Shown piece after piece: positions 1 to 64,000 of a stretch of DNA of 64,000 nt. The notes beneath the pieces were generated by a model that did not search any database, had not been told where the DNA came from, and was given only the letters and a program-made list of their open reading frames with translations. The stretch lies in the IMG/VR virus record IMGVR_UViG_3300044712_002668, positions 186,001-250,000 of that record. One strand, given 5' to 3'. Within the stretch, counting starts at the first letter, position 1. The number at the start of each line of letters is the position of its first letter. The translations under genes were made by a program, and so were the position numbers.

Positions 1-2
1 AA

Positions 3-695
3 ATGCTAAGCTTGCTTGTCAAGCTACTTAGCAAACAAAAGGTATGTATCCTATCCGGTGCTTCTTGGAAGCAGATAGAGAAACAAATTATTTCATATCT
101 TCCTACAAAAGATATCAACATACTAAATAATTTGTATGTACTACCAACAGCAGGAGCTAGTTTATTCCAATATTGGAATAAGTATGGCTGGGTAGCTATT
201 TATCAGAACAAGCTTGATAAACATGAGTCTGATAAAATTTCCAAGGTACTTGAAAAGTATTTGAAGCAGAATTCTCTATCTGACAGGTTGTGGGGTAAGC
301 AGGTGGAGAACAGAGAGTCTCAAGTAACTTTGTCTTGCCTTGGTCAAAAGGCCCCGCTTGATGATAAGGAAAATTGGGATCCTGATTTTTCCAAGCGTAA
401 AGCAATTGTTTCAGAGTTAGTAAAAGAACTGCCTAATTTTGACTTGCGTATTGCTGGGTATAATTCAATTGATATTACCCCAAAGGGTATTAATAAACAC
501 TCTGGACTTCATCAGTTGATGAAGCATTTGCATATCAGCAAAGATGAGGTTGTATTTGTTGGTGATGCAATTTTCGAGGGTGGTGTTGACTATCCTGTAG
601 TTGATATCGGTATTGAGTTTGTAAAAGTAACTTCTATTGATGAAACCAAGAAATTTTTAACTCAATTGCTTGTGGTAGCAGATAAGGCGGCATAA
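3..695 (+). CDS. HAD-superfamily IIB hydrolase (phosphomannomutase/Cof-like), 5' truncated by window edge
   Basis: Motifs SIDITPKGINK and VFVGDAIFEGGVDY resemble HAD-IIB motifs III/IV; motif I lies outside the window. Confidence 0.75.
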   Translation: MLSLLVKLLSKQKVCILSGASWKQIEKQIISYLPTKDINILNNLYVLPTAGASLFQYWNKYGWVAIYQNKLDKHESDKISKVLEKYLKQNSLSDRLWGKQVENRESQVTLSCLGQKAPLDDKENWDPDFSKRKAIVSELVKELPNFDLRIAGYNSIDITPKGINKHSGLHQLMKHLHISKDEVVFVGDAIFEGGVDYPVVDIGIEFVKVTSIDETKKFLTQLLVVADKAA

Positions 696-697
696 CC

Positions 698-934
698 ATG
701 AGAGCAGATGAGTTTTCAGTTTGGTACCATGCCTATATGGCTGGTATCCAGGCAAGAGGTAGTTCCTCTCAAGAGATTGATGCTGTTATTACCGATGCTG
801 TAACAGTTGCTTCTGTTGCCTTGGAAAAATACAAGAAAGTTGATATCGATACCGATAAAAACAAAATGATGGAAAAGGCTTTACAAGATACTGTCAATAA
901 AATATCCGAAAAGTTATCAAGTATAAAAGGTTGA
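698..934 (+). CDS. hypothetical protein
   Basis: 78-aa ORF packed directly after the upstream gene. Confidence 0.6.
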   Translation: MRADEFSVWYHAYMAGIQARGSSSQEIDAVITDAVTVASVALEKYKKVDIDTDKNKMMEKALQDTVNKISEKLSSIKG

Positions 935-968
935 TAATTTGATATATAAGCGGAACGCGAGTTTAGAA

Positions 969-1037
969 TCACCATTAGTATAATGGCAGTACGGTACTCA
1001 TATGAGTACCAGTGCAGGTTCGAATCCTGTAGGTGAT
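969..1037 (+). pseudogene. degenerate tRNA-like gene (Met-CAT-like relic)
   Basis: D arm GTAT-AATGGCA-GTAC and T arm GCAGG-TTCGAAT-CCTGT are present; acceptor is one base short; anticodon arm is the palindrome GGTACTCATATGAGTACC with no 7-nt loop. Confidence 0.6.
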
Positions 1038-1076
1038 TTATACAAATTTCGTTCCGCTTATTTATTTAAGGGTTAA

Positions 1077-1274
1077 ATGCAAGATGAATTTCTTAGAGAG
1101 AGAATATCAGCTGTTGGAAGTTATGGTAAAATACTAGAGATAGTATTTGATGATATGTATAGGGAATTTGAAACGTCTTATAATAAAAAATTTCATAAAC
1201 TTGGGAATCTTCATTGTATAATAAAATACAAAGATATAGATGATAATGTAATGTTTTATTGTGTTCCAAGGTAA
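1077..1274 (+). CDS. hypothetical protein
   Basis: 65-aa ORF with AAGG upstream, operonic packing. Confidence 0.55.
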   Translation: MQDEFLRERISAVGSYGKILEIVFDDMYREFETSYNKKFHKLGNLHCIIKYKDIDDNVMFYCVPR

Positions 1275-1275
1275 T

Positions 1276-1929
1276 ATGTCAAGCGAAAAAGTTTCTTTGG
1301 ATATTAGTTCAATATCAAATTGGATTTGTAACTATGCAACTTCTTATGGTAAGGATACATTACTAGTACCGTTTGATGGTTCAACAAATTCTGCCGTTGT
1401 AACCTGGTGTTGTTTACAATCAACTATATTAAAAACCGGTACACTTAAAGTATTATCTGTTGTTCCTAATAATGAACAAGAATTGTTCAAGAAAATATTC
1501 AATCATTCATATGCTGAATTGCCTGGGAGCCAACTGTATTATCATTCTCTAGAATTAGCTAAAAATTCAAATGGGATATGTGTTGGATGTGTTGATAAAA
1601 CATATGGTTCTTTATATCGTTCCTATAAAAAGTACAATGAGTATTTAGCTGATATTCAGCCTTTATATGATTTCCTATATTCTGAAATTGTAGAGATGTC
1701 AGAGTCTTTAGGTTTCACAAAGAACATTGCCCCGCTTGATTACAGAATATATGAATGGGCTTTACAGCAAGAATCGTATTATAAGATTATTACATCGCTA
1801 GATGCCCCAAATAAATCTTATAAGTGGTATACTTATACAGAAGAACAAAGGTCATTTATTGCAAAAATGCACCAGAGAGAAAAGAAAACAAAACATAAAG
1901 AAATAAAAGTTCCTTACTTCAAAAAATGA
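1276..1929 (+). CDS. NAD synthetase (NadE)-like protein with degenerate PP-loop
   Basis: LVPFDGSTNSAVV sits where SGGxDS is expected; ADIQPLYDFLYSEIVEMSESLG resembles the NadE DxxPLxxLxKxEVxxLAxxLG segment. Confidence 0.5.
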   Translation: MSSEKVSLDISSISNWICNYATSYGKDTLLVPFDGSTNSAVVTWCCLQSTILKTGTLKVLSVVPNNEQELFKKIFNHSYAELPGSQLYYHSLELAKNSNGICVGCVDKTYGSLYRSYKKYNEYLADIQPLYDFLYSEIVEMSESLGFTKNIAPLDYRIYEWALQQESYYKIITSLDAPNKSYKWYTYTEEQRSFIAKMHQREKKTKHKEIKVPYFKK

Positions 1930-2384
1930 GCATATTAAATAAAAATATAGCAAGTGCCAAAGCGTTTATATCTGATGGTATTTTTCAACATGTAGTTGGT
2001 TATTGTAAGCTGATTCCAACTGATAATTGGAGAACTTGGCACGATCATGATGGGAATAAAATATCTATCATGGAGAATAAGACGGTAAAAGTTTTTAATA
2101 AAAAAGCATTAAACTTTACACATGATATATTTAAAAAATCAAAGCCTGCAATTATTGTAGAAAATAGTTGCTGGCTTTGTTCTTTGTATAATAAAAATCA
2201 TAAATATGATTATTTGACTGGTAATGATAATATAATAAGATGTTGTTATTATTTAAAAAATGAATGGGTTTGTAACCAATCCCCGATAGAAAACGGGTAT
2301 CAAGAGATACATGACGTAATTAAGCGTTATATGTACAATATAGAATTTGATAGTAGATACAAGATATTAGTTAAGGAGTTATGA
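1926..2384 (+). CDS. hypothetical protein
   Basis: 152-aa ORF with ATGA overlap to the upstream stop. Confidence 0.6.
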   Translation: MSILNKNIASAKAFISDGIFQHVVGYCKLIPTDNWRTWHDHDGNKISIMENKTVKVFNKKALNFTHDIFKKSKPAIIVENSCWLCSLYNKNHKYDYLTGNDNIIRCCYYLKNEWVCNQSPIENGYQEIHDVIKRYMYNIEFDSRYKILVKEL

Positions 2385-2615
2385 GTGGCATCAGATGATA
2401 AACCAAGAGTAGAAGGCTCGATAGAGGCAGCTAGAGGAAACGGATTTTTTGTAGTTGGAGTATTAACTGAAGTTGGTACTGTGACACAAGTTCTGTGTCA
2501 GTTGTCTGGTAAAATGAGGACTCATAATATAAAAATAGTGGAAGGGGATAAGGTTGAAATAGAACTTGATCCTTACAACATGTCAAAAGGTAGAATAATA
2601 TATAGGAAAAAGTGA
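2385..2615 (+). CDS. infA: translation initiation factor IF-1
   Basis: [38 protein letters not shown] matches the IF-1 signature. Confidence 0.93.
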
Positions 2616-3124
2616 TGAAGAAGCCAAGTAATTTTATCCAAAAGGGATTGTTGAGATTTATAGAAGGTGATGCTACAAACCCTACTGGTAGTAGTATGCA
2701 ATATATTTTGCAGGTTTGTAATGATGATGGTTTATATGGGGCAGGATTTTCAGGGGCGCTATCTAAGAGATACCCTCAAGTTGAATCTGAATACAGAAAG
2801 TTTTGGAGAAACAAGTTTGGTAAACTAAAGCTTGGAGAGATTCAGGTTATACAAGTAAAGAGCGATGTTGCTGTTATCAATATGATCGCTCAAAAGGGTG
2901 TTGTTTCCAAAACAAATCCAATACCTTTAGATTTGAAAGCTCTCAAAGAATGTTTATCAAAGGCTGGTACAGAAATCAGCGATAACTCTGCGTCAGCTCA
3001 TATGCCAAGAATTGGCTGTGGTTTGGCTGGAGGTAAATGGGAAGATGTTCAACCGTTAATAGAAGAAGAGTTATTGAAACGCGGGGTAAATGTTACAGTA
3101 TATGATTTACCAGAGGAAAAATGA
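2612..3124 (+). CDS. macro domain protein (ADP-ribose / Appr-1''-p processing; Poa1p/DarG-like)
   Basis: [23 protein letters not shown] and [13 protein letters not shown] motifs. Confidence 0.88.
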
Positions 3125-3342
3125 ACTCTGAATATAAACCAATTCTTAAAAATGCTTTGGTTTCTCTATTTGTTTCTATGAACGATTTTGTCAAGGAACG
3201 GATAAGAATTACAAAAGAGGATCCTGAGGATTATATTATTTCTATTTATCCAGAATTTTCTGTATACAGAAAAGACAATAAAAAGGTTAGTAGAAAGGTT
3301 CTAAATAGTATCAAACGAGGGTTGGAAAATCGTAGTCAATAA
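3121..3342 (+). CDS. hypothetical protein
   Basis: 73-aa ORF overlapping the upstream stop. Confidence 0.55.
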   Translation: MNSEYKPILKNALVSLFVSMNDFVKERIRITKEDPEDYIISIYPEFSVYRKDNKKVSRKVLNSIKRGLENRSQ

Positions 3343-3359
3343 TTTATTATATTGTTACA

Positions 3360-3902
3360 ATGGATTATAATAGAATTTACAAGTTCGCTGATATTTTTGA
3401 TGACTCTCTCAACGAAGCTGAAAGGTTTGAGAGTGGTTTGTCAAGCGAAACACATGATACCAATACAGAATCTATTCTGTCCAAGTTGGATATTAATTTC
3501 CAACCAATTGCTCGTAATTTTTTAAATGAAGCCGAAAAACGTTTGGGTGTAAAATTAAAGGTTACTGAGGGATACAGGGATAATAAGATACAAGAGAAAT
3601 ATTGGAAAAAGGGAAGGGATGATAAGGGTAATATTATAAACCAAGCAGAGGTTGTAACAAATGCAAAGCCCGGAACATCCCTTCATAACTATGGATTGGC
3701 AATAGATGTTTTGCCAGTTCAAAAACTTAACAACCAAGAAGCTGCTACGTATTGGCCAGAATTCGGTAAGCTTGCCAAAGAGATGGGTTTGATTTGGGGT
3801 GGTGACTTTAAAGGTCTTAAAGATTATGGTCATGTCCAATGGAAATTGATGTCTGATATTGCAAAGGGTAACTATAAACCAACACTGCCCTCAGGAGTAT
3901 AA
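3360..3902 (+). CDS. M15-family peptidoglycan peptidase (L-Ala-D-Glu endolysin-like)
   Basis: EGYR..Q, SLHNYGLAID and WGGDF..KDYGHVQ zinc-peptidase motifs. Confidence 0.88.
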   Translation: MDYNRIYKFADIFDDSLNEAERFESGLSSETHDTNTESILSKLDINFQPIARNFLNEAEKRLGVKLKVTEGYRDNKIQEKYWKKGRDDKGNIINQAEVVTNAKPGTSLHNYGLAIDVLPVQKLNNQEAATYWPEFGKLAKEMGLIWGGDFKGLKDYGHVQWKLMSDIAKGNYKPTLPSGV

Positions 3903-4628
3903 ATGGGTTGTATATATGCTGTAGATAAATCTTTTGATATAGGTTGTAATGTCATAAAATGGGATGATCCCAACGGTTTTGATTTTACAGCAAAACATAA
4001 TTACATTAGACGTGATAATATATCATTTGACGAATTGTCTAATGATATCAAACAGTTTACAATACACTGGGCGGCTTCTTATAGAGCGAAGGATGTATAT
4101 ACAGGTCTTAATGCCAGGCAGTTATCTGTGAATTTTATTATAGATGATGATGAGGATGAAAATGGGTACGCTACCGTGTACCAGTGTCTGGATCTGAAGC
4201 ATGGAGCTTGGAGTCAGGGAAGCGGTTGCAACGGGATTGGGGCCGGTGTTGAGATAGCTTATATGCCTGATGCCTGGGACCATCCAAATCGTTACAGCGA
4301 GGCAAACAGAGGGGCTCACGGGGTACCGGACCATGAGGTTACTATGGGCGAGGTCCATGGAGTAAAGCTCAAGGTATTCTTGCCAACCGAGGCTCAAATA
4401 AAATCTTTGGTTCAGTTGATATGGGGTTATACAAATTTGTTCCCAATACCACTGACTTTTCCAAAAAAGGAAGATGGTTCTTATATTCTTACAACACTGC
4501 CAAATCCAACAGAGTTTTCTGGTCTATTGAATCACTACAATATCAACAGGCAAAAGGTTGATACTGTCGGTCTTGATTTGGCAGATATTGAATCTAGACT
4601 TTCGGCACAAACAGAGCTTGGATATTAG
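3903..4628 (+). CDS. N-acetylmuramoyl-L-alanine amidase (Amidase_2-like)
   Basis: IHWAA, LSVNFIID, HGAW, GVEIA, TEAQIKSL and a C-terminal H..K.D match the amidase-2 layout. Confidence 0.75.
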   Translation: MGCIYAVDKSFDIGCNVIKWDDPNGFDFTAKHNYIRRDNISFDELSNDIKQFTIHWAASYRAKDVYTGLNARQLSVNFIIDDDEDENGYATVYQCLDLKHGAWSQGSGCNGIGAGVEIAYMPDAWDHPNRYSEANRGAHGVPDHEVTMGEVHGVKLKVFLPTEAQIKSLVQLIWGYTNLFPIPLTFPKKEDGSYILTTLPNPTEFSGLLNHYNINRQKVDTVGLDLADIESRLSAQTELGY

Positions 4629-4810
4629 CGCTTGTTTTTCTTGAATAATTCCCAGCATTGAGGACATCTCCATTCTGGGAATTTTTCATTTCTTATTTTA
4701 CGTATAAACAAACGCCAACCCATTAAACTTAAAAAAGTAAAGTTCCCGTTTGTTTTAGGGGATAATAAACCACAGTCTTTACATTCGTATTGAAAGTTAT
4801 TATCATCCAT
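4625..4810 (-). CDS. small zinc-ribbon protein
   Basis: CKDC...CPQC; start placed at MDDNNF. Confidence 0.55.
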   Translation of the reverse strand: MDDNNFQYECKDCGLLSPKTNGNFTFLSLMGWRLFIRKIRNEKFPEWRCPQCWELFKKNKR

Positions 4811-4888
4811 GCGGAGAGCAGTGGTACCGCCCCACAATCCCATCAAGGATCCATTCGGTTTCCAACCGAAGCTAGCATCTCATCTAGT

Positions 4889-5374
4889 TTACTCTCCATT
4901 TAATATATATACCAAACTATCTAGTGGTAGTAAATTTTCTTTACTTGTTAAATAAAAATTATCCCAATACTTTCTTGTGTTATCAAATTTTCTTTCAACT
5001 TTCCATTTGTCTCTATTGCTTGTGTCTATCCATAGCATAGATCCTGTAATCCTCGATATCATTATATAAGCAAATGGGATTTCACTTCTTCCTGTAAATT
5101 TTTTTACAGTATCAATTATAATTGTATCGTAAGGGAATGTATTAGGGGATGTGAACCTTTCTTTTCTTGATTTTATTTCAATTCTTTTTGAATTTACTAT
5201 TAAGTCTTTTGTTTCAAAAAACTTATTAGCATCGCTTATATTTTCTCGAAACGCCATAGGAGGCATCTCAATACTGAAACCATGTAACTTGAAAAATGTT
5301 GCTGGCAATTCTTGCCACTGAAATCCATCAGTGAGTTCTTTTTTAAATAGCTCTGTATTTTCAGACCATTTCAT
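4889..5374 (-). CDS. putative PD-(D/E)xK nuclease-fold protein
   Basis: DLIVNSKRIEIKSR resembles the D-x(n)-EIK motif. Confidence 0.5.
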   Translation of the reverse strand: MKWSENTELFKKELTDGFQWQELPATFFKLHGFSIEMPPMAFRENISDANKFFETKDLIVNSKRIEIKSRKERFTSPNTFPYDTIIIDTVKKFTGRSEIPFAYIMISRITGSMLWIDTSNRDKWKVERKFDNTRKYWDNFYLTSKENLLPLDSLVYILNGE

Positions 5375-5376
5375 AA

Positions 5377-5832
5377 TTACTCCTTCATCCAATGAATAAC
5401 CATATCAGCTAATTCTTCTACAGATTCCGCAGGATATAAATTATGTTCCTTCCAGAATATCCAATCTAAATAATCGAAACTGTTTTTAGACTCTGGATTT
5501 CTTCCATAAAAGATACCATCTGTTTTGAGATAAGATCCGAATTGAACCATTGATTGAACATCTTCTGGTTTATCAAACCAGAAACAAACTACCTGGGATA
5601 GGAGCATATGAGTTCTATCCCATTCATAATATTTTTCAGAATGGTTTATAGTTAAGTATTTATTGGAAATGATAGTAGTTTTTATATATGATTTTACAAT
5701 TGCATTGTAAAATTTATCATGCCAATTATTTATGTTTTTGGAGGCTAGGAAAATGGTACCAAGACCACTTGTCATATTTTCTTGTGAGATAGAATCTGGG
5801 AAAAATATTCTATGTACTTTTTCTTGGTTCAT
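5377..5832 (-). CDS. nucleoside 2-deoxyribosyltransferase-like protein
   Basis: IFLAS..NW, EWD..H...VVCFWF pattern; the usual catalytic Glu appears as Gln (MVQFG). Confidence 0.5.
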   Translation of the reverse strand: MNQEKVHRIFFPDSISQENMTSGLGTIFLASKNINNWHDKFYNAIVKSYIKTTIISNKYLTINHSEKYYEWDRTHMLLSQVVCFWFDKPEDVQSMVQFGSYLKTDGIFYGRNPESKNSFDYLDWIFWKEHNLYPAESVEELADMVIHWMKE

Positions 5833-5835
5833 AAC

Positions 5836-5860
5836 AAAAAAGCCCACGCTATCGTGGGCT
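5836..5860 (-). terminator. rho-independent terminator
   Basis: AGCCCACG-ATAG-CGTGGGCT followed by TTTTT, downstream of tRNA-Ser. Confidence 0.8.
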
Positions 5861-5872
5861 CTCGACTATAAG

Positions 5873-5961
5873 CGGAGAATACAGGGGTCAAACCTGTAAG
5901 GCCATTACAGCTCGCCTCTTTAGCAAAGAGGTTCCGTCGTCAGCTTTCGGATTGATTCTCC
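5873..5961 (-). tRNA. tRNA-Ser(GCT)
   Basis: GGAGAAT/ATTCTCC acceptor, CCTCT-TTGCTAA-AGAGG anticodon arm, long variable arm. Confidence 0.9.
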
Positions 5962-5966
5962 AATTA

Positions 5967-6596
5967 TCAGATTTTTTTACGTGCTTGTTGTAAAAGGTAT
6001 ATGTGTCCTTCACTCTCACTTGCCTGTGACATAATCAAATCATCAAGCCCTAATGTAAGAGCCTCTTTTTCCTTTAATCTGTCATAGACTTTCTTTGCAA
6101 TAATTTGAAAAGAATGTTCTGCAGATATTGAAGATTCAATATGTTTTTCTGGAACGCCTTTATCTTCTACAATGAAGTGTTCGGCAAATTTCCCAACCAA
6201 ATCTTGGTGTACAAGCTCTCCACAAAGACCAACAACTCTTTCACCGGCATCATCAGCCATTCCTGTAGCATCTTCATATAATTGTTTGAATAATAAATGA
6301 AGACCATGATCTGTTGTTTCAAGATGATTCTGGTGGTGAACTAAATATAAAGCCCTAAGCATAGCAGCATATACTGAAAGTAATTCACAATCTTCTGCAT
6401 CAAGTTCTTTAGAAGGTTTTTGTTTACCTATAAAGCTATCAAGTATGTTTTCAGAAATAGCTGTTAATTGACTGTTGGTTGGTGTTCGTTTGGAATTTGA
6501 AACACGTTTTACAGCCCATTGTAAACGTTCCTCAGAATCATCTTTCAATGGTTTTGTGGACGCTGCATATTTGAATAGGGTATCAAAGCTTATCAT
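5967..6596 (-). CDS. Dps/ferritin-like domain protein
   Basis: LRALYLVHHQNH...HLLFKQLYE...DDAGER resembles Dps helices A/B. Confidence 0.65.
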   Translation of the reverse strand: MISFDTLFKYAASTKPLKDDSEERLQWAVKRVSNSKRTPTNSQLTAISENILDSFIGKQKPSKELDAEDCELLSVYAAMLRALYLVHHQNHLETTDHGLHLLFKQLYEDATGMADDAGERVVGLCGELVHQDLVGKFAEHFIVEDKGVPEKHIESSISAEHSFQIIAKKVYDRLKEKEALTLGLDDLIMSQASESEGHIYLLQQARKKI

Positions 6597-6620
6597 ATAG
6601 TTAAGTCAGAATAATACCAG

Positions 6621-6695
6621 AGTCCCGCAGGAGAATCAAACTCCGTTAACAGAAACGGTTTTGCAGACCGTCAGATGCATCAGCACAACGGGACC
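6621..6695 (-). tRNA. tRNA-Cys(GCA)
   Basis: ACGGT-CTGCAAA-ACCGT anticodon arm; GTCCCG/CGGGAC acceptor pairing. Confidence 0.8.
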
Positions 6696-6770
6696 TGGAG
6701 CGGATAGTGGGACTCAAACCCACAACGTTCTCGTTGGCAACGAGGAATTCTATCATTGAATTATATCCGC
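6696..6770 (-). tRNA. tRNA-Gly(GCC)
   Basis: GCGGATA/TATCCGC acceptor, TTGCCAA loop, encoded CCA. Confidence 0.92.
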
Positions 6771-6907
6771 AAATGCTGAGGTAGAATATGAGCAATCTTT
6801 CGGCCTTCATGACCTTCTAGTCCCATATCCCCTTACCCAGTCTGGCGACCTCAACTGTGTCTGTACAAACACACCAATGCATTGATTGGGGGAATCAACT
6901 TATTGGG

Positions 6908-6978
6908 AGCGGGCACCCAGGATCGAACTGGGATAGCTAGCTTGGAAGGCTAGAGCATAACCACTCTGCCATACCCGC
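6908..6978 (-). tRNA. tRNA-Gly(TCC)
   Basis: GCGGGTA/TGCCCGC acceptor, CTAGC-CTTCCAA-GCTAG. Confidence 0.92.
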
Positions 6979-6988
6979 ATATACATTA

Positions 6989-7873
6989 TTATATCACAGT
7001 ATTCATATTTTGTTGAAGGTAACCTATATAATATTCAAATGATTCATTAGGTTTCAATTCTCCATCTTCAATTTTCTTTTGAAGAACGTTTCTCAACTCA
7101 CCGATTTTTGGTCCTAATGGAATATTCAGGCTATCTGAAATAGCATTTCCCAATCCCTTTGGGAGATAGGTTGTTTTTTCATCCTCTTGTCTTATTTTTA
7201 TAATTCTCTTTTTAAGATTATCAATACCTCTTAAAATTTTATTTCTTTTACTATCATTACCTGTAGTAATATCAGCTTTAGATAGCTCAAGGATATCATC
7301 CAGGTAAGGACCCATTTCCTTGTCAAATCTTCTTACAGCATTATCTGACCATGAGTCATCATACCCCTCAGTGTACCCAAGATTGTTTATCAAAAACTTG
7401 ATGTGTTCTTTTGTTCCGGGTGAGAAGATATTGTATTTTTTCGCAAACTTCTCAAAGATTTTGGAGCTGTGGTGTTCGTGGTGATGAAACGTTACTTTAC
7501 CATTTTTCCATTCAAAAGTATACGCTTTTCCAAGATCATGAAAAAGCGCAGCCCACCTTAAAGGTACTACTGGTAATGTTTGGTTTACTACCCTTATGGT
7601 ATGCGGCCAAATATCTTTAAATACATTCTTTTCTGTACTGATTTTTTTAGTCTTCTTTAAATTATCAGCATCTTCTATTTCTGGAATAGTGATTGCAAAA
7701 AATCCACATTCCTTTAAAAGATGAAGGGCGATACCTACGTGTGTACCAAGTAATATTTTGTGAAGAAGTGATAAATCTGTGTCTGGTGATAATTCCTTTA
7801 TGTTTGGAATTATACTATTTACAGTTCCATGATTGGCAACTTCTAAAATTTGTATCAATATGTTACTAGACAT
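6989..7873 (-). CDS. HD-domain protein related to the body/tail of CCA-adding enzyme, lacking the nucleotidyltransferase head
   Basis: DIWPHTIRVV, AALFHDLGK, HHHEHHS, LSKADIT; no GG..RD.LL/DxD head motif at the N-terminus. Confidence 0.8.
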   Translation of the reverse strand: MSSNILIQILEVANHGTVNSIIPNIKELSPDTDLSLLHKILLGTHVGIALHLLKECGFFAITIPEIEDADNLKKTKKISTEKNVFKDIWPHTIRVVNQTLPVVPLRWAALFHDLGKAYTFEWKNGKVTFHHHEHHSSKIFEKFAKKYNIFSPGTKEHIKFLINNLGYTEGYDDSWSDNAVRRFDKEMGPYLDDILELSKADITTGNDSKRNKILRGIDNLKKRIIKIRQEDEKTTYLPKGLGNAISDSLNIPLGPKIGELRNVLQKKIEDGELKPNESFEYYIGYLQQNMNTVI

Positions 7874-7876
7874 ATA

Positions 7877-8152
7877 CTAGTTTTTTTTATTTGTTGGTTT
7901 ACTAGTTTTCTTTGTTTTCTTCTCATTTCCTGATAAATACGCATCAGAAAAGCTTTTTATTTTCTCACCCATTTCAGGAGTAATTGGTCCTCCCCAAACG
8001 TTGTTTACCGTAAGTGTGTAATTACCTTTATTATTGTGTAAAAACATCCATATCTGCTTGAAGTTTTGCAGTATGGCTTTTCTGAGACCATTCATTTTTA
8101 ACAGGTCTCTATTTTCGGCAACTTTGAATTCGTTTTTGTCTATACCTACCAT
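7877..8152 (-). CDS. hypothetical protein
   Basis: ORF coupled to its neighbours. Confidence 0.55.
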   Translation of the reverse strand: MVGIDKNEFKVAENRDLLKMNGLRKAILQNFKQIWMFLHNNKGNYTLTVNNVWGGPITPEMGEKIKSFSDAYLSGNEKKTKKTSKPTNKKN

Positions 8153-8865
8153 TAACTCACCTTATTTGGAATATATGATATTTTATCTTTACCACAGGTT
8201 GTTTCAAACAAAGCTTGAATCCATCTCTCTGCGGTAACATAATCTTCAATTATATCCAAACAACTCTCGACTTTTTCTAAATCGAATGTGATTTCATTTG
8301 AGTCCCTGAAGTTATCCAAACTCAACCAAACTTTATCATGTTCTTTATATTCTATAGCTTTAAGAAAATCATACACATCATTGCTATCAACTATGTAACC
8401 ATAATTATTATTGATTGTGCTATACTCTTTAGATAAAGGAAATAATGGTAATTTCTTTTTCTCTGCTAGAACCATGTAATCATTCTTGTCATCTGAATCT
8501 ACTATTATTTTTTTTCTAGTCAGGTTTAGTATATCCAGTATTTTTGGGGATGGTGGGGTATCTAATTGGATACGATGTAGGACGGCCCAGAGGGCAGGGT
8601 GTTCCAGTCGTAACGAAAGGTCTCCACGCTCTATGATATCTCGTCTCCACCTGCCGTGCAAGTGCCCGCAAACACGTAGCTTATCGCTATTGTTGATCAG
8701 GGTGTCAAGCCAGTCACTTGATGGATATGCCGTTTCGCGTTGCGTCAAGGATTTTAGATTTATGTTCCATTCTATAAAAGGATATTTTACAGATAGGTCA
8801 ACTATATCCTCTATATTAACGCTATCATCGATTCCATTAATGGATACTGTACAAACCATAAACAT
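8152..8865 (-). CDS. phage TIM-barrel-like hypothetical protein
   Basis: TVSINGIDD, YPFIEW, YPS..W and HLHG motifs recall a common phage family; function unknown. Confidence 0.45.
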   Translation of the reverse strand: MFMVCTVSINGIDDSVNIEDIVDLSVKYPFIEWNINLKSLTQRETAYPSSDWLDTLINNSDKLRVCGHLHGRWRRDIIERGDLSLRLEHPALWAVLHRIQLDTPPSPKILDILNLTRKKIIVDSDDKNDYMVLAEKKKLPLFPLSKEYSTINNNYGYIVDSNDVYDFLKAIEYKEHDKVWLSLDNFRDSNEITFDLEKVESCLDIIEDYVTAERWIQALFETTCGKDKISYIPNKVS

Positions 8866-8906
8866 CTCAGATGTTATTCATTATCTGGATGCATGTAAAT
8901 TAGTAG

Positions 8907-8981
8907 TGGTGCTGATTTGGGGATTTGAACCCCACTATTCCTACATACCAAGCAGGATGAATTCCCAAGATTCTAATCAGC
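8907..8981 (-). tRNA. tRNA-Thr(GGT)
   Basis: GCTGATT/AATCAGC acceptor, CCTGC-TTGGTAT-GTAGG, encoded CCA. Confidence 0.88.
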
Positions 8982-8985
8982 GTTT

Positions 8986-9189
8986 TTATATGTCTAAAAT
9001 ATTTTCGGCTATTCTAAGCCAAACATGTTTGTCGTATGCTTCATCAAAACTACCAGCATCAAATGGTTCCAACATTGATGGTGTTTTATCATTATCTTCG
9101 TCTATATGAGCGTCTCTTACTCCACGCATATAAAATTCACGAAGCTTCTCTGCAAACGCGGTTATTATAGCTTGTTTTACGGTTCTCAT
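8986..9189 (-). CDS. hypothetical protein
   Basis: 67-aa ORF with GAGGAG RBS. Confidence 0.6.
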   Translation of the reverse strand: MRTVKQAIITAFAEKLREFYMRGVRDAHIDEDNDKTPSMLEPFDAGSFDEAYDKHVWLRIAENILDI

Positions 9190-9370
9190 TTTGACTCCTC
9201 ACTTCATGTGGGGAGATGCTAGTGAACCTTACTAAGTATCAAAGCAGCTCCGATCTGCCTATTTTAATAATGAATTATTGATATAATAGTGGAGCCTACC
9301 GGATGTAATGCGTTTTGTATTATTATATTAGTATGTAGGTAAGCGCTTTTGCGCAAATCGAGGAGGCTAC

Positions 9371-9862
9371 ATGCTTAGAAACTGTTTGTTTTGTGATGTA
9401 GAATTTAATGCTAATGAAAAAGAGGTTAGAAGAGGTAATGGAAAGTTTTGCACTCTTAGTTGTTCTAGCAAGTTTTATAGCAGGGAAAGATCTTTGAAGA
9501 AGATTCCAAATGTAGAATGTGCTCTATGCAAAAAAAAGTTTTATAAATCAAAATCAGATTTTGCTTTATCTAAAAGTGGTCTATTTTTCTGTTGCAGAAA
9601 ACATAAAGATCAAGCTCAAAGAATTGGTGGTATTCGTGCCATTATGCCAGATCACTATGGTACCAGTTTGAAAAAATACAGACAGTTAGCTTTATCTGTA
9701 AAAGACACAAAATGTGAACGATGTGGATATGAACAAAATCCAGCGGCAATAGTTATTCATCATATTGATAAAAATAGAGATAACAATTCTATCGATAATC
9801 TTGAAGTTTTATGTTCTAATTGTCATGCTATAGAGCATTGGGATAGAGCTTGTGGAGAATAG
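9371..9862 (+). CDS. HNH homing endonuclease with N-terminal Cys-rich zinc-binding repeats
   Basis: CERC...IHHIDKNRDNNSIDNLEVLCSNCHAIEH; GAGGAGG RBS; opposite orientation to flanking tRNAs. Confidence 0.9.
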   Translation: MLRNCLFCDVEFNANEKEVRRGNGKFCTLSCSSKFYSRERSLKKIPNVECALCKKKFYKSKSDFALSKSGLFFCCRKHKDQAQRIGGIRAIMPDHYGTSLKKYRQLALSVKDTKCERCGYEQNPAAIVIHHIDKNRDNNSIDNLEVLCSNCHAIEHWDRACGE

Positions 9863-9924
9863 GGGTAACGCTCCCCTTTATCTGCATTGCAAATGCAGCG
9901 TAATACCTTGTATACTAATTCCCC
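9853..9924 (-). tRNA. tRNA-Ala(TGC)
   Basis: GGGGAAT/ATTCTCC (G3:U70), CTGCA-TTTGCAA-TGCAG; atypical T loop AGCGTTA. Confidence 0.88.
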
Positions 9925-9925
9925 G

Positions 9926-9998
9926 TCGAGCCGGGTGGAATTGAACCACCTACGTCCAAGTTATCAGCCTGGCATTCTAACCGGTGAATTACGGCTCG
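9926..9998 (-). tRNA. tRNA-Ile(GAT)
   Basis: CGAGCCG/CGGCTCG acceptor, CCAGG-CTGATAA-CTTGG. Confidence 0.88.
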
Positions 9999-10015
9999 GG
10001 TGTATTGACTATGCT

Positions 10016-10044
10016 AACATATTGGTATATATCAGCATAGTCAA
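10016..10044 (-). promoter_or_regulatory. sigma70-like promoter for tRNA-Ile/Ala
   Basis: TTGACT-N17-TATGTT, inside an 11-bp inverted repeat. Confidence 0.55.
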
Positions 10045-10048
10045 GGTT

Positions 10049-11284
10049 TTATTTTAATAATTCTTTTAGCCTGTCTTTTTTCAATGACAAAAGGTGATCA
10101 ATCAATTTTTCATTATCTAAACGGTCTTTTACTATGTCACGTGCAATTGTTCTCTTTTTTGCCGTCTTGGCATTCTTTGCAAAATCCAAAGCTGTATCCA
10201 ATTCACATTTTGCAATTGCTATTTTGTATACAGATGGGGATTTGTCTTTCAAAAAGACACCTATTTTATTTACCGGATATTTTGCAACAACTCTTTTTCT
10301 GATTTCTACAGATTTTGAGTTTATAAATAAATCAAGTTTTTCTTCTGGGATGAAATCAATAATATCAAAAACGCCCCAATAGTTAGAAGATATATCATCT
10401 TTCAGATAAACTACCAACTCATCTGCCAATGATGAAATGGTTTCTTTAGAAAGTTTTGATAGTATATCTTTTTTATTATATTGAGATATAATAATCCTTA
10501 ATAATTCTTGTGGTGTTTTATCAATACACGCCACATCCATTCTTATCTTGCTTACCCAATTCTTAGTTACATCTGATTCATCTTTGATCATTTCAACAAT
10601 TTCATTTGCTGAAAACTCACCAGAAGCTATTCTTAACAGATAATTTTTGGGCGCTTTATCAGCTACAATTGCTTGTACTGGAATGTGTAGAATCTCTATT
10701 TCTTTATCTGAAAATTCACGAGCATATGAGTCTTTTTCATCATACACATCAAACTTAAAAAGACCCTGGCGTAATATTGCGTACTTTGTTGATTTTAGAA
10801 TTGGCTTCTTTGTTATCAGAATATAAAAATTGTTTCCACGTGAAACGTAATCTTCATAATAATGACTATCTTTCATGGTTGTACACCATCTGGTGTTTGA
10901 ACCATAGATTATCATAGAGTTTTTATTATCAACTCTGATAACCTTTACATTCTCATCTTCAAATATTAATTTTGAACCTTCTTCTTTAATCTCTTTTTGT
11001 TTTTGCCTATGAGAAGGTTCTAATTCTTTTATAATATTTTCTAAATCTTTTAGATCTTTATATTGATTTATATCTTTCTTTTCAAATCTACTATTGTGTT
11101 CATGAAAGAAAGATACTGTAGCACTTATATCTTCTGGAGAATGTTTTTTGGCTAGCTGTTTAGCGATCCATAGTAAGTATTTATTTTTACCATTACTTGG
11201 ATCCTGTATAGTCAGAGCTGTGTCAATTTGATCTGGGTATTTTTTTGAAACAGTATCTATTCTTGACATATATGAAACTTTCAC
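10049..11284 (-). CDS. hypothetical phage protein (G.NTRWC motif; paralog of 37775..39067)
   Basis: KYLLWIAK, KKDINQY and IYGSNTRWCTT are shared with the 37775 ORF. Confidence 0.65.
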   Translation of the reverse strand: MKVSYMSRIDTVSKKYPDQIDTALTIQDPSNGKNKYLLWIAKQLAKKHSPEDISATVSFFHEHNSRFEKKDINQYKDLKDLENIIKELEPSHRQKQKEIKEEGSKLIFEDENVKVIRVDNKNSMIIYGSNTRWCTTMKDSHYYEDYVSRGNNFYILITKKPILKSTKYAILRQGLFKFDVYDEKDSYAREFSDKEIEILHIPVQAIVADKAPKNYLLRIASGEFSANEIVEMIKDESDVTKNWVSKIRMDVACIDKTPQELLRIIISQYNKKDILSKLSKETISSLADELVVYLKDDISSNYWGVFDIIDFIPEEKLDLFINSKSVEIRKRVVAKYPVNKIGVFLKDKSPSVYKIAIAKCELDTALDFAKNAKTAKKRTIARDIVKDRLDNEKLIDHLLSLKKDRLKELLK

Positions 11285-11628
11285 CTATGAGCGGTAGTTC
11301 TTACCGGGTTATACATCATAAGTTTGGTTATGGAGAACTTGAAGTTATCGAAGTCCTCGACAGGAGAAATTGCCTTTACATTATAGGTATTAATACAAAC
11401 CTCATATGTAATAGCCATAGCTTTTGATCCGTTTTGCGCATCCTCTTCTACAGCAATGCATTGAAGAATAAGCAAATCATCATCGTATGATGTTATCTGT
11501 CCACGCATGAATGTAAGCTTTGTTTTTTCTTCTTCTGCGTAAAATCTATTTCCTTTATTGTCCCCAAAATAAATATCTACCCATTGTCCAAGATATTTGG
11601 CTCCAACAACCTGTGCGAAATTTGACAT
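11281..11628 (-). CDS. hypothetical protein
   Basis: 115-aa ORF with AGGAG RBS. Confidence 0.6.
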   Translation of the reverse strand: MSNFAQVVGAKYLGQWVDIYFGDNKGNRFYAEEEKTKLTFMRGQITSYDDDLLILQCIAVEEDAQNGSKAMAITYEVCINTYNVKAISPVEDFDNFKFSITKLMMYNPVRTTAHR

Positions 11629-11655
11629 ATTATCTCCTGATGATACAATATCTAG

Positions 11656-11958
11656 CTATTCACATACTCTTGTGTGGTAGCTATTTTTTTTATATATCAT
11701 TTTTTGAACTGCATCTGGCATGATACCAGAGTGTTGCTCCATTATCGCATCATCACGCCAATATACCGAGACAAATATAAGTCCAGGTTCATTTAAAAAA
11801 TGATTATTTTTAGCCCACTCTGTGACAAATTTATTATCAAGTTTTGCAATTTCGATTGGTACTTTCAATGATGTTATGTACCATCCCCCACCCTCTTCAC
11901 ATACTATAAAATCTATTTTGCCATAACTACACATACATACATATGAAAATATTACCAC
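11656..11958 (-). CDS. hypothetical protein
   Basis: 100-aa ORF in operon. Confidence 0.5.
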   Translation of the reverse strand: MVIFSYVCMCSYGKIDFIVCEEGGGWYITSLKVPIEIAKLDNKFVTEWAKNNHFLNEPGLIFVSVYWRDDAIMEQHSGIMPDAVQKMIYKKNSYHTRVCE

Positions 11959-12293
11959 TCTATTTTTATGTATGGAGTTCCAAAAAACCAGATATTTCCA
12001 TCAGTTTGATGTTCTTCTGTAGAGCGTTCATTAATTCTTTTTTGAAAAGAACACTCATATCCATATGAATTTAATTCTTTTTTCAATTCTCCGTATACTA
12101 TCTGTGTTTCTTCTAATGTTTTATATTGTAGTAATTCGTGTCTATAACATGAATTTCCACTCAAAGCTTCTTTGTATATCTTATAAGCTATTATATTGAG
12201 AATATTATGTATAGCATATTGGAGTGGACTTTCAGATGATTTTCTATTTTTTGATTCATTAGTTATGTCACGAATTAATCCAGTACTAAGCAT
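11952..12293 (-). CDS. hypothetical protein
   Basis: 113-aa ORF, GAGG RBS. Confidence 0.55.
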   Translation of the reverse strand: MLSTGLIRDITNESKNRKSSESPLQYAIHNILNIIAYKIYKEALSGNSCYRHELLQYKTLEETQIVYGELKKELNSYGYECSFQKRINERSTEEHQTDGNIWFFGTPYIKIEW

Positions 12294-12308
12294 AATATCC
12301 TCATTTAG

Positions 12309-12345
12309 TATCCCAAGTAGGATTTGAACCTACAACCTCAGCTTT
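12309..12345 (-). pseudogene. 3' half (positions 37-73) of a split tRNA-Arg-like gene
   Basis: AA-AGCTG-AGGTT-GTAGG-TTCAAAT-CCTAC-TTGGGAT-A pairs with the 5' half at 12961-12995. Confidence 0.85.
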
Positions 12346-12356
12346 GATTTTGGTTG

Positions 12357-12430
12357 TACGCCTAGTAGGGCTCGAACCTACAACCATTGCGTTAGGACCG
12401 CAATACTCTATCCAATTGAGCTATAGGCGT
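12357..12430 (-). tRNA. tRNA-Arg(CCT)
   Basis: ACGCCTA/TAGGCGT acceptor, TTGCG-GTCCTAA-CGCAA, A20. Confidence 0.88.
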
Positions 12431-12431
12431 A

Positions 12432-12941
12432 TTATATTTGATCTAGTTTTATTAAACCATGATCTAATTCCCAATGACAGTTTCTACAAAGCGGAATTTG
12501 ATTTGATGGATCATTTACCGTTTCCAATAATGTGTTGTCAGGATATTCGTGTAATGGTATTTTATGTGCTAATTCAACATGAATAGAATATCCGCATTTT
12601 TTACATGGCATCTTTGTCATGTTTTTATTCCAGTAACGGTTCAAAGACCTGATCTCGTGATGTAACCAAGATGTATGCCTTCCTTTCTTTTTCTCTTTTT
12701 CTCTAAGTTCTCCGATTGTTTTTTGTTTTGTTGAATATTTTTCACGGCACGTTGCACATGTTTTTGCCCTAACAAAAAGTTCTTTACCACAATGTGTACA
12801 AAAACCTCTTGACTTTTTTAATCTTTTCGGAAACAGTTTGTTATTGTATCGTGCTGCGCAAGATTTTGAACAAAAAACAGGGTTATTTGTTGTTGTATCG
12901 CACTGTTTACACTTTATCAATATCTCATCTGATAATGCCAT
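12432..12941 (-). CDS. HNH homing endonuclease
   Basis: FCSKSCAA zinc repeat; CKKC...ELAHKIP...NQIPLCRNCHWELD. Confidence 0.88.
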   Translation of the reverse strand: MALSDEILIKCKQCDTTTNNPVFCSKSCAARYNNKLFPKRLKKSRGFCTHCGKELFVRAKTCATCREKYSTKQKTIGELREKEKKKGRHTSWLHHEIRSLNRYWNKNMTKMPCKKCGYSIHVELAHKIPLHEYPDNTLLETVNDPSNQIPLCRNCHWELDHGLIKLDQI

Positions 12942-12960
12942 TGCTAGGTCTCTGTTTGTG

Positions 12961-12995
12961 GGAAAGCTGCACTCTATCCGTTGAGTTATTGGGAC
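12961..12995 (-). pseudogene. 5' half (positions 1-35) of a split tRNA-Arg-like gene
   Basis: GTCCCAA-TA-ACTC-AACGGATA-GAGT-G-CAGCT-TT-CC. Confidence 0.85.
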
Positions 12996-13023
12996 ATGAT
13001 TCCCTTTCTATTACCGTTTGTGG

Positions 13024-13155
13024 TCAAGCAGCAATAGAAAGGGAATCATTTTTCCAAGCGTTGTTTCTTGGACGATCTTTTCTTCCTTTTCCTTTTTCAG
13101 GTTTTACCGTTCTATCCCTCAGCCTTGAAGGATCATTCTCCTGAAAGTAGGTCAT
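13024..13155 (-). CDS. ArfA-like small basic protein (not in the supplied ORF track)
   Basis: MTYFQENDPSRLRDRTVKPEKGKGRKDRPRNNAWKNDSLSIAA resembles the ArfA core FRQRVEKNKKGKGSY.RK. Confidence 0.5.
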   Translation of the reverse strand: MTYFQENDPSRLRDRTVKPEKGKGRKDRPRNNAWKNDSLSIAA

Positions 13156-13162
13156 GATTTTG

Positions 13163-13381
13163 TTACGTTTTTTTGTCATTGTTCTTTTCCTCCATATCTA
13201 AAACTTCCCAGTAAGCCTCATCAGTATCCCAATATTTACATTCTTTTACGGTATCAAATAAAGCCGCTTTCTTAATTGTTTTTCCTTCTGGATGTACCCA
13301 TCCATGATACTCATACCTCCAACCATAATGCACAAGCATTGATACTTTATATGCATCCATAAACCCCATTACATTTATCAT
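13163..13381 (-). CDS. hypothetical protein
   Basis: 72-aa ORF overlapping the AAA stop. Confidence 0.55.
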   Translation of the reverse strand: MINVMGFMDAYKVSMLVHYGWRYEYHGWVHPEGKTIKKAALFDTVKECKYWDTDEAYWEVLDMEEKNNDKKT

Positions 13382-14709
13382 ACATACTCCTTATCATTAA
13401 AGGACATTGTTGCTTCATATTTTTCTTTTAAGTTTTCAATTTGTTTCAATTGATCAAAATATTCCTTAGCCGTTATTCTCATAAGTCTAATACACAGGTC
13501 CTTTAAATCAGCACCTGTTAATTCATCTGATCTTTCTATACACAAATTGAAATCTTCATCTGATAATGTAATATTGAATTTCTTTAAGTATTCTTTTAAT
13601 ATTATAGTTCTATCTTCTTTGTTTGGTGGTGGAATTTCGATTATCTGATCTATCCTACCTTTTCTTATTATAGCATCATCTTTCAAGATTCCATTGAAAG
13701 TGTTAGCTGTGAATAATAAGGTTGTTTGTGGACAGATTTCTTTTATTTCTTCAAGCATTACAAGAGTATCTCGAATAATTGTACTTGAAGATAAACCTCT
13801 ATCACAATCTTCAAAAACAATAAAGTCAGGGTTCAATAAAGAAAAGGTTGTTTTAAGGTTGTCTATTGATGAGTTTGAAAAACCTGAAACCAAACAAGAT
13901 TTTCCACCAATCTTTTTAATAAACTCTCTTATGATTGATGTTTTACCAGTTCCCGGTTTACCGATTAATAAATATGTTCGCGATATATTATTGTTTTTAT
14001 AAAACAAATGATTATCACATAGGGTATTAACGATTTCTAATGAAGATCCAAACAGGTCTTTGTCATTTAGTTTTGTTTGGGGACATTTAATACCAGTTTC
14101 AGAATCTTCCTCTTCAACATATGAAGAAGGATGGGAAAACTCTAAAGATATTGAGTTATTCCATTTTGACCATAAGAAATTTACTAAGTATTCTTGTGTA
14201 ATATTGTTACTTATTGCAATGAACCTTGAGTTACCTTCAAAGGTTTTGCTTTCATATAAAAAACCGTCCCCAATAGGATAGCTTGTAATAGATCCGATAG
14301 CACTCCATCTTCTACGATCTGATTTATAGACCTCGCAAGGTTCTATTCCCAAATCAGATATAAGTGACATAATGATATTGCTAGCACCTTTTAATTCCAA
14401 AGGATTTGAATGTGGAAGAGCTTTATCAATCTGTTTTAATGGGGAGGCCACAGAACTCCAGATAGAATACATATATGCCGACATCCTGAACAGTTTAACA
14501 GGAGCAGAATCTTCTGAAGTTGGTAATTGATGAACGTGTTCTGATAAAGCATCAACAAGTGATAATAAAGGTAATACTGCGTTTTGATGTCTGAATATAG
14601 AATATTTATTGAATATTTTTGATAAAGAAAAACCAATAAGATCTTTGTTATTATCTGTTTTTTGCATTGAATATCTTCTTAGTTTTTTGTAAAATTTTCT
14701 GAAAGACAC
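13378..14709 (-). CDS. AAA+ ATPase (BCS1-like)
   Basis: Walker A GKPGTGKT, Walker B FEDCD, SRH TAN...DDAIIRKGRIDQIIE. Confidence 0.9.
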   Translation of the reverse strand: MSFRKFYKKLRRYSMQKTDNNKDLIGFSLSKIFNKYSIFRHQNAVLPLLSLVDALSEHVHQLPTSEDSAPVKLFRMSAYMYSIWSSVASPLKQIDKALPHSNPLELKGASNIIMSLISDLGIEPCEVYKSDRRRWSAIGSITSYPIGDGFLYESKTFEGNSRFIAISNNITQEYLVNFLWSKWNNSISLEFSHPSSYVEEEDSETGIKCPQTKLNDKDLFGSSLEIVNTLCDNHLFYKNNNISRTYLLIGKPGTGKTSIIREFIKKIGGKSCLVSGFSNSSIDNLKTTFSLLNPDFIVFEDCDRGLSSSTIIRDTLVMLEEIKEICPQTTLLFTANTFNGILKDDAIIRKGRIDQIIEIPPPNKEDRTIILKEYLKKFNITLSDEDFNLCIERSDELTGADLKDLCIRLMRITAKEYFDQLKQIENLKEKYEATMSFNDKEYV

Positions 14710-14745
14710 ATTTACTATGGGGTATGAGGCTCAAGGCTCGACGGC

Positions 14746-14775
14746 AAAAAAAAAGCTGGGCATAATGCCCAGCTT
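14746..14775 (-). terminator. rho-independent terminator
   Basis: AAGCTGGGC-ATTAT-GCCCAGCTT plus a T run. Confidence 0.8.
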
Positions 14776-14798
14776 TCATACGGAAACCGTGTAGTTTA

Positions 14799-15212
14799 CT
14801 ACTTGGTAGATTTCTTTAGTTCCCTATAAGGCTGAATGCTCTTAGCTCCAGACAGCCATTGTGGAACACCAATGTCCAAACCACTTGTCTCTGGGTTTTT
14901 ACTTAATCTTTCAAAGGCATCAGTGATTACCTTTGTGTAGCTTGGTTTGTCTTTATATGATATGACAACCTTTTGCTTTACACGGTCTGAACTTGCTCTG
15001 GAATCGCAAATCCTTCTTGCTACTATCCTACTGAAACTATCAGTTGGGGAGCAAAAAGAATACGTGATTGTATACTTACAATTTTTTGTAACCTCTTTCG
15101 GAGGTCTGGCAATTCTCAAACAGACAAATCCGGTGCCAATCTTAGTAGTTACTTTGAAATATGAATAAACGGTATCCATGTCTTTTTTTTCCATTATGAT
15201 GCCCTCGTTCAA
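14799..15212 (-). CDS. hypothetical protein
   Basis: about 130-aa basic ORF. Confidence 0.55.
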   Translation of the reverse strand: MNEGIIMEKKDMDTVYSYFKVTTKIGTGFVCLRIARPPKEVTKNCKYTITYSFCSPTDSFSRIVARRICDSRASSDRVKQKVVISYKDKPSYTKVITDAFERLSKNPETSGLDIGVPQWLSGAKSIQPYRELKKSTK

Positions 15213-15216
15213 AAAG

Positions 15217-15289
15217 TGGGACCGGTGGGGCTCGAACCCACGACTAAAGGATTAAAAATCCTCTACTCTACCGACTGAGTTACGATCCC
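15217..15289 (-). tRNA. tRNA-Lys(TTT)
   Basis: GGGATCG/CGGTCCC, GAGGA-TTTTTAA-TCCTT. Confidence 0.92.
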
Positions 15290-15297
15290 GAAATTGT

Positions 15298-15666
15298 CTA
15301 CTTTCCAGTGTAAGTTGCTATGTGTCGTTCAAAAACGTGACTCCATCCCCATTCATCCAAAACATATTGGCTGAACTGTTTTTCTGTAATGGTAATGGTA
15401 TCGGCTTGGCTCATTTCAAGCATTCTGATTACTCTATCGTAATCTTTAGTATAATTACAAGGAGTTTCCAGATCGATTACTGTTTTTATTGACGCTCCTT
15501 CCCGAGCATCTTTTAACATCTTCTCAAGATGTTCAATAACAGCAACACGATATCCAGTTTGCGCTTTCATGAAAGCTTCATGATGAGCTTCACGATTCTT
15601 TCTGATAGCTTCCAGCAATTCATCTTTTTTTACTGTTACTTTGCTGGTTCCAAAATCATCTAACAT
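15298..15666 (-). CDS. hypothetical protein
   Basis: 122-aa ORF between tRNAs. Confidence 0.65.
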   Translation of the reverse strand: MLDDFGTSKVTVKKDELLEAIRKNREAHHEAFMKAQTGYRVAVIEHLEKMLKDAREGASIKTVIDLETPCNYTKDYDRVIRMLEMSQADTITITEKQFSQYVLDEWGWSHVFERHIATYTGK

Positions 15667-15687
15667 ATATTTATCTTTCGTATTGGG

Positions 15688-15759
15688 TGCGGAGTGGCTG
15701 ACTTGAACAGCCGACCTATTCCTTGTAAGGGAATCACTCTACCACTGAGTTAACCCCGC
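15688..15759 (-). tRNA. tRNA-Val(TAC)
   Basis: ATTCC-CTTACAA-GGAAT. Confidence 0.9.
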
Positions 15760-15767
15760 GTCTAGTG

Positions 15768-15848
15768 TGAAGTTAAAGAGATTCGAACTCCCACGCCTTT
15801 CGGCAACAGGGCCTAAGCCTGTCGTGTCTGCCATTCCACCATAACTTC
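15768..15848 (-). tRNA. tRNA-Leu(TAG)
   Basis: ACAGG-CTTAGGC-CCTGT, long variable arm. Confidence 0.9.
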
Positions 15849-15849
15849 G

Positions 15850-15933
15850 TGCGCAAGGAGGGACTTGAACCCCCACGCTTTTTGAGCAGCAGATTTTGAG
15901 TCTGCCGTGTCTGCCGAATTCCACCACTTGCGC
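15850..15933 (-). tRNA. tRNA-Leu(CAA)
   Basis: GCAGA-CTCAAAA-TCTGC, long variable arm. Confidence 0.92.
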
Positions 15934-16049
15934 ATTCGTTTATCAACAATTATCAAACATGAGTTTGGTATTTAATAACTGTTATAAACAACTGAGAGCG
16001 TACATAAGATTGTTTGCCAAACCAATACAACTCATTTCTTGCTTTCTCA

Positions 16050-16134
16050 TGGTAGCCCCTCCCGGACTCGAACCGGGATGCCCGAAGGCGACGGATTTTA
16101 AATCCGTTGCGTCTGCCAATTTCGCCAAGAGGCC
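16050..16134 (-). tRNA. tRNA-Leu(TAA)
   Basis: ACGGA-TTTAAAA-TCCGT, encoded CCA. Confidence 0.92.
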
Positions 16135-16143
16135 ATATAAACG

Positions 16144-16215
16144 TGACCCCAACGGGACTTGAACCCGTACTCCAGCCTTGAAAGGGCCGTCACCTAACCA
16201 TTAGTGGATGGGGCC
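16144..16215 (-). tRNA. tRNA-Glu(TTC)
   Basis: CGGCC-CTTTCAA-GGCTG. Confidence 0.9.
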
Positions 16216-16219
16216 AAAA

Positions 16220-16369
16220 AAGCAACGAAAATGGTGAGACCCTACATGCCTTTCGGCTCCGTCGTGTCTGCCAATTTCACCATACCTCTCTTGCGAGAGA
16301 TAGCGGGACTCGAACCCGCACATCTTTTGGATAACAGTTTTGCAGATGAAAGATCTCAGTCGCGTTGTT
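16220..16369 (-). ncRNA. scaffold RNA copy 1 carrying a circularly permuted class-II tRNA(GCA)
   Basis: P1-GCG-P2-UUUCA|UC scaffold; cargo 16259-16346 is 3' half, GCAA loop, then 5' half. Confidence 0.8.
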
Positions 16370-16372
16370 TAG

Positions 16373-16443
16373 TTGGGGAACTAGGATTCGAACCTAGATA
16401 ACAAGCACCAAAAACTCGTGTCCTGCCATTGGACGATTCCCCA
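16373..16443 (-). tRNA. tRNA-Gln(TTG)
   Basis: TGGGGAA/TTCCCCA, CGAGT-TTTTGGT-GCTTG. Confidence 0.88.
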
Positions 16444-16463
16444 ATATTCAATTATCAAATAAC

Positions 16464-16537
16464 GGAGCCGAAAGTGAGATTTGAACTCACGACCACCAGT
16501 TTACAAAACTGATGCTCTACCGCTGAGCTATTTCGGC
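16464..16537 (-). tRNA. tRNA-Thr(TGT)
   Basis: GCCGAAA/TTTCGGC, TCAGT-TTTGTAA-ACTGG. Confidence 0.92.
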
Positions 16538-16548
16538 AAGGAATCTGT

Positions 16549-16578
16549 ATATTACAATACAGATCCAAAACTTGTCAA
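16549..16578 (-). promoter_or_regulatory. sigma70-like promoter of the 15.2-16.5 kb tRNA block
   Basis: TTGACA-N18-TAATAT with an overlapping palindrome ATCTGTAT...ATACAGAT. Confidence 0.55.
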
Positions 16579-16774
16579 GTATATATCAAATTATTGATAT
16601 TTTTGACCTTTAATCTTCTTTTTGAGAAATCTTTTTACTTTAGCAGCCGCTTGATTCACTGCTTCATTTATAGCAACATTAATTGCTATCTTAACTGCTG
16701 TTTTTACAATTGTTCCTATCATGTCAATCTCCTATGGACCCGCATCCTAGCACTAACCCCAGGGATTGCAAGCC

Positions 16775-18055
16775 CTATTCGTCATCCCAGATGCTATCCG
16801 TCTTGTCCTCTGCCATCGCCCCCATCGACTCCAATTTTACCTCTATCTCAAAAAATGTTGATAACCACTTCTTAAAACTAAGAAATGTTGATGTAACATT
16901 TTCTGTTTTATGTGGTCCTAGTAAAAATTCAGTTATTTCTGGTGTTCCAAAAACTTTCCATAATCCATTATCTGATAAAAATTTCTTTGGAACAACATAA
17001 TCTGAATATGTAAAATTACAAGATAATTTATCTATATGAGTAAACCCTAAAGAAAAATCAGGATCTATTTTACTATTATCTTTAATTATGTTAGAAGCTC
17101 TAAGGGCGTAAAACATAAGCTGTAGATCAAAGTAACCAGTTCTAAGTTTACCCTGCCAAGTACCAGTTACATTATGATCGTCAGAATAAATATGATCTAG
17201 TTTATCTGACTCTGTAGGAAAAGGCCCAGGTCCATGTCTTGTGGGATAAACCCTCAACAAGCCTAATTTCTTAATAGGATCATCATAGTTAGCTTCTTCT
17301 AACAAGGAATAAACGTTATTGAATGTGGTATCAGTCCAAGTATTATATGGAGTGAAACCTACATTCTCATCAAGAAGAACTCCTTGAGCACCTTCAAATA
17401 GAATATTTTCTTGCTGATGTTCAAATACATGTCTTAGATATGCCGAATCAGTTATGTGTAATCCTGACTCAATAAACTGCTGACATCTTTCAATAAAATA
17501 ATCTATCTCTTCTTCAGTACAGCAAATGTCAAAATTGTTTTTTACAATTTCATTTTGAATTCTTACTTTATTGAGTAGAATATTTTTAGTTTGTAAATCT
17601 TTTACTCTTAAAGAGAGATCTGGATAATCTATATTATACTTTACAGTTTCACCGATACCCATACCACAAGAACCATGGCGTTGATTACCACGATCTTGTT
17701 CTCTTTTTTTATTCAGTAGAATATGTACTGGAGTTGTTACTAAAGCTTCCCTATCTACAGATAAACGAAATAGAGGATTGTAAGGTAGGTCTGTTGCTTC
17801 ATTGAGAAGCGCCCCAGGATTTACAATCATATATTTTGACAAGTGTGTAAATACACTAGGCAAAAATGAACCAGCACCAAATTGTGCAAAGGTATGGTGT
17901 TGATCTTTAGTAACTACATTATGAGCGGCTTGTGCGCCGCCATTATATCTTATAACATGTTTTATGTCATATTTTCTGCACAAATAATCTGTAACAGAGC
18001 CTTTGCCCTCATCACCGAAACCAAGCCCGGCAACAGCAATTACTTTTCTGTTCAT
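16775..18055 (-). CDS. purA: adenylosuccinate synthetase
   Basis: GLGFGDEGKG P-loop, RYNGGAQAAH, EGAQG, TRHGPGPFP. Confidence 0.9.
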   Translation of the reverse strand: MNRKVIAVAGLGFGDEGKGSVTDYLCRKYDIKHVIRYNGGAQAAHNVVTKDQHHTFAQFGAGSFLPSVFTHLSKYMIVNPGALLNEATDLPYNPLFRLSVDREALVTTPVHILLNKKREQDRGNQRHGSCGMGIGETVKYNIDYPDLSLRVKDLQTKNILLNKVRIQNEIVKNNFDICCTEEEIDYFIERCQQFIESGLHITDSAYLRHVFEHQQENILFEGAQGVLLDENVGFTPYNTWTDTTFNNVYSLLEEANYDDPIKKLGLLRVYPTRHGPGPFPTESDKLDHIYSDDHNVTGTWQGKLRTGYFDLQLMFYALRASNIIKDNSKIDPDFSLGFTHIDKLSCNFTYSDYVVPKKFLSDNGLWKVFGTPEITEFLLGPHKTENVTSTFLSFKKWLSTFFEIEVKLESMGAMAEDKTDSIWDDE

Positions 18056-18058
18056 TAG

Positions 18059-18130
18059 AGACTCAGGTAGGGATTGAACCTACGACCAGCGACTTAACAG
18101 GCCACCGCTCTACCACTGAGCTACTGAGTC
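18059..18130 (-). tRNA. tRNA-Asn(GTT)
   Basis: GACTCAG/CTGAGTC, GTGGC-CTGTTAA-GTCGC. Confidence 0.9.
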
Positions 18131-18136
18131 AATGAG

Positions 18137-18206
18137 TCGGCTTGTCAGGATTTCCACCTGAATCGCCCTGTACAATCAGGGGCTTTGAGAATTAAGCTAC
18201 AAGCCG
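18137..18206 (-). pseudogene. tRNA-Pro-like gene with aberrant 6-nt anticodon loop
   Basis: CGGCTTG/CAAGCCG-A73 (Pro identity); anticodon arm CCCTG-ATTGTA-CAGGG. Confidence 0.6.
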
Positions 18207-18237
18207 TTTTTATTCAGGTGTTACTAAAGATACCTTT

Positions 18238-19179
18238 TCATGTACCAGTAGAAACACCAGAAGCTTTTGATTTGGCCAGAGCATCAAGAGCGCCAGTTAC
18301 AACACTAATGGCATCCTTTGATACACCGGACTCTTCCAAATCTTTTGCCATATCTCCAGCAGTTCCCTCAATCAAAGCGATTGATAAACCAATGGATTCG
18401 CAAACAAGACTTGGATCTTGTAGCATGATAACGTTCTCACCACCAAGAAGATCTACCCATGTCTTTTTTAGAACAGGATCTGAGTAGTGGCTTGTACCAG
18501 AAGGGATGACAAAGAAGATGTGATACTTCTTTTGAGCCTCAGCAATGACATCCTTGATTGGCAAATCTTGCGGAACATCATCACCAAATAGACGGGCAAT
18601 CTCTGCTTTTGTACATTTCGGATATGGCTTTTCATCGCCAATCAAAAACAGATAACCTTTTTTATTTCGCTTTTCAAGGCAATCAATGGAAGTGTGATGA
18701 GCCATGAAGTAAATGGCGTTTTGATAGCTCTCTTCATACGAGCCACCTCCACCACCTTCAAGCCACATATTTGTAAGATCATTATCCATCTCAATTCCAG
18801 ATTCAAACTGTCCAATCTGGATTGACCCATGATCTGAATAATAATCCCCTACAGCACCAAATAGTACCTGAGGATCTTTAATGTATCCTCTTTGTAAAAG
18901 AAGTTCCATAAGCTTGGGAAGCTTCTTTTGCATTTGATGAGGAACCCTATGCATGGATCCTGTTACATCAAAAATTACAGCAATTGCGGTAGATTCAGGA
19001 TGAGCTTCAGAATCACGGCTTTCGCGATTCTTTCCAAATGGATTCAAAGACTCATGTACTTTGGCTGCTGTTTGACCGGATCTGATTTTATCAGAATATT
19101 CAAACGCATCCACACCACGGCGAGAACGGTCTGCTGTTCTACTGACGTAGTGATCATCACTCCAACTGGAACTTCCCAT
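18238..19179 (-). CDS. von Willebrand factor A domain protein
   Basis: MIDAS-like FDVTGSM; GGGGSYEESY; LFLIGDE. Confidence 0.85.
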   Translation of the reverse strand: MGSSSWSDDHYVSRTADRSRRGVDAFEYSDKIRSGQTAAKVHESLNPFGKNRESRDSEAHPESTAIAVIFDVTGSMHRVPHQMQKKLPKLMELLLQRGYIKDPQVLFGAVGDYYSDHGSIQIGQFESGIEMDNDLTNMWLEGGGGGSYEESYQNAIYFMAHHTSIDCLEKRNKKGYLFLIGDEKPYPKCTKAEIARLFGDDVPQDLPIKDVIAEAQKKYHIFFVIPSGTSHYSDPVLKKTWVDLLGGENVIMLQDPSLVCESIGLSIALIEGTAGDMAKDLEESGVSKDAISVVTGALDALAKSKASGVSTGT

Positions 19180-19196
19180 TGTATCAGCCTTCTTTC

Positions 19197-19643
19197 TTAT
19201 GTAACTTTGAAATTAGATTTTTCTCTACCCATTTCAAAGAATCTTGGAACCATATACCAATCATTAGGATCAAACCCGGCTTTATCATCAATCAAGATTG
19301 AGAAGTACGGTTTTAGATCAAAACAACCAGTTTTTGTGTTTTGAATGGGTGTTTTGTTTACTGCTTTAAACTCAACACCAAGTTCCTTTAGCTTATCAAG
19401 ATATTTTGAATAATCTTGTTCATAACAAGATGTCCAAAGAACCAGATAAACCTCAGGCAGTTTTGACAGCTTTTTCAATGCATCTATAGCATGGGGAAAA
19501 AACTTTACTACATCACTTGTGTAGTTTGAATCTGCTATCGTATCATGAACATCTACTAAAACATAAATAGTGTTCCATTCTCTTTGGACCGCTGTTTTAT
19601 ATGCTTTGGTAATGGATTGTAGTAGACTCATTTTACTTGGCAC
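19197..19643 (-). CDS. HAD-like phosphatase
   Basis: VDVHDTI, LWTS, and KPYFSILIDDKAGF; true start is probably the internal MSLLQ. Confidence 0.65.
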   Translation of the reverse strand: MPSKMSLLQSITKAYKTAVQREWNTIYVLVDVHDTIADSNYTSDVVKFFPHAIDALKKLSKLPEVYLVLWTSCYEQDYSKYLDKLKELGVEFKAVNKTPIQNTKTGCFDLKPYFSILIDDKAGFDPNDWYMVPRFFEMGREKSNFKVT

Positions 19644-19713
19644 CCCCGGTAGGATTCGAACCTACGATGGGAAGATTAGAAATCTTCTGCCTTATCCACT
19701 AGGCAACGGAGGC
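19638..19713 (-). tRNA. tRNA-Arg(TCT)
   Basis: GAAGA-TTTCTAA-TCTTC, encoded CCA. Confidence 0.9.
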
Positions 19714-20046
19714 GTAATGTCTCAGTCTGTGACAGTTAGAGCATAAAAGCACACATTTGTCAAGCTCTTCCTTAATCTGTTTCGCAGATTTTAATCTTAA
19801 TTTAGTCCATTCAACATCTTTATCAGTTAGATGATGAAAATCATATACAGAATAGTGATATTCATTATTACAATCAAAACATTTTCCACCCATCATTTGT
19901 ATAGCTTGTATTTTTCTATTAATCCACCTTTGTATACAATACTTGTTAAAACAATCTTTGCATTTAGATGCTGGTACACCAGGTTTTCTTTCGTAAAAAT
20001 CGGATATTTTTTTGTCAGTTTTACATGTAGGACATTTCTTGATCAT
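19699..20046 (-). CDS. HNH homing endonuclease
   Basis: CPTC/CKDC, CFDC...YDFHH...CVLLCSNCHRLRH; last five codons lie inside tRNA-Arg(TCT). Confidence 0.85.
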   Translation of the reverse strand: MIKKCPTCKTDKKISDFYERKPGVPASKCKDCFNKYCIQRWINRKIQAIQMMGGKCFDCNNEYHYSVYDFHHLTDKDVEWTKLRLKSAKQIKEELDKCVLLCSNCHRLRHYASVA

Positions 20047-20067
20047 ATCCTATTGCAAGGATATGCA

Positions 20068-20104
20068 TAGAAAGATAATTTCTATCCGGCTGAGCTATGG
20101 AGGC
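20068..20104 (-). pseudogene. 5' half remnant of tRNA-Arg(TCT)
   Basis: GCCTCCA-TA-GCTC-AGCCGGATA-GAAA-TTATC-TT-TCT-A, ending just after the anticodon. Confidence 0.7.
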
Positions 20105-20110
20105 ATAGTT

Positions 20111-20500
20111 TTAAATTATCAGACTACCTTTGGGTTCTTTTGGCATTTCTTTTTCTACAGAAAGACCAGAACGTTCGGCACGATTTTTAAGCATGATGTC
20201 ATGAAATTCTGCAAGCATGCGTTCATAACGCATCCCCTTATCATTCATGTCTTTAAAATACCTTATATTATCAATGACAGCAAAAATAGTTACGGGACCA
20301 TCTTCGGCATCCACAGGGACAATATGAGTTTTATAACTCAACCCCAGTCCATTCGGAGTTGGAATCATAATCATATCAGAACGGATTTCAAAACAATTTT
20401 CAAGTTTTACCGGGTTGGTAATTGGTAGCGAAATATTAAGATCCTCACCGATCTCACAAATCAATTTACGACAACCAGAACATACAATTGCTTTTTCCAT
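20111..20500 (-). CDS. hypothetical protein
   Basis: 129-aa ORF with CSGC. Confidence 0.55.
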   Translation of the reverse strand: MEKAIVCSGCRKLICEIGEDLNISLPITNPVKLENCFEIRSDMIMIPTPNGLGLSYKTHIVPVDAEDGPVTIFAVIDNIRYFKDMNDKGMRYERMLAEFHDIMLKNRAERSGLSVEKEMPKEPKGSLII

Positions 20501-20502
20501 TA

Positions 20503-21321
20503 TTATTCCTTGAATTCTTTTGGCAAGATATCTACAAAACGTTTTAGATCAAAGTTCTTTGGATCTGAAACCTGACCATCACCTATTTCAATGATACGGA
20601 ATTTTCCGTCAGTTCTTCTCGCTATATCAACAGAGAAAAAACCGTTTGCAAAACCAATTTTATGTACACATTCTGTAAGTATCTCTGGTATGGTATACGG
20701 ATTTGTAGCATGTTTGGGAGAGAATTTCTCCGTATTTGAATATGCTATACCTTTTACTACAAAGAATCTTTGTTCAGAGTTTGTAAGATAATCTTCACCA
20801 TGTCTTACACATACCCCACCCTCAATGCATCCTCGATATTTTTTGATTGCTAAAACAACTTCTTGAATATCATCTTTGGATTTTACCAAAGAACCCGGTG
20901 ACATTGAGTTGGATTTTACAAAATCTTTTATAAAGTAACTAGGCCACTTTAAATTGGCCAAAGCTTCTTTGAAGTTTGCGTTTTCATCTAGTATGATGGT
21001 TTCAGCAGTAAGATGTGCAATCTTCGGATACCAGAATGGTAGGTGATGACAGAATCTATATGACTCTGTAGTAGTAAAAAGCTTGGCTCCGTATTTCTTT
21101 ATTTCATATTCAAGAATTTGATACTCATCGATATTGAGCATCCAGCCACGATATAGCACAGTATCGCCAGCTTTGATCGCTGGCTTGATAGAGATCTGTT
21201 GTCCGATAGTTATAACAGAGGCTTCGTAGCCGTTAGACTGTATAGTATCGAACTCTTCTCGCCAAACACAATCTGGCAAAAAGTCTTTTACTGGATCTGC
21301 TGGATAGAGTATTCGTAACAT
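20503..21321 (-). CDS. ATP-grasp domain protein (R2K-like)
   Basis: FIKDFVKS, EQRFFVV, FFSVDIA, IIEIGDGQVSD. Confidence 0.8.
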   Translation of the reverse strand: MLRILYPADPVKDFLPDCVWREEFDTIQSNGYEASVITIGQQISIKPAIKAGDTVLYRGWMLNIDEYQILEYEIKKYGAKLFTTTESYRFCHHLPFWYPKIAHLTAETIILDENANFKEALANLKWPSYFIKDFVKSNSMSPGSLVKSKDDIQEVVLAIKKYRGCIEGGVCVRHGEDYLTNSEQRFFVVKGIAYSNTEKFSPKHATNPYTIPEILTECVHKIGFANGFFSVDIARRTDGKFRIIEIGDGQVSDPKNFDLKRFVDILPKEFKE

Positions 21322-21328
21322 AAATCAG

Positions 21329-21415
21329 CGGAGAATGAGGGAGTCGAACCCCCGGTAGAGTTTCCCCTACGTCGGTTTTCAAAACCGATGCCATAAACCA
21401 CTCGGCCAATTCTCC
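21329..21415 (-). tRNA. tRNA-Ser(TGA)
   Basis: TCGGT-TTTGAAA-ACCGA, long variable arm, G73. Confidence 0.92.
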
Positions 21416-21428
21416 ATATACAATATAG

Positions 21429-21502
21429 TGGGCTCACTCGGGTTCGAACCGAGAACATCCCGGTTATGAGCCGGGGGCTCTGACCGATTGAGCTATGAGC
21501 CC
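21429..21502 (-). tRNA. tRNA-Ile2/Met(CAT)
   Basis: GGGCTCA/TGAGCCC, CCCGG-CTCATAA-CCGGG; body looks Ile2-like. Confidence 0.85.
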
Positions 21503-21512
21503 AGATGCAGTC

Positions 21513-22535
21513 CTATAGACCAACTCGCGCCCCCAGGTATAGACCGAAGTTGCCACCTGTGTCAACCGAAACTGCTGGGCCAAGGTGTAAATTGCGCATA
21601 CCGGGTAGGTGATGACCTACATTGTAGTTTACTGGAGCAAACACAAAACCAACAGTCTGTCTCTGGGTAGCGTATCCTACTCCGACATCCAGAAAAGTCC
21701 AGTCAGGATCGGTCTTGGTTTTTCCGTAAGATAAAAAAGAAACCATAATTCCTGGAAGTACTTCTCCCTTAATATCTTTTCCAGATGTTGTTATTCCTGA
21801 ATCTACGCTCAAGTAGATACGTGGATCTAGTCTGAAACTAGATGATGGAACTTCTTGCTTTAGTGTAGATTTAATAGGAATTGTTTCAGTTTTACCATTA
21901 GCTGTAATTGAGAATTTAGAATAAGCATAATGTCTTCCTTCTTCATCTTGTCCAAGTACAGTAGTTACATCATATTTTCTTGGATAAATTTTTAATGACC
22001 AAGGATCTTTATCAGCCCCTGTGAACTTGACGGTTCCTAGTGGTATTTTTTGTTTATCAAAATTTTCGTCAAAATTCAAAATTAAAGTTCTGGTAAGATA
22101 ATTATATTTGTCAGGGTTTGGGCAGGTTACAGATGTTCCATCGGGACATTTTACTTTATCTGGAACAATAGGTTTTTCATTATTTGGGTTGAGAGCTTGA
22201 CTTCCAGAAGATGGAATGTGTTCTTGATCCTGTCCAATTGATTCGGCATCTATTGTCAAAAGATCATCTACACTTGCCCCCATCTTGGCAAGATCTTTTT
22301 TTATAGCATCTAGATTGACATCCCTCTCTTTTATCATTCTTTCTAGATCAGATTTGTTTACATAGGAGCCCTGGGCTCGCATCAGGTTGTTACCAAGGTT
22401 TTTGGCTTCAACTACTGATGTTTCTATTGTTTTTAATTTCTGTATTGTATCATATTGAATTTTTATTATAAAAGCTAATATTGATAATATTAAAGCTATA
22501 ATTGCGCCGATAATAGTTTTGGTTTTCCAGTCCAT
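21513..22535 (-). CDS. membrane-anchored hypothetical protein with beta-strand-rich C-terminus
   Basis: N-terminal TM segment (IIGAIIALILSILAFII), coiled coil, amphipathic beta strands at the end. Confidence 0.6.
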   Translation of the reverse strand: MDWKTKTIIGAIIALILSILAFIIKIQYDTIQKLKTIETSVVEAKNLGNNLMRAQGSYVNKSDLERMIKERDVNLDAIKKDLAKMGASVDDLLTIDAESIGQDQEHIPSSGSQALNPNNEKPIVPDKVKCPDGTSVTCPNPDKYNYLTRTLILNFDENFDKQKIPLGTVKFTGADKDPWSLKIYPRKYDVTTVLGQDEEGRHYAYSKFSITANGKTETIPIKSTLKQEVPSSSFRLDPRIYLSVDSGITTSGKDIKGEVLPGIMVSFLSYGKTKTDPDWTFLDVGVGYATQRQTVGFVFAPVNYNVGHHLPGMRNLHLGPAVSVDTGGNFGLYLGARVGL

Positions 22536-22583
22536 AGCCTGTTATATATCTATCAATTTGAACGAATTTATATAAGGTGAATT

Positions 22584-22967
22584 ATGTCTAGATCAATGAA
22601 ATCAGTTTTTGCAGGAGCCCCACAACCACCAGCAAACCAACAAGCAGCAGTACGTCAACCAGTACAACCCCCTGCTGTAACGCCTCCAGTACAGCCTCCA
22701 GCTCCAACACCACCAGCACAGCCACAACCACCAGTTCCTCCTGCACCACCACCAGCACAGCCACAGGATGCAGAAAAGGCAAATATTATAATCTCTGATG
22801 TTAAAAACTTAACCGTTCAAAATCCATCTAAAGGGGTTGTGTTTCCACAGAATCCAAAAGCCAAGCCTGGACAAAAACCAGCCACACCACCGGTAACAGT
22901 ACTACCTGATTCGGTGCCACAAAAAGCAGCCTCTCTAGAAGATATACTCAAAGCTTTAAGGAAATAA
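22584..22967 (+). CDS. Pro/Gln-rich hypothetical protein
   Basis: low-complexity PPAP/QP repeats, AAGG RBS. Confidence 0.6.
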   Translation: MSRSMKSVFAGAPQPPANQQAAVRQPVQPPAVTPPVQPPAPTPPAQPQPPVPPAPPPAQPQDAEKANIIISDVKNLTVQNPSKGVVFPQNPKAKPGQKPATPPVTVLPDSVPQKAASLEDILKALRK

Positions 22968-23944
22968 TGGTATTAGATAATTTTCCACCTGACAATTGTG
23001 CAGAACGTGAGCAGATGATTCTTGATTCCGTTATAAACGGAACAGCTACTTTCGGCTTCACTACAATTACCTCTGAATATAATGGGCACCAAGCTACGTT
23101 TTATGTTTTTGAAGATGCTTTGAAACTTGAAGGAGTAAGACTTAATGTAAGTGCTAGAAATATGCAAAAAATAGCTGACTTGCTATATTGTATATTACCA
23201 ACCCCAAGATTATATGATTTGATGTGGTATCAATGTCCAGCAAAAATTGAACCACAACCTAGATCAATTACATCTTCAACAGCCGCTATGATTGATTATA
23301 GTAAAGTGGTTGATGCAGAGTTAGCAAAAGCCAACTGCCCGGATGGTGTTGTTAAATCTACCATAGGAAAAATCTGGGTTGTTGATAATTCAATGCAAGG
23401 CTCACAGATGGCTTGCAACTATGGATGGCATTTTATAAAAGGTAATAATTATAAAGGTATATCTGGAGATGTAAATCAAAGCTTTTTAAAAAATCCATCT
23501 ACTGGTCAATATTATTATATGATACAAAGCACCGGACATGCCCACGATGCTAGCCATATTGATTATAGCCAAATATGCATTTTGGTATCAAGACATTGTG
23601 TTGTGGATGGTAAGGATATGGATATCCTTGATGTGTTGACGGATTCTTTATTATCACCCCTTGCTAATAACGGCGGTATATTAAAGGTGTTGAGACAGCC
23701 TGGAATAGAGGAATTACAACCACTACCCACAGCCCCTTATCTTCCAAAACCACCACAAACATTTCCAGAAACTGAGAGTCCTACATTACCATCAGAACAA
23801 ACTCCAGTAGAAATTCCAATTGAAGTTGGAACACCTGAGAATGGGACGGAGGTTATTGCTAAGCAACCTGTTGTTGCCTCTTTAGGCTTTGTGGCTATAA
23901 TAATATCAATTATAAAATTTATATTATCATTCTTCAGAAAGTGA
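22967..23944 (+). CDS. hypothetical protein with C-terminal TM anchor
   Basis: 325 aa; NYGWH and HDASHIDYSQ motifs, Pro-rich linker, hydrophobic tail. Confidence 0.6.
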   Translation: MVLDNFPPDNCAEREQMILDSVINGTATFGFTTITSEYNGHQATFYVFEDALKLEGVRLNVSARNMQKIADLLYCILPTPRLYDLMWYQCPAKIEPQPRSITSSTAAMIDYSKVVDAELAKANCPDGVVKSTIGKIWVVDNSMQGSQMACNYGWHFIKGNNYKGISGDVNQSFLKNPSTGQYYYMIQSTGHAHDASHIDYSQICILVSRHCVVDGKDMDILDVLTDSLLSPLANNGGILKVLRQPGIEELQPLPTAPYLPKPPQTFPETESPTLPSEQTPVEIPIEVGTPENGTEVIAKQPVVASLGFVAIIISIIKFILSFFRK

Positions 23945-24799
23945 AACATTCTCATGCCATAGTCTGTAAATTTCATTATCAATTTCTTCCATATCCAGGT
24001 TTGGCATCTCAGCATTTCCGGTTTGTATAGCTTGTCCAGATTCATTCAAGAATGGATAGGTTGCCAAGAAATAATCAATTACTCTTTGATCTGTGGTTAC
24101 AGGAAGGGCGGAAGTTGATTTTATAAACACAGCTTGTGGTTCATTATTACCAGCGGCAATTGTTTTGATATGATTTTCTAAACCTTTGGCATGGTTTGTA
24201 ATTCTTATTTTGAAGTTATCTCCAAAGCCACCATAGTATCCAGTAAAGTACATAGCTCTTGAAAAAGCAAAGATATCACCTTGTTCTGCGGCTTGCATAC
24301 ATAGTTCAGCACGTCCGGGGCCTGGAATTCCTGGCTTATTCCAATCAGGAAGCTGGCGTTCTTTAGTCAAGAACCTTTGTTGTGGGTTTTGTTTGAAACA
24401 GATTCTTATTACATCTGCTGCTCCATCAACATCATTGGAGTATACTTTAAATTTGGTAACGTATGTTTGTGTTTTGACGTTACCTGTACCTGGCAATGAA
24501 TCTTGATTTTTGAATCCAGGTAAATGTTGTTTTGATGATGCTAATTGAACGGCACCCCAGTTATGAGCTGCATTACCTTCAGTAGATTTCCACCCTCTAC
24601 CATAGGAGCTTTCCAATCTGCACACAGCTTGTACTAGTTGCGCTTGTTGTACGGTTGGTTCGGTGCCAAAAACTTGCTTCCAAGCTTCGGTTATAATTTT
24701 TCTGGCCCATACTTCATTGGCACCTGATAATGCATTTTTTATAAAGCTGTAATAACTGGATGCATATTTTTCAATTCTAGCTACAGAACGCATATTCAT
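23927..24799 (-). CDS. lysozyme-fold glucosaminidase (GH73-like)
   Basis: LESSYG, HNWGAVQ, FKVYSNDVDGAAD, GYY; start moved to MNMRS because the longer ORF overlaps tRNA-Val. Confidence 0.55.
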   Translation of the reverse strand: MNMRSVARIEKYASSYYSFIKNALSGANEVWARKIITEAWKQVFGTEPTVQQAQLVQAVCRLESSYGRGWKSTEGNAAHNWGAVQLASSKQHLPGFKNQDSLPGTGNVKTQTYVTKFKVYSNDVDGAADVIRICFKQNPQQRFLTKERQLPDWNKPGIPGPGRAELCMQAAEQGDIFAFSRAMYFTGYYGGFGDNFKIRITNHAKGLENHIKTIAAGNNEPQAVFIKSTSALPVTTDQRVIDYFLATYPFLNESGQAIQTGNAEMPNLDMEEIDNEIYRLWHENVSLSEE

Positions 24800-24820
24800 A
24801 TGAGTATATATGCAGTTAAG

Positions 24821-24892
24821 TCTCCCCTGAAGGATTCGAACCTTCGGATTTCCGCAAGTCAAACGGACGATATACCACTTATCTAAGAGGAG
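24821..24892 (-). tRNA. tRNA-Val(GAC)
   Basis: TCCGT-TTGACTT-GCGGA, T arm GAAGG-TTCGAAT-CCTTC. Confidence 0.8.
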
Positions 24893-24921
24893 ATATAGGA
24901 ATAAATAGTTATAGTATTAGT

Positions 24922-25314
24922 TTGGAGAAAAGTATGAGTAATCTTAAAAAAATAGCAATGTTGGCCGCCAGAAAAGCTGCAGTAGAAACATATAAATCTA
25001 TTATGAAAATGGCCGATCAACCATGGGAAGCTCCAATCTTAAAAGATGATCTGGGTAAAGAGATGGGTATTGATGATGCTGCTGTTTGTAAATTTTTGAC
25101 TGATAATGGGGCTCCAAATGTTGCTGAAACATACAGGGGTGCAAATATAAATCTACAAACTAACGAACCTGTACGTAAAGACGTTGCTACTTTGAGTGGT
25201 GAATGGGCCAATGTAAATAAAAAAGTAAAAATTGGAATCAAGACTCAAACAATTATAAGCAATAGTGTTTACAGACAAACAAAACCACCTGTAAGACTTG
25301 CTATTTATAGATAG
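24922..25314 (+). CDS. hypothetical protein sharing its N-terminus with 54538..54951
   Basis: NLKKIA..AA.KAA.ETY.SIMKMA. Confidence 0.65.
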   Translation: MEKSMSNLKKIAMLAARKAAVETYKSIMKMADQPWEAPILKDDLGKEMGIDDAAVCKFLTDNGAPNVAETYRGANINLQTNEPVRKDVATLSGEWANVNKKVKIGIKTQTIISNSVYRQTKPPVRLAIYR

Positions 25315-25315
25315 G

Positions 25316-25387
25316 GTGGCATACGGGTTACGCTCCCGTCAATGAGATGTTCACAGCATCCCGGCTTCGCTAGCTGCCTCATGCCAC
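25316..25387 (-). tRNA. tRNA-His(GTG)
   Basis: encoded G-1, GGATG-CTGTGAA-CATCT; T loop AGCGTAA. Confidence 0.85.
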
Positions 25388-25389
25388 AG

Positions 25390-25460
25390 TTCGGGTATCT
25401 GGACTCGAACCAGAATCAAGAGCTTCAGAGACTCTTATGTTGCCATTACATAATACCCGA
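25390..25460 (-). tRNA. tRNA-Gln(CTG)
   Basis: TCGGGTA/TACCCGA, AGAGT-CTCTGAA-GCTCT. Confidence 0.9.
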
Positions 25461-25471
25461 ATTTATTTTAA

Positions 25472-25765
25472 TTATCTATCTAAATCTTCTACTTCAATAC
25501 CTTTTTCTTTAAAAAAAGACATTATATCCATATCACACATAATCTCATCTCTATCAGCTAAAAAGCTGTAGACTTCATCATTCTCATACATACTCCAGTT
25601 GTGTACACTATAAGAATTTTGAGAATAGTTGTATCCACCATATTTATTACCAATTTCTTTGGTGAAGTTTTTTATAAAATTTATTTGATCTTGTGTGAGA
25701 TTGGTTTTCTGTATGATAAAGGAACAGCTTGAAGAATTTGAAACAAAACCAGTACGAACTTTCAT
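25472..25765 (-). CDS. phage protein of the MK.R.GFVSNSSS family
   Basis: N-terminus MKVRTGFVSNSSSCSFII; GGAG RBS. Confidence 0.7.
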   Translation of the reverse strand: MKVRTGFVSNSSSCSFIIQKTNLTQDQINFIKNFTKEIGNKYGGYNYSQNSYSVHNWSMYENDEVYSFLADRDEIMCDMDIMSFFKEKGIEVEDLDR

Positions 25766-25783
25766 AACTTATACTCCTGTGAA

Positions 25784-25860
25784 TGGTTGAGAAGGTGGGA
25801 CTCGAACCCACAAAAATAACAGCTTCAAAGACTGTTGCCTTGCCATTAGACTACTTCTCA
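25784..25860 (-). tRNA. tRNA-Gln(TTG)
   Basis: ACAGT-CTTTGAA-GCTGT, encoded CCA. Confidence 0.9.
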
Positions 25861-25861
25861 G

Positions 25862-25934
25862 TGACCCTAACCGGATTTGAACCGGTATGTTCTGGCTGAG
25901 AACCAAAAATCCTTAACCGTTAGATGATAGGGCC
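25862..25934 (-). tRNA. tRNA-Glu(CTC)
   Basis: GGCCCTA/TAGGGTC, TTTGG-TTCTCAG-CCAGA. Confidence 0.88.
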
Positions 25935-25977
25935 AAAATCGTGATGACAATTGCCAGCGCTGGTAAATATCATCACT

Positions 25978-26033
25978 AAATCTTGTTGAGGAATCGAACC
26001 CCCTTGTGCGCACTGCCAGTCCAGGCCAAGATT
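25978..26033 (-). ncRNA. 56-nt tRNA-like RNA lacking an anticodon arm
   Basis: AATCTTG/CAAGATT acceptor, T arm GGGG-TTCGATT-CCTC, middle only TGCGCA. Confidence 0.55.
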
Positions 26034-26036
26034 CTG

Positions 26037-26124
26037 TGCCTCTGGAGGGATTCGAACCCTCAAGCTCTTATATTGAGCGGCAGTTTTTGAAACTGCTGTG
26101 TATACCAAATTCCACCACATAGGC
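26037..26124 (-). tRNA. tRNA-Leu(CAA)
   Basis: GCAGT-TTCAAAA-ACTGC, long variable arm. Confidence 0.88.
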
Positions 26125-26130
26125 AAAAAC

Positions 26131-26308
26131 GGGGCTGCTCTACCGTTGAGCTACTCAACCTGTATTCAAACATTTCTTCGAACGGCACCTTCGCAAAGTG
26201 ATATCCCTTTGCACTCCAGGCTTTAGCTTACGCTTAACGTTGAGAGGAAATTGCCTTCCCAGGACTGTCATACATGTTGATACTGGATTCGAACCAGTGA
26301 CCAACCCC
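26131..26308 (-). ncRNA. circularly permuted tRNA-like gene without scaffold
   Basis: 3' half 26275-26308 precedes 5' half 26131-26160; GTTGA/TCAAC and GCCCC/GGGGT pair across the halves. Confidence 0.65.
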
Positions 26309-26312
26309 TCAG

Positions 26313-26386
26313 TACCGCAAAGTGGACTCGAACCACCATCCTTTTTCTTATGAGGAAAACGCTCAAACCAATTGAGCTATTGCGGT
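26313..26386 (-). tRNA. tRNA-Met(CAT)
   Basis: ACCGCAA/TTGCGGT, TTTTC-CTCATAA-GAAAA. Confidence 0.88.
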
Positions 26387-26391
26387 ATATA

Positions 26392-26496
26392 ATAGCGAAA
26401 ATGGTGTGACAAATGGGAACCGTCCCGTATTTAGGCCCGGAGTCGAACCGATGCCCTCCAATTTTGGCGGAGATGAAATGTCACGAACGCGCTACT
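26392..26496 (-). ncRNA. scaffold RNA copy 2 (degenerate T-arm cargo)
   Basis: UAGC-GCG...GACA-UUUCAUC...UGUC...UUUC-GCUA. Confidence 0.75.
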
Positions 26497-26498
26497 AG

Positions 26499-26581
26499 TG
26501 CCATTGACAGGATTCGAACCTGCATGAGAAAACTCGTCACGTTCTTAGCGTGATATGTATACCAAATTCCATCACAATGGC
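26499..26581 (-). tRNA. tRNA-Leu(AAG)
   Basis: TCACG-CTAAGAA-CGTGA, Leu-type D arm and variable arm. Confidence 0.85.
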
Positions 26582-26586
26582 ATGAA

Positions 26587-26760
26587 GATAACGAAAAGAT
26601 TGTCAGACGGGGTTTTTGCACTAGCCTCCCCGATGATTGTAAATTGAGACTTATTTACTACTAGCAAAACTAGCATCTCAATTTTGGTCGGGGCCGGGAA
26701 TCGCACCACGGTTTCTGTATTTTTCTGATATAGATGAACCATCCAACTATGCGCGTTATC
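26587..26760 (-). ncRNA. scaffold RNA copy 3 carrying a permuted tRNA-Pro-like cargo
   Basis: GAUAAC-GCG...GAUGG-UUCAUC; T arm + CCCCGACCA, hairpin linker, then UCGGGG. Confidence 0.75.
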
Positions 26761-26762
26761 TG

Positions 26763-26845
26763 TGCCGTCAACAGGACTCGAACCTGCATGAGAAATCTCG
26801 ATAGTTTTTAAAACTATTGTGTATACCAAATTCCACCATAACGGC
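26763..26845 (-). tRNA. tRNA-Leu(TAA)
   Basis: ATAGT-TTTAAAA-ACTAT. Confidence 0.9.
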
Positions 26846-26852
26846 TAAAATT

Positions 26853-27060
26853 AAAACAACGAAAAGGGCTCAGACGAAGTTTTTCCAGCATCCGGCCACC
26901 GCAAAAAGCATATTTTAGTTTCGGTTATGTTTCCGAACTCATCTCATCTCTGTCATTCCTGAATAGAAATCGGGGATGAGTACCGCGCGGCGTAAGGGAG
27001 TCGAACCCTCATCGTTTGATTCGTAGTTCAAGATGAATCGTCCAAAAATCGCGTTGTTTT
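26853..27060 (-). ncRNA. scaffold RNA copy 4 carrying a permuted tRNA-Arg(ACG)-like cargo
   Basis: AACAAC-GCG...GACGA-UUCAUC; CU-ACG-AA loop, T arm, ACGCCGC, linker, GCGGUG. Confidence 0.75.
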
Positions 27061-27063
27061 TAG

Positions 27064-27139
27064 ATGCGGGTCTTGGATTTGAACCAAGGGAACTAGGCTT
27101 ATGAGACCCAGGAGTTAGGCCGGACTACTCTAACCCGCA
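27064..27139 (-). tRNA. tRNA-Met(CAT), initiator-like
   Basis: TGCGGGT/ACCCGCA, TGGGT-CTCATAA-GCCTA, fMet-like D arm GAGT/ACTC. Confidence 0.82.
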
Positions 27140-27146
27140 ATAATGT

Positions 27147-27268
27147 AAGTAACGTAAAGATCGAGACCCTACATGCCCACATGGGCGATTCCCCAGGTAA
27201 AGAACCTCGAAAGGTTCGGCGGGGAATTAAGTTTCGAGCTTAGATGAAAGATCCCTAACGCGTTACTT
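27147..27268 (-). ncRNA. scaffold RNA copy 5 (structured non-tRNA cargo)
   Basis: AAGUAAC-GCG...GAUC-UUUCAUC...GGUC...UUAC-GUUACUU. Confidence 0.75.
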
Positions 27269-27305
27269 GGTATAACATATAACATTATATTATATGTTAT
27301 TTAGA

Positions 27306-27427
27306 AACAACGAAATTATATTGACAATGGGCCGGTATTTTTAGCACCGTTCTCCTTTGACCCAGACCGGAATTGAACCGGTTCTCGCCCTAATTTTTGA
27401 TGGATGTAATGTCAATAGCGCGTTGTT
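27306..27427 (-). ncRNA. scaffold RNA copy 6 (T arm plus acceptor-strand cargo)
   Basis: AACAAC-GCG...GACA-UUACAUC...ACCGG-UUCAAUU-CCGGU...UGUC...UUUC-GUUGUU. Confidence 0.75.
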
Positions 27428-27429
27428 AG

Positions 27430-27502
27430 TCTCCCAGGAAGGATTTAAACCTCCGGCCTAAACGTTCGTAGCGTTCCGCTCTATTCGCTGAGCTACTGGG
27501 AG
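27430..27502 (-). tRNA. tRNA-Arg(ACG)
   Basis: CTCCCAG/CTGGGAG, GAACG-CTACGAA-CGTTT. Confidence 0.88.
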
Positions 27503-27867
27503 AATTTATATAAATCTCTATCATTGCCTTTTTTACAAAGTACAAACCCTAACTTTGTATGTGACTTTATCGATGCAATATTATCATGTTTTATAATTGC
27601 GTATAAATGATCCAACTTTTCTGTTTTTATCAGCTCATCATACATTATATTTGAATATCCTTTACCTCTATATTCTGGTTTTATTTCAATATGAGAGCAC
27701 TTTTTACCATCGTATTCAAACACACCAACTTCACCTATTTGTTTATCATTACTGTAAACTGAATATAAATGACCTGGCAGATTATATATAGTATTGCCAA
27801 CAAGTTTTAATTGGGTTTTAATTGACGCTTGTTTGTAATAAATGTTTATATAATCATCAAGATACAT
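27493..27867 (-). CDS. GNAT-family acetyltransferase
   Basis: IEIKPEYRGKGYS acetyl-CoA motif, NIASIKSHTKLGF. Confidence 0.85.
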   Translation of the reverse strand: MYLDDYINIYYKQASIKTQLKLVGNTIYNLPGHLYSVYSNDKQIGEVGVFEYDGKKCSHIEIKPEYRGKGYSNIMYDELIKTEKLDHLYAIIKHDNIASIKSHTKLGFVLCKKGNDRDLYKFSQ

Positions 27868-27900
27868 ATTGTAAAGTTACAAAAATATGCATATAACAGG

Positions 27901-27983
27901 CTCCTGAGGAAAGACTCGAACTTCCATAATCCTTACGGATGACACGTTAACAGCGTGCTGCATTACCATTATGCTACCCAGGA
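27901..27983 (-). tRNA. tRNA-Asn(GTT) with long variable arm
   Basis: TCCTGGG/CTCAGGA-G73, GCACG-CTGTTAA-CGTGT, extra arm ATCC-GTAA-GGAT. Confidence 0.8.
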
Positions 27984-27988
27984 ATAAA

Positions 27989-28130
27989 CTTGACGAAAAG
28001 CTTGAAGACCATTTTTTTTCGCGCTTTACTATTAAGCTATATGAGCAAGAGTTTGATTTGCGCTCATATCGGGACTTGCACCCGAAACTTCGTCATTAAC
28101 AGTGATGAACGATCTTCTAATCGCGTCAAG
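27989..28130 (-). ncRNA. scaffold RNA copy 7 carrying a circularly permuted tRNA-Asn(GUU)
   Basis: cargo 28020-28105; joining CG|UCA gives an unbroken cloverleaf. Confidence 0.85.
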
Positions 28131-28132
28131 AG

Positions 28133-28205
28133 CGATCTGGACGGGAGTTGAACCCGCACAATACACTTCGACAGAGTGTTGCACTACCAATTGTGCTACC
28201 AGACC
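28133..28205 (-). tRNA. tRNA-Asp(GTC)
   Basis: ACACT-CTGTCGA-AGTGT, G73. Confidence 0.9.
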
Positions 28206-28210
28206 AAACG

Positions 28211-28285
28211 TGGGTTATCCCGGTAACGATCCGGGGAATTCTTCTACTTAAGAGGTAGTTGCTGTTCCATTCTAGCTTATAACCC
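28211..28285 (-). tRNA. tRNA-Lys(CTT)
   Basis: GGGTTAT/ATAACCC, CTAC-CTCTTAA-GTAG; T loop ATCGTTA. Confidence 0.8.
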
Positions 28286-28289
28286 ATAA

Positions 28290-28369
28290 CTTAACGAAAA
28301 TGTAAAAGACCTTTTTGTTTTTTAATTTTTCATATTAATTTTAGATGAAAGATCCTTCAGCGCGTTAAG
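28290..28369 (-). ncRNA. scaffold RNA copy 8 (minimal AU-rich cargo)
   Basis: CUUAAC-GCG...GAUC-UUUCAUC-(about 30 nt AU-rich)-GGUC...UUUC-GUUAAG. Confidence 0.75.
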
Positions 28370-28371
28370 AG

Positions 28372-28446
28372 TGGGCCCAGCCGGTAACGATCCGGCGAAT
28401 TCTTCTGCTTAAAAGGCAGCTGCTGTTCCATTCTAGCTTTAGGCCC
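28372..28446 (-). tRNA. tRNA-Lys(TTT)
   Basis: GGGCCTA/TGGGCCC, CTGC-CTTTTAA-GCAG; T loop ATCGTTA. Confidence 0.8.
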
Positions 28447-28452
28447 AATATG

Positions 28453-28568
28453 ATATGACGAAAAATTAATGACCTGTTTTTTCAGCGGGACTTGAACCCA
28501 CAAATGTTTCCGTATAGGGGAAATGCTTTAACCAATTTAGCGATGAAAGGTCATTCAGCGCGTCATAT
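28453..28568 (-). ncRNA. scaffold RNA copy 9 carrying an acceptor-less tRNA body (UAU)
   Basis: D arm, UUUCC-CCUAUAC-GGAAA and T arm lie directly between UUUCAUC and GGUC. Confidence 0.75.
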
Positions 28569-28644
28569 TGGTCCCGTCCCCTGGTTTCGCGCCAGGCTCC
28601 CTTGCTCTTCAGGCAAATGCTTTCACTAGATTAGCTTAGACGGG
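28569..28644 (-). tRNA. tRNA-Phe(GAA)
   Basis: TTTGC-CTGAAGA-GCAAG, encoded CCA; T loop CGCGAAA. Confidence 0.82.
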
Positions 28645-28652
28645 ATAATAGT

Positions 28653-28808
28653 AGATAACGAAAAATTGAAAAACCCTTTTTTACGCGCTCTGACCAACTG
28701 AGCTATCTGCCTATTTTGGGTTCAATTAAGAACCTTGTAGGCAGAATTGGATTCGAACCAATGACATCGTCCTTATAATGGATGAAAGATTTTTCTACCG
28801 CGTTATCT
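28653..28808 (-). ncRNA. scaffold RNA copy 10 carrying a circularly permuted tRNA-Ile(UAU)
   Basis: cargo 28684-28782; joining CG|UCC restores CGUCC/GGACG. Confidence 0.82.
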
Positions 28809-28809
28809 G

Positions 28810-28894
28810 TGGGGCTGATAGGATTCGAACCTACTAGGCCAATCGGCCGACAGTTTTACAGACTGTTGCAACTCTCCCGCTTTGCCGCAACCCC
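28810..28894 (-). tRNA. tRNA-Tyr(GTA)
   Basis: ACAGT-CTGTAAA-ACTGT, long variable arm. Confidence 0.9.
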
Positions 28895-28949
28895 ATAAAT
28901 AAATTCAGTTTTCAGTGATCAATGTTTTCTTTCTGCTTTTTTAGCAGAG

Positions 28950-29020
28950 CAGGCCCCTCCCGATTCGAACGGGAATTCACAGACTTGGAAACTATGCGGT
29001 TACCATTACCTCAGAGACCC
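28950..29020 (-). tRNA. tRNA-Trp(CCA)
   Basis: GGGTCTC/GGGGCCT-G73, ATAGT-TTCCAAG-TCTGT. Confidence 0.75.
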
Positions 29021-29159
29021 ATTTATCATATTGTCTTCTTTTCTTATTTGATTGTTTCTTGTATGCCCTCTTCGCTTCTCGTTCTTCTTTCTTTGTTCTA
29101 TAATTTCTTTTTAATGTTTTTTCTTTCAACCACTTTAGATCATTTTCCAACTCATCCAT
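28992..29159 (-). CDS. small basic hypothetical protein (not in the supplied track)
   Basis: 55-aa ORF MDELENDLKW...KRAYKKQSNKKRRQ; stop lies inside tRNA-Trp. Confidence 0.45.
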   Translation of the reverse strand: MDELENDLKWLKEKTLKRNYRTKKEEREAKRAYKKQSNKKRRQYDKWVSEVMVTA

Positions 29160-29474
29160 TCAAAACCCCTTTAAGCACTAAAACCAGCTTCGCTTTCGCT
29201 CTGCTGGTTTTATGATCCTAAAAAGGTTAATCATTCAACAGAGCGAACTTCGGTATCTATTAAAATTATCCCAATGACGATAATCTCCCATAGAAGCATC
29301 ACGCTTCTCTTGGAGGTTTACTTTTGATAACTGTTTAATAGACATAATGATCTCGTTCGTGTGATAATATACCCAGCTATGCGTAGACCGTCAAGAAAAA
29401 TTCGTCACTACCTCAAAAAAATCGTATCCACCGAGCAATCCTGCCAATCTACGCATCTTTTGATACTTTCATAT

Positions 29475-29756
29475 ATGGCAAAACCATCAAACAAAATTCA
29501 AAGATTTGCTTTATCTGTAAAAAATAAGCAGGATGAACTTGATATTGAAATAGCCAAGAAGCGTGAGCTGTCTCGACACCTTCTTTCAAAAGATGATGAA
29601 GATATTTCCAACATTATAGATGTTCCAAATTTAGAAGAAGATAAAGATGAAGGAAATCCAGAAGAAGATGTTTCAAATATTTTTGATGAAGGACAAGGAG
29701 AAGAAGTTCTTGTAAATAAAATGGCACAATATTTATCTTTAAAAAGGTATAAATGA
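29475..29756 (+). CDS. acidic hypothetical protein
   Basis: start placed at MAKPSNKIQRFA; overlaps the next start. Confidence 0.55.
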   Translation: MAKPSNKIQRFALSVKNKQDELDIEIAKKRELSRHLLSKDDEDISNIIDVPNLEEDKDEGNPEEDVSNIFDEGQGEEVLVNKMAQYLSLKRYK

Positions 29757-30370
29757 GTTCTATAAATGGATCAATATCTGTTCCTGGTGCATTGATACTG
29801 GTAAATAATGATTTATCAAGTACAATACAATCTCGTTTAATGACTCAATTATATATAGATGAGGCAATTACTGGAACAGAATTTGATGCTAGAATGATAG
29901 CAGATCCTAATTACGCCCATAATGTTAGAGTTCTAAGAAATAGAATAATGGTAATACGAAGCTTTCAAGATAGTTTTGACAGATCACCTTTTGATGTGGT
30001 TATATTTGTAAAGTTTGCATTAGCTTCAATAGAGAAAAATTGCTTCGGCCCACCACATCAAACTTTTCAAATAAAAAATTTGTACTGGGGTCAATTGTGT
30101 ATCCATGATATCGATACTACAAGATCTTGCCAAAATAAAGCTTGCGGTTGCTACACCGGACAATGTCCCCAAAATAGTTGCTGTACCCCTTGTAATACAA
30201 ATGGCCCTCTATATCCAGATCCTAACCCATTCCTTCCAAAAGATTATAACAAATACCATCCATTCTCATCACAACCTAATTGTGGATGTTGTAATGAAAA
30301 CCGCCCAAGAGAACTATGGTGTACCGCCGATGGTTGTGTTCCCTATATAGATATACCTCTCAAGAAATAA
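29753..30370 (+). CDS. hypothetical protein with Cys-rich C-terminus
   Basis: 205 aa; about 12 Cys in the last 95 aa. Confidence 0.6.
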   Translation: MSSINGSISVPGALILVNNDLSSTIQSRLMTQLYIDEAITGTEFDARMIADPNYAHNVRVLRNRIMVIRSFQDSFDRSPFDVVIFVKFALASIEKNCFGPPHQTFQIKNLYWGQLCIHDIDTTRSCQNKACGCYTGQCPQNSCCTPCNTNGPLYPDPNPFLPKDYNKYHPFSSQPNCGCCNENRPRELWCTADGCVPYIDIPLKK

Positions 30371-30938
30371 ATGTTGGTATCTTTATACAACACTCATTTA
30401 TCTTATTAAATAATTTGTTTTCCCATTGATACTTTACAGTGTCAGTAGAAACATATGGCATATACATTTGACGGAATGAATCAACATTATTTTTAAGACT
30501 AGAAACTTTATATTTCAGATTATTATTATCAGTAGTGTTGGTTGTGGTAGCATCAAGAGCACCTGGAGCAGGGGGAGTAGATGAGGTTGCCGGGGTGTTT
30601 TCTGGGGTACTAGGGGTTTGGGCATTAGGGTCTATGACAGGAGTTGTAGGAAGGGATTGAACACCAACAGATTTTAATATACCCACCGCTGACTCTTTGA
30701 GATTCTTTGCTAATCTCAGAGCTTCCGGGTTTGTTATTTTATTAGAATAGTTTTTTGTTTGATTTGCTACATCTTGATTTTTTTGAACATATTTCAATAA
30801 ATCATCAAGCTGTTGAGCCAACACCATTGTCCAGTTTTTCAACTGCATGGCGGAAGTAGCGTTAACAGCTTTAATATACAACTCAGCAAATTTCTCAACT
30901 CTCATATCATTATAAGTAAAATTTACCATGTTAAACAA
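30360..30938 (-). CDS. hypothetical protein
   Basis: 192-aa ORF with a Thr/Pro-rich linker. Confidence 0.6.
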   Translation of the reverse strand: MFNMVNFTYNDMRVEKFAELYIKAVNATSAMQLKNWTMVLAQQLDDLLKYVQKNQDVANQTKNYSNKITNPEALRLAKNLKESAVGILKSVGVQSLPTTPVIDPNAQTPSTPENTPATSSTPPAPGALDATTTNTTDNNNLKYKVSSLKNNVDSFRQMYMPYVSTDTVKYQWENKLFNKINECCIKIPTFIS

Positions 30939-30960
30939 AAAAGCCCTCTTGCGAGGGCTT
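30937..30960 (-). terminator. rho-independent terminator
   Basis: AGCCCTC-GCAA-GAGGGCT plus TTTTT. Confidence 0.8.
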
Positions 30961-30983
30961 TCGGAGAAAATACGTTGTCTACT

Positions 30984-31523
30984 CTACTGTAGCCTTGGAT
31001 CAAACTTCCAGATCAACTTCTTTCCACCTTTGTATCCAGGTGGAGGAGTGACTTCTTCTGGCTTACAAGTATCCCTGAGATGAGCATATAGTTTCTGATA
31101 GTTGATATCAGGCTGATTCAAAGCATCTTTGATTTCATTGATGCTCATGGGTTTCTTTGATAGAAGCGCCTTGATCTTATCCACTGGCAATGGCGGATAT
31201 ACCTTTGATTTCTTCTTCTCACCCCTGCGCTTTTCTACTTGCCTTACATTGACAGAGGAACTTATACCCTTCAATGTCTTGGCCGCTTCCATCATCTTTA
31301 TAGCTTGCTCGCCAATAAAGTTGATGACCTTCTCCCTGAATTGAGAATCATTCAACCACTTGGAAGTGAATTGGGCTTCTGCAATATGAGTTGGAATCTC
31401 AGCCCCTTCTACCATCCAATTGGTATCTTCCCACATCAAATCCCAAATTCCACTTTTTTGAAAAGTGTTAAAAAGAATATCTTTGATATTGAGAAAAGCT
31501 TGATTCTCATGCTGCGAAGACAT
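30984..31523 (-). CDS. hypothetical protein, possible C-terminal winged helix
   Basis: KALLSKKPMSINEIKDAL...YQKLYAHL pattern. Confidence 0.5.
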   Translation of the reverse strand: MSSQHENQAFLNIKDILFNTFQKSGIWDLMWEDTNWMVEGAEIPTHIAEAQFTSKWLNDSQFREKVINFIGEQAIKMMEAAKTLKGISSSVNVRQVEKRRGEKKKSKVYPPLPVDKIKALLSKKPMSINEIKDALNQPDINYQKLYAHLRDTCKPEEVTPPPGYKGGKKLIWKFDPRLQ

Positions 31524-32142
31524 CTTTATTCTTCCCTTCCAGGTACTCGCTCAGAATGGCTACCAATAATTGATTATCATTCAAGTTTTGACCAAAATCC
31601 TTACGAGCCTGTTTAATAGCTTTCTTGAATATCCTCTCTTCAGAAATCTGAATCTTCACAAAGCTTTTCTTTATTGCCTTCTTGTGCGGCTTCAAGAATG
31701 ACTTGAAAGCTTCACTTGAAACCTTCTTGGCAAGCTTCATGTATTCTTTGAAATTGCCGCTATCAATGATTGGCGTTAATGCAATCATTTTATGAATATC
31801 CAGCATATGTTTCTCTGGATCAAACAAATCCACAAGTTCTACACAGAACTTGGAATAGACATCTGCATATTTCTTGGCCTTGCTGTACAAAAGCAAAAGC
31901 TCGTTTTCAATATAATCCTTCCATGATTCGTATCCGTAGAATTCGTATAGCGGAATCTTGTCATTACCATAATTTACATATGAAATCTTTGAAAAAAACA
32001 GGAACTTACAGAACTCAAGATCTTGAGATCCTTTTGTAAGAATAATATTCTTTATTCTTGTCTTGAATTCTTTAGCAGAATTTTGGGATAACGCTTCTTC
32101 AACAGGATTGATGGTTAGATCGCCAATCTTGATCGTATGCAT
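31507..32142 (-). CDS. hypothetical protein
   Basis: 211-aa ORF. Confidence 0.6.
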   Translation of the reverse strand: MHTIKIGDLTINPVEEALSQNSAKEFKTRIKNIILTKGSQDLEFCKFLFFSKISYVNYGNDKIPLYEFYGYESWKDYIENELLLLYSKAKKYADVYSKFCVELVDLFDPEKHMLDIHKMIALTPIIDSGNFKEYMKLAKKVSSEAFKSFLKPHKKAIKKSFVKIQISEERIFKKAIKQARKDFGQNLNDNQLLVAILSEYLEGKNKDVFAA

Positions 32143-32160
32143 TTCTCTGTCTTTCTTCTT

Positions 32161-32349
32161 CTATTTGGAGGCGTAGAGGTCTTTTCCCCAACCGCCTCCT
32201 TGTAACGCAAAACCTGTTCCGCCAGATACCAAGCGCTTGGCTGTCTCTTCCTTGCACTCAGGGCAGATCTCTACCGCCTTTTCTGTTATCTTCTGCTCTA
32301 ATTCCCATTCATGTTTGCATTTTGTGCATAAATATTCGTATGTTGGCAT
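32161..32349 (-). CDS. FmdB-family zinc-ribbon protein
   Basis: MPTYEYLCTKCKHEWE...CPEC...KRLVS..GFALQGGGW. Confidence 0.88.
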   Translation of the reverse strand: MPTYEYLCTKCKHEWELEQKITEKAVEICPECKEETAKRLVSGGTGFALQGGGWGKDLYASK

Positions 32350-32373
32350 ATTATCCTTCTGCGTATCCTCCAA

Positions 32374-32402
32374 ACCATATATCCACTCTTACTGCCTGTC
32401 AA
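32374..32402 (-). promoter_or_regulatory. sigma70-like promoter
   Basis: TTGACA-N17-TATGGT upstream of the FmdB-like gene. Confidence 0.6.
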
Positions 32403-32432
32403 CTGATTTTTTAGATTACAGCACAACTGTAA

Positions 32433-33791
32433 TTATAGTTTTGCAGCAGCCAATTCGGCCAACGGGGAACGTTCGCATTTTGATAAAGTAATATGTCCAA
32501 CCATTTCTTCATCTTTCATCTTCTCTATAGCTAAAGAAAAACCGTTTGTTTTCTTATCAAGATAGTGAGCATCGATTTGTTCTGGGTCACCGGTCAATAC
32601 TATTTTTGTTTTCTCACCACATCTTGTAATCAAAGTTTTAATCTCATGTAATGTAGTATTCTGCATTTCATCGGCTATGATGAATTGACATGGTAAGCTT
32701 CTTCCACGAATGTATGTCAATGGTTCAACTTTGATTTTCTCTTGTTCGAATAGTTGTCCATAATCCATTCCTGTTTTTTTCTTTCCACCCAACATCATAA
32801 TCAATTCAAGGTTGTCATAGATGGGCTGCATCCAGGGATCCATCTTCTCTCCCATATCTCCAGGTAGGAATCCTAAATCCTTTCCCATTGGCATAACCGG
32901 ACGGCTTACAATCATCTTCGTATAACCACCCTCTATAAATGTTTTATAGAACCCAGCACAAATGGCAAGTAAACTTTTACCACCACCAGCCGATCCAGAT
33001 AGGGTTACCATTTTAACATCGTCATCCAATAATAAATCCAATGCAAATTGTTGTTCCCTGTTCTTTGGTTTGATTCCCATCACCCCCTCTTTAGGAACTT
33101 TCAATGGACATATCTTTTTATATTTTCCAATGTACCTTCCTAAAGCTGTCCTTCCCATATCACTTCTCATCGCAATACAGGCATTAGGATATAAATCAAT
33201 ACCAGCAGGAGGAAGGATAGCTCCAGCTTTAAACATCTCATTTATATAAGAATCTTCAACCTCTAAATCTATAATGCCAGATATAAGCTGATCAGGGTCT
33301 ATTGATTGATTTTCATATGAAGCCGATTGTATTCCTAGACTGTCAGCACGAATGCGTAAGTTTACATCCATGGTGACTAGAATAGCTCTCAACTCTTGGC
33401 TCTCCTTTATATCAAGAGCTGATTGTAGGATGGCGTTGTCCATGCTGTTGTTCTCCATGCCAACACCAAGAAAACGTCTCTCACGGGGCACGTAGACCTT
33501 TAAAATACCATCCCCTACCGGTACTCCGTCTGATAAACTTCCTTCGCAACGCAACTCGTCAATCAAACGGCAGGCTTCCCGCGCTCCTCTCCCACGTATG
33601 CTCTGCTCTGATTTCAATTTATCAAGCTCTTCAAGCACATATATGGGGACATATAAATTGTTATCCTCAAATTTAAAAATAGATCTTGGATCGTGAATTA
33701 AAACATTCGTATCAAGAATATAACTTTTTTTTGTCAAAAGGACCTCTTTAGGGAGAATTTTATCTCCCTTCTTAATACCAGTATATGCCAA
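32433..33791 (-). CDS. phoH: PIN-PhoH (PhoH2/YlaK-like) protein
   Basis: PIN ILDTNVLIHD...VLEELD; PhoH GSAGGGKS, PLTYIRGRSL, DEMQN, LTGDPEQID. Confidence 0.9.
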   Translation of the reverse strand: MAYTGIKKGDKILPKEVLLTKKSYILDTNVLIHDPRSIFKFEDNNLYVPIYVLEELDKLKSEQSIRGRGAREACRLIDELRCEGSLSDGVPVGDGILKVYVPRERRFLGVGMENNSMDNAILQSALDIKESQELRAILVTMDVNLRIRADSLGIQSASYENQSIDPDQLISGIIDLEVEDSYINEMFKAGAILPPAGIDLYPNACIAMRSDMGRTALGRYIGKYKKICPLKVPKEGVMGIKPKNREQQFALDLLLDDDVKMVTLSGSAGGGKSLLAICAGFYKTFIEGGYTKMIVSRPVMPMGKDLGFLPGDMGEKMDPWMQPIYDNLELIMMLGGKKKTGMDYGQLFEQEKIKVEPLTYIRGRSLPCQFIIADEMQNTTLHEIKTLITRCGEKTKIVLTGDPEQIDAHYLDKKTNGFSLAIEKMKDEEMVGHITLSKCERSPLAELAAAKL

Positions 33792-33808
33792 TTGTTACGT
33801 ATTCTTAC

Positions 33809-34354
33809 ATGAACTTCGCCAAATTAGAAAAATTTGCTACAACCTTTTTTAAAAAAGCAACTCAGATAAAAATTACTCCCAATAAAACAGAAGTTGCTAC
33901 TGCTTTGCGTATAATCCAGGCATGGCCAGGTTCAAATAATCTGTTTATACCATATTATAATGCTAATGTGCAAAATATTATAGTAGGCCCAATCCAAGGC
34001 GCTGTTGGGTTTGTACAAGCCGTACCAGCTTTACAACCAGAACCACCAAAAGAAATACATGTTGACTCAGATAAAATACAGTCTTCAGCTGGTGGTAAAC
34101 CAACCAGACAAACCGTTCTAGCTATTGCTGAAACCATTGCCCATGAATGGGGTCATATCAAAAATCACAAATTGTTCAGCCAATCAAAAAATCCAAACCC
34201 CCAAAACGCAACAACCCCTCCCCCTCAGGATCCTACAGGTGGAATCCAAGGAGGAGAGGGTGCCGCTGATTCTGTTGCCCAACAATTCATCTCATGGATG
34301 AATGGCCCAGGACAAAATACCGTTGAGAATATCCTCAGAGGAGCTAACCTCTAA
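33809..34354 (+). CDS. putative zinc metallopeptidase
   Basis: ETIAHEWGH (HExxH). Confidence 0.55.
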   Translation: MNFAKLEKFATTFFKKATQIKITPNKTEVATALRIIQAWPGSNNLFIPYYNANVQNIIVGPIQGAVGFVQAVPALQPEPPKEIHVDSDKIQSSAGGKPTRQTVLAIAETIAHEWGHIKNHKLFSQSKNPNPQNATTPPPQDPTGGIQGGEGAADSVAQQFISWMNGPGQNTVENILRGANL

Positions 34355-36927
34355 GCTTTTGCACTTGTTGTGGTCTTGGCAACATCTACTTCCTCATGTT
34401 GCTCTTCCATAACACGTACCTTGTTTTCCAAGTCCGGTAAGCCTTGAATAATCTTCAAAGCTTCTGGTAGAATAAACTTGGTTACCTGTCCGATAATTTC
34501 ATTACCAGCCGTAGTCATCCCACCAATACGGAACTCCTCACTCAACTTTGAGACACGAGGATCATCCTTGATCATTGGCGCGTATACCAATCCATATCCA
34601 AGAAGCATCGCTATAAACGCTTCTCCCAATGGACTATCAAGTAGTTGAGATAATGCTTTAACCATTCCCTCATCTACATCATTCTTACACATGGCTACTA
34701 TGCCATTCTTTATCACCTGTGATAATTGCGTTGCCGCAACTCTGTAGGCCGCATTCTTAGCATCTTGTTGCAACATATCTAACATGGTCTTCTCTTTCTT
34801 TGGTTGAATCTTGACTTCTTCGGAACTTTCAACTATCTCACTCTTATCGCCATATATCTTTTTCCATTTGGCTACAGCATCTGGATGTATTCCATATTTT
34901 GATAAAAGCTCAACTTCTTCTTTTTTCAATTTGCCGGATTCAATCTCGGCTTGTATCGCTTTTACTTGCGTTTCTATGAATCTTTCGGTTGCCTCTACAT
35001 ATTTTGGTTTTGCCGCCATTTCCATTATACCTTTAACATCAAGCCCTAGTTTTACAAAGTCTTCTTCTTTCCACCCTTTTTTATACAGCTCATCTATACT
35101 GGTTATTTCTTTAACATCATATTCTAATAGTTTTGGTTTATTTTCTTTATAACAGAAATCTCTCAAATGACGGGCCATGTCTTTTATTTGAGCTGTACTA
35201 TGTCCTAATTTCATCATCTCTTCAAAAGATGAATGATGACCAGGGCTGTGTATATCTGCAAAATCAACCCACTGTTTACACGCATTCTCCCGTTCAATAA
35301 GATTCTTCTTCTCTATCTCTATATGCTCTTTTATCTTATCTACATCATTCTTAGCTATTTGTGCAATATATGAGGCACCCATGGCATGGGCTGTCCCAGG
35401 ATACACCCTCTTTTTCAGATTGGCAAGCTCCGTGGCCAGATCAATTTTCTCTTGGTCCACTGCCTCTTTATTAAGATTTTTATTTTCCATTATCGTTGTC
35501 AGTTCATTGACCTTGGCAATCAACTCTTCTTTTTCATATCCCAATAATTGTATCTTGTCATATTTTCGACCTATTTTATCATAAATAGTCATCAAACTAT
35601 TAATGACATCAAGATACTCTTTACTACTCTTAAGTATCCTTTTACAAATATTTTCATAAGTCAATACCAGAATCTTTGTTACCAAATCATCTGATTCTAA
35701 ACTCATTCCCCCATTATTATAGATATCAAATAATATCTTGGCTAATTTATTTTTCTCTGTAAGCTTTATTTTATCTTTAATATCAGAAGCGTTATGCCCA
35801 CGAGCAAAAGCCCTTATTGCGTCATTGTTCATCAATAAGGGATCGTTGGATGTCATCGCTAGTTGACATGCCAATAATACCCTGTTTACATAATCTTTAT
35901 TTGACTCAAGCCAAGCTAACTTATAGTTCAATACATATAAAAAACTTCTTTTATCTTTTTCGGAAAATGAACTATATCCAAACTTTTCAAGATCCAAATC
36001 CGTCTTGAATAGCTTGACCATACACTCCAATAGACGAATAGGATATGCCGTCTTCATCAACTCTGGAGTGACTATCTCTTCCCCTATAATTCGTATATTA
36101 CCGTAATCATCCTTGAATAATATTCTTTCATTACCATCAGATATGATTACCCCAAAATTTTTATCAATATATTTTTCTTCTTTAAACGTTGGATATGGAG
36201 GTAAACGGGCATAGTACCGTTTAGACCACTCCGCTGCTGTCTCCAATATCTCAATTGGAATATCATTGAAATCTGGGTTTAAATCAATTTCCTTGGTATT
36301 CTTTGCATTAATGATATATTGTTCCCGTAAAGATTTTATCTTCTGTTCAAGTTCCAATTCTAAACGTGATACCATCTTTATCAGTTGAGGTTTTGAAAAA
36401 CTACTAACTGATGGTAACATTTTACCATAACTTAAATTATCATATTTTTTCCTCAATTCAGGTTCTGATAAACTCATATTTATATCAGTAAACTTCTTAT
36501 CATCCAATGTAAGATTCATCAACCTTTCAACATTGGTATCAATCTCATCTTTACTTAATTGAAGAAATTTGGTATGTGTATAGATCAGGTCATCTATACC
36601 CATTTCCAATAATTGCCTCTTGAACTTTTCTCCCCTGTCCCCGAATAGATTATAAATATCTGATTTTGCTTTATCAAATATCTTCCTATTCTCTTTTATC
36701 GTTTCTATTGGATTATATTTCTTTGATGCTAAGTCAAAAGAGGCAAACTTTACACCCAAATAGCCTTCTGCTTTCTTGATCTCCCCAAGAAGCTCATTGT
36801 TTATTTTATCTAATTCATTTATTGTATATGTTTTTCCACCAAGGGTGTAATGTGCATAGTCACTAGGAACCTTTACAAAATCAGATTTTTCATTCAAAAC
36901 AGCCTTTACAAAATCTGAGGAACTCAT
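34351..36927 (-). CDS. large coiled-coil hypothetical protein
   Basis: 858-aa ORF, Glu/Lys-rich, with a hydrophobic segment near the C-terminus. Confidence 0.7.
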   Translation of the reverse strand: MSSSDFVKAVLNEKSDFVKVPSDYAHYTLGGKTYTINELDKINNELLGEIKKAEGYLGVKFASFDLASKKYNPIETIKENRKIFDKAKSDIYNLFGDRGEKFKRQLLEMGIDDLIYTHTKFLQLSKDEIDTNVERLMNLTLDDKKFTDINMSLSEPELRKKYDNLSYGKMLPSVSSFSKPQLIKMVSRLELELEQKIKSLREQYIINAKNTKEIDLNPDFNDIPIEILETAAEWSKRYYARLPPYPTFKEEKYIDKNFGVIISDGNERILFKDDYGNIRIIGEEIVTPELMKTAYPIRLLECMVKLFKTDLDLEKFGYSSFSEKDKRSFLYVLNYKLAWLESNKDYVNRVLLACQLAMTSNDPLLMNNDAIRAFARGHNASDIKDKIKLTEKNKLAKILFDIYNNGGMSLESDDLVTKILVLTYENICKRILKSSKEYLDVINSLMTIYDKIGRKYDKIQLLGYEKEELIAKVNELTTIMENKNLNKEAVDQEKIDLATELANLKKRVYPGTAHAMGASYIAQIAKNDVDKIKEHIEIEKKNLIERENACKQWVDFADIHSPGHHSSFEEMMKLGHSTAQIKDMARHLRDFCYKENKPKLLEYDVKEITSIDELYKKGWKEEDFVKLGLDVKGIMEMAAKPKYVEATERFIETQVKAIQAEIESGKLKKEEVELLSKYGIHPDAVAKWKKIYGDKSEIVESSEEVKIQPKKEKTMLDMLQQDAKNAAYRVAATQLSQVIKNGIVAMCKNDVDEGMVKALSQLLDSPLGEAFIAMLLGYGLVYAPMIKDDPRVSKLSEEFRIGGMTTAGNEIIGQVTKFILPEALKIIQGLPDLENKVRVMEEQHEEVDVAKTTTSAKA

Positions 36928-36931
36928 TTCA

Positions 36932-37477
36932 TCATTCTTCCACGTATGGGATCAAGGCTATGTACTTTGGCTCAACCTCTTCTACCAACCATACACCATT
37001 GTCACTACAATAAAACTTCTTCCCAGCCTTATACATCTTCCCGGCATCTACAGATAATAACATCGGCTTCCCATGTCTTTTTCCAACCTCCCAGGCTACA
37101 CTCTTGTCCTTACTCAAATGTACATGATGCCTGTCCCCCTTGATTATACCCTTCTCAAATATGGATTTTACATTCCTTGTAGCCGTTCCATGATACAATT
37201 CCTCCGGCGGCTCTGTCTCCTTATACCCCAAATCTACATCTATACTATGCCCCTGTACCGCCCTTATCTTCTTTCCATCTTCACTGAAACTAAATCTCTT
37301 TTTGTTGTTGTTCTCTACTATTTCTTTCAATTCATCCAAACTAATACTTTTCCCTACACTCTTCAAACCTTTCAATAAATCAGATACACTTACCCACCCA
37401 CCAGCATCCAATACTATCCCGGCTTTTGATGGTTCATGCCTCAATACCAAACTTAAAAAACGGCTCAAATTTTTCAT
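36932..37477 (-). CDS. kptA: RNA 2'-phosphotransferase (Tpt1/KptA)
   Basis: SRFLSLVLRH, KKRF, IRAVQGHS, LYHGT, RHHVHLS and NGVWL motifs. Confidence 0.95.
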   Translation of the reverse strand: MKNLSRFLSLVLRHEPSKAGIVLDAGGWVSVSDLLKGLKSVGKSISLDELKEIVENNNKKRFSFSEDGKKIRAVQGHSIDVDLGYKETEPPEELYHGTATRNVKSIFEKGIIKGDRHHVHLSKDKSVAWEVGKRHGKPMLLSVDAGKMYKAGKKFYCSDNGVWLVEEVEPKYIALIPYVEE

Positions 37478-37782
37478 CCAAAAATCATCCTGTATATAAT
37501 GTAAAGGATTCCAACTTGCAAAAACCATTGCATTCTTAAAAAAATCCCCCTAATCCATAACCTCCTATAACATCGTAATAATAAATTAATTCTCAATCCC
37601 TCAAGCTCATCCAATGTCAATTCTTGATTGAGCTGTTTATAGTTTATCATTACCGCAAAGATAAATTTATCTATCTTGCCCTTCATCTCTATCCAGGCAA
37701 AATATGGAGAAAATATCACTATCGGATGTGCCCCCAAAACCAATTCTATCTTCTCCTCTAAATACTTCTCTACATCATCCAT
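37474..37782 (-). CDS. hypothetical protein
   Basis: ORF coupled to its neighbours. Confidence 0.45.
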   Translation of the reverse strand: MDDVEKYLEEKIELVLGAHPIVIFSPYFAWIEMKGKIDKFIFAVMINYKQLNQELTLDELEGLRINLLLRCYRRLWIRGIFLRMQWFLQVGILYIIYRMIFG

Positions 37783-39067
37783 AAAATTCTTTTATCTTGT
37801 CATTGTCCTGCTTCAATACCCAGTTTATAACCTTATTCGTATTGATCCCTCCCGTTATCTTTTCCTTGATCTGCTTGCGATTACACTCAGGTACACTCTT
37901 GTCTTTATACAATTGAATCAAATCGTCAATCTCAAGTATCTGTATAGCATTCTTTACATACGAACTCTCTTTGTTCTTTATCTCACCAAATGCTACATTC
38001 TTATCCTTCTCCATCTTCATCTTCATCGCTATCGTCTTACTTACCATCTTATCTATCTGATCTATACTCATCAATTTCAAACACTCCTCCTTCCTCAATA
38101 AAGTCCTGAGATGTACTATTGCATTGTTATAATCCATCTCATTACTGTATTTTTTATACTTTTCTTGCCATTCTTTATTGTTGTTATTATGATTGTCAGG
38201 ATATTGCGGCGGCTTCATCTTCTTCGATGTTACCTCCAATATCTTATCCAATAATCCTTCATGAGATTTCAATATGTTCGCTAATACAGTAGCTGTATTT
38301 ATATTGATGAAACCAAGTATCGTTGATTTCATATCCGAAATATCAATTGAGTAGATAGGACATACTTTCTTGATGTATTTCTTTACATCTTCACTCTGCC
38401 CACCCAACCAATCCAATGCCTCCTTCAATGGATACTTGCCCAATAATATCTGAAGCAATTTAGGCTCTTCATAGTCAGATAATACCGCACTCAATCCCTC
38501 ACGGTATTTTTGATTCTCCCTAAGAAAATCTGCAATATTAAGCTGCAAATCACTTACTGACCATATGTCCAATCTTAATGTGTATATGTTTTTCTGAATA
38601 CACCATTTCTTAGCACCATCAATCAATACATAAAAAATGCTCCCATCCATCATGTATTGCTCAAAATAATGCCCGCTCTTCTGCGTGATACACCACCGGC
38701 TCCCACGACCGTAAACCCCCATCGCCTCCCGGCTGTCTATCCGGATTATCTTATATTCCTTACTCCAAATCTCTACACTCCCATCCTCACTCGCTTCCCC
38801 CTTCTTCTCCCTACGACTCTCCCCTATCCTCTTTATCTCCTCCTCCAATTCCTTCAGTTCCCATACGTATATGTCCTTCTTCTCCAACTTGTCCTTGTTT
38901 CTGTGGAACCATTCCACACTCCCCATTATGTCCCCTCTCATATACCCTAAATCCAAATTCTTCGCTATCCAATATATATACTTCTTTCCCCATTCCTTCA
39001 AACTCATCTCTAGCGCTATTTCTACATAACTCGGATAATCAACTCTCGCTTGCTTCATCGTTGTCAT
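37775..39067 (-). CDS. hypothetical phage protein (paralog of 10049..11284)
   Basis: KYIYWIAK, KKDIY, YGRGSRWCIT. Confidence 0.65.
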   Translation of the reverse strand: MTTMKQARVDYPSYVEIALEMSLKEWGKKYIYWIAKNLDLGYMRGDIMGSVEWFHRNKDKLEKKDIYVWELKELEEEIKRIGESRREKKGEASEDGSVEIWSKEYKIIRIDSREAMGVYGRGSRWCITQKSGHYFEQYMMDGSIFYVLIDGAKKWCIQKNIYTLRLDIWSVSDLQLNIADFLRENQKYREGLSAVLSDYEEPKLLQILLGKYPLKEALDWLGGQSEDVKKYIKKVCPIYSIDISDMKSTILGFININTATVLANILKSHEGLLDKILEVTSKKMKPPQYPDNHNNNNKEWQEKYKKYSNEMDYNNAIVHLRTLLRKEECLKLMSIDQIDKMVSKTIAMKMKMEKDKNVAFGEIKNKESSYVKNAIQILEIDDLIQLYKDKSVPECNRKQIKEKITGGINTNKVINWVLKQDNDKIKEFYG

Positions 39068-39429
39068 TTTTTTATTTCTCCATCTTTTATCAAAAGATCA
39101 ATTTATCTTTTCGTAAAAGATCAAATATGCGGGCTATTCCGCTCTACCACGCAACCCCCACAAGGTCAACCATGAATCTTATCTACCTTCTTCTAGTTCT
39201 AATGCTTCTTCTTTCCTGTAAAGTCTGGATCCCTCCAACCGATCCAAAACATAATCATAAAAATAACATCGAAAAACATCCCCCAACAAACATCCCATAA
39301 AAAAATATAACCCCTATACCCAATAAAATTATCTTTATCGCTTCTTCTTCCATCTCTCAATTCCAAAAAAAAAATTGGCGGCCCTCTTGAACCGCCAATC
39401 TCCACCAAACCCTCGACCTCTCAATCAAC

Positions 39430-39786
39430 TCAGAACTTTCTCATCTTGCTCTCTATGATCGCTGCACTTCTCAATAAGTCATCTACATATGCATTCCCAT
39501 CAGATGCATCCCCTACATCCAACTCCACCTTCTCCTCTGGCTTCACTTCTTTATTGTATTTAGATGATATCATATCGTATATCTTTCCAACTACATCTTC
39601 ACATATTGCTTTTCTTACCTTAGGACTTATTGCCTTGAACTTATCCACTTTCCTTCCAAGCTTCTCTTCATGCTTGATATCAGATTCCCTCTTCTCTTCA
39701 AGTAAATCTACCACCTTTCCACAAAAATTCTCAGCTAATTCATTAAGGTTTATACTTTTCATATTCCTATGTTTCATTATCCCCAT
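39430..39786 (-). CDS. hypothetical protein
   Basis: 118-aa ORF on the G/A-rich strand. Confidence 0.55.
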   Translation of the reverse strand: MGIMKHRNMKSINLNELAENFCGKVVDLLEEKRESDIKHEEKLGRKVDKFKAISPKVRKAICEDVVGKIYDMISSKYNKEVKPEEKVELDVGDASDGNAYVDDLLRSAAIIESKMRKF

Positions 39787-39810
39787 AAACGCATAAATTC
39801 ATATTACTAC

Positions 39811-40611
39811 ATGCTAAAGAAATCTCTCCTATTTGCCGAAATTTTCAAAGAAGCTGCCGCCCTCCCAGCTCAAATCCATCATGCCAAAATCATCCTCGGC
39901 TTGAACCCACTTCAACAATATTCTATCCAAGAACTGTCTGCCAAATTCCGCGAACTCGCTAAATCCCTACACCCTGATACCAATCCCCAGAATCAACAAG
40001 AACTTACCTCCCTCTTTCAAAAAGTATCCGAAGCCTATCACCTACTCCTTCAACACCCGGAAAACCCTAAACCAAAAATCCAACCAGAACCCGATGAACC
40101 CCTCGATCCCAATGTCCAGGCTATCCTCGATCTCCCCCTCCATAAGTTCCAAACTATATTCAATGCTATCATCAATCAAGCTAAAAAAAATAAACTAAAT
40201 AATCTCATCTCCCCCTCCGATCACCCCATCCCTATTCTCAGAAATATTCTAAATTCCTTAAATAAAAACTCCAACGCTTTTATCCATGCTACCAAAATAA
40301 GACAGGTAACCGATAATACCCCCTACCTCGCTCTCCTGTTCCATGCCGTAAACTCTATCCCGCCTTCCCTGAATCCTCAATCCATTTCCCATCCCTCCTA
40401 TATCTCACTCCCTCCTTCCTTCGTTCCATATGATTCCCCAGATGGTATCTTTATCCTCTTTCCTACACCTACAGATTTCTCTCCCTCCGATCCCCTCCCT
40501 CATAAACCTTCCTTCATCCCTAATCAATTCCTTCTCTCCTATAACCCTCCTGGCTCTATCCTACCCGTTATCGTTAATAAACAATTTGCCCAAAATATCA
40601 ACCTTATCTGA
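39811..40611 (+). CDS. J-domain (DnaJ-like) protein
   Basis: ILGL...KFRELAKSLHPD...FQKVSEAYHLL. Confidence 0.8.
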   Translation: MLKKSLLFAEIFKEAAALPAQIHHAKIILGLNPLQQYSIQELSAKFRELAKSLHPDTNPQNQQELTSLFQKVSEAYHLLLQHPENPKPKIQPEPDEPLDPNVQAILDLPLHKFQTIFNAIINQAKKNKLNNLISPSDHPIPILRNILNSLNKNSNAFIHATKIRQVTDNTPYLALLFHAVNSIPPSLNPQSISHPSYISLPPSFVPYDSPDGIFILFPTPTDFSPSDPLPHKPSFIPNQFLLSYNPPGSILPVIVNKQFAQNINLI

Positions 40612-40859
40612 CCTATCTGTATGTTATTATTCGGTTTTTGATTGGTATTACCACTAAAAACTTGAACTGAATAATAACATAGTTATTTTATAGGGGCAAA
40701 CAACGATTGTTTTAAATATCATTTTTTCGTACCCACTTTAAAACACTTTTTGGGAAATTCTCCCACAATCCAAAAATAAAACTCTTAAAAAATAAACATA
40801 TCAAAAGTAAACAAGTATATAATGGATAGTAGATATAAATACTATCCGTTTTCATTATA

Positions 40860-41050
40860 ACACATAAGGTATATAAGCAGAGGTTATAAGTAAACGGTTA
40901 GGTATATAAGGTAAGGTATAGGTAAGGTTAAGTGGTATATAAGTTTTGTGCTATGTAAGGTATATAAGTTATTTTAGGTGGTATATAAGTTTTGTGCCAT
41001 GTATATTTTAGGTGGTATAAGTTTTATGGTATATAAGTTTTGTGCCATAA
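40860..41050. repeat. iterated GGTATATAAG / TATAAGTTTTGTGCCAT repeats (candidate origin)
   Basis: six GGTATATAAG copies and three TGGTATATAAGTTTTGTGC copies at the skew inversion. Confidence 0.65.
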
Positions 41051-41264
41051 ACCCCTTTTGTGGGGCGCCCGCCGTCCTAGACACAATCCGCCCACCGCGC
41101 GTAACTCGCAATCCTCCGCCCTAACCCTGGGGGTAGCCACCGGGAATCCCCCTCGCGTTGGCTGGCCAGAAAAGCGTCCTGCATGGTGCGGCACCTTTAA
41201 TGGCTAGCTAATGATACCCGTGGTTAACATGAATAATGTTTCGAGGGGGAATACGAGGTACACC

Positions 41265-41813
41265 ATGGCCGGTTCCAACGCTTCCAAGTCTTCCAAGCCC
41301 GTCAACCCCGCTACCACCACCGAGGAGGTTACCATGAATGACGTTCCCCCCGCTCCCCCTGCTCCCCCTGCTGAGATCGACGATGAGCTGCCCGAGGGCG
41401 ATGGCCCTGCCGGGGATGGCTCCTTCAGCGCCACGGATCGTAAGTCCCTCCAGTATTGGGGGGCTCAGGTTCTGCACGCCAGGAACTATGGGCCGATCTT
41501 CCCCACCTGCAGGAGGATCGCTGAGGTGGCCTTCGCCGCCTCGGAGGAGGAGGCGGCGGACCGGGCTGGCCCCCGGTCCTACACCAACAAGAAGGGTGAG
41601 AAGGTTCAGGTCAGGTCGATCACGCCGACTGAAGTGAAGGCGGTTGAGTGGCTCCGCCGTAACGGCCCGAAGCACCTGGCCTCGGCCCGCATCCAGTACG
41701 CCGAGTGGATGGAGCAGGATGGTCAGAAGAAGCTGGACAAGGCGAAGAAGATCGCCAATGCCGCTGGGTCTGGCTCTGCTCCGGCGTTCGCTCCGTCCCC
41801 CCGTCGCCGCTAA
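41265..41813 (+). CDS. GC-rich hypothetical protein
   Basis: GAGG RBS; strong G/C third-position bias. Confidence 0.7.
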   Translation: MAGSNASKSSKPVNPATTTEEVTMNDVPPAPPAPPAEIDDELPEGDGPAGDGSFSATDRKSLQYWGAQVLHARNYGPIFPTCRRIAEVAFAASEEEAADRAGPRSYTNKKGEKVQVRSITPTEVKAVEWLRRNGPKHLASARIQYAEWMEQDGQKKLDKAKKIANAAGSGSAPAFAPSPRRR

Positions 41814-42620
41814 TCCCGGCGAATGGGGACTCCCGTTTGGGTAACCATCATTGACAGTGCCCCCACCCTGGCCTGTCTGTGTGGTTACCCTTACGGGTTG
41901 TCTGCGTTTAATCCGGGCTGATTCTTATCAGCCCGTCAACCCTGCTCGCAGCGTTCAATCGCTCGCGAGCTTTTTTTGCGCCGTAAGAAATTGCGGTGCT
42001 TTTTTTGTGCCCACTTTTTGAAAGTGGGTTTAAATTTTTGCCCCGAATCCGAGTATGTTGCCGTTGCCTCTCTCCCGAGACGCTCAACGTTATGCCAACA
42101 TACCCAATCGGGCTCCCGACCCCACGATTTATATCACAGGGAATATAACGTGGGTATATGAACAGGCGACTTCCTAACACCCAATTCCTTCGGGAAATGT
42201 GTTAGATTGTGTCGTTCTGTTTTCCCTGTCCCGAAATGAGTTTCCTATATGGAAATTTCAAAAAACCTCGGGAAATTCTCAACCTCGTGTCGCTCTGAAT
42301 GTCGGGCTGAAAAGCTGACATGGGGCGACGAATGGGTAGAGAGTTATATAAGGGTGACCGCTTTATAAAGGGAAGCGGAATATAAATGGAATATCAACGG
42401 CTTTTGGGTAGGGCTGTTGAATATAAGGGTGTTCGGACGGCGGACGAAAAGAAAAGATCCGTTTCCGGCCCAATAATTCCCAGGTACCCTACTCCGGTAC
42501 CCCTCCCTTAATACCCCCTATTTCTCTCCCTAATACACCTACATCCCCACACATGTAGGTGGATACACTTCTGTAGGAGTGTACATATAAACCTGTATGT
42601 GTGTGGAATTGGAGAATGGA

Positions 42621-43007
42621 ATGTCCCAGCACAGGAATTTGAAGCTCCCGATTCGCAGGCTTTCGAGGAACTGGGGCGGCGCATACTGCCGCTGCTCCAG
42701 CTACCTGAAGACGGTCAGTCACCGGATTGACCGGAGGGATGCGAAGGATGAGATTCGGGAGATGATGTCCGAGGAGATCGAGATGCCCAAGAACGCAAAC
42801 CGCTGGATCAAGAATTCCGCCGCTCAGGTCTGCACCGTTCGGACGGTTCGGACCATGGCGGTTGCCGCCCCGACCCCGGCTCCGGTTGCAGCTTCCGCCG
42901 TTCCGGCCCCGGCCCCCAAGCCCCGGATCCACCGGGAAGTGAACCGTAGCTTCTTCGATGGTCTGGTCCGTGAGGCCCGGACGAAGGGCTCCCACCACCT
43001 GCTGTAG
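42621..43007 (+). CDS. GC-rich hypothetical protein
   Basis: GGAG RBS; Ala/Pro linker. Confidence 0.65.
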   Translation: MSQHRNLKLPIRRLSRNWGGAYCRCSSYLKTVSHRIDRRDAKDEIREMMSEEIEMPKNANRWIKNSAAQVCTVRTVRTMAVAAPTPAPVAASAVPAPAPKPRIHREVNRSFFDGLVREARTKGSHHLL

Positions 43008-43125
43008 GGGACGGACATGTTCGAGACTGTAAGGGCTACTCCCTGCCGCCTGTCATGGCGGCTTTCATTCCACCGCAACGGACCGATCATCACCTTGATC
43101 GATTGGTCCTGAGCGGAGTCCGATT

Positions 43126-43156
43126 GCCCCAACGGTTGAGAGCCGTTGGGGCTTTT
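43126..43156 (+). terminator. rho-independent terminator
   Basis: GCCCCAACGG-N7-CCGTTGGGGC-TTTT. Confidence 0.75.
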
Positions 43157-43313
43157 GGGCATTGTAACGTATCTTGCTTCTTAGATTGCTTCCGCTTCTC
43201 GCTTCTCCCTTAAACTCCTTGAATTCTTAAAAAAGATTCTTGGGAGCTTAGGATTGCACTGATAACTTATAAACCCGTCAACCCAAGACAGCACGATTCA
43301 GGAGATAGACACC

Positions 43314-44207
43314 ATGACCTTCACCAACAACACCAAGGCCGTCCGCACCCTGTCCCTCAGCAACCACCTCGCCAATGGGGCGAAGGTCTCCCAGGATCCG
43401 GAGCTGGCCATCCAGGCCCTCCGGAAGTTCGCGGCGAGCCAGCCCAGCACCATGATCGGCAAGAAGCTGGCGCTGTTCAGCCAGCACTTCGCCGGTATGT
43501 TGGCCGGTGCCGTCCAGGCGGCGAAGGAGAACAGGCACTTGGAGAGCCTCATCGCCCTGTGCCGGATCGAGAGCAGCATCGATGGGGCGATCAACGGAGG
43601 TGCTGACCTCCGCCCCATCCTGGGGCTCTCCTTCGACGGGTTCTACCGGCAGGACTTGAACCCGGCTGTCCGGGCAACCCAGAAGGCCCCGACCCGTTAC
43701 GTCGGTGCCGTGATCCGGTGGTTCAGCGGACTCCAGTACAGGCTCGTGACCAACACCATCGAGGCATCGGTCAAGGAGTCCCAAGCGGAGCTTTCGCTCT
43801 GCGAGGGTCTGGTGGACGGTGACGAGTTCGCATCTCAGCTCCGGACGGCCCACGAATCGGCCGTTGCGGCGGCGGCGAAGTGGGAGGCAATCAAGGCCGG
43901 TCAGGCTGTGGAGGGTGTGTCCGAGACGGATGCTGGGAAGATCCAGCATCAGCTCACCAAGATCGCTGCCCGTCTCGATGACATCGCCGCCAAGAAGGCG
44001 GCTCCCCCCGCTGTCGAGGCTCCCAAGGCCGAGACGGCTCCGGTCGAAGCGGCTCCGGTCGAGGCCAAGGCCGAGAAGATCACCCACAACCCCTTCGCAT
44101 CCCTCGCCGGGATGAAGGCGGACATGGAAGCCGAGGAGGCAGCCCGGACGGCGGCCAATGCGGCTGCCAAGCCCGCCAAGAAGCGGGCCGCCAAGAAGGC
44201 CGTCTGA
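43314..44207 (+). CDS. GC-rich hypothetical protein with Ala/Lys-rich basic tail
   Basis: AGGAG RBS; C-terminus AAKPAKKRAAKKAV. Confidence 0.75.
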   Translation: MTFTNNTKAVRTLSLSNHLANGAKVSQDPELAIQALRKFAASQPSTMIGKKLALFSQHFAGMLAGAVQAAKENRHLESLIALCRIESSIDGAINGGADLRPILGLSFDGFYRQDLNPAVRATQKAPTRYVGAVIRWFSGLQYRLVTNTIEASVKESQAELSLCEGLVDGDEFASQLRTAHESAVAAAAKWEAIKAGQAVEGVSETDAGKIQHQLTKIAARLDDIAAKKAAPPAVEAPKAETAPVEAAPVEAKAEKITHNPFASLAGMKADMEAEEAARTAANAAAKPAKKRAAKKAV

Positions 44208-44609
44208 CGGTCTAACGGTCTTTCTTGGCTTTCTCCGGGGCGGTCCGTTGTTGGATCGCCCCGTCCGTAGAGGGGTGTGGGGACCCCTTCTTTTGATTCA
44301 TCGTTGAGAGCCCGGTGTGTTTATACACATCGGGTTCTTGGCGTTTAAGGCGCGTTGTCTTCGGACTTCGCGCCTTTTTTTGCGCCCTGGGAAACCATGG
44401 CGCTTTTTTGTTGGCCTTAAATTCCCCGGCCAAAAAACCAAATTTCTTTAAAAAATTTCCTTCCCGCGAAGGTTCGCTTTATTCGCCTCTATAAACGATT
44501 TTCAACTCTTATAGGGCTCCGATACCTACGAGAGTTGAAAGTTGATTATAGGGGGAAGCAGATAGGTTTATAGGCCAAGAGATTGATTGATTCGGGAGAC
44601 GGTAACAAC

Positions 44610-44864
44610 ATGAAGACCACTACTGCACAGATTTGTTTTCACGTGTTCGTTCTTTCGGCGTGTGTGTTTTTCGGGTACTTTGGGTGGCACGCCGTGAATG
44701 GTGTGCAGTTGAAGGTGGCCGAGTTGACGGCAGAGCCGGAGCGGCGGATTCCGGTTGCCCGAGTTGAGGGGAATGTTGAGAGCGTTGTGAGTGCTGGGGA
44801 GGTTGTGATTGGGGAACCGCTTGTGGTGACACCGCCTGCGGCATATGCCCGGCGTCAGCGGTAG
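44610..44864 (+). CDS. small membrane protein
   Basis: GGGAG RBS, N-terminal TM segment. Confidence 0.55.
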   Translation: MKTTTAQICFHVFVLSACVFFGYFGWHAVNGVQLKVAELTAEPERRIPVARVEGNVESVVSAGEVVIGEPLVVTPPAAYARRQR

Positions 44865-44979
44865 GGGTATTTTTAAGAGATTTGGGAATTTTGGGAGAGC
44901 GCGGGAGGAGAGGGGGATCCTCTTTGCGCTCTTCCTTAATATGGATGGAGAATTTGAGTGCATACGTGAGGAGGCGCAT

Positions 44980-45315
44980 ATGAGTGCCATTCAGAAGTAC
45001 AAGCAGCAAGCTCAGACTTTGCAGGAGAAGGTTACGAAGTTGGAGGAGGAGGTTGCGTTTTTGAGGGAGCGGCTGCAGGGTGGCAATCTGGTCACCCATG
45101 CTTTGTACGCTTTGTGTTTTGCTGGGATTGAGGATTACGCTGCGAATGAGAAGTTGATTCGCAGCATTCCCAAGTTGGAGAGCTGGTTGAGTGACCAATC
45201 TTCTTTGAAGCTGACGTATGAGACGTCTGTTAGCATCCTGAAAAAGGAGTTTCGTCAGATCAGTGTTACGCAAACTTTGTCCGAGAGTTTGGAGAAGATA
45301 TTGAGGGAATCATGA
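44980..45315 (+). CDS. hypothetical coiled-coil protein
   Basis: GAGGAGG RBS. Confidence 0.6.
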   Translation: MSAIQKYKQQAQTLQEKVTKLEEEVAFLRERLQGGNLVTHALYALCFAGIEDYAANEKLIRSIPKLESWLSDQSSLKLTYETSVSILKKEFRQISVTQTLSESLEKILRES

Positions 45316-45554
45316 TTAACGTGGTCAGGACGGTTAGGGATATTGAGAAGAATTGGATCCCATATGAGAGGGCGAAGTTTTTGGTGATTGGATTTGGACC
45401 GAAGGGAGGTGGATTGTTGGCCACGGCATTGGATGAGTTTACGGCTCATCGGTATGCCAGGATTTATAAGGAGGCTGGTTATACGATGGTGATGGTTCAG
45501 CCCATGACCGAATTGAAAAAGGTTCATGATAAGATTTGTGAGTTTTATTTCTGA
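45312..45554 (+). CDS. hypothetical protein
   Basis: coupled start, G-rich strand. Confidence 0.55.
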   Translation: MINVVRTVRDIEKNWIPYERAKFLVIGFGPKGGGLLATALDEFTAHRYARIYKEAGYTMVMVQPMTELKKVHDKICEFYF

Positions 45555-45566
45555 GATGGAGACGGC

Positions 45567-46010
45567 ATGATGGCTGAAGTATACCACGTAGATTTCGGAA
45601 ACTTTGCCCAAACCCCTTATGGTGAGGTGCGAGGGTTTGAGGTGACGGCTTACCTGTTCGACCGTTATCAACCGCTTTGTCCTTGGGATAAGCGGACCGG
45701 TACGGAGGTTTTGAAGGAACTGGTTGGTTCGGTTGTTCAGTGTTTGAATGAAGAGGGTTTGCACGATTTTCAGGTTTCTACTTATTGCGTTTCCATTTCT
45801 TGCATGCATATCGTTTATGATGATGGAGATGAGGAAGTTGAACTGACAGCGGAATTCAATGGGAACGGAATTGAAGTGGAGGATATGAGGAGGATTGACA
45901 GGGGAGGGGTTAAGGGGATGGTTGATGGGAATGCTTTGTTGGATGAATTGATGGGGATGGGAGGATTGGACGATAAGGATATTGAGAGAGGGATGGTGGT
46001 GGTAGAATGA
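45567..46010 (+). CDS. acidic hypothetical protein
   Basis: GGAG RBS. Confidence 0.6.
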   Translation: MMAEVYHVDFGNFAQTPYGEVRGFEVTAYLFDRYQPLCPWDKRTGTEVLKELVGSVVQCLNEEGLHDFQVSTYCVSISCMHIVYDDGDEEVELTAEFNGNGIEVEDMRRIDRGGVKGMVDGNALLDELMGMGGLDDKDIERGMVVVE

Positions 46011-46037
46011 TTATCCCGTGGTACTGGAGGTGATGAT

Positions 46038-46358
46038 ATGAGCCAATACGTCTCCAAGATTTATACGATGGGAGTTGGGTTTGGTGGGAAGATATACAAG
46101 GTGGAATACGCCTTGGTATACATTATGGATCATGATTATCAGATGAGATTGGGAGGGTATTGGGTTCGGGAGAACCGGGTTATGAATCGGGGAGGGGATT
46201 GTCCGGACCCTACGGGGGAATGGAAATTGGTACCTTGGTCCCGAGTAAGGGAGGAGGTTCGGATTGATTTGATTGGACGTTTGCCTGGCAATGATGAGGG
46301 TTGGGGAGAGCGATTGGAGGACCCTGAGAATTATCCCCCGGAGGATTATGAACGATAA
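46038..46358 (+). CDS. hypothetical protein
   Basis: GGAGG RBS. Confidence 0.55.
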   Translation: MSQYVSKIYTMGVGFGGKIYKVEYALVYIMDHDYQMRLGGYWVRENRVMNRGGDCPDPTGEWKLVPWSRVREEVRIDLIGRLPGNDEGWGERLEDPENYPPEDYER

Positions 46359-46557
46359 ACGAGAGAAGATTTTGAAGAAGTTGATTGAGGAATTGCGGAA
46401 TATGAGGGAGCCCGGCAGCGGGTGTTCTTGTGGTGAATGTTGCTCTGATTTCGGGAAAGCGATCATTGCGAATAAGACTGCTAACATTTTGGAAAACATT
46501 ATTAATGGTACTTATGATGATATTGAGGATCCTGATGATTTCTATCTGATGGACTGA
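46348..46557 (+). CDS. hypothetical protein
   Basis: GGAGG RBS, CSCGEC. Confidence 0.5.
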   Translation: MNDKREKILKKLIEELRNMREPGSGCSCGECCSDFGKAIIANKTANILENIINGTYDDIEDPDDFYLMD

Positions 46558-46559
46558 TT

Positions 46560-46748
46560 ATGGCAAAGAACCGCAAACGAGATTTCATTCCTCAGAATAT
46601 TGATATTCGGGAGGATTTGAAGATTGAGAGAAGTTTGATGGAGATTCCGCCTCCTCGGAGGGACGGGGAGAGATTGAAGCGGTTGGGGGTTTTTGAGAGC
46701 CGCAAGGATTATGAAGCACGTTGTTCCGAGGAGTGGGATTCCACATGA
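46560..46748 (+). CDS. hypothetical protein
   Basis: operonic packing. Confidence 0.5.
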   Translation: MAKNRKRDFIPQNIDIREDLKIERSLMEIPPPRRDGERLKRLGVFESRKDYEARCSEEWDST

Positions 46749-46927
46749 TTTGCAAATATATAGTAATTGGTCATTACGGAATTAATAGAAAGGATCCTGA
46801 TTGGCATGTTACTAGTCATACATTTTATTCAAAAGATAGTCTTGATGAAAGTATTGAGTTCAAGAATATTTTGGAGGAAATGGAAAAATATCCTAATTGG
46901 GTATTTGTGTGTGTTATGCCTGTTTGA
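46745..46927 (+). CDS. hypothetical protein
   Basis: ATGA overlap. Confidence 0.45.
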   Translation: MICKYIVIGHYGINRKDPDWHVTSHTFYSKDSLDESIEFKNILEEMEKYPNWVFVCVMPV

Positions 46928-46963
46928 TTTTTAAGAAAATTTCTTTTTGGAAAGGAGAGAGCT

Positions 46964-47146
46964 ATGGACTGGGTATACGTAGTAGTCCATCACGGAAGAG
47001 GTTTGGTTGACATTGTATTTCAGGAACCGGATTATGATTCTGATTGGCAATGCCAAGTTGGATACAGTGGGGAGAGGGCATGGGAAGGTGCCACTCACTG
47101 TGCCAAGGCATTGGCGAGCAAGTTGGGATATGATTGTTTGGTCTGA
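46964..47146 (+). CDS. hypothetical protein
   Basis: AGGAG RBS. Confidence 0.55.
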   Translation: MDWVYVVVHHGRGLVDIVFQEPDYDSDWQCQVGYSGERAWEGATHCAKALASKLGYDCLV

Positions 47147-47154
47147 GAGAAGCC

Positions 47155-47817
47155 ATGATGGAAGACACCTCCCCAGATTTTGGAAACGATGACATTAAGT
47201 TTGAGACAACGCCGGTTCCGATTGATACGGCGTTTATTCAAACCATTGTGGTATTTTTGAATAAGATGAATTGGAAGGAGTGGATTGACCAGTTCAATCC
47301 AGCCGGGCCGCTTCCGGAGTTGGAGGGATTCATTTCCCGGTTGCAGGATTATGTTGGGAAGCAGATATTGGCGGAAGATGCTTTGAAGTATGAGGCATTG
47401 AAGAACCTTGAAGGATTCAAGTCGAAGGAATTGGAGGCTCTTGCGGATAGGATCCGGGCATCCAGTGAAGGATGCTGGGATTGCATTCCGGAGAGGATGG
47501 GAGTTATGTTTGAGGGGAAGCTTGTTGTGATGCAGAGTTTGTATGTGGGGTTGAATTCCTCGCATTCATTCTACATTGGACATGATGTTGATGGAAACTT
47601 TTACAAGATCAGGATTGGCGATGACATGGTTGAGGTTGAGGATTTTGATTTGCAGGATTTCTATTATCGACTTTATGCGCAGCGTGATAAGTTTGTTTAT
47701 CATGAGACTGTTGTGAAGAATAAGTCCGGTGAGGTTGGACTGATTTGTCCGAAGATTCATTGTAGTAAGTTCTCATCTTTGGAGTATGCTTATTCGGGAT
47801 ATGTGGGACATTGGTGA
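47155..47817 (+). CDS. hypothetical protein
   Basis: about 220-aa ORF. Confidence 0.65.
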   Translation: MMEDTSPDFGNDDIKFETTPVPIDTAFIQTIVVFLNKMNWKEWIDQFNPAGPLPELEGFISRLQDYVGKQILAEDALKYEALKNLEGFKSKELEALADRIRASSEGCWDCIPERMGVMFEGKLVVMQSLYVGLNSSHSFYIGHDVDGNFYKIRIGDDMVEVEDFDLQDFYYRLYAQRDKFVYHETVVKNKSGEVGLICPKIHCSKFSSLEYAYSGYVGHW

Positions 47818-47820
47818 TAT

Positions 47821-48066
47821 ATGCATTCTAAGATGGATGCTATTGATGATTTTATAAGGGATTTGAGGGAAGCGGTTGAGAGGGTGGGATTGAGTGAAGA
47901 GGAGTGTGCCATATTGGATAAGGAACATCCAATAGGTCCATCATCCTGGTTGGCGTTTAAATTTTTGGAGTTGCATGAGACTCCGAGAGTATTGAAAACT
48001 TACAAGTATATTGTAAGTGAGAGTATGAGCAAGAGAGTATACGTGGAACCAATGATTCTTAAATGA
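47821..48066 (+). CDS. hypothetical protein
   Basis: 81-aa ORF. Confidence 0.5.
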   Translation: MHSKMDAIDDFIRDLREAVERVGLSEEECAILDKEHPIGPSSWLAFKFLELHETPRVLKTYKYIVSESMSKRVYVEPMILK

Positions 48067-48448
48067 ATCTTGGTTCTTAAATAAGACTCATATCGGACGT
48101 AAAGTCCGGACGGCACTTGGGGGGATTTGGGGGATAGCTTTTATTTTACTTTACACATATTCCTCTGGGACACCTTCGGGTCACCAGGCGGAATTATTCC
48201 GGCAACGAGTTACTAACAGTCTCCTTTAAGTGGGAGAGAATTAACGGGCCTTTGGTGGTCTCGGCTTCGGTATCCAAGGATGCTAGAAGTCAAGACCTCG
48301 CATAGCGCCCGTTTTTTCGCGCCTTGTTTCCGGTTCGCGGATCAGGGCGCGAAAAAAATTGTCTTAAATTTTTAGAGTTTTTTCCGGCCGAAAAAAAATT
48401 CCTTAATAGGTCGAATAAGAGGCCGGGCTTGCAAAGGCAGAATGTATC

Positions 48449-48886
48449 ATGGTCCCAACAAACAACACACGAGAATTTCTTATTCCGGATATCCGTGGAG
48501 AAGGATGCTCCAATACGGAAGCCGGTCTTAACGGGGAATATTGTACGATGTTGGCGGACGAATTGGGGGAACGATTCACTATCACACAACTTCAAGGTGT
48601 GATAGCTTATATTGAAAGAGTTTTGTCTGGTAAGCTTTATCCCGGTGATGAGATTTATAAGCTCGGTATCAATCCTTATAGCTATAATAAACATGACCTG
48701 ATTGCGGTTGAGAACCGGGTGGCTCTTGCTATCTGGAAGCAAGAGAAATTGGCTGAGGACCGTGCGGTGAAAGCTGCTCGGATGAAGATTGCTTCCGTTG
48801 CCGATCATAAATATGATTGGGAATGTTCCTGCAATCATTGCAAAGACGAAAGGGAATGCCTCCGCAATTTGAAATATGTAGGGTGA
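48449..48886 (+). CDS. hypothetical protein
   Basis: 145-aa ORF with a C-terminal CSC.HC. Confidence 0.55.
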   Translation: MVPTNNTREFLIPDIRGEGCSNTEAGLNGEYCTMLADELGERFTITQLQGVIAYIERVLSGKLYPGDEIYKLGINPYSYNKHDLIAVENRVALAIWKQEKLAEDRAVKAARMKIASVADHKYDWECSCNHCKDERECLRNLKYVG

Positions 48887-48911
48887 TGTAAGTTTTGTTT
48901 GATATGGGAGA

Positions 48912-49244
48912 GTGAGTGTGTGTATGAGCAAGTACGGACAAGTAGAGAATTTGGAAGCGGTTGTATATTTGATTCAGAGGTACAACCCGCATTGTGTGGA
49001 TGAGAGTTGGGCCAGGGATTGTGTAACAACGTTGATTGATATGGTTGTTGAGGCTTATGAGAAGGAGAGGGCGGCAGGGAATACGGGATTGGTAGTGAAG
49101 ACGGCCAGGACGGGGATGGCGTTTGTGACATTGATGGCATATCAGGCGAATCTGATGCCTAATGGGGAGTATATTGAAATCAGGGCATGTTTTGATCCAT
49201 TGACTACGGTTGAAAATATGAAGGTTATTGACCATGCGTTGTAA
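48912..49244 (+). CDS. hypothetical protein
   Basis: 110-aa ORF. Confidence 0.55.
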   Translation: MSVCMSKYGQVENLEAVVYLIQRYNPHCVDESWARDCVTTLIDMVVEAYEKERAAGNTGLVVKTARTGMAFVTLMAYQANLMPNGEYIEIRACFDPLTTVENMKVIDHAL

Positions 49245-49506
49245 TTGTGGGAAAGAGATTGATGAGGAGTTTATTCTTGGGGAGGAGGTTGTTTGCGAAA
49301 CCTGTTATAATGAATGGGTAACGCATCGTAACATTTGGTATAAGGGAAGTTATCAAAACATTGATATGTTGCATATGAGGGAGGAGGAGGATAGGGTGGG
49401 GAGTGAGGAGTATAAGAAGAAGATTGATGAGGAGTACAGATTGATGGGGATTTCGGCGGAGGAGGATGAGAGGAGCAATGAAGAGTTCTGGGCCGGGGAG
49501 ATATGA
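49234..49506 (+). CDS. hypothetical zinc-finger protein
   Basis: CNCG...CETC. Confidence 0.5.
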   Translation: MRCNCGKEIDEEFILGEEVVCETCYNEWVTHRNIWYKGSYQNIDMLHMREEEDRVGSEEYKKKIDEEYRLMGISAEEDERSNEEFWAGEI

Positions 49507-49519
49507 ATTATGTTTGGGG

Positions 49520-49720
49520 GTGATTATTCTTGATAAAGAGGATTGGATGACCCCTGAGAAAAATGGTTATGGATTTGGAATTGGTTATGGGAGTGGAGAA
49601 GGGGCAGAGATTAATGGCACTGGAAATGGTTATGGTAATGGAGCTGGTGGAGGGCGGGGGTTTGGAGTTGGAAGCGGTGCTTGTTTAGGAGCAGGAAACG
49701 GCGAAGGATTTAGCAGATGA
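49520..49720 (+). CDS. Gly-rich paralog 1 (VIILDKEDW leader; start uncertain)
   Basis: family leader plus G-x repeats. Confidence 0.6.
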   Translation: MIILDKEDWMTPEKNGYGFGIGYGSGEGAEINGTGNGYGNGAGGGRGFGVGSGACLGAGNGEGFSR

Positions 49721-49926
49721 AAGTATTGATTCTGGATAAGAAGGATTGGATGACGCCTGAGGATAATGGTTTGGAAGGTGAGAGTCATAGAGATGGGAGT
49801 GGAAGGGGAGAGGGGGCAAGGTGGAGTGGCGATGGTTATGGTTATGGAGCTGGTAATGGTGCGGTGCTTGGAACTGGCTATGGTGCTTGTTTAGGAGCTG
49901 GCAACGGCCAAGGATTTAGCAGATGA
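49717..49926 (+). CDS. Gly-rich paralog 2
   Basis: MKVLILDKKDW leader. Confidence 0.75.
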   Translation: MKVLILDKKDWMTPEDNGLEGESHRDGSGRGEGARWSGDGYGYGAGNGAVLGTGYGACLGAGNGQGFSR

Positions 49927-50156
49927 AAGTCTTGATTCTTGATAAAGAGGATTGGCAGATACGGGAGCAGCAAGACGGCAGCAGTACTACCTCAGATTAC
50001 GGTTTTGGAAACGGGATTGGAACTGGATTTGGGTATGGCGCAGGACGTAGCAACGGCATTGGAACCGGAGATGGGGAAGGTGAGGCGGGAGGCTTCCTTG
50101 TTGGTTGGGGTGCTGGAGGCGGCACGCACAATGGCTGTGGGGATTTTGAGGAATGA
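49923..50156 (+). CDS. Gly-rich paralog 3
   Basis: MKVLILDKEDW leader. Confidence 0.75.
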   Translation: MKVLILDKEDWQIREQQDGSSTTSDYGFGNGIGTGFGYGAGRSNGIGTGDGEGEAGGFLVGWGAGGGTHNGCGDFEE

Positions 50157-50407
50157 AAGTATTGATTCTTGATAAAGAGGATTGGCAGATAAAAGAGAAT
50201 GGTAACGGTGATAACTGGTTTTATAGTAATGGCGATGGTATGGGTTACGATGGTGGTTGTACTCAAGGTAGGGGCAGAGGAACTGGTAAGGGTTGTGGCC
50301 AGGGCGATGGTGATGGCAGCCGTGGTGATTATGGTTTGGTTATTGGTAGTGGAGATGGTAGTGGTCTGGGTAGTGGAGATGGTAGTGGTCTGGGCCGAGG
50401 AAGATAA
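50153..50407 (+). CDS. Gly-rich paralog 4
   Basis: MKVLILDKEDW leader. Confidence 0.75.
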   Translation: MKVLILDKEDWQIKENGNGDNWFYSNGDGMGYDGGCTQGRGRGTGKGCGQGDGDGSRGDYGLVIGSGDGSGLGSGDGSGLGRGR

Positions 50408-50607
50408 TGATAATCAAAGATGTAAAAGATTTATTGGCCAAGGTTGATAAGATGGGGGAATCGTATATGGAGAGCAATGTTTTATTGGCAACGATAGCGG
50501 TATGCATTGATAATCAGAATGATATTTTGAAGAGACAGAATGAATTGTTGGGGAGGCACAATGAATTGTTATCGGAACAGAATATGATATTGAGGAGTCA
50601 CAAGTGA
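50407..50607 (+). CDS. hypothetical coiled-coil protein
   Basis: TAATG overlap. Confidence 0.5.
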   Translation: MIIKDVKDLLAKVDKMGESYMESNVLLATIAVCIDNQNDILKRQNELLGRHNELLSEQNMILRSHK

Positions 50608-50781
50608 CATGGAAACGGAAGATAAGGAGAGGCTTGAGAGATTATTGGAGGTGGTAGCTGAATATTACAGGCAACATAAGAAGGGGATTGAGAGGTGTGA
50701 GGAATTTGTGAAGAAGGGTTATATGAAGAAGGTTGGCGGGGCATATGTATCGAGAGCAACGGGAAGGGTGATGTTGCCGGT

Positions 50782-50988
50782 ATGACAACGGATAATGATG
50801 GTGAGCCGATTCCAACCAGTTATGAGGGTATTTATTGGAAGGAGAGATGGAGCAGGATGAAGAAATTATATGATTATGAACATAAGGAATATGCAGACAA
50901 ATTTCAAACATTTACTGTTCTGGTTTTCGGTGGTGTTATTTTTGTGATTCTGGTTATGCTGACTATTCCTTTGCTGCGAGGATGCTAA
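50782..50988 (+). CDS. small membrane protein
   Basis: C-terminal TM segment. Confidence 0.5.
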   Translation: MTTDNDGEPIPTSYEGIYWKERWSRMKKLYDYEHKEYADKFQTFTVLVFGGVIFVILVMLTIPLLRGC

Positions 50989-50992
50989 GAAC

Positions 50993-51709
50993 ATGCAAAA
51001 CATCAACATCAGTAATTTTACTATTATCGGTGGCAGAATTATTGATGGTAAACCTTTTACTGAGCAACAAGCGCAGTCGAAAGTTCCGGTTCAGGAGATT
51101 GGGCCGCGTCAAGTTTGTTTCATATGTGTTCATAAAGATGGGACGCCATATACTATAGAGGCCAGAACGGCGGCTGAAGCAGAGCAAGAGTTTTTTAAGA
51201 CTTATAAGAGTTATCCTAGTTGTATTAATGATGGCATTGGTAATGGTTTTTTTGTCAATGAGGGTACCAGCAAGTATCAGAAAGAACCTGAGGCTCCGAA
51301 GCATAGCGAATTGAAGAATGAAATAGTTTATACCAATGGTATTAGATTGAAAAATCATCCTGGTTTGTATTATCGGTTAGTAACTAATCATAACAATACA
51401 AAAATAGTAAAGCCAAATATTAGATATCTAGTTTATTATATTCTATCCACTGTTGGTGAAAATCGTTTGAGTGAGACACAGATACATGAAATAGCAGAAA
51501 AGATCTGGCCGGGTATTATAGATTATTATAGTTGTATACTGATACAAAAATATCTTTGTTGTAGCAATTATGTATCTTATAATTATAAACTTGGTGGATA
51601 TTTTCTACTGCCATCCGGTTATAGTTATCTAGCTTTTCATAATAGAAAAAAGAATAACCGTAGAGTTGCTCGTAATTTGGCTAAGCAAAACACCAAGGGT
51701 TATAATTAA
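50993..51709 (+). CDS. hypothetical protein
   Basis: 238-aa ORF. Confidence 0.6.
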   Translation: MQNINISNFTIIGGRIIDGKPFTEQQAQSKVPVQEIGPRQVCFICVHKDGTPYTIEARTAAEAEQEFFKTYKSYPSCINDGIGNGFFVNEGTSKYQKEPEAPKHSELKNEIVYTNGIRLKNHPGLYYRLVTNHNNTKIVKPNIRYLVYYILSTVGENRLSETQIHEIAEKIWPGIIDYYSCILIQKYLCCSNYVSYNYKLGGYFLLPSGYSYLAFHNRKKNNRRVARNLAKQNTKGYN

Positions 51710-52104
51710 TGAATAATTATAAAAGATATTTTATTTTCCTTCTATGTTTTATGGTCTCATCCATAGCACTGGGTGATACTAATAAAGATCCTTTGTTTCG
51801 TTTGACTGTGACAATTCATTTCAAAGGAAAGCGAATAAGCGATTATACAGTAGATCTTGAAAAAGATAAGATTACACCAGTAGTGCTTCCCACATCATCG
51901 TGGGATTGTGCAACAATGGCTACCAGAATTTCTGGAGAGTACAGAACAAAAAGTATCAACTGTACTATTTGGGATCAGAAAGAGAAAAAACCAATAGTAC
52001 AAGTTGCAAGCAGAGCTTTTCGTAAAGAGAGGGTTTGTAATTCTGGTAACCTGATATTGCATGAGGGTGATAGGCAAATAATTTTGGTTTTAGAATGTAA
52101 ATGA
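51709..52104 (+). CDS. exported hypothetical protein
   Basis: signal-peptide-like N-terminus, four Cys after the signal. Confidence 0.55.
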   Translation: MNNYKRYFIFLLCFMVSSIALGDTNKDPLFRLTVTIHFKGKRISDYTVDLEKDKITPVVLPTSSWDCATMATRISGEYRTKSINCTIWDQKEKKPIVQVASRAFRKERVCNSGNLILHEGDRQIILVLECK

Positions 52105-52379
52105 TACACTATACCAGTATGACCAACACCACGAGCATCAAGGCTTTCCGCAAGAATTCCCGCCGCAACTTCCACGATGGGGATGGAGGCGAGGATCTTG
52201 TTATCAAGATGTATTGCAACCCTGACATTCGATGGCTGTGTCAGAGGATTGTCAATGAGAGCGGAGGAAAGATTGTTTTCATCGAGGATGATTACAGCCT
52301 GCCGAGTGGCAATATTGTTTTCGAGCTTATGAGCGGAAAGCGGATTGAGAAGCACTTCTACTTCCCGAATGGAAACTGA
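52101..52379 (+). CDS. hypothetical protein
   Basis: 92-aa ORF. Confidence 0.55.
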   Translation: MIHYTSMTNTTSIKAFRKNSRRNFHDGDGGEDLVIKMYCNPDIRWLCQRIVNESGGKIVFIEDDYSLPSGNIVFELMSGKRIEKHFYFPNGN

Positions 52380-52718
52380 ATGAAAAGAAACTGCAATATT
52401 TGCGGGGAAGAGTTTGATACACAATCTCCGGAGAAGCGAGCGGTTGGGGGATTGATAACAACCTGTCCTGATTGTTCTGAGGAACATACGGTGAAGTATG
52501 CCGGGGTACAATCTGCCGATGGAAAGCAAGCCCAGGCAACAATCCTGAAGTTCAATAACGAAGCAGATAAGAAAGCATATATAAGATTCTGGAAGAACAA
52601 TACAGGATGGAACAAAGGCAAATCCTGTCAGCTTGGAAATCATTTATCAACAACGCCGGGGATTTCTTTTGAAAGTGTTCAAACGTTCCATGCAACGAAT
52701 CACAAGGGCAAAGCATGA
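52380..52718 (+). CDS. zinc-ribbon hypothetical protein
   Basis: CNIC...CPDC. Confidence 0.65.
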   Translation: MKRNCNICGEEFDTQSPEKRAVGGLITTCPDCSEEHTVKYAGVQSADGKQAQATILKFNNEADKKAYIRFWKNNTGWNKGKSCQLGNHLSTTPGISFESVQTFHATNHKGKA

Positions 52719-53434
52719 ACATCCAAGAGATCAAGAGGGTTGTGAGTGAGAACTGTGAGCGGGTTGCGAAGCTCGGCAATTGGCCGAGGTATATTTCTCC
52801 CGATAGTTTGCTTTCAAGGATTCCCGATGGAGGTAAGGCTCCGGGTTTCGATGCAGGGATTGCTTGCTGTCTGGGATTGATTCCCGAGGATAAGCAGAAG
52901 TTGTCAGCAACGTTGCATGCGGCTTATACGCCAGCAGCGGTTGAGCAGGTTCGTAGGGAGATTGCGCTGGATGATGATAAGTTTTATGGGACGGAAACTT
53001 TCTATTGGTTGCTAGCCTGTTCATATTGTACTGAGGAACAGACTGAGGATCAGTTTTTCAATGCATGTCTTCTTGTAAGATTCATTCAGGCTCCTGAATC
53101 TATTGAGCGTGCTCGCAAGGAATATAAGAAGATGACGAGCAATTATAAGGTAGCTGACAATGTGGCTTGGGCCGTTGTTGATGGAGGGATTCAGGGAGCA
53201 TACTTGGACGGTTTGGATTTGGGGGTTCAATTCAATCATGGGATATTCTTTGTGAGTACTTATAAGGAGAGCTTGGGGATTCCGGAAAATTTCAAGTGGG
53301 TTGATCCTCCAACGAAGGAGCGGCCGATGAGCAATTCGGGACCGGTTTGGGGAAGCAAGCAGTATGTAAAGTGTGCAACTGCTGCTGAGCTGTTTGTGGT
53401 GTTGCTTTTGGCCAGGAGTTATCTTGGAGTATAA
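52715..53434 (+). CDS. hypothetical protein
   Basis: 239-aa ORF. Confidence 0.65.
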   Translation: MNIQEIKRVVSENCERVAKLGNWPRYISPDSLLSRIPDGGKAPGFDAGIACCLGLIPEDKQKLSATLHAAYTPAAVEQVRREIALDDDKFYGTETFYWLLACSYCTEEQTEDQFFNACLLVRFIQAPESIERARKEYKKMTSNYKVADNVAWAVVDGGIQGAYLDGLDLGVQFNHGIFFVSTYKESLGIPENFKWVDPPTKERPMSNSGPVWGSKQYVKCATAAELFVVLLLARSYLGV

Positions 53435-53507
53435 AAGGAATAGTTTGTAAATAGGCCAAATAATTCCTGGGTCCCACCCGTCAAGATATTAAATAGGAGG
53501 AAAGCAA

Positions 53508-53864
53508 ATGATCATAAAAGAGATACCCAAGGGTAAGATAACATTGATTAATGAGATATTATTGAAGTATGATCCGGCGGGGACAACGAGTCCTGATACG
53601 GATGAGTACTTGACGGAGGCAACGGATATTCTGTTGGAGATCCGCAAGGCAATCAAGGACCGAAAGATGTTTGGTTCTCATCAGGTTTCTTTGGAATCTG
53701 TCATTTGCAATATCGTATATGGCGAGTTGATAAAGAAATTTGCGATTGGAAGGAATGCGATTACTTATGATATTAGCATTCATGAGAAGTTGGTAGATAA
53801 GGGATCATGTGTTGAAGCTGGCAAAGAGATTTATGAATTGTTCAAAGGAGCGGAGACAACATGA
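53508..53864 (+). CDS. hypothetical protein
   Basis: AGGAGG RBS; LLKYDPAG...DEY motif. Confidence 0.6.
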   Translation: MIIKEIPKGKITLINEILLKYDPAGTTSPDTDEYLTEATDILLEIRKAIKDRKMFGSHQVSLESVICNIVYGELIKKFAIGRNAITYDISIHEKLVDKGSCVEAGKEIYELFKGAETT

Positions 53865-54133
53865 CAACCCCAACAGCAAAGAGTTTGGTTCAGATTATTC
53901 GTGAAGCTGTTGAGGCATTTGAGAATAAGTGGTTTATTGTAATCAGGAAGCGATGAAAAAGATAAAGGCTAAAGATTTGAGCATTGGAGATATTATAAAG
54001 CGCAACAAGAATAAGTGGAAGGTTGTTGGGATGGAGCCTATGATTGAAGGTGTTTGCCGATTCAAATTGGAGAACAAGAAAATTGTAGGTAACTGGAGTG
54101 TGATGAGCCATTCGGAAGTGGTGAGGCTCTAAA

Positions 54134-54514
54134 ATGTCAGATAAAGATGACGAGGTTTCTGTTACTGAATTCAAGAACAATGTAGATATGGTTATAAATG
54201 CTATTATGTCTAATGGATTGAAGCTTGATGCCTTTTTCGGTATCTTCAAAACCCGTCATGGTGAGAGTTATCTTCATAAGGTTTACGCTACGTCATATTT
54301 GATGGTAGCGAGTGCCTTTGCGGTGCAGCATTTGACGGTTCAGGATTTCTTGAAACTTGTAGTGAAGGCATGTAACATTCCTGAGGATGTGGTTTTGGAG
54401 TATGCAGCGGAGATAGTATTGAAGAGGGCTGAGGATATGATGCCTGACATTTGTGATAAGTGTGATAAGAAGGAAACCTGCTTGAAGCGATGTGATAAGA
54501 AACAGATGAATTGA
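54134..54514 (+). CDS. hypothetical protein
   Basis: C-terminal CDKC. Confidence 0.6.
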   Translation: MSDKDDEVSVTEFKNNVDMVINAIMSNGLKLDAFFGIFKTRHGESYLHKVYATSYLMVASAFAVQHLTVQDFLKLVVKACNIPEDVVLEYAAEIVLKRAEDMMPDICDKCDKKETCLKRCDKKQMN

Positions 54515-54537
54515 TGGCAATAATGAGATATTGAAGT

Positions 54538-54951
54538 ATGAACTTGAAGAAGATAGCAAAGGCTGCTGCGAAGCAAGCTGCGATTGAGACATATCGTAGT
54601 ATAATGAAGATGGCTGAGGATCGTATTCCTGAGGGGAACGTTGATACTTGGAACGTGGATAAAGGACCTGGTGGAAACGAGGCTTATTCTTTTTATAGAA
54701 GGGATGCTGGTGGTGGCAGGACATCTGATTGGTATAAAGACAAGGTACCTGCTGACAGGCAGGGAAGAGCGCAGCTTTTGAGCCGATGGGACAGTGCAGT
54801 ATATACTGATGATTCGCTTATCAGTGGGGGATATAAATTCCTGGGAACTGTACCAGGTGAGACAGGTTCTAAACTATGGTTACAGGATGGTGTGGCAGGG
54901 GTGAAGTTATTTATAACATCGCCTAGTTCCATGAGGCGGCCGAACTGGTAA
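54538..54951 (+). CDS. hypothetical protein sharing its N-terminus with 24922..25314
   Basis: MNLKKIAKAAAKQAAIETYRSIMKMAE. Confidence 0.65.
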   Translation: MNLKKIAKAAAKQAAIETYRSIMKMAEDRIPEGNVDTWNVDKGPGGNEAYSFYRRDAGGGRTSDWYKDKVPADRQGRAQLLSRWDSAVYTDDSLISGGYKFLGTVPGETGSKLWLQDGVAGVKLFITSPSSMRRPNW

Positions 54952-55071
54952 ACTTACAAAGAACCTTGATATGAAAATATCAAGGTTTTTTCATATAAGG
55001 AGGACGAACATGACAAATACAAATACCAAGTTTTTTGAAGATGAAGAGGCTCTGGATGATTGGGGTACCAA

Positions 55072-55326
55072 GTGAGGAATAAAGCAGAACGCCGCAGGTT
55101 TGACAATTTGTCAAAGGAGAAAGCAAAGAAAGTAATGAAGTTATGGGGATTGACGAAGATTGATCCGAAGAATATTGGAAGGAATGCGGCGGTACATTGT
55201 AGAAAGTGTGCATGTTCAATGTGTCAGGGAAGCAATCGTTCAACGAACTGTACTACAGAGCTTTCTATTCAGGAATTGAAGGCGAAGGAATCTGCGGAAA
55301 GCGAGTGGTACGATAGTGATGGTTGA
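55072..55326 (+). CDS. small basic Cys-containing protein
   Basis: RNKAERRR...HCRKCACSMC. Confidence 0.55.
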   Translation: MRNKAERRRFDNLSKEKAKKVMKLWGLTKIDPKNIGRNAAVHCRKCACSMCQGSNRSTNCTTELSIQELKAKESAESEWYDSDG

Positions 55327-55537
55327 AATAGAGATCGGTGGTCATCTCAAAACCATTGATACTAAACATGTCAGAGTGGTCATACCACTTATCAGACATC
55401 ACCGGAATATTTTTATAACGGAGGAGGGTATAGAGATAGAGGTGATGGACAAGGATGGGGAGGTAGCGGCATGTGGTAATGTAAATTACGATGAGGTTGT
55501 GCCGTTTTCGGAGGATGTGTTGGAAGATGACCTTTGA
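55316..55537 (+). CDS. hypothetical protein
   Basis: operonic packing. Confidence 0.5.
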   Translation: MMVEIEIGGHLKTIDTKHVRVVIPLIRHHRNIFITEEGIEIEVMDKDGEVAACGNVNYDEVVPFSEDVLEDDL

Positions 55538-55684
55538 TATGATTTGTCATTCGATAGCATTGAGTGCATTGACGGTGTGGATATTTTTTGAGAACAGGAA
55601 TCGTATAAATAAGCAGAGAGAGTTGGAGTTGAGGATCAAGAAACTGGAAGATGGTTCTTATGATTACTCTGAGCAAAGGTTCCC

Positions 55685-55954
55685 ATGAGTACCCTGAGCA
55701 GTAGAGGAGTTATCGTAAAGATTCTAAAGCACAACGGGGATATGAATCTTGGGGAGGAATATCCGATGATTGTACATGCCTTGATTCAATATACCAGTGG
55801 GTTCGGGACGGTATGTTGGAAGGCATGTTATAAGCCATTGGATGAGGTTCGGTTTTTGAAGGATGGGAACATTGATAGGAGAGTTCCTGTTGTGTATTTG
55901 TTTTTGAATGGGAAGGTTACGAAGGATGGGATTGAGTTCCTGGGAGCTAGCTGA
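55685..55954 (+). CDS. hypothetical protein
   Basis: operonic packing. Confidence 0.5.
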   Translation: MSTLSSRGVIVKILKHNGDMNLGEEYPMIVHALIQYTSGFGTVCWKACYKPLDEVRFLKDGNIDRRVPVVYLFLNGKVTKDGIEFLGAS

Positions 55955-56352
55955 TGAGAAGCAAAGCCGATATAGGCTTGGTTATCCAGCAGGAATTGTT
56001 TTATAAGCTGAGCAAGAATGCCAGGCAATATATCTTGGAGGTTCTTGGATGTTCCGATGATCCTTTTCCTGAGAATCCTGGCGAAGCCAGTTTGGATTTC
56101 CAACAAGTTGATAACGTATGGTTTTATTTGTTTATCAAGAAAGATTTCAGGGTAAAGATTGATGAGGAGGATATTGTCAGGGAGATATCATTGGAAGGAG
56201 TTATTGATGAGATGTTGGAGAAGGGCGTTGATGATTTCTATATTGTGATAGCATATCATAATTTGGATGAGCAGAGTTATAGTTTTGGAAGTGGTAAGGA
56301 CCCATACGGGTTGAAGATGGTGAAGAGTGTGAGGCTGTCCTATGGTACCTGA
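55954..56352 (+). CDS. hypothetical protein
   Basis: TGATG overlap. Confidence 0.55.
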   Translation: MRSKADIGLVIQQELFYKLSKNARQYILEVLGCSDDPFPENPGEASLDFQQVDNVWFYLFIKKDFRVKIDEEDIVREISLEGVIDEMLEKGVDDFYIVIAYHNLDEQSYSFGSGKDPYGLKMVKSVRLSYGT

Positions 56353-56647
56353 CAAGACTGACAATAGGATTATGACTACTGATGACGTGATTGATTCGAG
56401 CCGGATCGTGGTGGAAAAGGGGTGTCTGGCAAAGCGGATTGTCTTGAGGGATTTGGGTCATGAGTATGCGGTTCATACTGAGTACCTGCGTACTGTGGCT
56501 GGGGATGATGCTGTGAAGTGCAGGTTCCAGCATGAATCGTTTGAGAGTGGTGGTTACTTCCAGTATGGGGATGGTTGGGAGCTTACGAAGGAGAAGGCAT
56601 TGAAGCGGGCTACTGAGGCTTTCGAGGGACTGATGAGGATGCTATGA
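56342..56647 (+). CDS. hypothetical protein
   Basis: operonic packing. Confidence 0.55.
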   Translation: MVPDKTDNRIMTTDDVIDSSRIVVEKGCLAKRIVLRDLGHEYAVHTEYLRTVAGDDAVKCRFQHESFESGGYFQYGDGWELTKEKALKRATEAFEGLMRML

Positions 56648-56877
56648 TATATTTGAATGTATATGATATTGGGCGAGTGTATGGGGGTCCTGAGGAGGGA
56701 GGGTGGTGGTATGATACAGGGATTCCGGTAGCATCGATTCCGTTTGAGGAGGGAGATAAGCTTATTGAAGCTGTGACGGTGTATCTGGAGAATAGGTATC
56801 AGGCTCCTCGATACCGGGTGATACCTGAGGACAAGTTTGCTGAGTATTTTCCGTTGGTGAAGCCGCACTACGAGTAG
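56644..56877 (+). CDS. conserved-looking phage hypothetical protein
   Basis: YGGPEEGGWWYDTG motif. Confidence 0.6.
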   Translation: MIYLNVYDIGRVYGGPEEGGWWYDTGIPVASIPFEEGDKLIEAVTVYLENRYQAPRYRVIPEDKFAEYFPLVKPHYE

Positions 56878-56956
56878 TGTGCAGAGTTCAACCCATTGGG
56901 TTTCTCTCTGTGAAAGTACGAAAGTAGAAACCCAATGGGTTGGTACTGAGGACCGA

Positions 56957-57550
56957 ATGGAACTAACCAAAACCAAAGAATGGTTTGAGATACAAGACGA
57001 ATTGGGAGTTGATTTTGATTATACGAAACGTGGCGTTTATGAAAGAGAAAGACGTTGGGAAACCAAATTGATTCGTTTGAGTTTGACTGGATATGAGAAG
57101 CATGCGGTTTCCGGAGTTTCAAAACATTTATGTTCTTGTTGTAAGAATATAAATCCTGAGCTTACCAAGAGGGTGGTAAGGTATGTAAGGGATAACATTT
57201 GGGGAGCCAAGAGATACGATCATGACTGTGATAGTTGTGAATTTCTTGGTCAGTTCGGGGAGGTTGATTTGTGGTTCTGTCCAGGGGAACCAACGATTAT
57301 AATCCGGCGCAGTTCGGAAGTATCAGATTACAGTTCCGGTTTGGAATTTATTGATACGGCATTTCTGATAATGAATGAGAGGCATCCTCAAAGTAAGGAA
57401 TTCAGGATATCTGCAAATTGTTTGTTTCGTTCGGCGGCTAAGGCCGAATGTGTTATCAGAGCTATGCAGCTTGGAATTCTACCGTATAACTGGAATGTGT
57501 TGACATTGAAAGAATTGAAGAAGAAGGTAATGAGGATGTACAAGAGGTGA
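56957..57550 (+). CDS. hypothetical protein
   Basis: GAGG RBS; HDCDSC motif. Confidence 0.6.
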   Translation: MELTKTKEWFEIQDELGVDFDYTKRGVYERERRWETKLIRLSLTGYEKHAVSGVSKHLCSCCKNINPELTKRVVRYVRDNIWGAKRYDHDCDSCEFLGQFGEVDLWFCPGEPTIIIRRSSEVSDYSSGLEFIDTAFLIMNERHPQSKEFRISANCLFRSAAKAECVIRAMQLGILPYNWNVLTLKELKKKVMRMYKR

Positions 57551-57551
57551 T

Positions 57552-57791
57552 ATGAAGGTCTTAATTCTTAACAAGGAAGAATGGCTGGAACGGGAGGGGT
57601 ATAGCCATGGATTTGGGAGTGGTGATGCTCATGGGGAAGGGGATGGTAATGGTGAGGGCGGTGGTGGGGGATACGGCTACATCAATGATGGATCTGGCTG
57701 TTGTAAAAATACTGCTGGATGTGGTTATGCTTATGGACAGGGAAATGGCCATGGTGGTGGGTTTGGAAATCTGGGAGATCTAAGAAGATGA
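57552..57791 (+). CDS. Gly-rich paralog 5
   Basis: MKVLILNKEEW leader. Confidence 0.75.
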   Translation: MKVLILNKEEWLEREGYSHGFGSGDAHGEGDGNGEGGGGGYGYINDGSGCCKNTAGCGYAYGQGNGHGGGFGNLGDLRR

Positions 57792-58531
57792 GAACCGCAA
57801 GAGATAACAGTATTCTGGAAGTCAAGGGTAAGTCCTCGAAGAAGCCGAGGGGTGTTGTTGGAGTCAATCTGGGGGCTGATTACTGTGCAGAGCATGAGTG
57901 GGGAATCAAGAGGATTCGGGATAAGTTCGGGATGACCTCGGATGGGATTGGGATTGAGAACAAGAGGATTCGTTATGTATCCGAGGATTTGGTTTTCGTA
58001 ACTGATAAGTATACGGGTTTGTTTTGCGATCATCTTTATGAAAGAACTCCAACGCAGTATCTGGATAATTATCATGTATCCAGGCAGGGATTATGGACGG
58101 CATGGGATGAGAAGTCCTTTGCGGTTATAACGATGGATGGGACGCATCACGATGATTTGAGGACGATACATCAGGCGTTTTTGGATTTGGATATTGCGAT
58201 ATGGTTGGGAGGAGGCGGGGTGTTTCAGAATGCGGGTTTGTGTTTCGGTATCATATCAAAGTTGTCGAAGGACATTACTGATATGTGGGCCAAGCATGAT
58301 TTGGAAGCCAAGCAGTTGGATGAAGATGTAAAGAAGCTTGGGATTCTGGAGAGGCTTGCAGCGGCAGGGCTTGGGCCTTTCAAGGGATATTTCGCATGCA
58401 GTCCTAAGAGGATTGATGGAAAGATTATGTTCTGGTTGAATCCATTTGATCAACAGAATAATAATTATGGTTGGTATACGGTGAAGGATTTGGATGATTG
58501 GATTGCTGGCAAGGGTAAGGTGATCAAGTGA
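57788..58531 (+). CDS. hypothetical protein
   Basis: 247-aa ORF; AEHEWGI motif. Confidence 0.65.
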   Translation: MRTARDNSILEVKGKSSKKPRGVVGVNLGADYCAEHEWGIKRIRDKFGMTSDGIGIENKRIRYVSEDLVFVTDKYTGLFCDHLYERTPTQYLDNYHVSRQGLWTAWDEKSFAVITMDGTHHDDLRTIHQAFLDLDIAIWLGGGGVFQNAGLCFGIISKLSKDITDMWAKHDLEAKQLDEDVKKLGILERLAAAGLGPFKGYFACSPKRIDGKIMFWLNPFDQQNNNYGWYTVKDLDDWIAGKGKVIK

Positions 58532-58986
58532 AGCAATCAACCAGGAACAAGATTTATCGTTTCGTCAAGGATAAGGATGGTTTTACAAAGCACATTGAAA
58601 AACTTGATAAGTTGTATGAGGCATACAAGAAGTATTCTGGAAAATATGTTACATTTACTTTGCGTCATAAATGTGAGATTGGGGATATTTATGTTAGTTA
58701 TCCTGATGGTCAGGTTTATGATAAGATTTTGATTGATGACCATGAGAAATTTGATAAGTTTGTTCGTAAGTTTGAAGATGATATGAAGAAGTTGTTCAAG
58801 AGGATTTTGGATTATATCTGGAAGATCTCTTCTGATTTGCATAAGAGAAATGGTTTCAGTGATGTTTTCAAGAATAAGGTTCTTGGAGATAATAAGTATG
58901 ACGATAATGATTTGCCTGTTGTTTTTTCGGATTTCATTATTTATGCTGTGTTTGGCTTTGAGACATCTTTTGGTAGGGATGTTTGA
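58528..58986 (+). CDS. hypothetical protein
   Basis: GTGA overlap. Confidence 0.55.
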   Translation: MKQSTRNKIYRFVKDKDGFTKHIEKLDKLYEAYKKYSGKYVTFTLRHKCEIGDIYVSYPDGQVYDKILIDDHEKFDKFVRKFEDDMKKLFKRILDYIWKISSDLHKRNGFSDVFKNKVLGDNKYDDNDLPVVFSDFIIYAVFGFETSFGRDV

Positions 58987-59295
58987 AAGAGGTCCAACCT
59001 CTTTGTTGGCATGGAAGTTGCTCTTAATGTCTTAATTAATAGTTAATATATATATACTTAATTGGCGCAGCTTTTTCGATTTATTTATTGATTACGAAAA
59101 GATCAGAATCCGGGAATTGTTTAAGGGATTTGGTTTTATGAGAAAAGATGGCCCGTGGGAAGAAGCCAATGGGGTTGGGAAGCGTTTTCAATAAAAGGAT
59201 GGGGAGCAGGTGGTCCTGGTAGGAAATACGTTTGTAGGGCATTCTAAAAGTTCTCTTCCGAGAAATAAAAAGAAAGTCTAAAAAGAAAGAAAAAG

Positions 59296-59568
59296 ATGAT
59301 GGCGAATATAGTAAAGATTAAAGATGATGGTGAGAATAATTTTGACATTATCCGAATAGGAAACATCAAGCTAGGGGAAGGGTATCGACCTTACAGATGG
59401 TCAGTAAGGAAAGTAGATAACGAATTTATAGTTGCAAAAGATTTCTTCGAAATAACGGTAAGTGATAATGTTATTCAGGCAGAGCTTGTTGAGGTACTGA
59501 CAATCAAATCATTCGAGAAAGAAGAAAAAGCAATTCATATGTTCGACCAGAAGGAGTGGTACCTGTGA
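59296..59568 (+). CDS. hypothetical protein
   Basis: 90-aa ORF. Confidence 0.5.
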   Translation: MMANIVKIKDDGENNFDIIRIGNIKLGEGYRPYRWSVRKVDNEFIVAKDFFEITVSDNVIQAELVEVLTIKSFEKEEKAIHMFDQKEWYL

Positions 59569-59801
59569 AAATCGTCATCGAATTCGAGAGTAATAACGAT
59601 GCCTTTCAGGACGATATCTTCTGCGGAGGATATCCGAAGTTCTTCTGGGAGGTATTCAGGATCTTGCAGCATTGTTCAAATGTTATCGGTGATCATCGTA
59701 ACAAGTTCGGGCTACAACTTGATACTGTAAATAAGGGTTTGGAATATGGTTTGAAGGATGAGAATGGAAATACCATTGGAAAGTTGAAGATTGAAGTATG
59801 A
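59556..59801 (+). CDS. hypothetical protein
   Basis: operonic packing. Confidence 0.55.
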   Translation: MVPVKIVIEFESNNDAFQDDIFCGGYPKFFWEVFRILQHCSNVIGDHRNKFGLQLDTVNKGLEYGLKDENGNTIGKLKIEV

Positions 59802-60172
59802 AGATAAACATATCACATGAAGAGTTTGTTGTTTTTGTGGAAAGTGATTATGGTGATGAGGTTGAAATGCCGGATGAGTTGGCGGAAAAGGTCCGCCGTG
59901 CTGAAACTGAGTTCTTCAATGTTCAAAAAGAATTGAAACATTTCTTTACGGAACGTAGGTTTGGAGAGGTAGTGAGGGGATTGAAGTCAGCGAACAAGGA
60001 ATTGGAAGCGAGGATAGAGGGAGGTGAGGTAATATTCATTACCAAGTTGAAGAATGGTAGGGAAGTTAGAAAGGTATTGAAGCAGCGGGATGTGGTGAAT
60101 TATGAAACGATAAAGAGGGCATGGCGGGATTTCTGTAATTACAATAGGATGTTGAGGTTGATGAATGGATAA
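59798..60172 (+). CDS. hypothetical protein
   Basis: ATGA overlap. Confidence 0.55.
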   Translation: MKINISHEEFVVFVESDYGDEVEMPDELAEKVRRAETEFFNVQKELKHFFTERRFGEVVRGLKSANKELEARIEGGEVIFITKLKNGREVRKVLKQRDVVNYETIKRAWRDFCNYNRMLRLMNG

Positions 60173-60758
60173 CACAGAAACAGAAAGAATTATTGAAAAT
60201 AGGAAGATGTGGGAAGAGTATATGAAGACGCATCATCTTATTAGAGATGATGAACTTCAAAAGCTCTTTAATGATGAAAGTTTCAAGTTTGAACTTGAGA
60301 GTGGTTTCAAGGTAGCAAAGATTGTACATAATGAACTTGAACTAAAGAAACTTATTTTGAGATTCGGGAACTGGGATAAATCAACCGTTCCTAGTTCTTT
60401 CAATAACCTTGATGTTCTTGAATACTTCGAAGGCGTTATTAAAGGAAAGACTAAGAATTACAAAGATGAAGATGGTTATGATGTAGAAGAAAATCCTGAT
60501 TTGACTAAGTTCGGCCCATGCAAGGTAGCTTATTTCAATCAGTTCAGTCGGCCTCCATGGGCCTGGGACGAGGCGGAGTTTATTGGATTGAGGGAGGAGG
60601 ATATAGAGATAGATGAGGGGTTTGAGATTGAGTATCCGGCGGTGGTCAGGATCTGGATGGAGGACGGTTGGGATCGCGGTGGAAATTTCAAGTTCCGGAT
60701 TGTGACGTGTTTATCATTGAATAGGTTGCTGTATGGGGACGTGATAGTATCGATATGA
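60165..60758 (+). CDS. hypothetical protein
   Basis: 197-aa ORF. Confidence 0.6.
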   Translation: MDNTETERIIENRKMWEEYMKTHHLIRDDELQKLFNDESFKFELESGFKVAKIVHNELELKKLILRFGNWDKSTVPSSFNNLDVLEYFEGVIKGKTKNYKDEDGYDVEENPDLTKFGPCKVAYFNQFSRPPWAWDEAEFIGLREEDIEIDEGFEIEYPAVVRIWMEDGWDRGGNFKFRIVTCLSLNRLLYGDVIVSI

Positions 60759-61084
60759 AAAAGAAAACGGAGGATGAGGATTTTGTTCCGTATCATTACA
60801 GGAATCCGTTTTCGGGATACAGGGGAATTAGTTTGGAGTATATAGCATTCAAGATGTCACCATTTGATATTAGAACGTTGATTGAAGATATGGTATCACA
60901 CATTGATGCCTTGAACAAGAAGCAGCAGGAGACTGACGAGCAGCTTTTTGGGATGGTTAATGGGAGTATGAAGAGTGGCAATACGTTGTTGGCGGCAACG
61001 ATGGCGGGGGTATTGATAGCCACTCCTGAGAAAGAGCGGACGCCAGAGCTTCTTGATTTGGTAGATAAGATAGCCAAGATATGA
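60755..61084 (+). CDS. hypothetical protein
   Basis: ATGA overlap. Confidence 0.55.
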   Translation: MKKKTEDEDFVPYHYRNPFSGYRGISLEYIAFKMSPFDIRTLIEDMVSHIDALNKKQQETDEQLFGMVNGSMKSGNTLLAATMAGVLIATPEKERTPELLDLVDKIAKI

Positions 61085-61250
61085 ATTCTCTGGAGGATCC
61101 ATATTTCTGGACATCGATCATGGGGGTGGGAGCGGCTTGGTATTGGATGATGGTAGCAAGACATTGGCGTGATAAGTGTGATAAGAATTGATTTTTTTTA
61201 TAAACGTCCGATCCACAAACAACAACCACAGAACAAGAAAGATAAATCAA

Positions 61251-61604
61251 ATGCCCAACGCCACCAGCAAGAAGACTTCTTCCGCCGCCACCGCTTCCAT
61301 TTTCGACGATTACATTGGACAGTACTGCATTGTTCGCAGCCGTGACCAGGGTGTGATGGCAGGATATGTTGAGGGAGTTGTTGGACAGGCAGTGAAGCTG
61401 CGTGAGGCTCGGCAGCTTTATGCGTGGTCTTCCAAGTTCGTTCTGGTTGAGCTTGCGGCTCAGGGTCCTCGTCGGGCCAATGAGCAGCGTTATTCTATTC
61501 CTTCTGCCAAGCCGGTGATGATGCTGGAGGCATGTGGGATCATTCCTTGTACTGATGAGGCTGCGAAGGCGATTCGTGAGATTCCGGCCGAGGCTCACGA
61601 GTAA
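61251..61604 (+). CDS. DUF6948-like small beta-barrel protein
   Basis: IGQYCIVRSRDQGVMAGYV...VKLREARQLYAW...LAAQG...EACGIIPCTDEA matches my recollection of this phage family. Confidence 0.65.
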   Translation: MPNATSKKTSSAATASIFDDYIGQYCIVRSRDQGVMAGYVEGVVGQAVKLREARQLYAWSSKFVLVELAAQGPRRANEQRYSIPSAKPVMMLEACGIIPCTDEAAKAIREIPAEAHE

Positions 61605-61661
61605 GGGTTGATATTGAGGAGGTCGGGGGAAACCCCGGCCTCTTCGGGGGAATGGAGGAAG

Positions 61662-61907
61662 ATGAAGGTAGCTATTCTAGATAAAGAAGAATGGGTAGTG
61701 AGTGAATCAAAGTTAGGATACAATAAAGGGGCTGGGTGTAATTTATCACTAACTGGTAAGTGTTATGGATGTGGCCAGGGTGCTGGTCAAGGTAATGGTG
61801 ATGGGTTTGGTCATGACCAAACTGATACTCAGGCTTATTGGTGTGGTTGTGGATATGAAATAACTGGTAAAGGAAATGGGGATGGAAATGGAAGCGGGAT
61901 TGATTGA
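61662..61907 (+). CDS. Gly-rich paralog 6
   Basis: MKVAILDKEEW leader; GGAGG RBS. Confidence 0.75.
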   Translation: MKVAILDKEEWVVSESKLGYNKGAGCNLSLTGKCYGCGQGAGQGNGDGFGHDQTDTQAYWCGCGYEITGKGNGDGNGSGID

Positions 61908-62152
61908 TGAAAGTATTGATTCTTGATAAGAATAGGTGGCAAGAAAATGAGAATGGGTGGGGAGAGGGTAGTGGTAATTTAATTTCATGGGGCAGGGGTC
62001 TTGGAGGTGGTGCTGAACAATGGTTGCCTATGCGGGGTGCAGGTTTTGCTGGGGGTGCGGGTTTTAATGCTCCTCAAAATTGTGTTCAGAATGATGGGGC
62101 CGGGGGTAGTTATGGAGCTGGCAGTGGGGATGGTCGTGGACTTGAAGAATGA
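61907..62152 (+). CDS. Gly-rich paralog 7
   Basis: MKVLILDKNRW leader. Confidence 0.75.
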   Translation: MKVLILDKNRWQENENGWGEGSGNLISWGRGLGGGAEQWLPMRGAGFAGGAGFNAPQNCVQNDGAGGSYGAGSGDGRGLEE

Positions 62153-62367
62153 AAGTAATAATCCTGAATAAAGAGCATTGGCAGATGCCAGAGAATAAAA
62201 GTTATTTTCAAAGCGGTCACGGGACTGGAACTGGAATTGGTTTGGGTTTGGGATATGGATCTGGTGGTTTTGGAGTTGATAATGAGATGGGTAGTGGTAG
62301 TGGTCTTGCTGATGGTGGTGGTAATGGGATGGGTGTTGGAAATGGCGGCGAGATACATGAAGAATGA
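62149..62367 (+). CDS. Gly-rich paralog 8
   Basis: MKVIILNKEHW leader. Confidence 0.75.
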   Translation: MKVIILNKEHWQMPENKSYFQSGHGTGTGIGLGLGYGSGGFGVDNEMGSGSGLADGGGNGMGVGNGGEIHEE

Positions 62368-62603
62368 AAGTATTGATTCTTAAAAAAGATGATTGGATGA
62401 TACCGGAATCTTATTGTCATTATACAAAGGGAAATGGTGATACTGAGACTGGTGGCTGGGGAGATGGTTCTGGTAATGGGATCGGAGATTTGGGAGGAAT
62501 AAATCGTCATGGTTTTGTAAATGGTGAAGGTCAGGCGAGTGGTATGGCAAATGGAGATGGCCAAGGTTGGGGCGATGGATGTTCAGAACTCCTAATGATA
62601 TGA
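62364..62603 (+). CDS. Gly-rich paralog 9
   Basis: MKVLILKKDDW leader. Confidence 0.75.
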   Translation: MKVLILKKDDWMIPESYCHYTKGNGDTETGGWGDGSGNGIGDLGGINRHGFVNGEGQASGMANGDGQGWGDGCSELLMI

Positions 62604-62791
62604 AAATAAAAAACATTCTAGATTTTCTCGTAACAACAATAATAAAATTGATTGGATTTGAGGACATCAGGGATGCCGAATTGTTTTTTGGTAAACCGAT
62701 ATCAAATTGTTATAATGATGATTTGTCATTGACTGAAAATAAAAATATAATCGTAGAATTTATTAAGAAGAAAAACTTTGGTAGAAACTAA
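62600..62791 (+). CDS. hypothetical protein interrupting the array
   Basis: 63-aa ORF with ATGA overlap. Confidence 0.5.
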   Translation: MKIKNILDFLVTTIIKLIGFEDIRDAELFFGKPISNCYNDDLSLTENKNIIVEFIKKKNFGRN

Positions 62792-62792
62792 T

Positions 62793-63038
62793 ATGAAAGT
62801 TATTATCCTGAATAAAGAGGATTGGCAGCTACCAGAAGAGAGAGGGCGTGCGCAAGGTTCTGGATTTGGAAGTGGTATAGATGGTTTTTATATTGCCAAT
62901 GGTTCCGGTGTATCTTCCGAATTTATAACTGGCAGGGGTCAAGGTTGCGGCAATCACCATTTCAATAATGGTAGTCATGGAATGGGATTTGGAAATGCTA
63001 GGGGACATGGTGAAGGTAACGGACTAGGTTGGGAATAA
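62793..63038 (+). CDS. Gly-rich paralog 10
   Basis: MKVIILNKEDW leader. Confidence 0.75.
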   Translation: MKVIILNKEDWQLPEERGRAQGSGFGSGIDGFYIANGSGVSSEFITGRGQGCGNHHFNNGSHGMGFGNARGHGEGNGLGWE

Positions 63039-63274
63039 TGAAAGTTATTATCCTGAATAAAGAGGATTGGATGATAGAAGATAGTGGTTTTGGTGGTGGT
63101 CACGGTGAAGGCTGGCCAAATGTAACTGGTAAAGGTTATGGCGATTATAAAACAGCACATAATTATGGCCGTGGAGCCGCCGATGGAATTGCCGATAATA
63201 TTGATACTCTAAATTATGGGGATGGAAATGCTATTGGTTGTGGTGATGGAGATGGTCAAGGTTTTGGAAATTGA
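63038..63274 (+). CDS. Gly-rich paralog 11
   Basis: MKVIILNKEDW leader. Confidence 0.75.
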   Translation: MKVIILNKEDWMIEDSGFGGGHGEGWPNVTGKGYGDYKTAHNYGRGAADGIADNIDTLNYGDGNAIGCGDGDGQGFGN

Positions 63275-63276
63275 TT

Positions 63277-63516
63277 ATGAAAGTAATGATTCTTAAGAAA
63301 GAAGATTGGATGATAAAGGAAGATAGAGGCTTTGGTGAAGGTGAAGGTTGTGGCGGGGTTCCTAGTTATCATCTTGCTTCTGTTGGATATGGAGAAAGTT
63401 CTTCTTTTCGGAAGGGGGATGGAAACGGTCTGGGGGAAGGTCAAGATGCATGCAACGGACGCGGCTTCTGTCACTATGGTTGTGGAGATGGCTCCGGTTG
63501 TGGATATGGAAAATGA
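63277..63516 (+). CDS. Gly-rich paralog 12
   Basis: MKVMILKKEDW leader. Confidence 0.75.
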   Translation: MKVMILKKEDWMIKEDRGFGEGEGCGGVPSYHLASVGYGESSSFRKGDGNGLGEGQDACNGRGFCHYGCGDGSGCGYGK

Positions 63517-63749
63517 AAGTAATTATTTTAGATAAAGAAGATTGGTTAAAGAAAGAATGTAGTTTTGGATGTGGTTATTGCGCTCAATATGGTATAGCCG
63601 AAGGTAGTGGTGTTTATTCTGGTAATTGCCTTGATTCTGGTATTACTCAAGATGGATCTGGAGAAGCTGATGGTTCCAGCTGTGGTGAAATGTTTTCTTG
63701 TTTAGGAAGAGGGTATTGTACAGGATCTGGTGGTGTATATTTGAGGTGA
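63513..63749 (+). CDS. Gly-rich paralog 13
   Basis: MKVIILDKEDW leader. Confidence 0.75.
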   Translation: MKVIILDKEDWLKKECSFGCGYCAQYGIAEGSGVYSGNCLDSGITQDGSGEADGSSCGEMFSCLGRGYCTGSGGVYLR

Positions 63750-63762
63750 TTGGTATTGAATA

Positions 63763-63996
63763 ATGAAAGTGCTAATCCTAAACAAAGAACAATGGTTATG
63801 GGAACAGCTTGGAGCTGGTTCAGGTAGTGGTGCTAATTATGATAGATATGCAACTGAAGGATATGGCTCTACATGTGATATAACTTATGGTTTTGGTTAT
63901 GGAAGAGCTGATGGTAGTGGAGATTGTAAATATGGAACAAGTACTGGGAGCGGGTATATTTTAGGTTCTGGTGATGGTCGTGGTAGCGGTGAATGA
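63763..63996 (+). CDS. Gly-rich paralog 14
   Basis: MKVLILNKEQW leader. Confidence 0.75.
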   Translation: MKVLILNKEQWLWEQLGAGSGSGANYDRYATEGYGSTCDITYGFGYGRADGSGDCKYGTSTGSGYILGSGDGRGSGE

Positions 63997-64000
63997 TTCT

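Follow-up and report, generated by a model that had tools for sequence, protein, structure and literature searches.

An HNH gene and an intact tRNA-Arg gene lie between the two halves of a tRNA-Arg gene in a huge phage

Homing endonuclease genes are thought to survive inside important genes only when sheltered by a self-splicing intron or an intein, or else by staying between genes. In the tRNA region of phage T4, the free-standing GIY-YIG endonuclease SegB lies between genes, recognizes tRNA-gene sequence (the T-psi-C motif), and drives co-inheritance of itself and the surrounding tRNA genes, with loss of the recipient's markers (PMC2330249). In collaborative (trans) homing and the endonuclease-invasion route to mobile introns (F-CphI/psbA and mobE/I-TevIII), a free-standing endonuclease targets an intron-insertion site, and the interrupted allele is immune (PMC3984707, section 12; PMC6083498; PMC2790892). 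Endonuclease genes, sometimes with their own control elements, also sit directly inside conserved genes and break them in two, with function rescued at the protein level by split inteins or subunit assembly (PMC2677866). Bacterial group I introns occupy the anticodon loops of tRNA-Leu(UAA), tRNA-fMet, tRNA-Arg(CCU), and tRNA-Ile (reviewed in PMC3984707), at positions 34/35 or 36/37. Here, we report a tRNA-Arg gene of a huge phage that is interrupted at its anticodon by an HNH gene and a second, intact tRNA-Arg gene.

The sequence analyzed (the window) is a 64-kb stretch of IMG/VR virus record IMGVR_UViG_3300044712_002668 (positions 186,001 to 250,000). A prior sequence-only reading had proposed that a tRNA was split here by an HNH gene plus a replacement tRNA, and its coordinates and sequences were confirmed. 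The features of the locus, all on the minus strand, are as follows.

12994 to 13051 (−), a long perfect hairpin (about 21 bp) abutting the 5′ end of A; context, not shown to belong to the cassette.
12961 to 12995 (−), 5′ half of the split tRNA-Arg(CCU) gene, called A (positions 1 to 35: acceptor 5′ strand, D arm, anticodon-stem 5′ strand, loop TTCC).
12942 to 12960 (−), left junction and 19-nt leader of the HNH gene (CACAAACAGAGACCTAGCA), whose first base, C, occupies the place of U36.
12432 to 12941 (−), HNH endonuclease gene (169 aa), with two N-terminal zinc ribbons and a C-terminal HNH domain, on the same strand as the tRNAs.
12357 to 12430 (−), intact inner tRNA-Arg(CCT), called B, the presumed functional substitute; its anticodon stem (TTGCG/CGCAA) differs from that of A at all 5 pairs.
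12346 to 12356 (−), right junction, an 11-nt A/C-rich spacer (CAACCAAAATC) between B and the 3′ half.
12309 to 12345 (−), 3′ half of A (positions 37 to 73: AA, anticodon-stem 3′ strand, variable region, T arm, acceptor 3′ strand, A73).

Joined in silico, the two halves of A gave an ARAGORN cloverleaf with a 7-bp acceptor stem (GTCCCAA/TTGGGAT, G1.U72), a 4-bp D stem, a 5-bp anticodon stem (CAGCT/AGCTG), and a 5-bp T stem. Only nucleotide 36 was missing, so that the anticodon reads CC?, and adding any base gave a 73-nt tRNA. ARAGORN with introns allowed up to 1,500 nt did not report the split gene, so we wrote a scanner requiring a T arm followed by 7 nt, a fully complementary 5′ acceptor strand with U8, a D stem, and a matching anticodon stem up to 3 kb away. 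The scanner found exactly this one case on both strands of the window and none in 40 shuffles, and with the same rules it recovered 13 ordinary tRNAs. As the sequence-only reading had noted, a C lies on both sides of the gap (12960 and 12346).

The window holds 34 ARAGORN tRNA calls, 33 of them on the minus strand and many with similar arms, which raised the possibility of a misjoin within a repetitive tRNA array. This is extremely unlikely, because the source sample holds the whole 4.4-kb stretch in one contig, and contigs from an independent rhizosphere sample (X2) cross both junctions with no differences (11977 to 12427 and 12927 to 13525). No contig joined the two halves without the insert, although this is weak evidence, since contigs drop rare variants.

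The 615 nt between the halves (12346 to 12960) hold only one intact open reading frame and B, with 19, 1, and 11 nt (31 nt in total) lying outside them. The encoded protein matched Pfam HNH_2 (PF13391; 27.6 bits against a cutoff of 21; E value, 2.7e-6; residues 114 to 164) and carried all 21 residues that are invariant across 33 homologs, including H121, N143/N147, H156, and C113/C116/C152. An AlphaFold model was confident (pLDDT, 94.4), and its best PDB matches were HNH nucleases, namely the Gme nicking endonuclease 4h9d (probability, 0.98), Cap5, and PacI, although all E values were at least 0.03 and only the C-terminal domain aligned. Searching PDB by sequence gave only weak McrA and TagI HNH hits, and PHROGs had no family for the HNH or its neighbors. 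The nearest homolog was 54% identical. B was called Arg(cct) by ARAGORN and scored 63 bits over positions 1 to 71 of the Rfam tRNA model (E value, 5e-13).

A junction-spanning pattern identified one IMG/VR contig (L011, extended as L013, and seen again in a second sample as L012) from a relative phage, collinear with positions 5375 to 12430 of the window at roughly 50 to 60% protein identity. At the matching place, this relative has a single uninterrupted tRNA-Arg(CCT), called R, and no HNH. The anticodon arm of R (GCAGCTTTCCTAAAGCTGA) is identical to that of A apart from the missing T36; the parent of the split gene was therefore tRNA-Arg(CCU); the sequence-only reading had inferred an Arg parent from A20 and A73. 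A differs from R at four acceptor pairs, all of them compensated, which shows that A evolved as a working tRNA before it was broken. The same 19-nt arm, together with the unusual G1.U72, is the chromosomal tRNA-Arg(CCU) of many Planctomycetota MAGs (about 24 of 34 hits), which hints at the host. Upstream of the tRNA, synteny with the relative breaks down, which fits the known tendency of nuclease genes to mark exchange boundaries (PMC10448857).

We also considered whether B is the resident gene and the A halves are foreign or duplicated material, for example, a partial duplication later separated by HNH insertion. B shares 5 of 7 acceptor pairs and its whole T arm with R, whereas A differs from R at the four acceptor pairs and at three T-loop bases. 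However, the two A pieces are exactly complementary halves of one tRNA, with no overlap and a gap of only one base, a pattern that indicates insertion and not duplication. Overall, A is closer to R than B is (96% over 28 nt for the 5′ half and 90% over 29 nt for the 3′ half, against 82.5% for B), and the nested geometry would need two extra rearrangements, so we regard this reading as very unlikely.

No group I intron (RF00028) was detected by Rfam in positions 12000 to 13300, even at an E value of ≤10, although the same model detected group I introns of about 200 nt and about 700 nt around homologous HNH genes. The 5′ side reads ...TTCC|C, with no U before the junction and no P1-like pairing, and the insert ends in ...AAAATC, its last base being C or U and not the terminal G of a group I intron. 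A junction mini-construct folded as a cloverleaf with the junction-proximal insert unpaired, without the 3-nt bulge, 4-bp helix, 3-nt bulge arrangement of an archaeal-type BHB intron or split tRNA. Removal of the 615 nt at the RNA level by an unknown route, such as processing of B by RNase P/Z followed by ligation or a ribozyme overlapping the open reading frame, would leave A able to yield a working tRNA. All four stems of A are still perfect, which fits either a recent event or selection; excision at either flanking C would give a 7-nt loop (TTCCCAA); and several HNH-only inserts of about 520 to 620 nt elsewhere also keep perfect outer stems. Against this, excision would give the anticodon CCC in an Arg-type body and not the CCU of the parent, and outer halves decay in related nested loci (below). 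We therefore consider RNA-level removal very unlikely, although without RNA data it cannot be formally excluded.

To place the HNH in its family, 160 further loci with homologs were fetched (one of them, L099, being the window's own contig), giving, with the loci fetched earlier, 169 loci with 142 distinct HNH sequences. Loci are denoted by L numbers; the census rests on simple pattern rules, and only the loci named here were inspected by eye. Out of 110 tRNAs within 150 nt of the HNH open reading frame, 47 were tRNA-Arg, against 34 of 459 farther away (counted over all 169 loci, without removing duplicates). Four arrangements occurred. In the first, the HNH is free-standing and abuts an intact tRNA-Arg, usually antisense; L014, the sister of the window protein, is of this kind and lies beside a tRNA-Arg(CCT). 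[quoted passage not shown] In the third, it lies antisense inside a group I intron of about 700 nt in tRNA-Arg (L030, L047, L073, L079, L084, L088, and L153, and, judged by sequence likeness, L173 and L114). In the fourth, it lies directly in the anticodon loop with no room for a ribozyme, as in the window, L027 (sense, HNH only), L089/L094 (antisense, HNH only), and the nested loci described below. The family thus displays most stages of the proposed route from a free-standing endonuclease to a mobile intron at one kind of site, which makes the endonuclease-invasion model testable on a compact system. On the HNH tree, these arrangements interleave: L144 (nested) is sister to L173 (in an intron), and L153 (in an intron) is sister to the L085/L149/L082 group.

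The nested layout recurred in at least four other metagenomic phage loci (L085, L149, L144, and L127), each with the order outer 5′ half, short spacer, intact tRNA-Arg(TCT), antisense HNH, spacer, and outer 3′ half, the outer halves folding as a cloverleaf when joined. L085 and L149 share a single 683-nt block at 85% identity, which starts inside the outer 5′ half and ends just past the outer 3′ half, while their flanks are unrelated. Their outer tRNAs differ by compensated changes in all four stems; the same cassette therefore sits in different tRNA genes. In each nested case, the inner and outer anticodon stems differ. In L155 the outer 5′ half is truncated and the T stem is imperfect, in L082 only the 3′ half remains, L058 keeps an imperfect leftover 3′ half, and L019 and L142 show a 3′ half with no clear 5′ partner. 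The outer gene is thus not maintained over time, which argues that it is dead rather than spliced. Orphan 3′ halves were counted next to 73 of 142 HNH genes, but this is an upper bound, as Rfam shows that some are odd complete tRNAs missed by ARAGORN. The order and orientation in the window (sense HNH, then tRNA) are unique among the 142 distinct HNH sequences, at least 30 others having the HNH antisense inside a tRNA gene; the window case is therefore an independent origin and not a member of the L085-type lineage.

The explanation that we consider fairly likely, and which supports the sequence-only reading, is that a resident tRNA-Arg(CCU) gene was invaded in its anticodon loop by a 615-bp cassette holding a homing-type HNH endonuclease gene followed by a second complete tRNA-Arg(CCU) gene, leaving A dead and B decoding AGG in its place. 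We infer that in a mixed infection the HNH cuts or nicks uninterrupted A-type or R-type alleles in or near the anticodon arm (GCAGCTTTCCTAAAGCTGA), that the break is repaired from the cassette-bearing genome with the two tRNA halves and neighboring genes as homology, and that the HNH and B are copied in together. The carrier would be immune because its A site is interrupted and because B has a different anticodon stem, and the recipient would lose one tRNA gene and gain another in the same step, so the insertion would cost little without any intron. Cleavage specificity, the resistance of B, the lack of splicing, and present-day mobility are inferred. The sequence-only reading's description of the target as an essential RNA gene is overstated, since phage tRNA genes are usually dispensable, and HNH-only insertions without a substitute tRNA exist (L027, L089).

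Those HNH-only insertions show that a substitute tRNA is not obligatory, so B may be a hitchhiker rather than a selected partner. A break in A, made by this HNH or by something else, could have captured a stray fragment that happened to hold the HNH gene and its neighboring tRNA, in which case the pair is not a coadapted unit and may no longer move. Both junctions lack homology, which needs an illegitimate insertion step that we cannot reconstruct, and U36 was lost as in untidy end joining; the family usually lies beside a tRNA-Arg anyway, so that a neighboring tRNA would often be cocaptured; and the gene order in the window is unique. No free HNH-B donor and no intact allele with the acceptor stem of A were found, as patterns for the B anticodon arm and the A 3′ half matched only the window's contig, and our searches found no second copy of the window's own cassette. 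On the other hand, nested tRNA-in-tRNA layouts recur in several HNH lineages, each with differing inner and outer anticodon stems, and the cassette shared by L085 and L149 in unrelated contexts behaves as expected of a unit that moves. A one-off accident is hard to separate from the main explanation but is, in our view, unlikely.

In comparison with SegB, an HNH gene here lies inside a tRNA gene, at the anticodon loop, and the putatively cotransferred tRNA is nested with it inside the target. In comparison with collaborative homing, the role that the ribozyme plays in keeping the host gene's function would be taken by a second copy of the gene. In comparison with fractured protein genes, an RNA gene split in its anticodon loop cannot be rescued at the protein level, and rescue would be by a spare gene carried in the insert. 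The insertion site is shared with bacterial group I introns, but the window insert has no ribozyme core. Full-text searches found no paper combining split tRNA, phage, and homing. The locus and its recurrences point to a third solution for an RNA gene, in which the target is broken and a spare copy that the enzyme presumably cannot cut is supplied. It is possible, though tentative, that the window represents a general, undescribed class of mobile element in phage tRNA arrays (a replacement homing cassette), in which an endonuclease gene travels with an immune copy of its own target tRNA and gene replacement does the job that self-splicing does for mobile introns. More speculatively, because the presumed target arm is identical to that of the chromosomal tRNA-Arg(CCU) of Planctomycetota, the enzyme might also hit the host gene and leave the infected cell dependent on the phage's copy.

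tRNA finders miss such split genes and intron-bearing phage tRNAs, so phage tRNA inventories are distorted. A blastn search of 50,697 phage records for close relatives returned only a stray 65-nt tRNA-like match, and the neighboring AAA ATPase found only the window's own contig in IMG/VR. No second copy of this HNH was found in the window, and no other homing endonuclease was found among ten open reading frames of the tRNA region. The hairpin abutting the 5′ end of A (−35.4 kcal/mol; z score, −8.6), which also appeared as spurious miRNA-like Rfam hits, is absent upstream of R in the relative.

A perfect hairpin of about 21 bp (window 12994-13051, minus strand; -35.4 kcal/mol, z -8.6) ended exactly at the first base of the split tRNA, overlapping the end of a 51-aa open reading frame. 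The hairpin was absent upstream of the intact tRNA in the relative and could be a terminator, a processing site, or part of the rearrangement. Synteny with the relative phage (window 12996-19200 compared with 4656-9916 of its contig, L013) was good downstream of the tRNA-Arg locus and broke exactly at it; upstream, about 6 kb (AAA ATPase, several tRNAs) was replaced by unrelated genes. At the other end of the insert, the A/C-rich right junction of the window cassette (CAACCAAAATC; window 12346-12358) resembled the right end of the L085-type cassettes (CAACAAAATA; L085, about 1096-1111, with L149 and L082), nested cassettes found at other phage loci, although the sequence is short and of low complexity, and the resemblance may be due to chance.

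The anticodon arm of the split tRNA and of the relative's tRNA was identical to that of the chromosomal tRNA-Arg(CCU) of many Planctomycetota metagenome-assembled genomes (genome contig hits L179-L212), which also share G1.U72, hinting that the host of these huge phages is a planctomycete.

Among the other loci carrying homologs of the HNH gene, tRNA genes were split in the anticodon loop by an HNH gene alone, as follows:
L027, 267-851 (plus strand), tRNA gene with an HNH-only insert of 514 nt.
L089, 2085-1434 (minus strand; the same as L094), tRNA gene with an HNH-only insert of 581 nt.
Neither had a ribozyme signal or a substitute tRNA, yet the outer stems were perfect. These are either freshly killed tRNAs or cases of an unknown way of removal; possible further cases were indicated at five more loci (L116, L152, L065, L086, and L168). 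Elsewhere, phage tRNA-Arg genes carried group I introns (L005, 3435-3708; L141, 2189-2468; L177, 2191-2466; and L030, L047, L084, and others) at two positions, 34/35 in Arg(TCT) and 36/37 in Arg(CCT) and Arg(TCT), with many of these introns holding the HNH gene on the antisense strand. None of these tRNAs was reported by ARAGORN. In L141 (2145-2181) and L177 (2147-2183), an abiF RNA motif lay directly upstream of the intron-bearing tRNA-Arg, and in L141 a permuted tmRNA (3006-3255) lay just downstream of the HNH gene.

Atypical tRNAs or tRNA-like sequences were also found next to HNH homologs. In L143/L145 (2337-2455, plus strand), a tRNA (Rfam, 53 bits) carried an insert of about 45 nt in the anticodon loop, immediately upstream of an HNH homolog; the insert is too short for a group I intron. 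In L002 (2898-2979, minus strand) and L004 (3496-3574, minus strand), odd tRNA-like sequences (31 bits) abutted HNH homologs, with a CTTCTAA loop and a normal T arm and acceptor stem but no recognizable D arm. Within the window, two ARAGORN calls of undetermined type ("tRNA-???"; 967-1039, plus strand, and 18136-18206, minus strand) had 6-nt anticodon loops (2-nt anticodons) and look like weak or degenerate tRNA-like sequences. Genes interspersed in the tRNA array of the window (16775-18055, 20503-21321, 27493-27867, and 6989-7873, all minus strand) encoded adenylosuccinate synthetase (E value, 8e-56), an R2K-type ATP-grasp protein, a GNAT acetyltransferase, and an HD-domain protein.

What the first reader, a model, noticed from the sequence alone, without database searches (positions are those of the whole stretch)
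16216..28810. Scaffold copies alternate with intact tRNAs (tRNA punctuation)
Seen: eight of the ten copies sit within about 0-10 nt of a canonical tRNA on both sides (Gln/1/Glu, Leu/2/Met, Leu/3/Leu, fMet/4/Leu, Asp/7/Asn, Lys/8/Lys, Phe/9/Lys, Tyr/10/Phe). Copies 5 and 6 abut a tRNA on one side. Established: RNase P and 3' trimming release tRNAs from polycistrons. Inference: normal tRNA maturation would free each scaffold as a discrete RNA with P1 closing its ends, so the placement looks selected.
Basis: partly seen in the sequence, partly recalled or inferred. Interest (0 to 1): 0.62.

Follow-up and report, generated by a model that had tools for sequence, protein, structure and literature searches.

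The report
Phage Y RNA family inside tRNA operons
A huge uncultured phage carries at least 14 versions of a small structured RNA, most wedged exactly between tRNA genes, and they look like the Y RNA partners of a divergent Ro60 protein encoded next door, the largest such set I know of in one genome.

Summary
Ten copies of a structured RNA lie on the minus strand at 16220-28808. Eight fill the whole spacer between two tRNA genes, with 0-3 nt on the 5' side and 3-8 nt on the 3' side. Two abut a tRNA on one side only. Random placement gives a mean of 0.012 such cases.

The scaffold has a closing helix P1, an internal loop, a helix P2 and invariant AACGCG, UUCAUC and UUUUCGUU. In 39 copies from four phages, 98% of pair cells are paired and 12 of 14 pairs show double changes. 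The inner part varies. Many copies carry a T-arm, and some carry T-arm, hairpin and D-arm in the YrlA order.

Rfam's only non-tRNA match is YrlA, below threshold. About 1 kb upstream of three further copies, just outside the window, the phage encodes a divergent Ro60/Rsr, supported by PDB sequence and fold matches. Ro60 followed by scaffold copies recurs in five relatives.

Best reading: a phage Ro60/Y RNA system with an expanded Y RNA set, released from tRNA polycistrons by RNase P and 3' processing. No RNA data exist, so expression, ends and Ro60 binding are inferred. Novelty: a new variant of a known kind.

The parts
16220..16370 (-). Scaffold copy 1 (151 nt), between tRNA-Gln(ttg) and tRNA-Glu(ttc). 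Core holds a hairpin, a T-arm, a hairpin and a class-II-type D-arm-like segment.
26390..26497 (-). Scaffold copy 2 (108 nt), between tRNA-Leu(aag) and tRNA-Met(cat). P1 ends in GCG/CGC instead of ACG/CGU.
26586..26761 (-). Scaffold copy 3 (176 nt), between tRNA-Leu(taa) and tRNA-Leu(aag). Long core; missed by model R1, found by the motif-plus-pairing scan.
26854..27059 (-). Scaffold copy 4 (206 nt), between tRNA-Met(cat) and tRNA-Leu(taa). Core has a T-arm.
27147..27268 (-). Scaffold copy 5 (122 nt). tRNA-Met 7 nt downstream, copy 6 36 nt upstream. Its ortholog in phage G003 is 92% identical, with compensatory P1 changes.
27305..27428 (-). Scaffold copy 6 (124 nt). tRNA-Arg(acg) 0 nt upstream. 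UUCAUC is replaced by UUACAUCCAUC. T-arm in the core.
27988..28131 (-). Scaffold copy 7 (144 nt), between tRNA-Asp and tRNA-Asn. Core in YrlA order: anticodon-like hairpin, T-arm, hairpin, D-arm.
28289..28370 (-). Scaffold copy 8 (82 nt), a minimal form without a tRNA-like domain, between tRNA-Lys(ttt) and tRNA-Lys(ctt).
28453..28568 (-). Scaffold copy 9 (116 nt), between tRNA-Phe and tRNA-Lys(ttt). P2 encloses a complete cloverleaf, which ARAGORN calls tRNA-Ile(tat) at 28476-28550.
28653..28808 (-). Scaffold copy 10 (156 nt), between tRNA-Tyr and tRNA-Phe. T-arm, hairpin and D-arm core. Best Rfam YrlA match in the window (33 bits, full model length).
949..1058 (+). Divergent fourteenth copy. 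A 9-10 bp P1 with AACGCG and UUUCGUU, an internal loop, and P2 as the acceptor stem of a tRNA-like cloverleaf with a 3-4 nt 'anticodon' loop. No UUCAUC. Free-standing.
   Evidence: MFE z = -7.0
16372..16443 (-). tRNA-Gln(ttg), 1 nt upstream of copy 1
16143..16215 (-). tRNA-Glu(ttc), 4 nt downstream of copy 1
26312..26386 (-). tRNA-Met(cat), 3 nt downstream of copy 2
26498..26581 (-). tRNA-Leu(aag), between copies 3 and 2
26762..26845 (-). tRNA-Leu(taa), between copies 4 and 3
27063..27139 (-). tRNA-Met(cat), between copies 5 and 4.
27429..27502 (-). tRNA-Arg(acg), 0 nt upstream of copy 6
27899..27983 (-). tRNA-Asn(gtt), 4 nt downstream of copy 7
28132..28205 (-). tRNA-Asp(gtc), 0 nt upstream of copy 7
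28211..28285 (-). Non-canonical tRNA-Lys(ctt) with T-loop AUCGUUA, 3 nt downstream of copy 8
   Evidence: (D9)
28372..28446 (-). Non-canonical tRNA-Lys(ttt), between copies 9 and 8
28572..28644 (-). Non-canonical tRNA-Phe(gaa), between copies 10 and 9
28809..28894 (-). tRNA-Tyr(gta), 0 nt upstream of copy 10
29366..29394 (-). Promoter-like site (TTGACG-17-TATATT) upstream of tRNA-Trp, a candidate start of the 25.9-29.0 kb tRNA/scaffold polycistron. Consensus match only.

Best explanation
The scaffolds are a multi-copy family of Y RNA-like noncoding RNAs. They belong to a Ro60 (Rsr) ribonucleoprotein system of a huge phage of about 455 kb.

Each RNA has a conserved platform. P1 ends in ACG/CGU. 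An asymmetric internal loop has a 5' strand starting CG and a 3' strand ending UUUU. P2 ends in GAUC/GGUC and is followed by UUCAUC. The platform is the likely binding site of the phage's divergent Ro60.

Each RNA also has a variable cargo. In many copies the cargo mimics part or all of a tRNA, as in bacterial YrlA.

Most genes sit as units inside tRNA operons. Host RNase P cutting at the 5' end of the next tRNA, and 3' processing of the preceding CCA-less tRNA, would release each RNA with P1 at its ends and in step with the tRNAs. By analogy with the Ro60/Y RNA/PNPase machines of Deinococcus, Salmonella and Thermus phage phiLo, the cargo would tether or gate Ro60 with an exonuclease. Candidates are host PNPase or the DEDD exonuclease always encoded just upstream of this Ro60.

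Shown: the structure, its conservation, the placement, the presence of Ro60 and its synteny with scaffold copies. Inferred: transcription, processing, Ro60 binding and effector tethering.
For: Structure:
- 14 copies in the genome against 0.25 expected in shuffles.
- P1 and P2 are paired in 98% of cells. 12 of 14 pairs show double changes. Slid controls give 34-54% paired.
- MFE folds of seven copies all close with P1 and contain P2.
- Individual copies have orthologs in other phages at 74-92% identity. Paralogs within a genome share only the platform.

Y RNA likeness:
- The only non-tRNA Rfam match is YrlA: 33 bits in the window and 45 and 42 bits in relatives, over the full model length, E down to 2.7e-7.
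- 24 of 43 copies have a T-arm, and 7 have a T-arm before a D-arm.
- The platform has the same layout as the stem of a Gordonia phage YrlA-like RNA: a helix ending in CG:CG, then a loop with a U-rich 3' strand UUUUCG (read directly).

Ro60:
- The 531-aa ORF at G000 181732-183327 matches D. radiodurans Rsr over its full length. A single sequence gives E 1.6e-8; a profile of three orthologs gives 5.3e-13, plus human and Xenopus Ro60.
- It passes Pfam vWA_Ro60.
- Its model's top 13 PDB fold matches are all Ro60/Rsr.
- JGI names its relatives 60 kDa SS-A/Ro.

Linkage:
- Scaffold copies lie 0.7-2.2 kb downstream of this Ro60 in G000, G002, G003, L304 and L305, whose Ro60 proteins are 56-71% identical to this one.

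Processing:
- Gaps to the flanking tRNAs are 0-3 and 3-8 nt, and the abutment is conserved in relatives.
- Most tRNA genes lack CCA, and the phage has a CCA-adding-family gene.
- No credible minus-strand terminator lies between 25.9 and 29.0 kb: the two minus-strand hits there fall inside tRNA genes.
- The plus-strand unit has a promoter-like site, then cA, cB, tRNA-Ile, tRNA-Pro and cC, then a terminator.

Precedent:
- Gordonia phage Mareelih has a YrlA-like match inside the tRNA array that follows its Ro gene.
- phiLo Ro60 binds two phage Y-like RNAs and host PNPase (PMC12135203).
Against: - No RNA-seq or binding data exist, and no run on record holds this phage as RNA.
- The published Rsr-contact motif GNCGAAN0-1G (PMC4201824) is absent. 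The 5' strand reads AACGCG instead.
- All YrlA scores are below Rfam's gathering score of 69.
- The ten copies in the finding lie 19-31 kb from the Ro60 gene and on the other strand, outside the 4 kb used to call YrlA genes.
- The Pfam TROVE model does not match the protein.
- About a third of copies carry no tRNA-like domain.
- tRNA flanking is not universal, so tRNA processing cannot be the only way their ends are made.
Confidence: 0.6

Rival explanations
1. The RNAs are tRNA-mimic decoys or sponges that act without Ro60. Released with the phage tRNAs, they would soak up host tRNA-targeting defence nucleases or tRNA-modifying and processing enzymes. The conserved platform would serve only as a stabilising clamp or bind some other protein.
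For: Many cores copy tRNA parts: a T-arm in 24 of 43 copies, full cloverleaves in copy 9 and the copy at 949-1058, and anticodon-like 7-nt loops in copies 7 and 10. They sit in a large phage tRNA array, and such arrays have been proposed to counter tRNA-directed defences (own knowledge). The canonical Ro-binding motif is missing (PMC4201824).
Against: The invariant part is the platform, not the tRNA-like part. A third of copies have no tRNA-like domain. The platform travels with the Ro60 gene in every relative examined, including minimal free-standing copies right after Ro60.
Confidence: 0.12
2. The scaffolds are processing or insulating spacers of the tRNA operons. Stable closed helices would keep neighbouring pre-tRNAs from misfolding or guide nucleases, and would be degraded after processing without any function of their own.
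For: They fill tRNA spacers exactly. P1 brings the two tRNA junctions together.
Against: Other tRNA pairs in the same array are joined by 0-20 nt without any scaffold. Free-standing copies exist with their own promoter-like and terminator-like signals. Invariant loop sequences and cargo-specific orthologs kept at 74-92% identity between phages whose proteins are about 45-70% identical argue for a function in trans.
Confidence: 0.1
3. The scaffold is a new self-cleaving ribozyme that cuts at its own 5' edge to free the upstream tRNA's 3' end. Theta (HDV-like) ribozymes do this downstream of tRNAs in gut phages (own knowledge).
For: P1 starts 0-3 nt after the tRNA discriminator. Invariant nucleotides sit in loops, as in ribozyme cores.
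Against: No match to any ribozyme family in Rfam at E up to 10. The fold is a simple nested stem without the pseudoknots of HDV-like ribozymes. Copies far from any tRNA keep the same invariant nucleotides. Linkage to Ro60 is unexplained by this reading.
Confidence: 0.05
4. The copies are decaying tRNA pseudogenes or a selfish repeat (MITE-like) that inserts between tRNA genes, with no RNA-level function.
For: Terminal inverted complementarity (P1) and many copies in one region superficially resemble a MITE. The cores resemble tRNA pieces.
Against: The P1 and P2 sequences differ between copies while pairing is kept: 99 cells have changes on both sides, and G-U pairs appear only on the tRNA-sense strand. 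Paralogs are old and have orthologs across phages. No target-site duplications or conserved terminal sequences were seen.
Confidence: 0.03

Closest known systems
YrlA / bacterial and phage Y RNAs bound by Ro60 (Rsr) (Rfam RF02553; Chen et al. 2014, PMC4201824; phiLo Yrl1 and Yrl2, PMC12135203)
   Same: A stem formed by the 5' and 3' ends, with an asymmetric internal loop, carries a variable module. In several copies that module is a T-arm, an acceptor-like hairpin and a D-arm in the YrlA order. The genes lie near a Ro60 gene on the same strand (cA, cB, cC and the copies in relatives). Rfam's YrlA model matches are weak but statistically significant (E down to 2.7e-7).
   Different: The 5' motif is AACGCG rather than GNCGAA, and there is an extra invariant UUCAUC. 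There are at least 14 paralogs per genome against one to a few elsewhere. Most are embedded in tRNA operons with ends set by the tRNA junctions. Many copies lack the tRNA-like domain or carry other cargo. The Ro60 partner is so divergent that Pfam TROVE misses it.
Stable RNAs of the phage T4 tRNA cluster (species 1 and 2, rnaC and rnaD); own knowledge, not tested here
   Same: Small stable RNAs of unknown function, co-transcribed with phage tRNAs and cut out by the tRNA-processing machinery.
   Different: T4 has two such RNAs and no Ro60. No sequence or structure relation was tested here.
tRNA punctuation of mitochondrial transcripts, and RNase P/Z release of MALAT1 mascRNA; own knowledge
   Same: Excision of tRNAs or tRNA-like elements defines the ends of the neighbouring RNAs in one long transcript.
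   Different: There the released products are mRNAs, rRNAs or a lncRNA 3' end. Here they would be a family of small structured RNAs in a phage.
Theta (HDV-like) ribozymes downstream of phage tRNAs; own knowledge
   Same: A structured RNA begins directly after a phage tRNA gene.
   Different: No pseudoknotted HDV fold and no Rfam ribozyme match. The scaffold also occurs away from tRNAs.

Membership tests
YrlA (Y RNA-like, RF02553) | Score at or above Rfam's gathering threshold (69 bits) | tested here: not met
   Best score is 33.1 bits in the window (copy 10) and 45.2 and 42.3 bits in relatives. Matches cover the full model length with E down to 2.7e-7.
YrlA (Y RNA-like, RF02553) | tRNA-like domain: T-arm, acceptor-like hairpin, D-arm, closed by a stem in place of the anticodon stem | tested here: inconclusive
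   Present in copies 7 and 10, partly in copy 1, and in 7 of 43 copies overall. 24 of 43 have a T-arm only. About a third have no tRNA-like part.
YrlA (Y RNA-like, RF02553) | 5' motif GNCGAAN0-1G thought to contact Rsr (PMC4201824) | tested here: not met
   The 5' strand is invariant AACGCG. The layout is otherwise the same as in a Gordonia phage YrlA-like RNA: a helix ending in CG:CG, then a loop with 3' strand UUUUCG.
YrlA (Y RNA-like, RF02553) | Encoded within about 4 kb of a Ro60 ortholog | tested here: met
   cA, cB and cC lie 1.0-1.6 kb downstream of the Ro60 ORF on the same strand. The same holds in G002, G003, L304 and L305. The ten copies of the finding itself lie 19-31 kb away.
YrlA (Y RNA-like, RF02553) | Bound by Ro60 in vivo or in vitro | not testable with these tools
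   Needs gel shift or immunoprecipitation.
Ro60 / Rsr protein (the proposed partner) | HEAT-repeat (TROVE) ring plus a C-terminal vWA domain with a MIDAS motif | tested here: met
   phmmer and a profile match Rsr 2NVO over residues 31-494 (E 1.6e-8 and 5.3e-13) and match RO60 9nen and 1yvp. Pfam vWA_Ro60 scores 33 bits against a cut-off of 27.7. DISGSM and GGTD motifs were read in the alignment. The top 13 Foldseek matches are all Ro60/Rsr, TM 0.56-0.64 to Rsr and phiLo Ro60, from a model of moderate confidence (pLDDT 63.6). The Pfam TROVE model itself gives no match.
tRNA (the flanking genes) | Cloverleaf recognised by ARAGORN or the Rfam tRNA model | tested here: met
   Ten of the 13 flanking tRNAs are found by ARAGORN. 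Lys(ttt) and Phe are found by Rfam only, at 38.7 and 37.1 bits. Lys(ctt) rests on its repeat with Lys(ttt) and a cloverleaf fold only.
Known self-cleaving ribozymes (hammerhead, twister, hatchet, pistol, HDV-like) | Match to the family's covariance model or fold | tested here: not met
   No such match at E up to 10 in 25900-28900. The structure is nested, without a pseudoknot.
MITE-like mobile repeat | Conserved terminal inverted repeat sequence and near-identical copies | tested here: not met
   The outer P1 positions differ between copies and covary. Paralogs share only the platform.

The most novel reading that the evidence does not exclude
The phage runs a combinatorial Ro60 machine. One Ro60, with the DEDD exonuclease always encoded next to it or with host PNPase, is programmed by a library of at least 14 interchangeable Y RNAs. 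These share one docking platform but carry different cargo domains, several of them tRNA mimics. They are made in fixed proportion to the phage tRNAs by RNase P and 3' processing. The cargo would direct the complex to different RNA classes, or capture tRNA-handling enzymes, during host takeover.
Probability: 0.25. Interest if true: 0.8.

Novelty: new variant of a known kind. Interest (0 to 1): 0.64.

Why it matters
Ro60/Y RNA particles occur from bacteria to humans, but what the variable part of a Y RNA does is still largely open. Known genomes have one to four Y RNAs. A phage clade with 14 or more, all sharing one platform and differing in cargo, is a natural experiment in Y RNA modularity. 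Each cargo can be tested for the partner it recruits.

The placement also shows a simple way for a phage to make defined small RNAs without their own promoters or terminators, by borrowing tRNA processing.

There are practical points for annotation. Such RNAs are invisible to Rfam thresholds, and tRNA finders partly miscall them: copy 9 is called tRNA-Ile, and the copy at 949-1058 is called a tRNA with a 2-nt anticodon. This Ro60 subfamily (about 90 metagenomic clusters) is also missed by the Pfam TROVE model.

Tried and rejected
- TROVE (PF05731) six-frame screens of G000, G001 and G002 found nothing. This proved a false negative for G000 and G002, because a divergent Ro60 was later found by reading an alignment and by PDB searches.
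- RtcB (PF01139): none found.
- Phage database: no nucleotide relative. Only tRNA-sized matches appeared.
- Pattern scans of IMG/VR were mostly chance matches. Filtering with model R1 left four phage records.
- The search for related loci with the single Ro60 protein in viral contigs found nothing. With the alignment in bacterial genomes it also found nothing.
- A scaffold pattern scan of bacterial genomes gave 51 chance-level matches. The one weak R1 match lies inside a coding region. No cellular member and no host clue emerged.
- R1 with filters off found fewer copies than with the default filters, and R1 misses the longest copies. The copy list therefore also rests on a motif-plus-pairing script.
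- Pfam and PHROGs scans of ORFs inside the array found no RNA-binding candidate. They found adenylosuccinate synthetase, an ATP-grasp protein, an HNH endonuclease, a GNAT acetyltransferase and a phosphoheptose-isomerase-like protein.
- G001 lacks Ro60. G001 is collinear only with G000 191-336 kb and starts just past the Ro60 locus, so its '100% complete' label is doubtful and the absence is uninformative.
- Complex prediction of Ro60 with the neighbouring exonuclease gave no verdict. It counts neither for nor against binding.
- Sequencing runs: only DNA metagenomes (rhizosphere, freshwater) hold the region.
- I looked for a partner strand for UUCAUC and found no consistent pairing across copies.

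Full report
WHAT IS THERE

The window is part of an uncultured virus record of 335,988 bp (G000; window = 186001-250000). A contig of 454,833 bp carrying the identical Ro60 protein is on record, so the phage genome is about 455 kb. The region from 6.7 to 29 kb holds about 36 tRNA genes, all on the minus strand.

Reading the minus strand shows ten spacers built on one plan. The 5' and 3' ends pair as helix P1, 7-9 bp, always ending in ACG/CGU (GCG/CGC in copy 2). An asymmetric internal loop follows: the 5' strand is CG plus 2-6 nt, and the 3' strand is 6-9 nt ending in UUU(U). Then comes helix P2, 6-8 bp, usually ending in GAUC/GGUC. Then comes an invariant UUCAUC, and finally a variable core.

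A motif-plus-pairing script finds 13 copies in the whole record, against 0.25 in shuffled genomes. Three more (cA, cB, cC) lie on the plus strand at G000 184342-184899, just left of the window. A covariance model built from six minimal copies also picks up a divergent fourteenth copy at window 949-1058 (+).

IS THE STRUCTURE REAL?

The model was run over four phage records and gave 39 aligned copies. In these, 98.0% of pair cells are standard pairs, against 76.5% in shuffles. Twelve of 14 pairs show changes on both sides, 99 such cells in all. Sliding the 3' partner by 1-3 columns drops pairing to 34-54%. That alignment is fitted to the model, so I also folded seven window copies on their own. 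Every minimum-free-energy structure closes with P1, has the internal loop and has P2, with z-scores from -2.0 to -7.0.

The invariant columns are AACGCG, the inner P2 pairs, UUCAUC, GGUC and UUUUCGUU. A U-G pair in P2 (26 of 39 copies) fixes the sense strand as that of the tRNAs.

THE PLACEMENT

Eight copies fill the whole spacer between two tRNA genes. Copies 5 and 6 share one spacer, 36 nt apart. The gap from the upstream tRNA to P1 is 0-3 nt, and the gap from P1 to the next tRNA is 3-8 nt (corrected by 109). Random placement of ten intervals of the same lengths gives a mean of 0.012 two-sided abutments.

Direct tRNA-tRNA junctions in the same array are 0-20 nt. The scaffolds therefore occupy slots as if they were tRNA genes.

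However, Lys-UUU, Lys-CUU and Phe are atypical tRNAs. ARAGORN's 'tRNA-Ile(tat)' at 28476-28550 is the cloverleaf core of copy 9 rather than a neighbour.

RELATIVES

Pattern scans of IMG/VR filtered with the model found the family in three other large phage contigs of 169, 208 and 219 kb. Their proteins are about 30-70% identical to those of this phage, with shared gene order.

Of the 43 copies listed, 26 have a tRNA within 0-3 nt upstream, 27 have one within 1-10 nt downstream, and 17 have both. This used ARAGORN alone, with some loci cut at their ends.

Single copies have orthologs across phages. Copy 5 is 92% identical to one in G003, and copies 1 and 10 are 77% identical to theirs. Paralogs within a genome share only the platform. 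The paralogs are therefore old, and each is kept.

WHAT IT IS

Rfam gives one non-tRNA match: YrlA, the bacterial Y RNA-like family. It scores 33 bits on copy 10 and 45 and 42 bits on copies in relatives, over the full model length, but below the gathering score of 69. The match rests mainly on the core. Several copies carry a T-arm, a hairpin and a D-arm in exactly the permuted order of YrlA. Other copies have only a T-arm (24 of 43), a whole cloverleaf (copy 9 and the copy at 949-1058), or no tRNA-like part at all (copy 8, cB, cC).

Y RNAs are defined by their partner, Ro60. Two six-frame screens with Pfam TROVE were negative. But a 531-aa ORF 1 kb upstream of cA, which I had picked only as a marker gene, showed a MIDAS-type vWA motif in its alignment. 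Four lines of evidence then identified it as Ro60:
- It matches D. radiodurans Rsr over nearly its whole length (E 1.6e-8).
- A profile of three phage orthologs matches Rsr at 5.3e-13, human RO60 at 9.2e-8 and Xenopus Ro at 0.0085.
- Pfam vWA_Ro60 passes its cut-off.
- The 13 best PDB fold matches of its model are all Ro60/Rsr, including phage phiLo Ro60, and the next match is about 4,000-fold weaker by E-value. The model is of moderate confidence.

About 90 metagenomic clusters at 45-70% identity form this subfamily. Several are named 60 kDa SS-A/Ro by JGI, and some lie on contigs of up to 459 kb.

THE LINK BETWEEN Ro60 AND THE SCAFFOLD

In G000 the order on the plus strand is: RNase T-family exonuclease, Ro60, one ORF on the opposite strand, a promoter-like site, cA, cB, tRNA-Ile, tRNA-Pro, cC, terminator.

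Scaffold copies also lie 0.7-2.2 kb downstream of Ro60 in G002 and G003, and in two more distant contigs. L305 (Ro60 56% identical) has three minimal copies. L304 (67%) has one. The exonuclease gene sits just upstream of Ro60 in every locus seen.

The only record without Ro60, G001, begins just past the place where the gene would lie, so its absence there says nothing.

The published Rsr-contact motif GNCGAAN0-1G (PMC4201824) is not present. However, a YrlA-like RNA of Gordonia phage Mareelih has the same layout: a helix ending in CG:CG, then a loop whose 3' strand reads UUUUCG. The platform here looks like a variant of that site, CGCG in place of CGAA, matched to a divergent Ro60. That last step is inference.

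HOW IT LIKELY WORKS

The dense block at 25.9-29.0 kb has a promoter-like site upstream of tRNA-Trp. Its only two minus-strand terminator-like hits fall inside tRNA genes, so I count none as credible. These are consensus scans only.

Most tRNA genes end in the discriminator plus one C and lack CCA. The phage carries a CCA-adding-family gene. Established tRNA maturation would then cut after each discriminator and at each tRNA 5' end. Each scaffold would be left with 1-4 nt before P1 and 3-8 nt after it, and P1 would shield the ends. The RNAs would be made in step with the tRNAs.

Ro60 would dock on the platform. By analogy with the Ro60/Y RNA/PNPase complexes of Deinococcus and Salmonella and of phage phiLo (PMC4201824, PMC12135203), the cargo would tether or gate an exonuclease.

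None of these steps is shown. No RNA run holds this phage.

Free-standing copies (cA/cB, 949-1058, L305) show that tRNA processing is a common route to defined ends but not the only one.

PRECEDENT AND NOVELTY

Ro60 genes with one or two Y-like RNAs are known in mycobacteriophages, CcrColossus, Bacillus phage G and phiLo (PMC4201824, PMC12135203). A review notes TROVE proteins in some jumbo phages (PMC7824862). In Gordonia phages the Ro gene is followed by a tRNA array. In Mareelih a YrlA-like match (52 bits) lies between two tRNAs of that array, under an annotated 'tRNA-Leu'.

Four things appear new here:
- the scale, at least 14 paralogs in one genome;
- the distinct platform sequence;
- the modular cargo;
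- the systematic exact fit between tRNA genes.

I found no paper describing this in three full-text searches.

RIVALS

I considered four other readings: Ro60-independent tRNA decoys, passive operon spacers, a new self-cleaving ribozyme, and a selfish repeat. All four explain the Ro60 linkage, the invariant loops and the conserved orthologs less well (see the rival entries).

LIMITS

- The host is unknown.
- Copy counts in the relatives are lower bounds.
- The complex prediction for Ro60 and the exonuclease gave no verdict.

Noticed in passing
G000 181732-183327 (+), i.e. 2.7-4.3 kb left of the window start; L118:5732-7327: A divergent Ro60/Rsr gene that the Pfam TROVE model and the six-frame genome screen both miss. 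About 90 related metagenomic clusters exist, many on contigs of 200-459 kb.
   Followed up: yes
G000 180655-181347 (+); L118:4655-5347: An RNase T-family (DEDD) 3'-5' exonuclease gene lies directly upstream of Ro60. The same pairing is seen in all five Ro60 loci examined, which makes it a candidate effector of the particle.
   Followed up: partly
window 26125-26311 (-): The spacer between tRNA-Met and tRNA-Leu(caa) holds another permuted tRNA-like RNA: a closing stem GGGGUUG/CAGCCCC, a T-arm, a long hairpin and a D-arm. It lacks the AACGCG/UUCAUC platform.
   Followed up: partly
window 25935-26035 (-): A 101-nt spacer between tRNA-Leu(caa) and tRNA-Glu(ctc) folds into two stable hairpin domains, one with a T-arm-like loop (MFE z = -2.9). 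It is not a member of the scaffold family.
   Followed up: partly
window 28211-28285 and 28372-28446 (-): Two Lys tRNAs (CUU and UUU) are 92% identical over 59 nt. Their T-loop reads AUCGUUA instead of UUCGAAU, which looks like a swapped 54-58 pair. ARAGORN does not call them.
   Followed up: partly
window 18136-18206 (-) and 967-1039 (+): ARAGORN reports two 'tRNAs' with 2-nt anticodons. The second is the core of the fourteenth scaffold copy. The first is a tRNA-like element next to tRNA-Asn, with no platform.
   Followed up: partly
whole tRNA array, window 6696-29020: Most tRNA genes end in the discriminator plus one C and then diverge; only five encode CCA. Many are preceded by (U)AUAU. The phage has a PolyA_pol/CCA-adding-family gene at G000 19993-20376.
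   Followed up: partly
window 27269-27304 (-): The 36-nt AT-rich spacer between copies 6 and 5 contains a 9-bp palindrome (AACAUAUAA / UUAUAUGUU) and a TATAAT-like box. It could be a processing site or an internal promoter.
   Followed up: no
window 27493-27867 (-), 19699-20046 (-), 16775-18055 (-), 20503-21321 (-): Protein genes are interspersed in the tRNA array: a GNAT acetyltransferase, an HNH endonuclease, adenylosuccinate synthetase and an ATP-grasp (R2K) protein. Several have homologs at the same places in the related phages.
   Followed up: partly
L303:6647-6746 (Gordonia phage Mareelih, OP820470.1): A YrlA-like match (52 bits) lies between tRNA-Gln and tRNA-Ile in the array that follows the phage's Ro gene. 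It overlaps an annotated 'tRNA-Leu(gag)', which is probably a miscall.
   Followed up: partly
G001 (IMGVR_UViG_3300035208_002255, 169 kb): This record is labelled as having inverted terminal repeats and being 100% complete. It is collinear only with G000 191-336 kb, so it is probably a fragment of a much larger genome.
   Followed up: partly
L304 and L305 (loci of related Ro60 genes): PARP-like (WGR/PARP), NAPRTase, ADP-ribosylglycohydrolase, IMPDH and ThyX genes cluster around the exonuclease-Ro60 pair in related huge phages.
   Followed up: no

What the first reader, a model, noticed from the sequence alone, without database searches (positions are those of the whole stretch)
16259..16346. 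Permuted Cys-anticodon tRNA with a class-II body and an acceptor closed by a GNRA tetraloop
Seen: the cargo reads U31-CU-GCA-AA-ACUGU, long variable arm, T arm, UAUCUCUC-GCAA-GAGAGGUA, Leu-like D arm, then ACGG. Joining gives ACGG|U/ACUGU with five pairs. The acceptor can be drawn as 8 bp with G73. Established: 8-bp acceptors with long variable arms typify tRNA-Sec and the selC*/allo-tRNA groups, some with GCA anticodons. Inference: an unusual tRNA that might be charged with something other than Cys, or remain a closed circular mimic because the 4-nt linker is a poor RNase P substrate.
Basis: partly seen in the sequence, partly recalled or inferred. Interest (0 to 1): 0.82.

Follow-up and report, generated by a model that had tools for sequence, protein, structure and literature searches.

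The report
Phage Y RNA that mimics tRNA
The "permuted tRNA" is real in the sequence, but it is most likely one of more than a dozen phage-encoded Y RNAs: tRNA look-alikes carried on a conserved stem that probably binds the phage's own Ro60 protein, rather than a tRNA that reads Cys codons.

Summary
On the minus strand, 16346→16259 reads anticodon-like loop, V arm, T arm, an 8-bp acceptor closed by GCAA, a Leu-like D arm, then ACGG. Joined in silico it scores as a tRNA (ARAGORN 117.8; 0 of 2000 shuffles).

It is not an isolated oddity. It is one of 10 cassettes in the window, and 38 across four huge-phage contigs, that share one frame: outer stem …AACG/CGUU…, an internal loop (CG opposite UUUU), a covarying second stem, then NUUCA|UC and a variable cargo.

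This is the architecture of YrlA-type bacterial and phage Y RNAs:
- Several paralogous cassettes match Rfam YrlA over its full length, at 30–45 bits, below the gathering score of 69.
- The same contig encodes a Ro60/Rsr orthologue 2.7 kb before the window. An RNase T-like exonuclease gene precedes it and three cassettes follow it.
- Four of four Ro60 loci examined show the same linkage.

An orthologue in another phage keeps every helix, with three double compensatory changes in the acceptor. Its "anticodon" loop differs, so the Cys reading is not conserved.

Best reading: a non-decoding tRNA mimic on a Ro60 handle. It belongs to a divergent, expanded Y RNA subfamily that Rfam does not capture. 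A truly permuted, ligated tRNA remains a minority possibility, because no RNA data were available.

The parts
16363..16371 (-). P1, 5' strand of the outer stem (UAAACAACG), ending in the family-wide AACG
   Evidence: It pairs with 16219-16227. Positions 5-7 of P1 show 4-6 different pair types across 38 cassettes. The natural variant 16368 T>C (plus strand) repairs the only mismatch.
16359..16362 (-). 5' side of the conserved internal loop (CG + AC)
   Evidence: CG is invariant in all cassettes. It occupies the place of the CGAA/GNCGAA motif of known Y RNAs (PMC4201824, PMC12135203).
16352..16358 (-). P2, 5' strand of the second stem (UGAGAUC)
   Evidence: It pairs with 16235-16241. P2 covaries between cassettes: the longest helix averages 7.0 bp with the true partner and 4.2 bp with mismatched partners.
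16347..16351 (-). Conserved 5' linker UUUCA (NUUCA in the family)
   Evidence: Present in all cassettes. In this copy it can pair with UGUAG of the 3' linker (reading of the sequence).
16338..16346 (-). Conserved UC plus UGCAAAA: a single-stranded linker that looks like U31 plus the anticodon loop CUGCAAA if the ends are joined
   Evidence: The orthologue has UC-UUGUAAAA at this place.
16334..16337 (-). Junction-closing stem, 3' strand (CUGU), equivalent to anticodon-stem positions 40-43
   Evidence: It pairs with ACGG at 16259-16262. G·U becomes A-U in the orthologue.
16320..16333 (-). Variable-arm mimic (UAUC-CAAAA-GAUG-U)
   Evidence: A 4-bp stem here, but only 2 bp in the orthologue, one of them changed on both sides (U-A to C-G). 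This part is weakly supported.
16303..16319 (-). T arm (GCGGG UUCGAGU CCCGC)
   Evidence: Rfam tRNA fragment hit at 16303-16323. Found as an orphan T arm. Identical in the orthologue.
16283..16302 (-). Acceptor-stem mimic: 8 bp closed by the GCAA tetraloop (16291-16294)
   Evidence: In the orthologue three pairs change on both sides and one on one side, and the loop is 12-13 nt.
16263..16282 (-). U8 G9, the D arm (GUG AAAUUGGCAGA CAC) and G26
   Evidence: The joined 84-nt sequence is most similar to the phage's own tRNA-Leu genes (61-62 of 84 positions identical to Leu-UAG and Leu-CAA), and its D loop AAAUUGGCAGA is identical to that of the neighbouring tRNA-Leu(UAA). Stems are conserved in the orthologue.
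16259..16262 (-). Junction-closing stem, 5' strand (ACGG), equivalent to anticodon-stem positions 27-30
16242..16258 (-). 3' linker: A, the hairpin GCC-GAAA-GGC, then AUGUAG
   Evidence: The same hairpin and linker occur in cassettes of two other phages (L010, L135) and, in similar form, at window 27143-27272. It contains GCCGAAAG, which fits GNCGAAN0-1G but lies on the 3' side.
16235..16241 (-). P2, 3' strand (GGUCUCA)
16228..16234 (-). 3' side of the conserved internal loop (CCA + UUUU)
   Evidence: The U run is conserved in all cassettes.
16219..16227 (-). P1, 3' strand (CGUUGCUUU)
26386..28812 (-). Nine paralogous cassettes with the same frame and different cargoes: 28649-28812, 28449-28572, 28285-28374, 27984-28135, 27301-27432, 27143-27272, 26850-27063, 26582-26765, 26386-26501
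   Evidence: The cassette at 28657-28795 matches Rfam YrlA over positions 1-114 of 114 at 33.1 bits.

Best explanation
The element is the tRNA-like module of a phage Y RNA of the YrlA type.

The unit. The transcript unit is about 150 nt (16371→16219, minus strand). It lies between tRNA-Gln and tRNA-Glu in a polycistronic tRNA array.

The handle. The leader and trailer pair into a two-helix handle: outer stem P1, an asymmetric internal loop with invariant CG opposite UUUU, and second stem P2.

The module. A short junction stem (ACGG/CUGU) then carries a V arm, a T arm, a closed acceptor-like hairpin and a D arm. That is a tRNA body opened at the anticodon end and closed at the acceptor end.

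Inferred mechanism:
- The handle is the binding site of the phage's own Ro60/Rsr protein.
- The tRNA-like module is the effector end. It may tether Ro60 to a partner: an exoribonuclease such as host PNPase or the phage RNase T-like enzyme encoded next to Ro60. Alternatively it may engage or decoy tRNA-binding proteins, including host tRNA-cleaving defence nucleases.
- The RNA stays linear, is not aminoacylated and does not decode. Its Cys-like loop is a relic of, or a mimic derived from, a class II tRNA-Leu-like ancestor.

Shown: the sequence anatomy, the paralogous family, covariation of the helices, the sub-threshold homology of paralogous cassettes (not this copy) to YrlA, and the genetic linkage to Ro60.

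Inferred: Ro60 binding, the linear state, and the function.
For: - Anatomy is V-T-acceptor-D on a leader-trailer stem, as in YrlA (PMC4201824).
- The same frame occurs in 10 cassettes of the window and in 38 unique cassettes from four huge-phage contigs, with P1 and P2 covariation.
- Rfam YrlA (RF02553) aligns over its full length to paralogous cassettes at significant E-values: window 28657-28795 at 33.1 bits (E 6.5e-6), L015 at 45.2 bits, L126 at 42.3 bits, L135 at 37.8 bits.
- The same contig encodes a 531-aa Ro60/Rsr orthologue. Pfam vWA_Ro60 scores above its cut-off, and PDB 2nvo (Rsr) matches at E 1.6e-8 over residues 33-494. Phage 'Ro-like RNA binding proteins' are its best matches among deposited phage genomes.
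- Three cassettes with the identical frame lie 1-1.6 kb downstream of that gene on the same strand.
- In 4 of 4 loci examined that encode this Ro60 family, one or more cassettes lie 0.9-2.8 kb downstream on the same strand, and an RNase_T exonuclease gene lies just upstream.
- The best blastn match of the element among deposited phage genomes lies in a row of three permuted tRNA-like RNAs just downstream of the annotated Ro-like gene of Arthrobacter phage Atuin.
- The orthologue in L135 keeps all helices through compensatory changes but not the anticodon-like loop.
- The Ile-UAU-like and Asn-GUU-like cargoes duplicate ordinary tRNAs of the same phage, and other cargoes have only a T arm or no tRNA features. 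This resembles the YrlA/YrlB pair.
- A population variant repairs the single P1 mismatch.
Against: - This copy gets no Rfam YrlA hit, even at E ≤ 10.
- It lies about 19 kb from the Ro60 gene and on the opposite strand.
- The canonical GNCGAAN0-1G/CGAA motif is not at its expected 5' position. The frame has AACG-CG there, and GCCGAAAG occurs only in the 3' linker.
- The thermodynamic MFE (-47.6 kcal/mol) prefers another fold over the YrlA-like model (-35 to -39 kcal/mol). The MFE-specific pairing is not conserved in the orthologue.
- In about ten cassettes an in-silico join at the same frame position (CA|UC) completes a 5-bp anticodon stem, perfect in several of them, with a canonical 7-nt loop and a discriminator base that fits the anticodon. 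That is more tRNA-likeness than a mere mimic needs.
- No RNA data and no binding data are available.
Confidence: 0.68

Rival explanations
1. It is a genuinely permuted tRNA gene. An endonuclease cuts the frame off at CA|UC and at ACGG|A, and an RNA ligase seals the nick in the anticodon stem. The acceptor loop is then opened by RNase P and 3' trimming, and CCA is added. The product is a class-II, 8/5 tRNA with anticodon GCA. It would probably be charged by an anticodon-blind synthetase (LeuRS or SerRS) rather than by CysRS.
For: - The joined sequence scores 117.8 in ARAGORN.
- In eight to ten cassettes of four phages the best join falls at the same frame position. It completes anticodon stems from both ends (CG|UCC/GGACG, CG|UCA/UGACG, C|UCCG/UGGAG), with discriminators that fit the anticodon (A73 for Ile and Met, G73 for Asn). 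One case has an encoded CCA.
- No ordinary tRNA-Cys is present in the window.
- The window encodes Tpt1/KptA (NCBIfam 249 bits, above cut-off) and a Macro domain protein, the enzymes that clean up 2'-phosphate splice junctions.
- M. smegmatis YrlA is cleaved by RNase P and receives CCA in vivo (PMC4201824).
Against: - The orthologue has a different, 8-nt loop unless the cut site shifts.
- The best join offsets are not constant across the family (+4, -3, -5 in some cassettes).
- The L010 Asn-like copy has A33.
- The GCAA tetraloop leaves no leader or trailer for RNase P and 3' processing.
- G or C follows the stem, not the U73 that CysRS needs (established knowledge).
- No bulge-helix-bulge motif can be drawn, and no ligase or splicing endonuclease was found in the window. 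The 858-aa and 430-aa neighbours of Tpt1 have no ligase signature.
- The frame also carries non-tRNA cargoes and is linked to Ro60.
Confidence: 0.12
2. The frame is a generic RNA-processing or circularisation cassette, a small ribozyme or a nuclease recognition site, that releases cargo RNAs as stable or circular species. Ro60 plays no part, and the linkage to it is incidental.
For: - Strictly conserved single-stranded motifs flank every cargo: CG, UUUU and NUUCA|UC.
- Cargoes are very diverse, 24-170 nt.
- Leader and trailer bring the two ends together.
Against: - No Rfam ribozyme family matches, even at E ≤ 10.
- The motifs do not fit the hammerhead (CUGANGA/GAAA) or hairpin (N|GUC) cores, by reading of the sequence.
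- About 50 nt of frame would have to make two cuts and one ligation.
- Several cassettes align over the full length of the YrlA model, and the Ro60 linkage is seen in 4 of 4 loci.
Confidence: 0.08
3. It is a decaying remnant of a tandem tRNA duplication, made of the 3' half of one copy and the 5' half of the next, and has no function.
For: - The body is closest to the phage's own tRNA-Leu genes next door.
- Tandem tRNAs can imitate the T-then-D order (PMC4201824; Aeromonas phage hits).
Against: - The two 'halves' form a perfect 8-bp hairpin with a 4-nt loop.
- An orthologue in another phage keeps it through three double compensatory changes.
- The conserved frame around it recurs 38 times.
- The sequence is identical or nearly identical in samples from three studies.
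Confidence: 0.03

Closest known systems
YrlA (Y RNA-like A; Rfam RF02553) of bacteria and phages: Salmonella, Mycobacterium smegmatis, cluster C mycobacteriophages (Chen et al. 2014, PMC4201824; structure preprint 10.1101/312249)
   Same: - 5' and 3' ends pair into a stem, internal loop, stem handle.
- The module on top is a tRNA body in the order V-T-acceptor-D with a closed acceptor hairpin.
- It is encoded with other small RNAs near a Ro60 gene.
- Companions with only a T arm exist (YrlB-like).
- Paralogous cassettes align over the full length of the Rfam model at E down to 6e-7.
   Different: - Scores stay far below the gathering threshold, and this copy is not detected at all.
- The conserved handle motif is AACG-CG…UUUU plus NUUCA-UC, not GNCGAAN0-1G.
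- There are at least 13 copies per genome, scattered through tRNA arrays up to 40 kb from Ro60 and on either strand, instead of 1-4 next to rsr.
- Many cargoes add a complete anticodon hairpin with a sensible anticodon.
- Acceptor loops are often long and structured.
- This copy has a class-II (Leu-like) body.
Phage Ro60-Y RNA systems: Thermus phage phiLo φRo60 with Yrl1/Yrl2 (PMC12135203), and TROVE proteins of jumbo phages (PMC7824862)
   Same: A phage-encoded Ro60 with Y RNA-like genes beside it, in a genome that also carries many tRNAs and RNA-repair genes (KptA, Macro).
   Different: The phiLo Yrls are described as stem-bulge-stem RNAs with a CGAA motif and no reported tRNA array context. 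Here the RNAs are modular, numerous and embedded among tRNAs. Binding has not been tested.
Permuted tRNA genes of Cyanidioschyzon merolae, some green algae and Thermofilum pendens (own knowledge; mentioned in PMC4238349 and PMC3400036, listed)
   Same: The 3' half lies upstream of the 5' half, the acceptor ends are linked by a short intervening sequence, and leader and trailer pair.
   Different: Those genes rely on a bulge-helix-bulge motif, the archaeal/eukaryal splicing endonuclease and a circular intermediate. Here no BHB can be drawn, the host is bacterial, and the frame is homologous to a Y RNA handle.
tRNA-Sec and allo-tRNAs with 8/5, 8/4 or 9/3 helices
   Same: The acceptor can be drawn as 8 bp with a 5-bp T stem. 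A long variable region is present, and G follows the stem in both orthologues.
   Different: The D arm is Leu-like (3-bp stem, 11-nt loop), not the 6-bp/4-nt arm of tRNA-Sec. The acceptor is closed and has no CCA. The anticodon-like loop is not conserved.

Membership tests
YrlA-type Y RNA (RF02553) | tRNA-like module in the order (V)-T arm-acceptor hairpin-D arm, with tRNA-invariant T-loop and D-loop nucleotides | tested here: met
   UUCGAGU T loop, GG in the D loop, U8, closed 8-bp acceptor hairpin. ARAGORN gives 117.8 after rearrangement.
YrlA-type Y RNA (RF02553) | 5' and 3' ends pair into a stem, internal loop, stem handle (the Ro60-binding module) | tested here: met
   P1 (9 positions, one mismatch that a natural variant repairs) and P2 (7 bp) flank a CG…/…UUUU loop. 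Both stems covary across 38 cassettes.
YrlA-type Y RNA (RF02553) | GNCGAAN0-1G (CGAA) motif on the 5' strand at the internal loop | tested here: not met
   The 5' strand has AACG-CG-AC at that place. GCCGAAAG exists, but in the 3' linker at 16249-16256.
YrlA-type Y RNA (RF02553) | Encoded within about 4 kb of a Ro60/TROVE gene on the same strand | tested here: inconclusive
   This copy lies about 19 kb from the Ro60 gene on the opposite strand. Three paralogues with the same frame lie 1-1.6 kb downstream of Ro60 on the same strand. The same linkage holds in three other phages.
YrlA-type Y RNA (RF02553) | Rfam covariance model score at or above the gathering score (69 bits) | tested here: not met
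   No hit for this copy at E ≤ 10. Paralogues reach 29.7-45.2 bits, several over the full model, with E down to 6e-7.
YrlA-type Y RNA (RF02553) | Bound by Ro60/Rsr in vivo and carrying tRNA-type modifications (TruB, DusA) | not testable with these tools
   No RNA run could be listed. This needs co-immunoprecipitation or EMSA.
Permuted tRNA gene (C. merolae / Thermofilum type) | 3' half upstream of the 5' half; the joined product folds as a canonical tRNA | tested here: met
Permuted tRNA gene (C. merolae / Thermofilum type) | Bulge-helix-bulge motif formed by leader and trailer at the processing sites | tested here: not met
   By reading of the sequence, the junction is a three-way junction. 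One version has a 2-nt versus 5-nt internal loop. The other has a paired UUUCA/UGUAG linker plus a hairpin. No 3-nt/4-bp/3-nt arrangement can be drawn.
Permuted tRNA gene (C. merolae / Thermofilum type) | Circular intermediate or junction-spanning reads | not testable with these tools
   Only DNA runs hold the sequence.
tRNA-Sec / allo-tRNA | 13 bp in acceptor plus T stems (8/5, 8/4+1 or 9/3) | tested here: met
   The 8-bp acceptor helix is kept in the orthologue through three double changes, and the T stem is 5 bp.
tRNA-Sec / allo-tRNA | Sec-type D arm (6-bp stem, 4-nt loop) or another allo-tRNA D-arm signature | tested here: not met
   The D arm has a 3-bp stem and an 11-nt loop. The loop AAAUUGGCAGA is identical to that of the neighbouring tRNA-Leu(UAA), and the joined body is closest overall to the phage's tRNA-Leu(UAG) and tRNA-Leu(CAA).
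tRNA-Sec / allo-tRNA | Free CCA 3' end and aminoacylation | not testable with these tools
   The gene closes the stem with GCAA and encodes no CCA. This needs biochemical assays.

The most novel reading that the evidence does not exclude
The cassettes are not only mimics but precursors. The Y RNA-like handle, with Ro60 and the phage's RNA-repair enzymes (an unidentified nuclease and ligase, plus Tpt1 and Macro), would hold the two ends of a permuted tRNA together so that they can be cut and sealed in the anticodon stem. Huge phages would thereby make a private set of tRNAs, including class-II bodies with arbitrary anticodons (GCA, UGU, CUA). These would exist only when the phage machinery is present and would be invisible to gene finders and perhaps to host anticodon nucleases. 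That would be the first permuted tRNA genes outside eukaryotes and archaea, and a concrete function for the tRNA-like domain of Y RNAs.
Probability: 0.1. Interest if true: 0.92.

Novelty: new variant of a known kind. Interest (0 to 1): 0.5.

Why it matters
Y RNAs that mimic tRNA are known, but what their tRNA-like domain does is still an open question.

This phage lineage offers a natural experiment. One conserved handle carries dozens of different cargoes:
- full tRNA look-alikes with different anticodon-like loops;
- modules with only a T arm;
- short unstructured inserts.

All sit next to ordinary tRNAs, a Ro60 gene paired with an exonuclease gene, and RNA-repair genes.

The family is missed by tRNA finders and by Rfam at curated thresholds. 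Huge-phage tRNA arrays are therefore probably under-annotated for these RNAs. The Ro60 family itself has at least 90 clusters in metagenomes.

If the RNAs act as decoys or adaptors for tRNA-targeting host defences, they add a new layer to phage counter-defence. If they are processed into working tRNAs, they would be a new route of tRNA biogenesis in the bacterial world.

Tried and rejected
- Ribozyme reading. CUGAGA in the leader and GAAA in the trailer resemble hammerhead core motifs. However, CUGAGA lies in the variable P2 strand, and the conserved CUGCAAA does not fit CUGANGA. No ribozyme family appears in Rfam at E ≤ 10.
- Bulge-helix-bulge splicing motif. None can be drawn from the sequence.
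- Alternative helix CAUC/GAUG, which would put the break at 26/27. It is possible in this copy but not in the orthologue, where GAUG is CGUU.
- Trl1-like ligase next to Tpt1. The 858-aa and 430-aa neighbours have no Pfam, NCBIfam, PDB or useful PHROG match and no ligase or kinase motifs.
- Expression evidence. No RNA run could be listed. The DNA runs only confirm the arrangement.
- Close relatives among deposited phage genomes. Megablast found none, and blastn found only the Atuin lead.
- Orthologues in JGI metagenome contigs. One pattern gave nothing. The other gave only two copies of a different cassette plus chance hits.
- Short 5'-motif pattern in IMG/VR. It was swamped by chance matches, so hits were filtered by P1/P2 pairing.
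- Stop-codon reassignment as an explanation for odd tRNAs. There is no convincing signal. Only one TAG-separated ORF pair was found, at 30360-31550.
- A leave-one-out covariance model of the cassette family was considered but not built.

Full report
**What is in the sequence**

The window is part of IMG/VR contig IMGVR_UViG_3300044712_002668 (336 kb), from a rhizosphere metagenome. The window corresponds to contig positions 186001-250000. Its minus strand carries about 36 tRNA genes between 6.7 and 29 kb.

The finding lies in a 157-nt gap between tRNA-Gln (16372-16443) and tRNA-Glu (16143-16215). No tRNA finder or Rfam family calls anything there except a fragment of a T arm.

- UC-UGCAAA-A and CUGU;
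- a 14-nt variable region;
- a canonical T arm;
- an 8-bp hairpin closed by GCAA;
- U8 G9 and a Leu-type D arm;
- G26 and ACGG.

Joined end to end, these 88 nt are called tRNA-Cys(GCA) by ARAGORN with a score of 117.8. That is above the median (115.1) of the window's 34 ordinary tRNAs, and none of 2000 shuffled circles gives a tRNA call. The joined body is most similar to the phage's own tRNA-Leu genes nearby, Leu(UAG) at 15767-15848 and Leu(CAA) at 15849-15933.

Contigs of four DNA runs from three studies carry the same arrangement.

**It is one of a family**

A search for orphan T arms and a reading of the other gaps in the tRNA array showed that the element's flanks recur. Ten cassettes in the window share one frame. 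All are on the minus strand, nine of them between 26.4 and 28.8 kb. The frame consists of:
- an outer stem P1 that ends in …A(A/G)CG and pairs with CG(U/C)U…;
- an internal loop with invariant CG on the 5' side and a U run on the 3' side;
- a second stem P2, often …GAUC/GGUC…;
- the linker NUUCA followed by UC;
- a cargo of 24-170 nt;
- an A-rich or hairpin-containing 3' linker that leads back to P2.

The 5' motif occurs 9 times in the window against 0.56 expected.

Pattern scans of IMG/VR found the same cassettes in tRNA arrays of three other large phage contigs of 169, 208 and 219 kb. That makes 38 distinct cassettes in all.

P1 positions 5-7 show four to six different Watson-Crick or wobble pair types with almost no mismatches. 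P2 forms on average 7.0 uninterrupted pairs with its own partner and 4.2 with partners from other cassettes.

In the finding's own copy the single P1 mismatch (A·C) is repaired to G-C by the only substitution seen in two freshwater samples (16368 T>C on the plus strand).

**What the family is**

The layout is that of YrlA, the tRNA-mimicking Y RNA of bacteria and phages that binds the Ro60 orthologue Rsr (Chen et al. 2014, PMC4201824). It comprises paired ends, an asymmetric internal loop, a second stem, a short junction stem, then V, T, closed acceptor and D.

Four independent results support homology and not just resemblance.

1. Rfam's YrlA model aligns over its whole length to paralogous cassettes at significant E-values, always below the curated threshold of 69 bits. 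The scores are 33.1 bits at window 28657-28795, and 45.2, 42.3 and 37.8 bits in the other phages.
2. The best blastn match of the element among deposited phage genomes lies in Arthrobacter phage Atuin. It sits in a row of three permuted tRNA-like RNAs immediately downstream of the annotated Ro-like protein. One of the three is itself a partial YrlA hit.
3. The window's own contig encodes a 531-aa Ro60/Rsr orthologue 2.7 kb before the window starts.
   - Pfam vWA_Ro60 scores above its cut-off, and D. radiodurans Rsr (PDB 2nvo) matches at E 1.6e-8 over residues 33-494. Its best matches among phage genomes are "Ro-like RNA binding proteins".
   - An RNase T-like exonuclease gene precedes it. Three cassettes with the identical frame, two tRNAs and a terminator-like hairpin follow it within 1-1.6 kb on the same strand.
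4. This Ro60 belongs to a family of at least 90 sequence clusters found on large contigs of up to about 455 kb. In all four loci examined the gene order exonuclease, Ro60, cassette(s) is kept.

**The finding's copy within that family**

Its cargo is the most YrlA-like in topology. A 4-bp junction stem (ACGG/CUGU) carries V, T, a tetraloop-closed acceptor hairpin and D. The "anticodon loop" is simply the single-stranded linker between the conserved UUUCA-UC and the junction stem.

An orthologue exists in the 219-kb contig (L135:7569-7723, minus strand):
- The T arm and the D stems are identical.
- The junction stem changes G·U to A-U.
- The acceptor helix keeps 8 bp through three double changes and one single change.
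- Its loop grows from 4 to 12-13 nt.
- The small GCC-GAAA-GGC hairpin in the 3' linker is kept.
- The anticodon-like stretch reads CUUGUAAA instead of CUGCAAA, and the V stem shrinks to two pairs.

A related class-II cargo in another phage carries CUA at that place.

The tRNA shape is therefore under selection, while the Cys anticodon is not. Rfam's YrlA model does not detect this copy, probably because of its class-II D and V arms.

The thermodynamic MFE prefers a different fold (-47.6 against -35 to -39 kcal/mol). That fold uses a pairing of the D region with UCACC of the trailer, which is absent from the orthologue.

**Mechanism proposed**

Shown: the anatomy, the family, covariation, sub-threshold homology to YrlA, and linkage to Ro60 and an exonuclease gene.

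Inferred from what is established for Ro60/Y RNA particles:
- Y RNA tethers Ro60 to PNPase in Deinococcus and Salmonella.
- A phage Ro60 with its Yrl RNAs binds host PNPase (PMC12135203).
- TROVE proteins and KptA belong to jumbo-phage RNA-repair repertoires (PMC7824862).

On that basis the leader-trailer handle binds the phage Ro60, and the tRNA-like module recruits or decoys a tRNA-binding partner. The array of different cargoes would provide different specificities. The window also encodes Tpt1/KptA, a Macro domain protein and a PIN-PhoH protein. These fit a tRNA damage and repair context but are not tied to this RNA by any result here.

**The main rival**

In about ten cassettes the best in-silico join falls at the same frame position (CA|UC). 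It completes an anticodon stem from the two transcript ends, with a 7-nt loop and a discriminator base that suits the anticodon. One case has an encoded CCA. This is what a permuted tRNA gene would look like, and M. smegmatis YrlA is known to be cut by RNase P and to receive CCA.

A stem that continues across a three-way junction is, however, equally expected for an uncut mimic. Several other points also weigh against the rival:
- The join offset is not constant (+4, -3, -5 in some cassettes).
- One Asn-like copy has A33.
- The orthologue of this copy changes its loop.
- The Ile- and Asn-like cargoes duplicate ordinary tRNAs of the same phage.
- No BHB motif, endonuclease or ligase was found.
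- The GCAA tetraloop leaves nothing for RNase P to remove.

I give this reading about 0.1. No RNA data could be obtained to settle it.

**Verdict**

It is best filed as a divergent, expanded variant of a known kind: a YrlA-type Y RNA of Ro60-encoding huge phages. It is not a Cys-decoding permuted tRNA and not a circular RNA.

Membership in Rfam's YrlA family is not met by the curated criteria of score, 5' motif and, for this copy, distance to Ro60. "Works like and descends from YrlA" is better supported than "is a YrlA".

Noticed in passing
window 26386-28812 (minus strand); also L153:6608-7169 (+): There are nine further cassettes with the same frame, plus three next to the Ro60 gene. Their cargoes range from full tRNA look-alikes to T-arm-only modules and short A/U-rich inserts. 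The look-alikes include Ile-UAU-like at 28649-28812 and Asn-GUU-like at 27984-28135, both duplicating ordinary tRNAs. The cassette at 28449-28572 is called an ordinary tRNA-Ile(UAU) by ARAGORN and Rfam, with the conserved UUUCA serving as the acceptor strand.
   Followed up: partly
L131:4168-4305 (-), contig IMGVR_UViG_3300009095_001812: A class-II cassette cargo related to the finding gives, when joined, a high-scoring tRNA with the amber-reading anticodon CUA (ARAGORN 116.3, labelled 'Pyl').
   Followed up: no
window 36932-37528 (-), 2612-3124 (+), 32433-33791 (-): RNA 2'-phosphotransferase Tpt1/KptA (NCBIfam equivalog 249 bits, above cut-off), a Macro domain protein and a PIN-PhoH protein are encoded here. 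Together they are typical of jumbo-phage RNA-repair gene sets. No RNA ligase was found in the ORFs scanned.
   Followed up: partly
L153:2924-3616 (+), upstream of Ro60 at L153:4001-5596; same order in L154, L156, L157: A DEDD/RNase T-like exonuclease gene sits just upstream of the Ro60 gene in all four phages examined. It is a candidate nuclease partner, analogous to PNPase in Ro60/Y RNA particles.
   Followed up: partly
window ~40000-64000: There is an abrupt change of composition. GC rises from 0.35-0.39 to 0.44-0.56, and GC skew flips from about -0.5 to +0.4. ORFs become short and overlap on both strands. No stop-codon reassignment explains it.
   Followed up: partly
window 16775-18055 (-) and 18238-19179 (-): A PurA-like adenylosuccinate synthetase and a PHROG 2971 protein sit side by side. 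The same two proteins match positions about 1-2 kb apart in cluster C mycobacteriophages (34-39% identity). These are the same phages in which YrlA RNAs and Ro60 were first reported.
   Followed up: partly
window 967-1039 (+) and 18136-18206 (-): ARAGORN calls two tRNA-like genes with abnormal two-base 'anticodons' (ta, tg), meaning anticodon loops of odd length. The first also scores 34 bits with Rfam tRNA (seen in L153).
   Followed up: no
window 30360-31550 (-): Two ORFs of 208 and 188 codons lie in one frame, separated only by a TAG. It could be a read-through or a broken gene. No Pfam family explains either piece.
   Followed up: no
window 9371-9862 (+), 12432-12941 (-): HNH endonuclease genes are interspersed in the tRNA array.
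   Followed up: no
P0001: The identical Ro60 protein is recorded on a contig of 454,833 bp. The phage genome may therefore be well above the 336 kb of the IMG/VR contig.
   Followed up: no
L010:3272-3344 (-), L015:8512-8584 (-): Elements called tRNA-Ala(UGC) by ARAGORN also give partial Rfam tmRNA hits (38 and 28 bits, below the gathering score) in the related phages' arrays.
   Followed up: no
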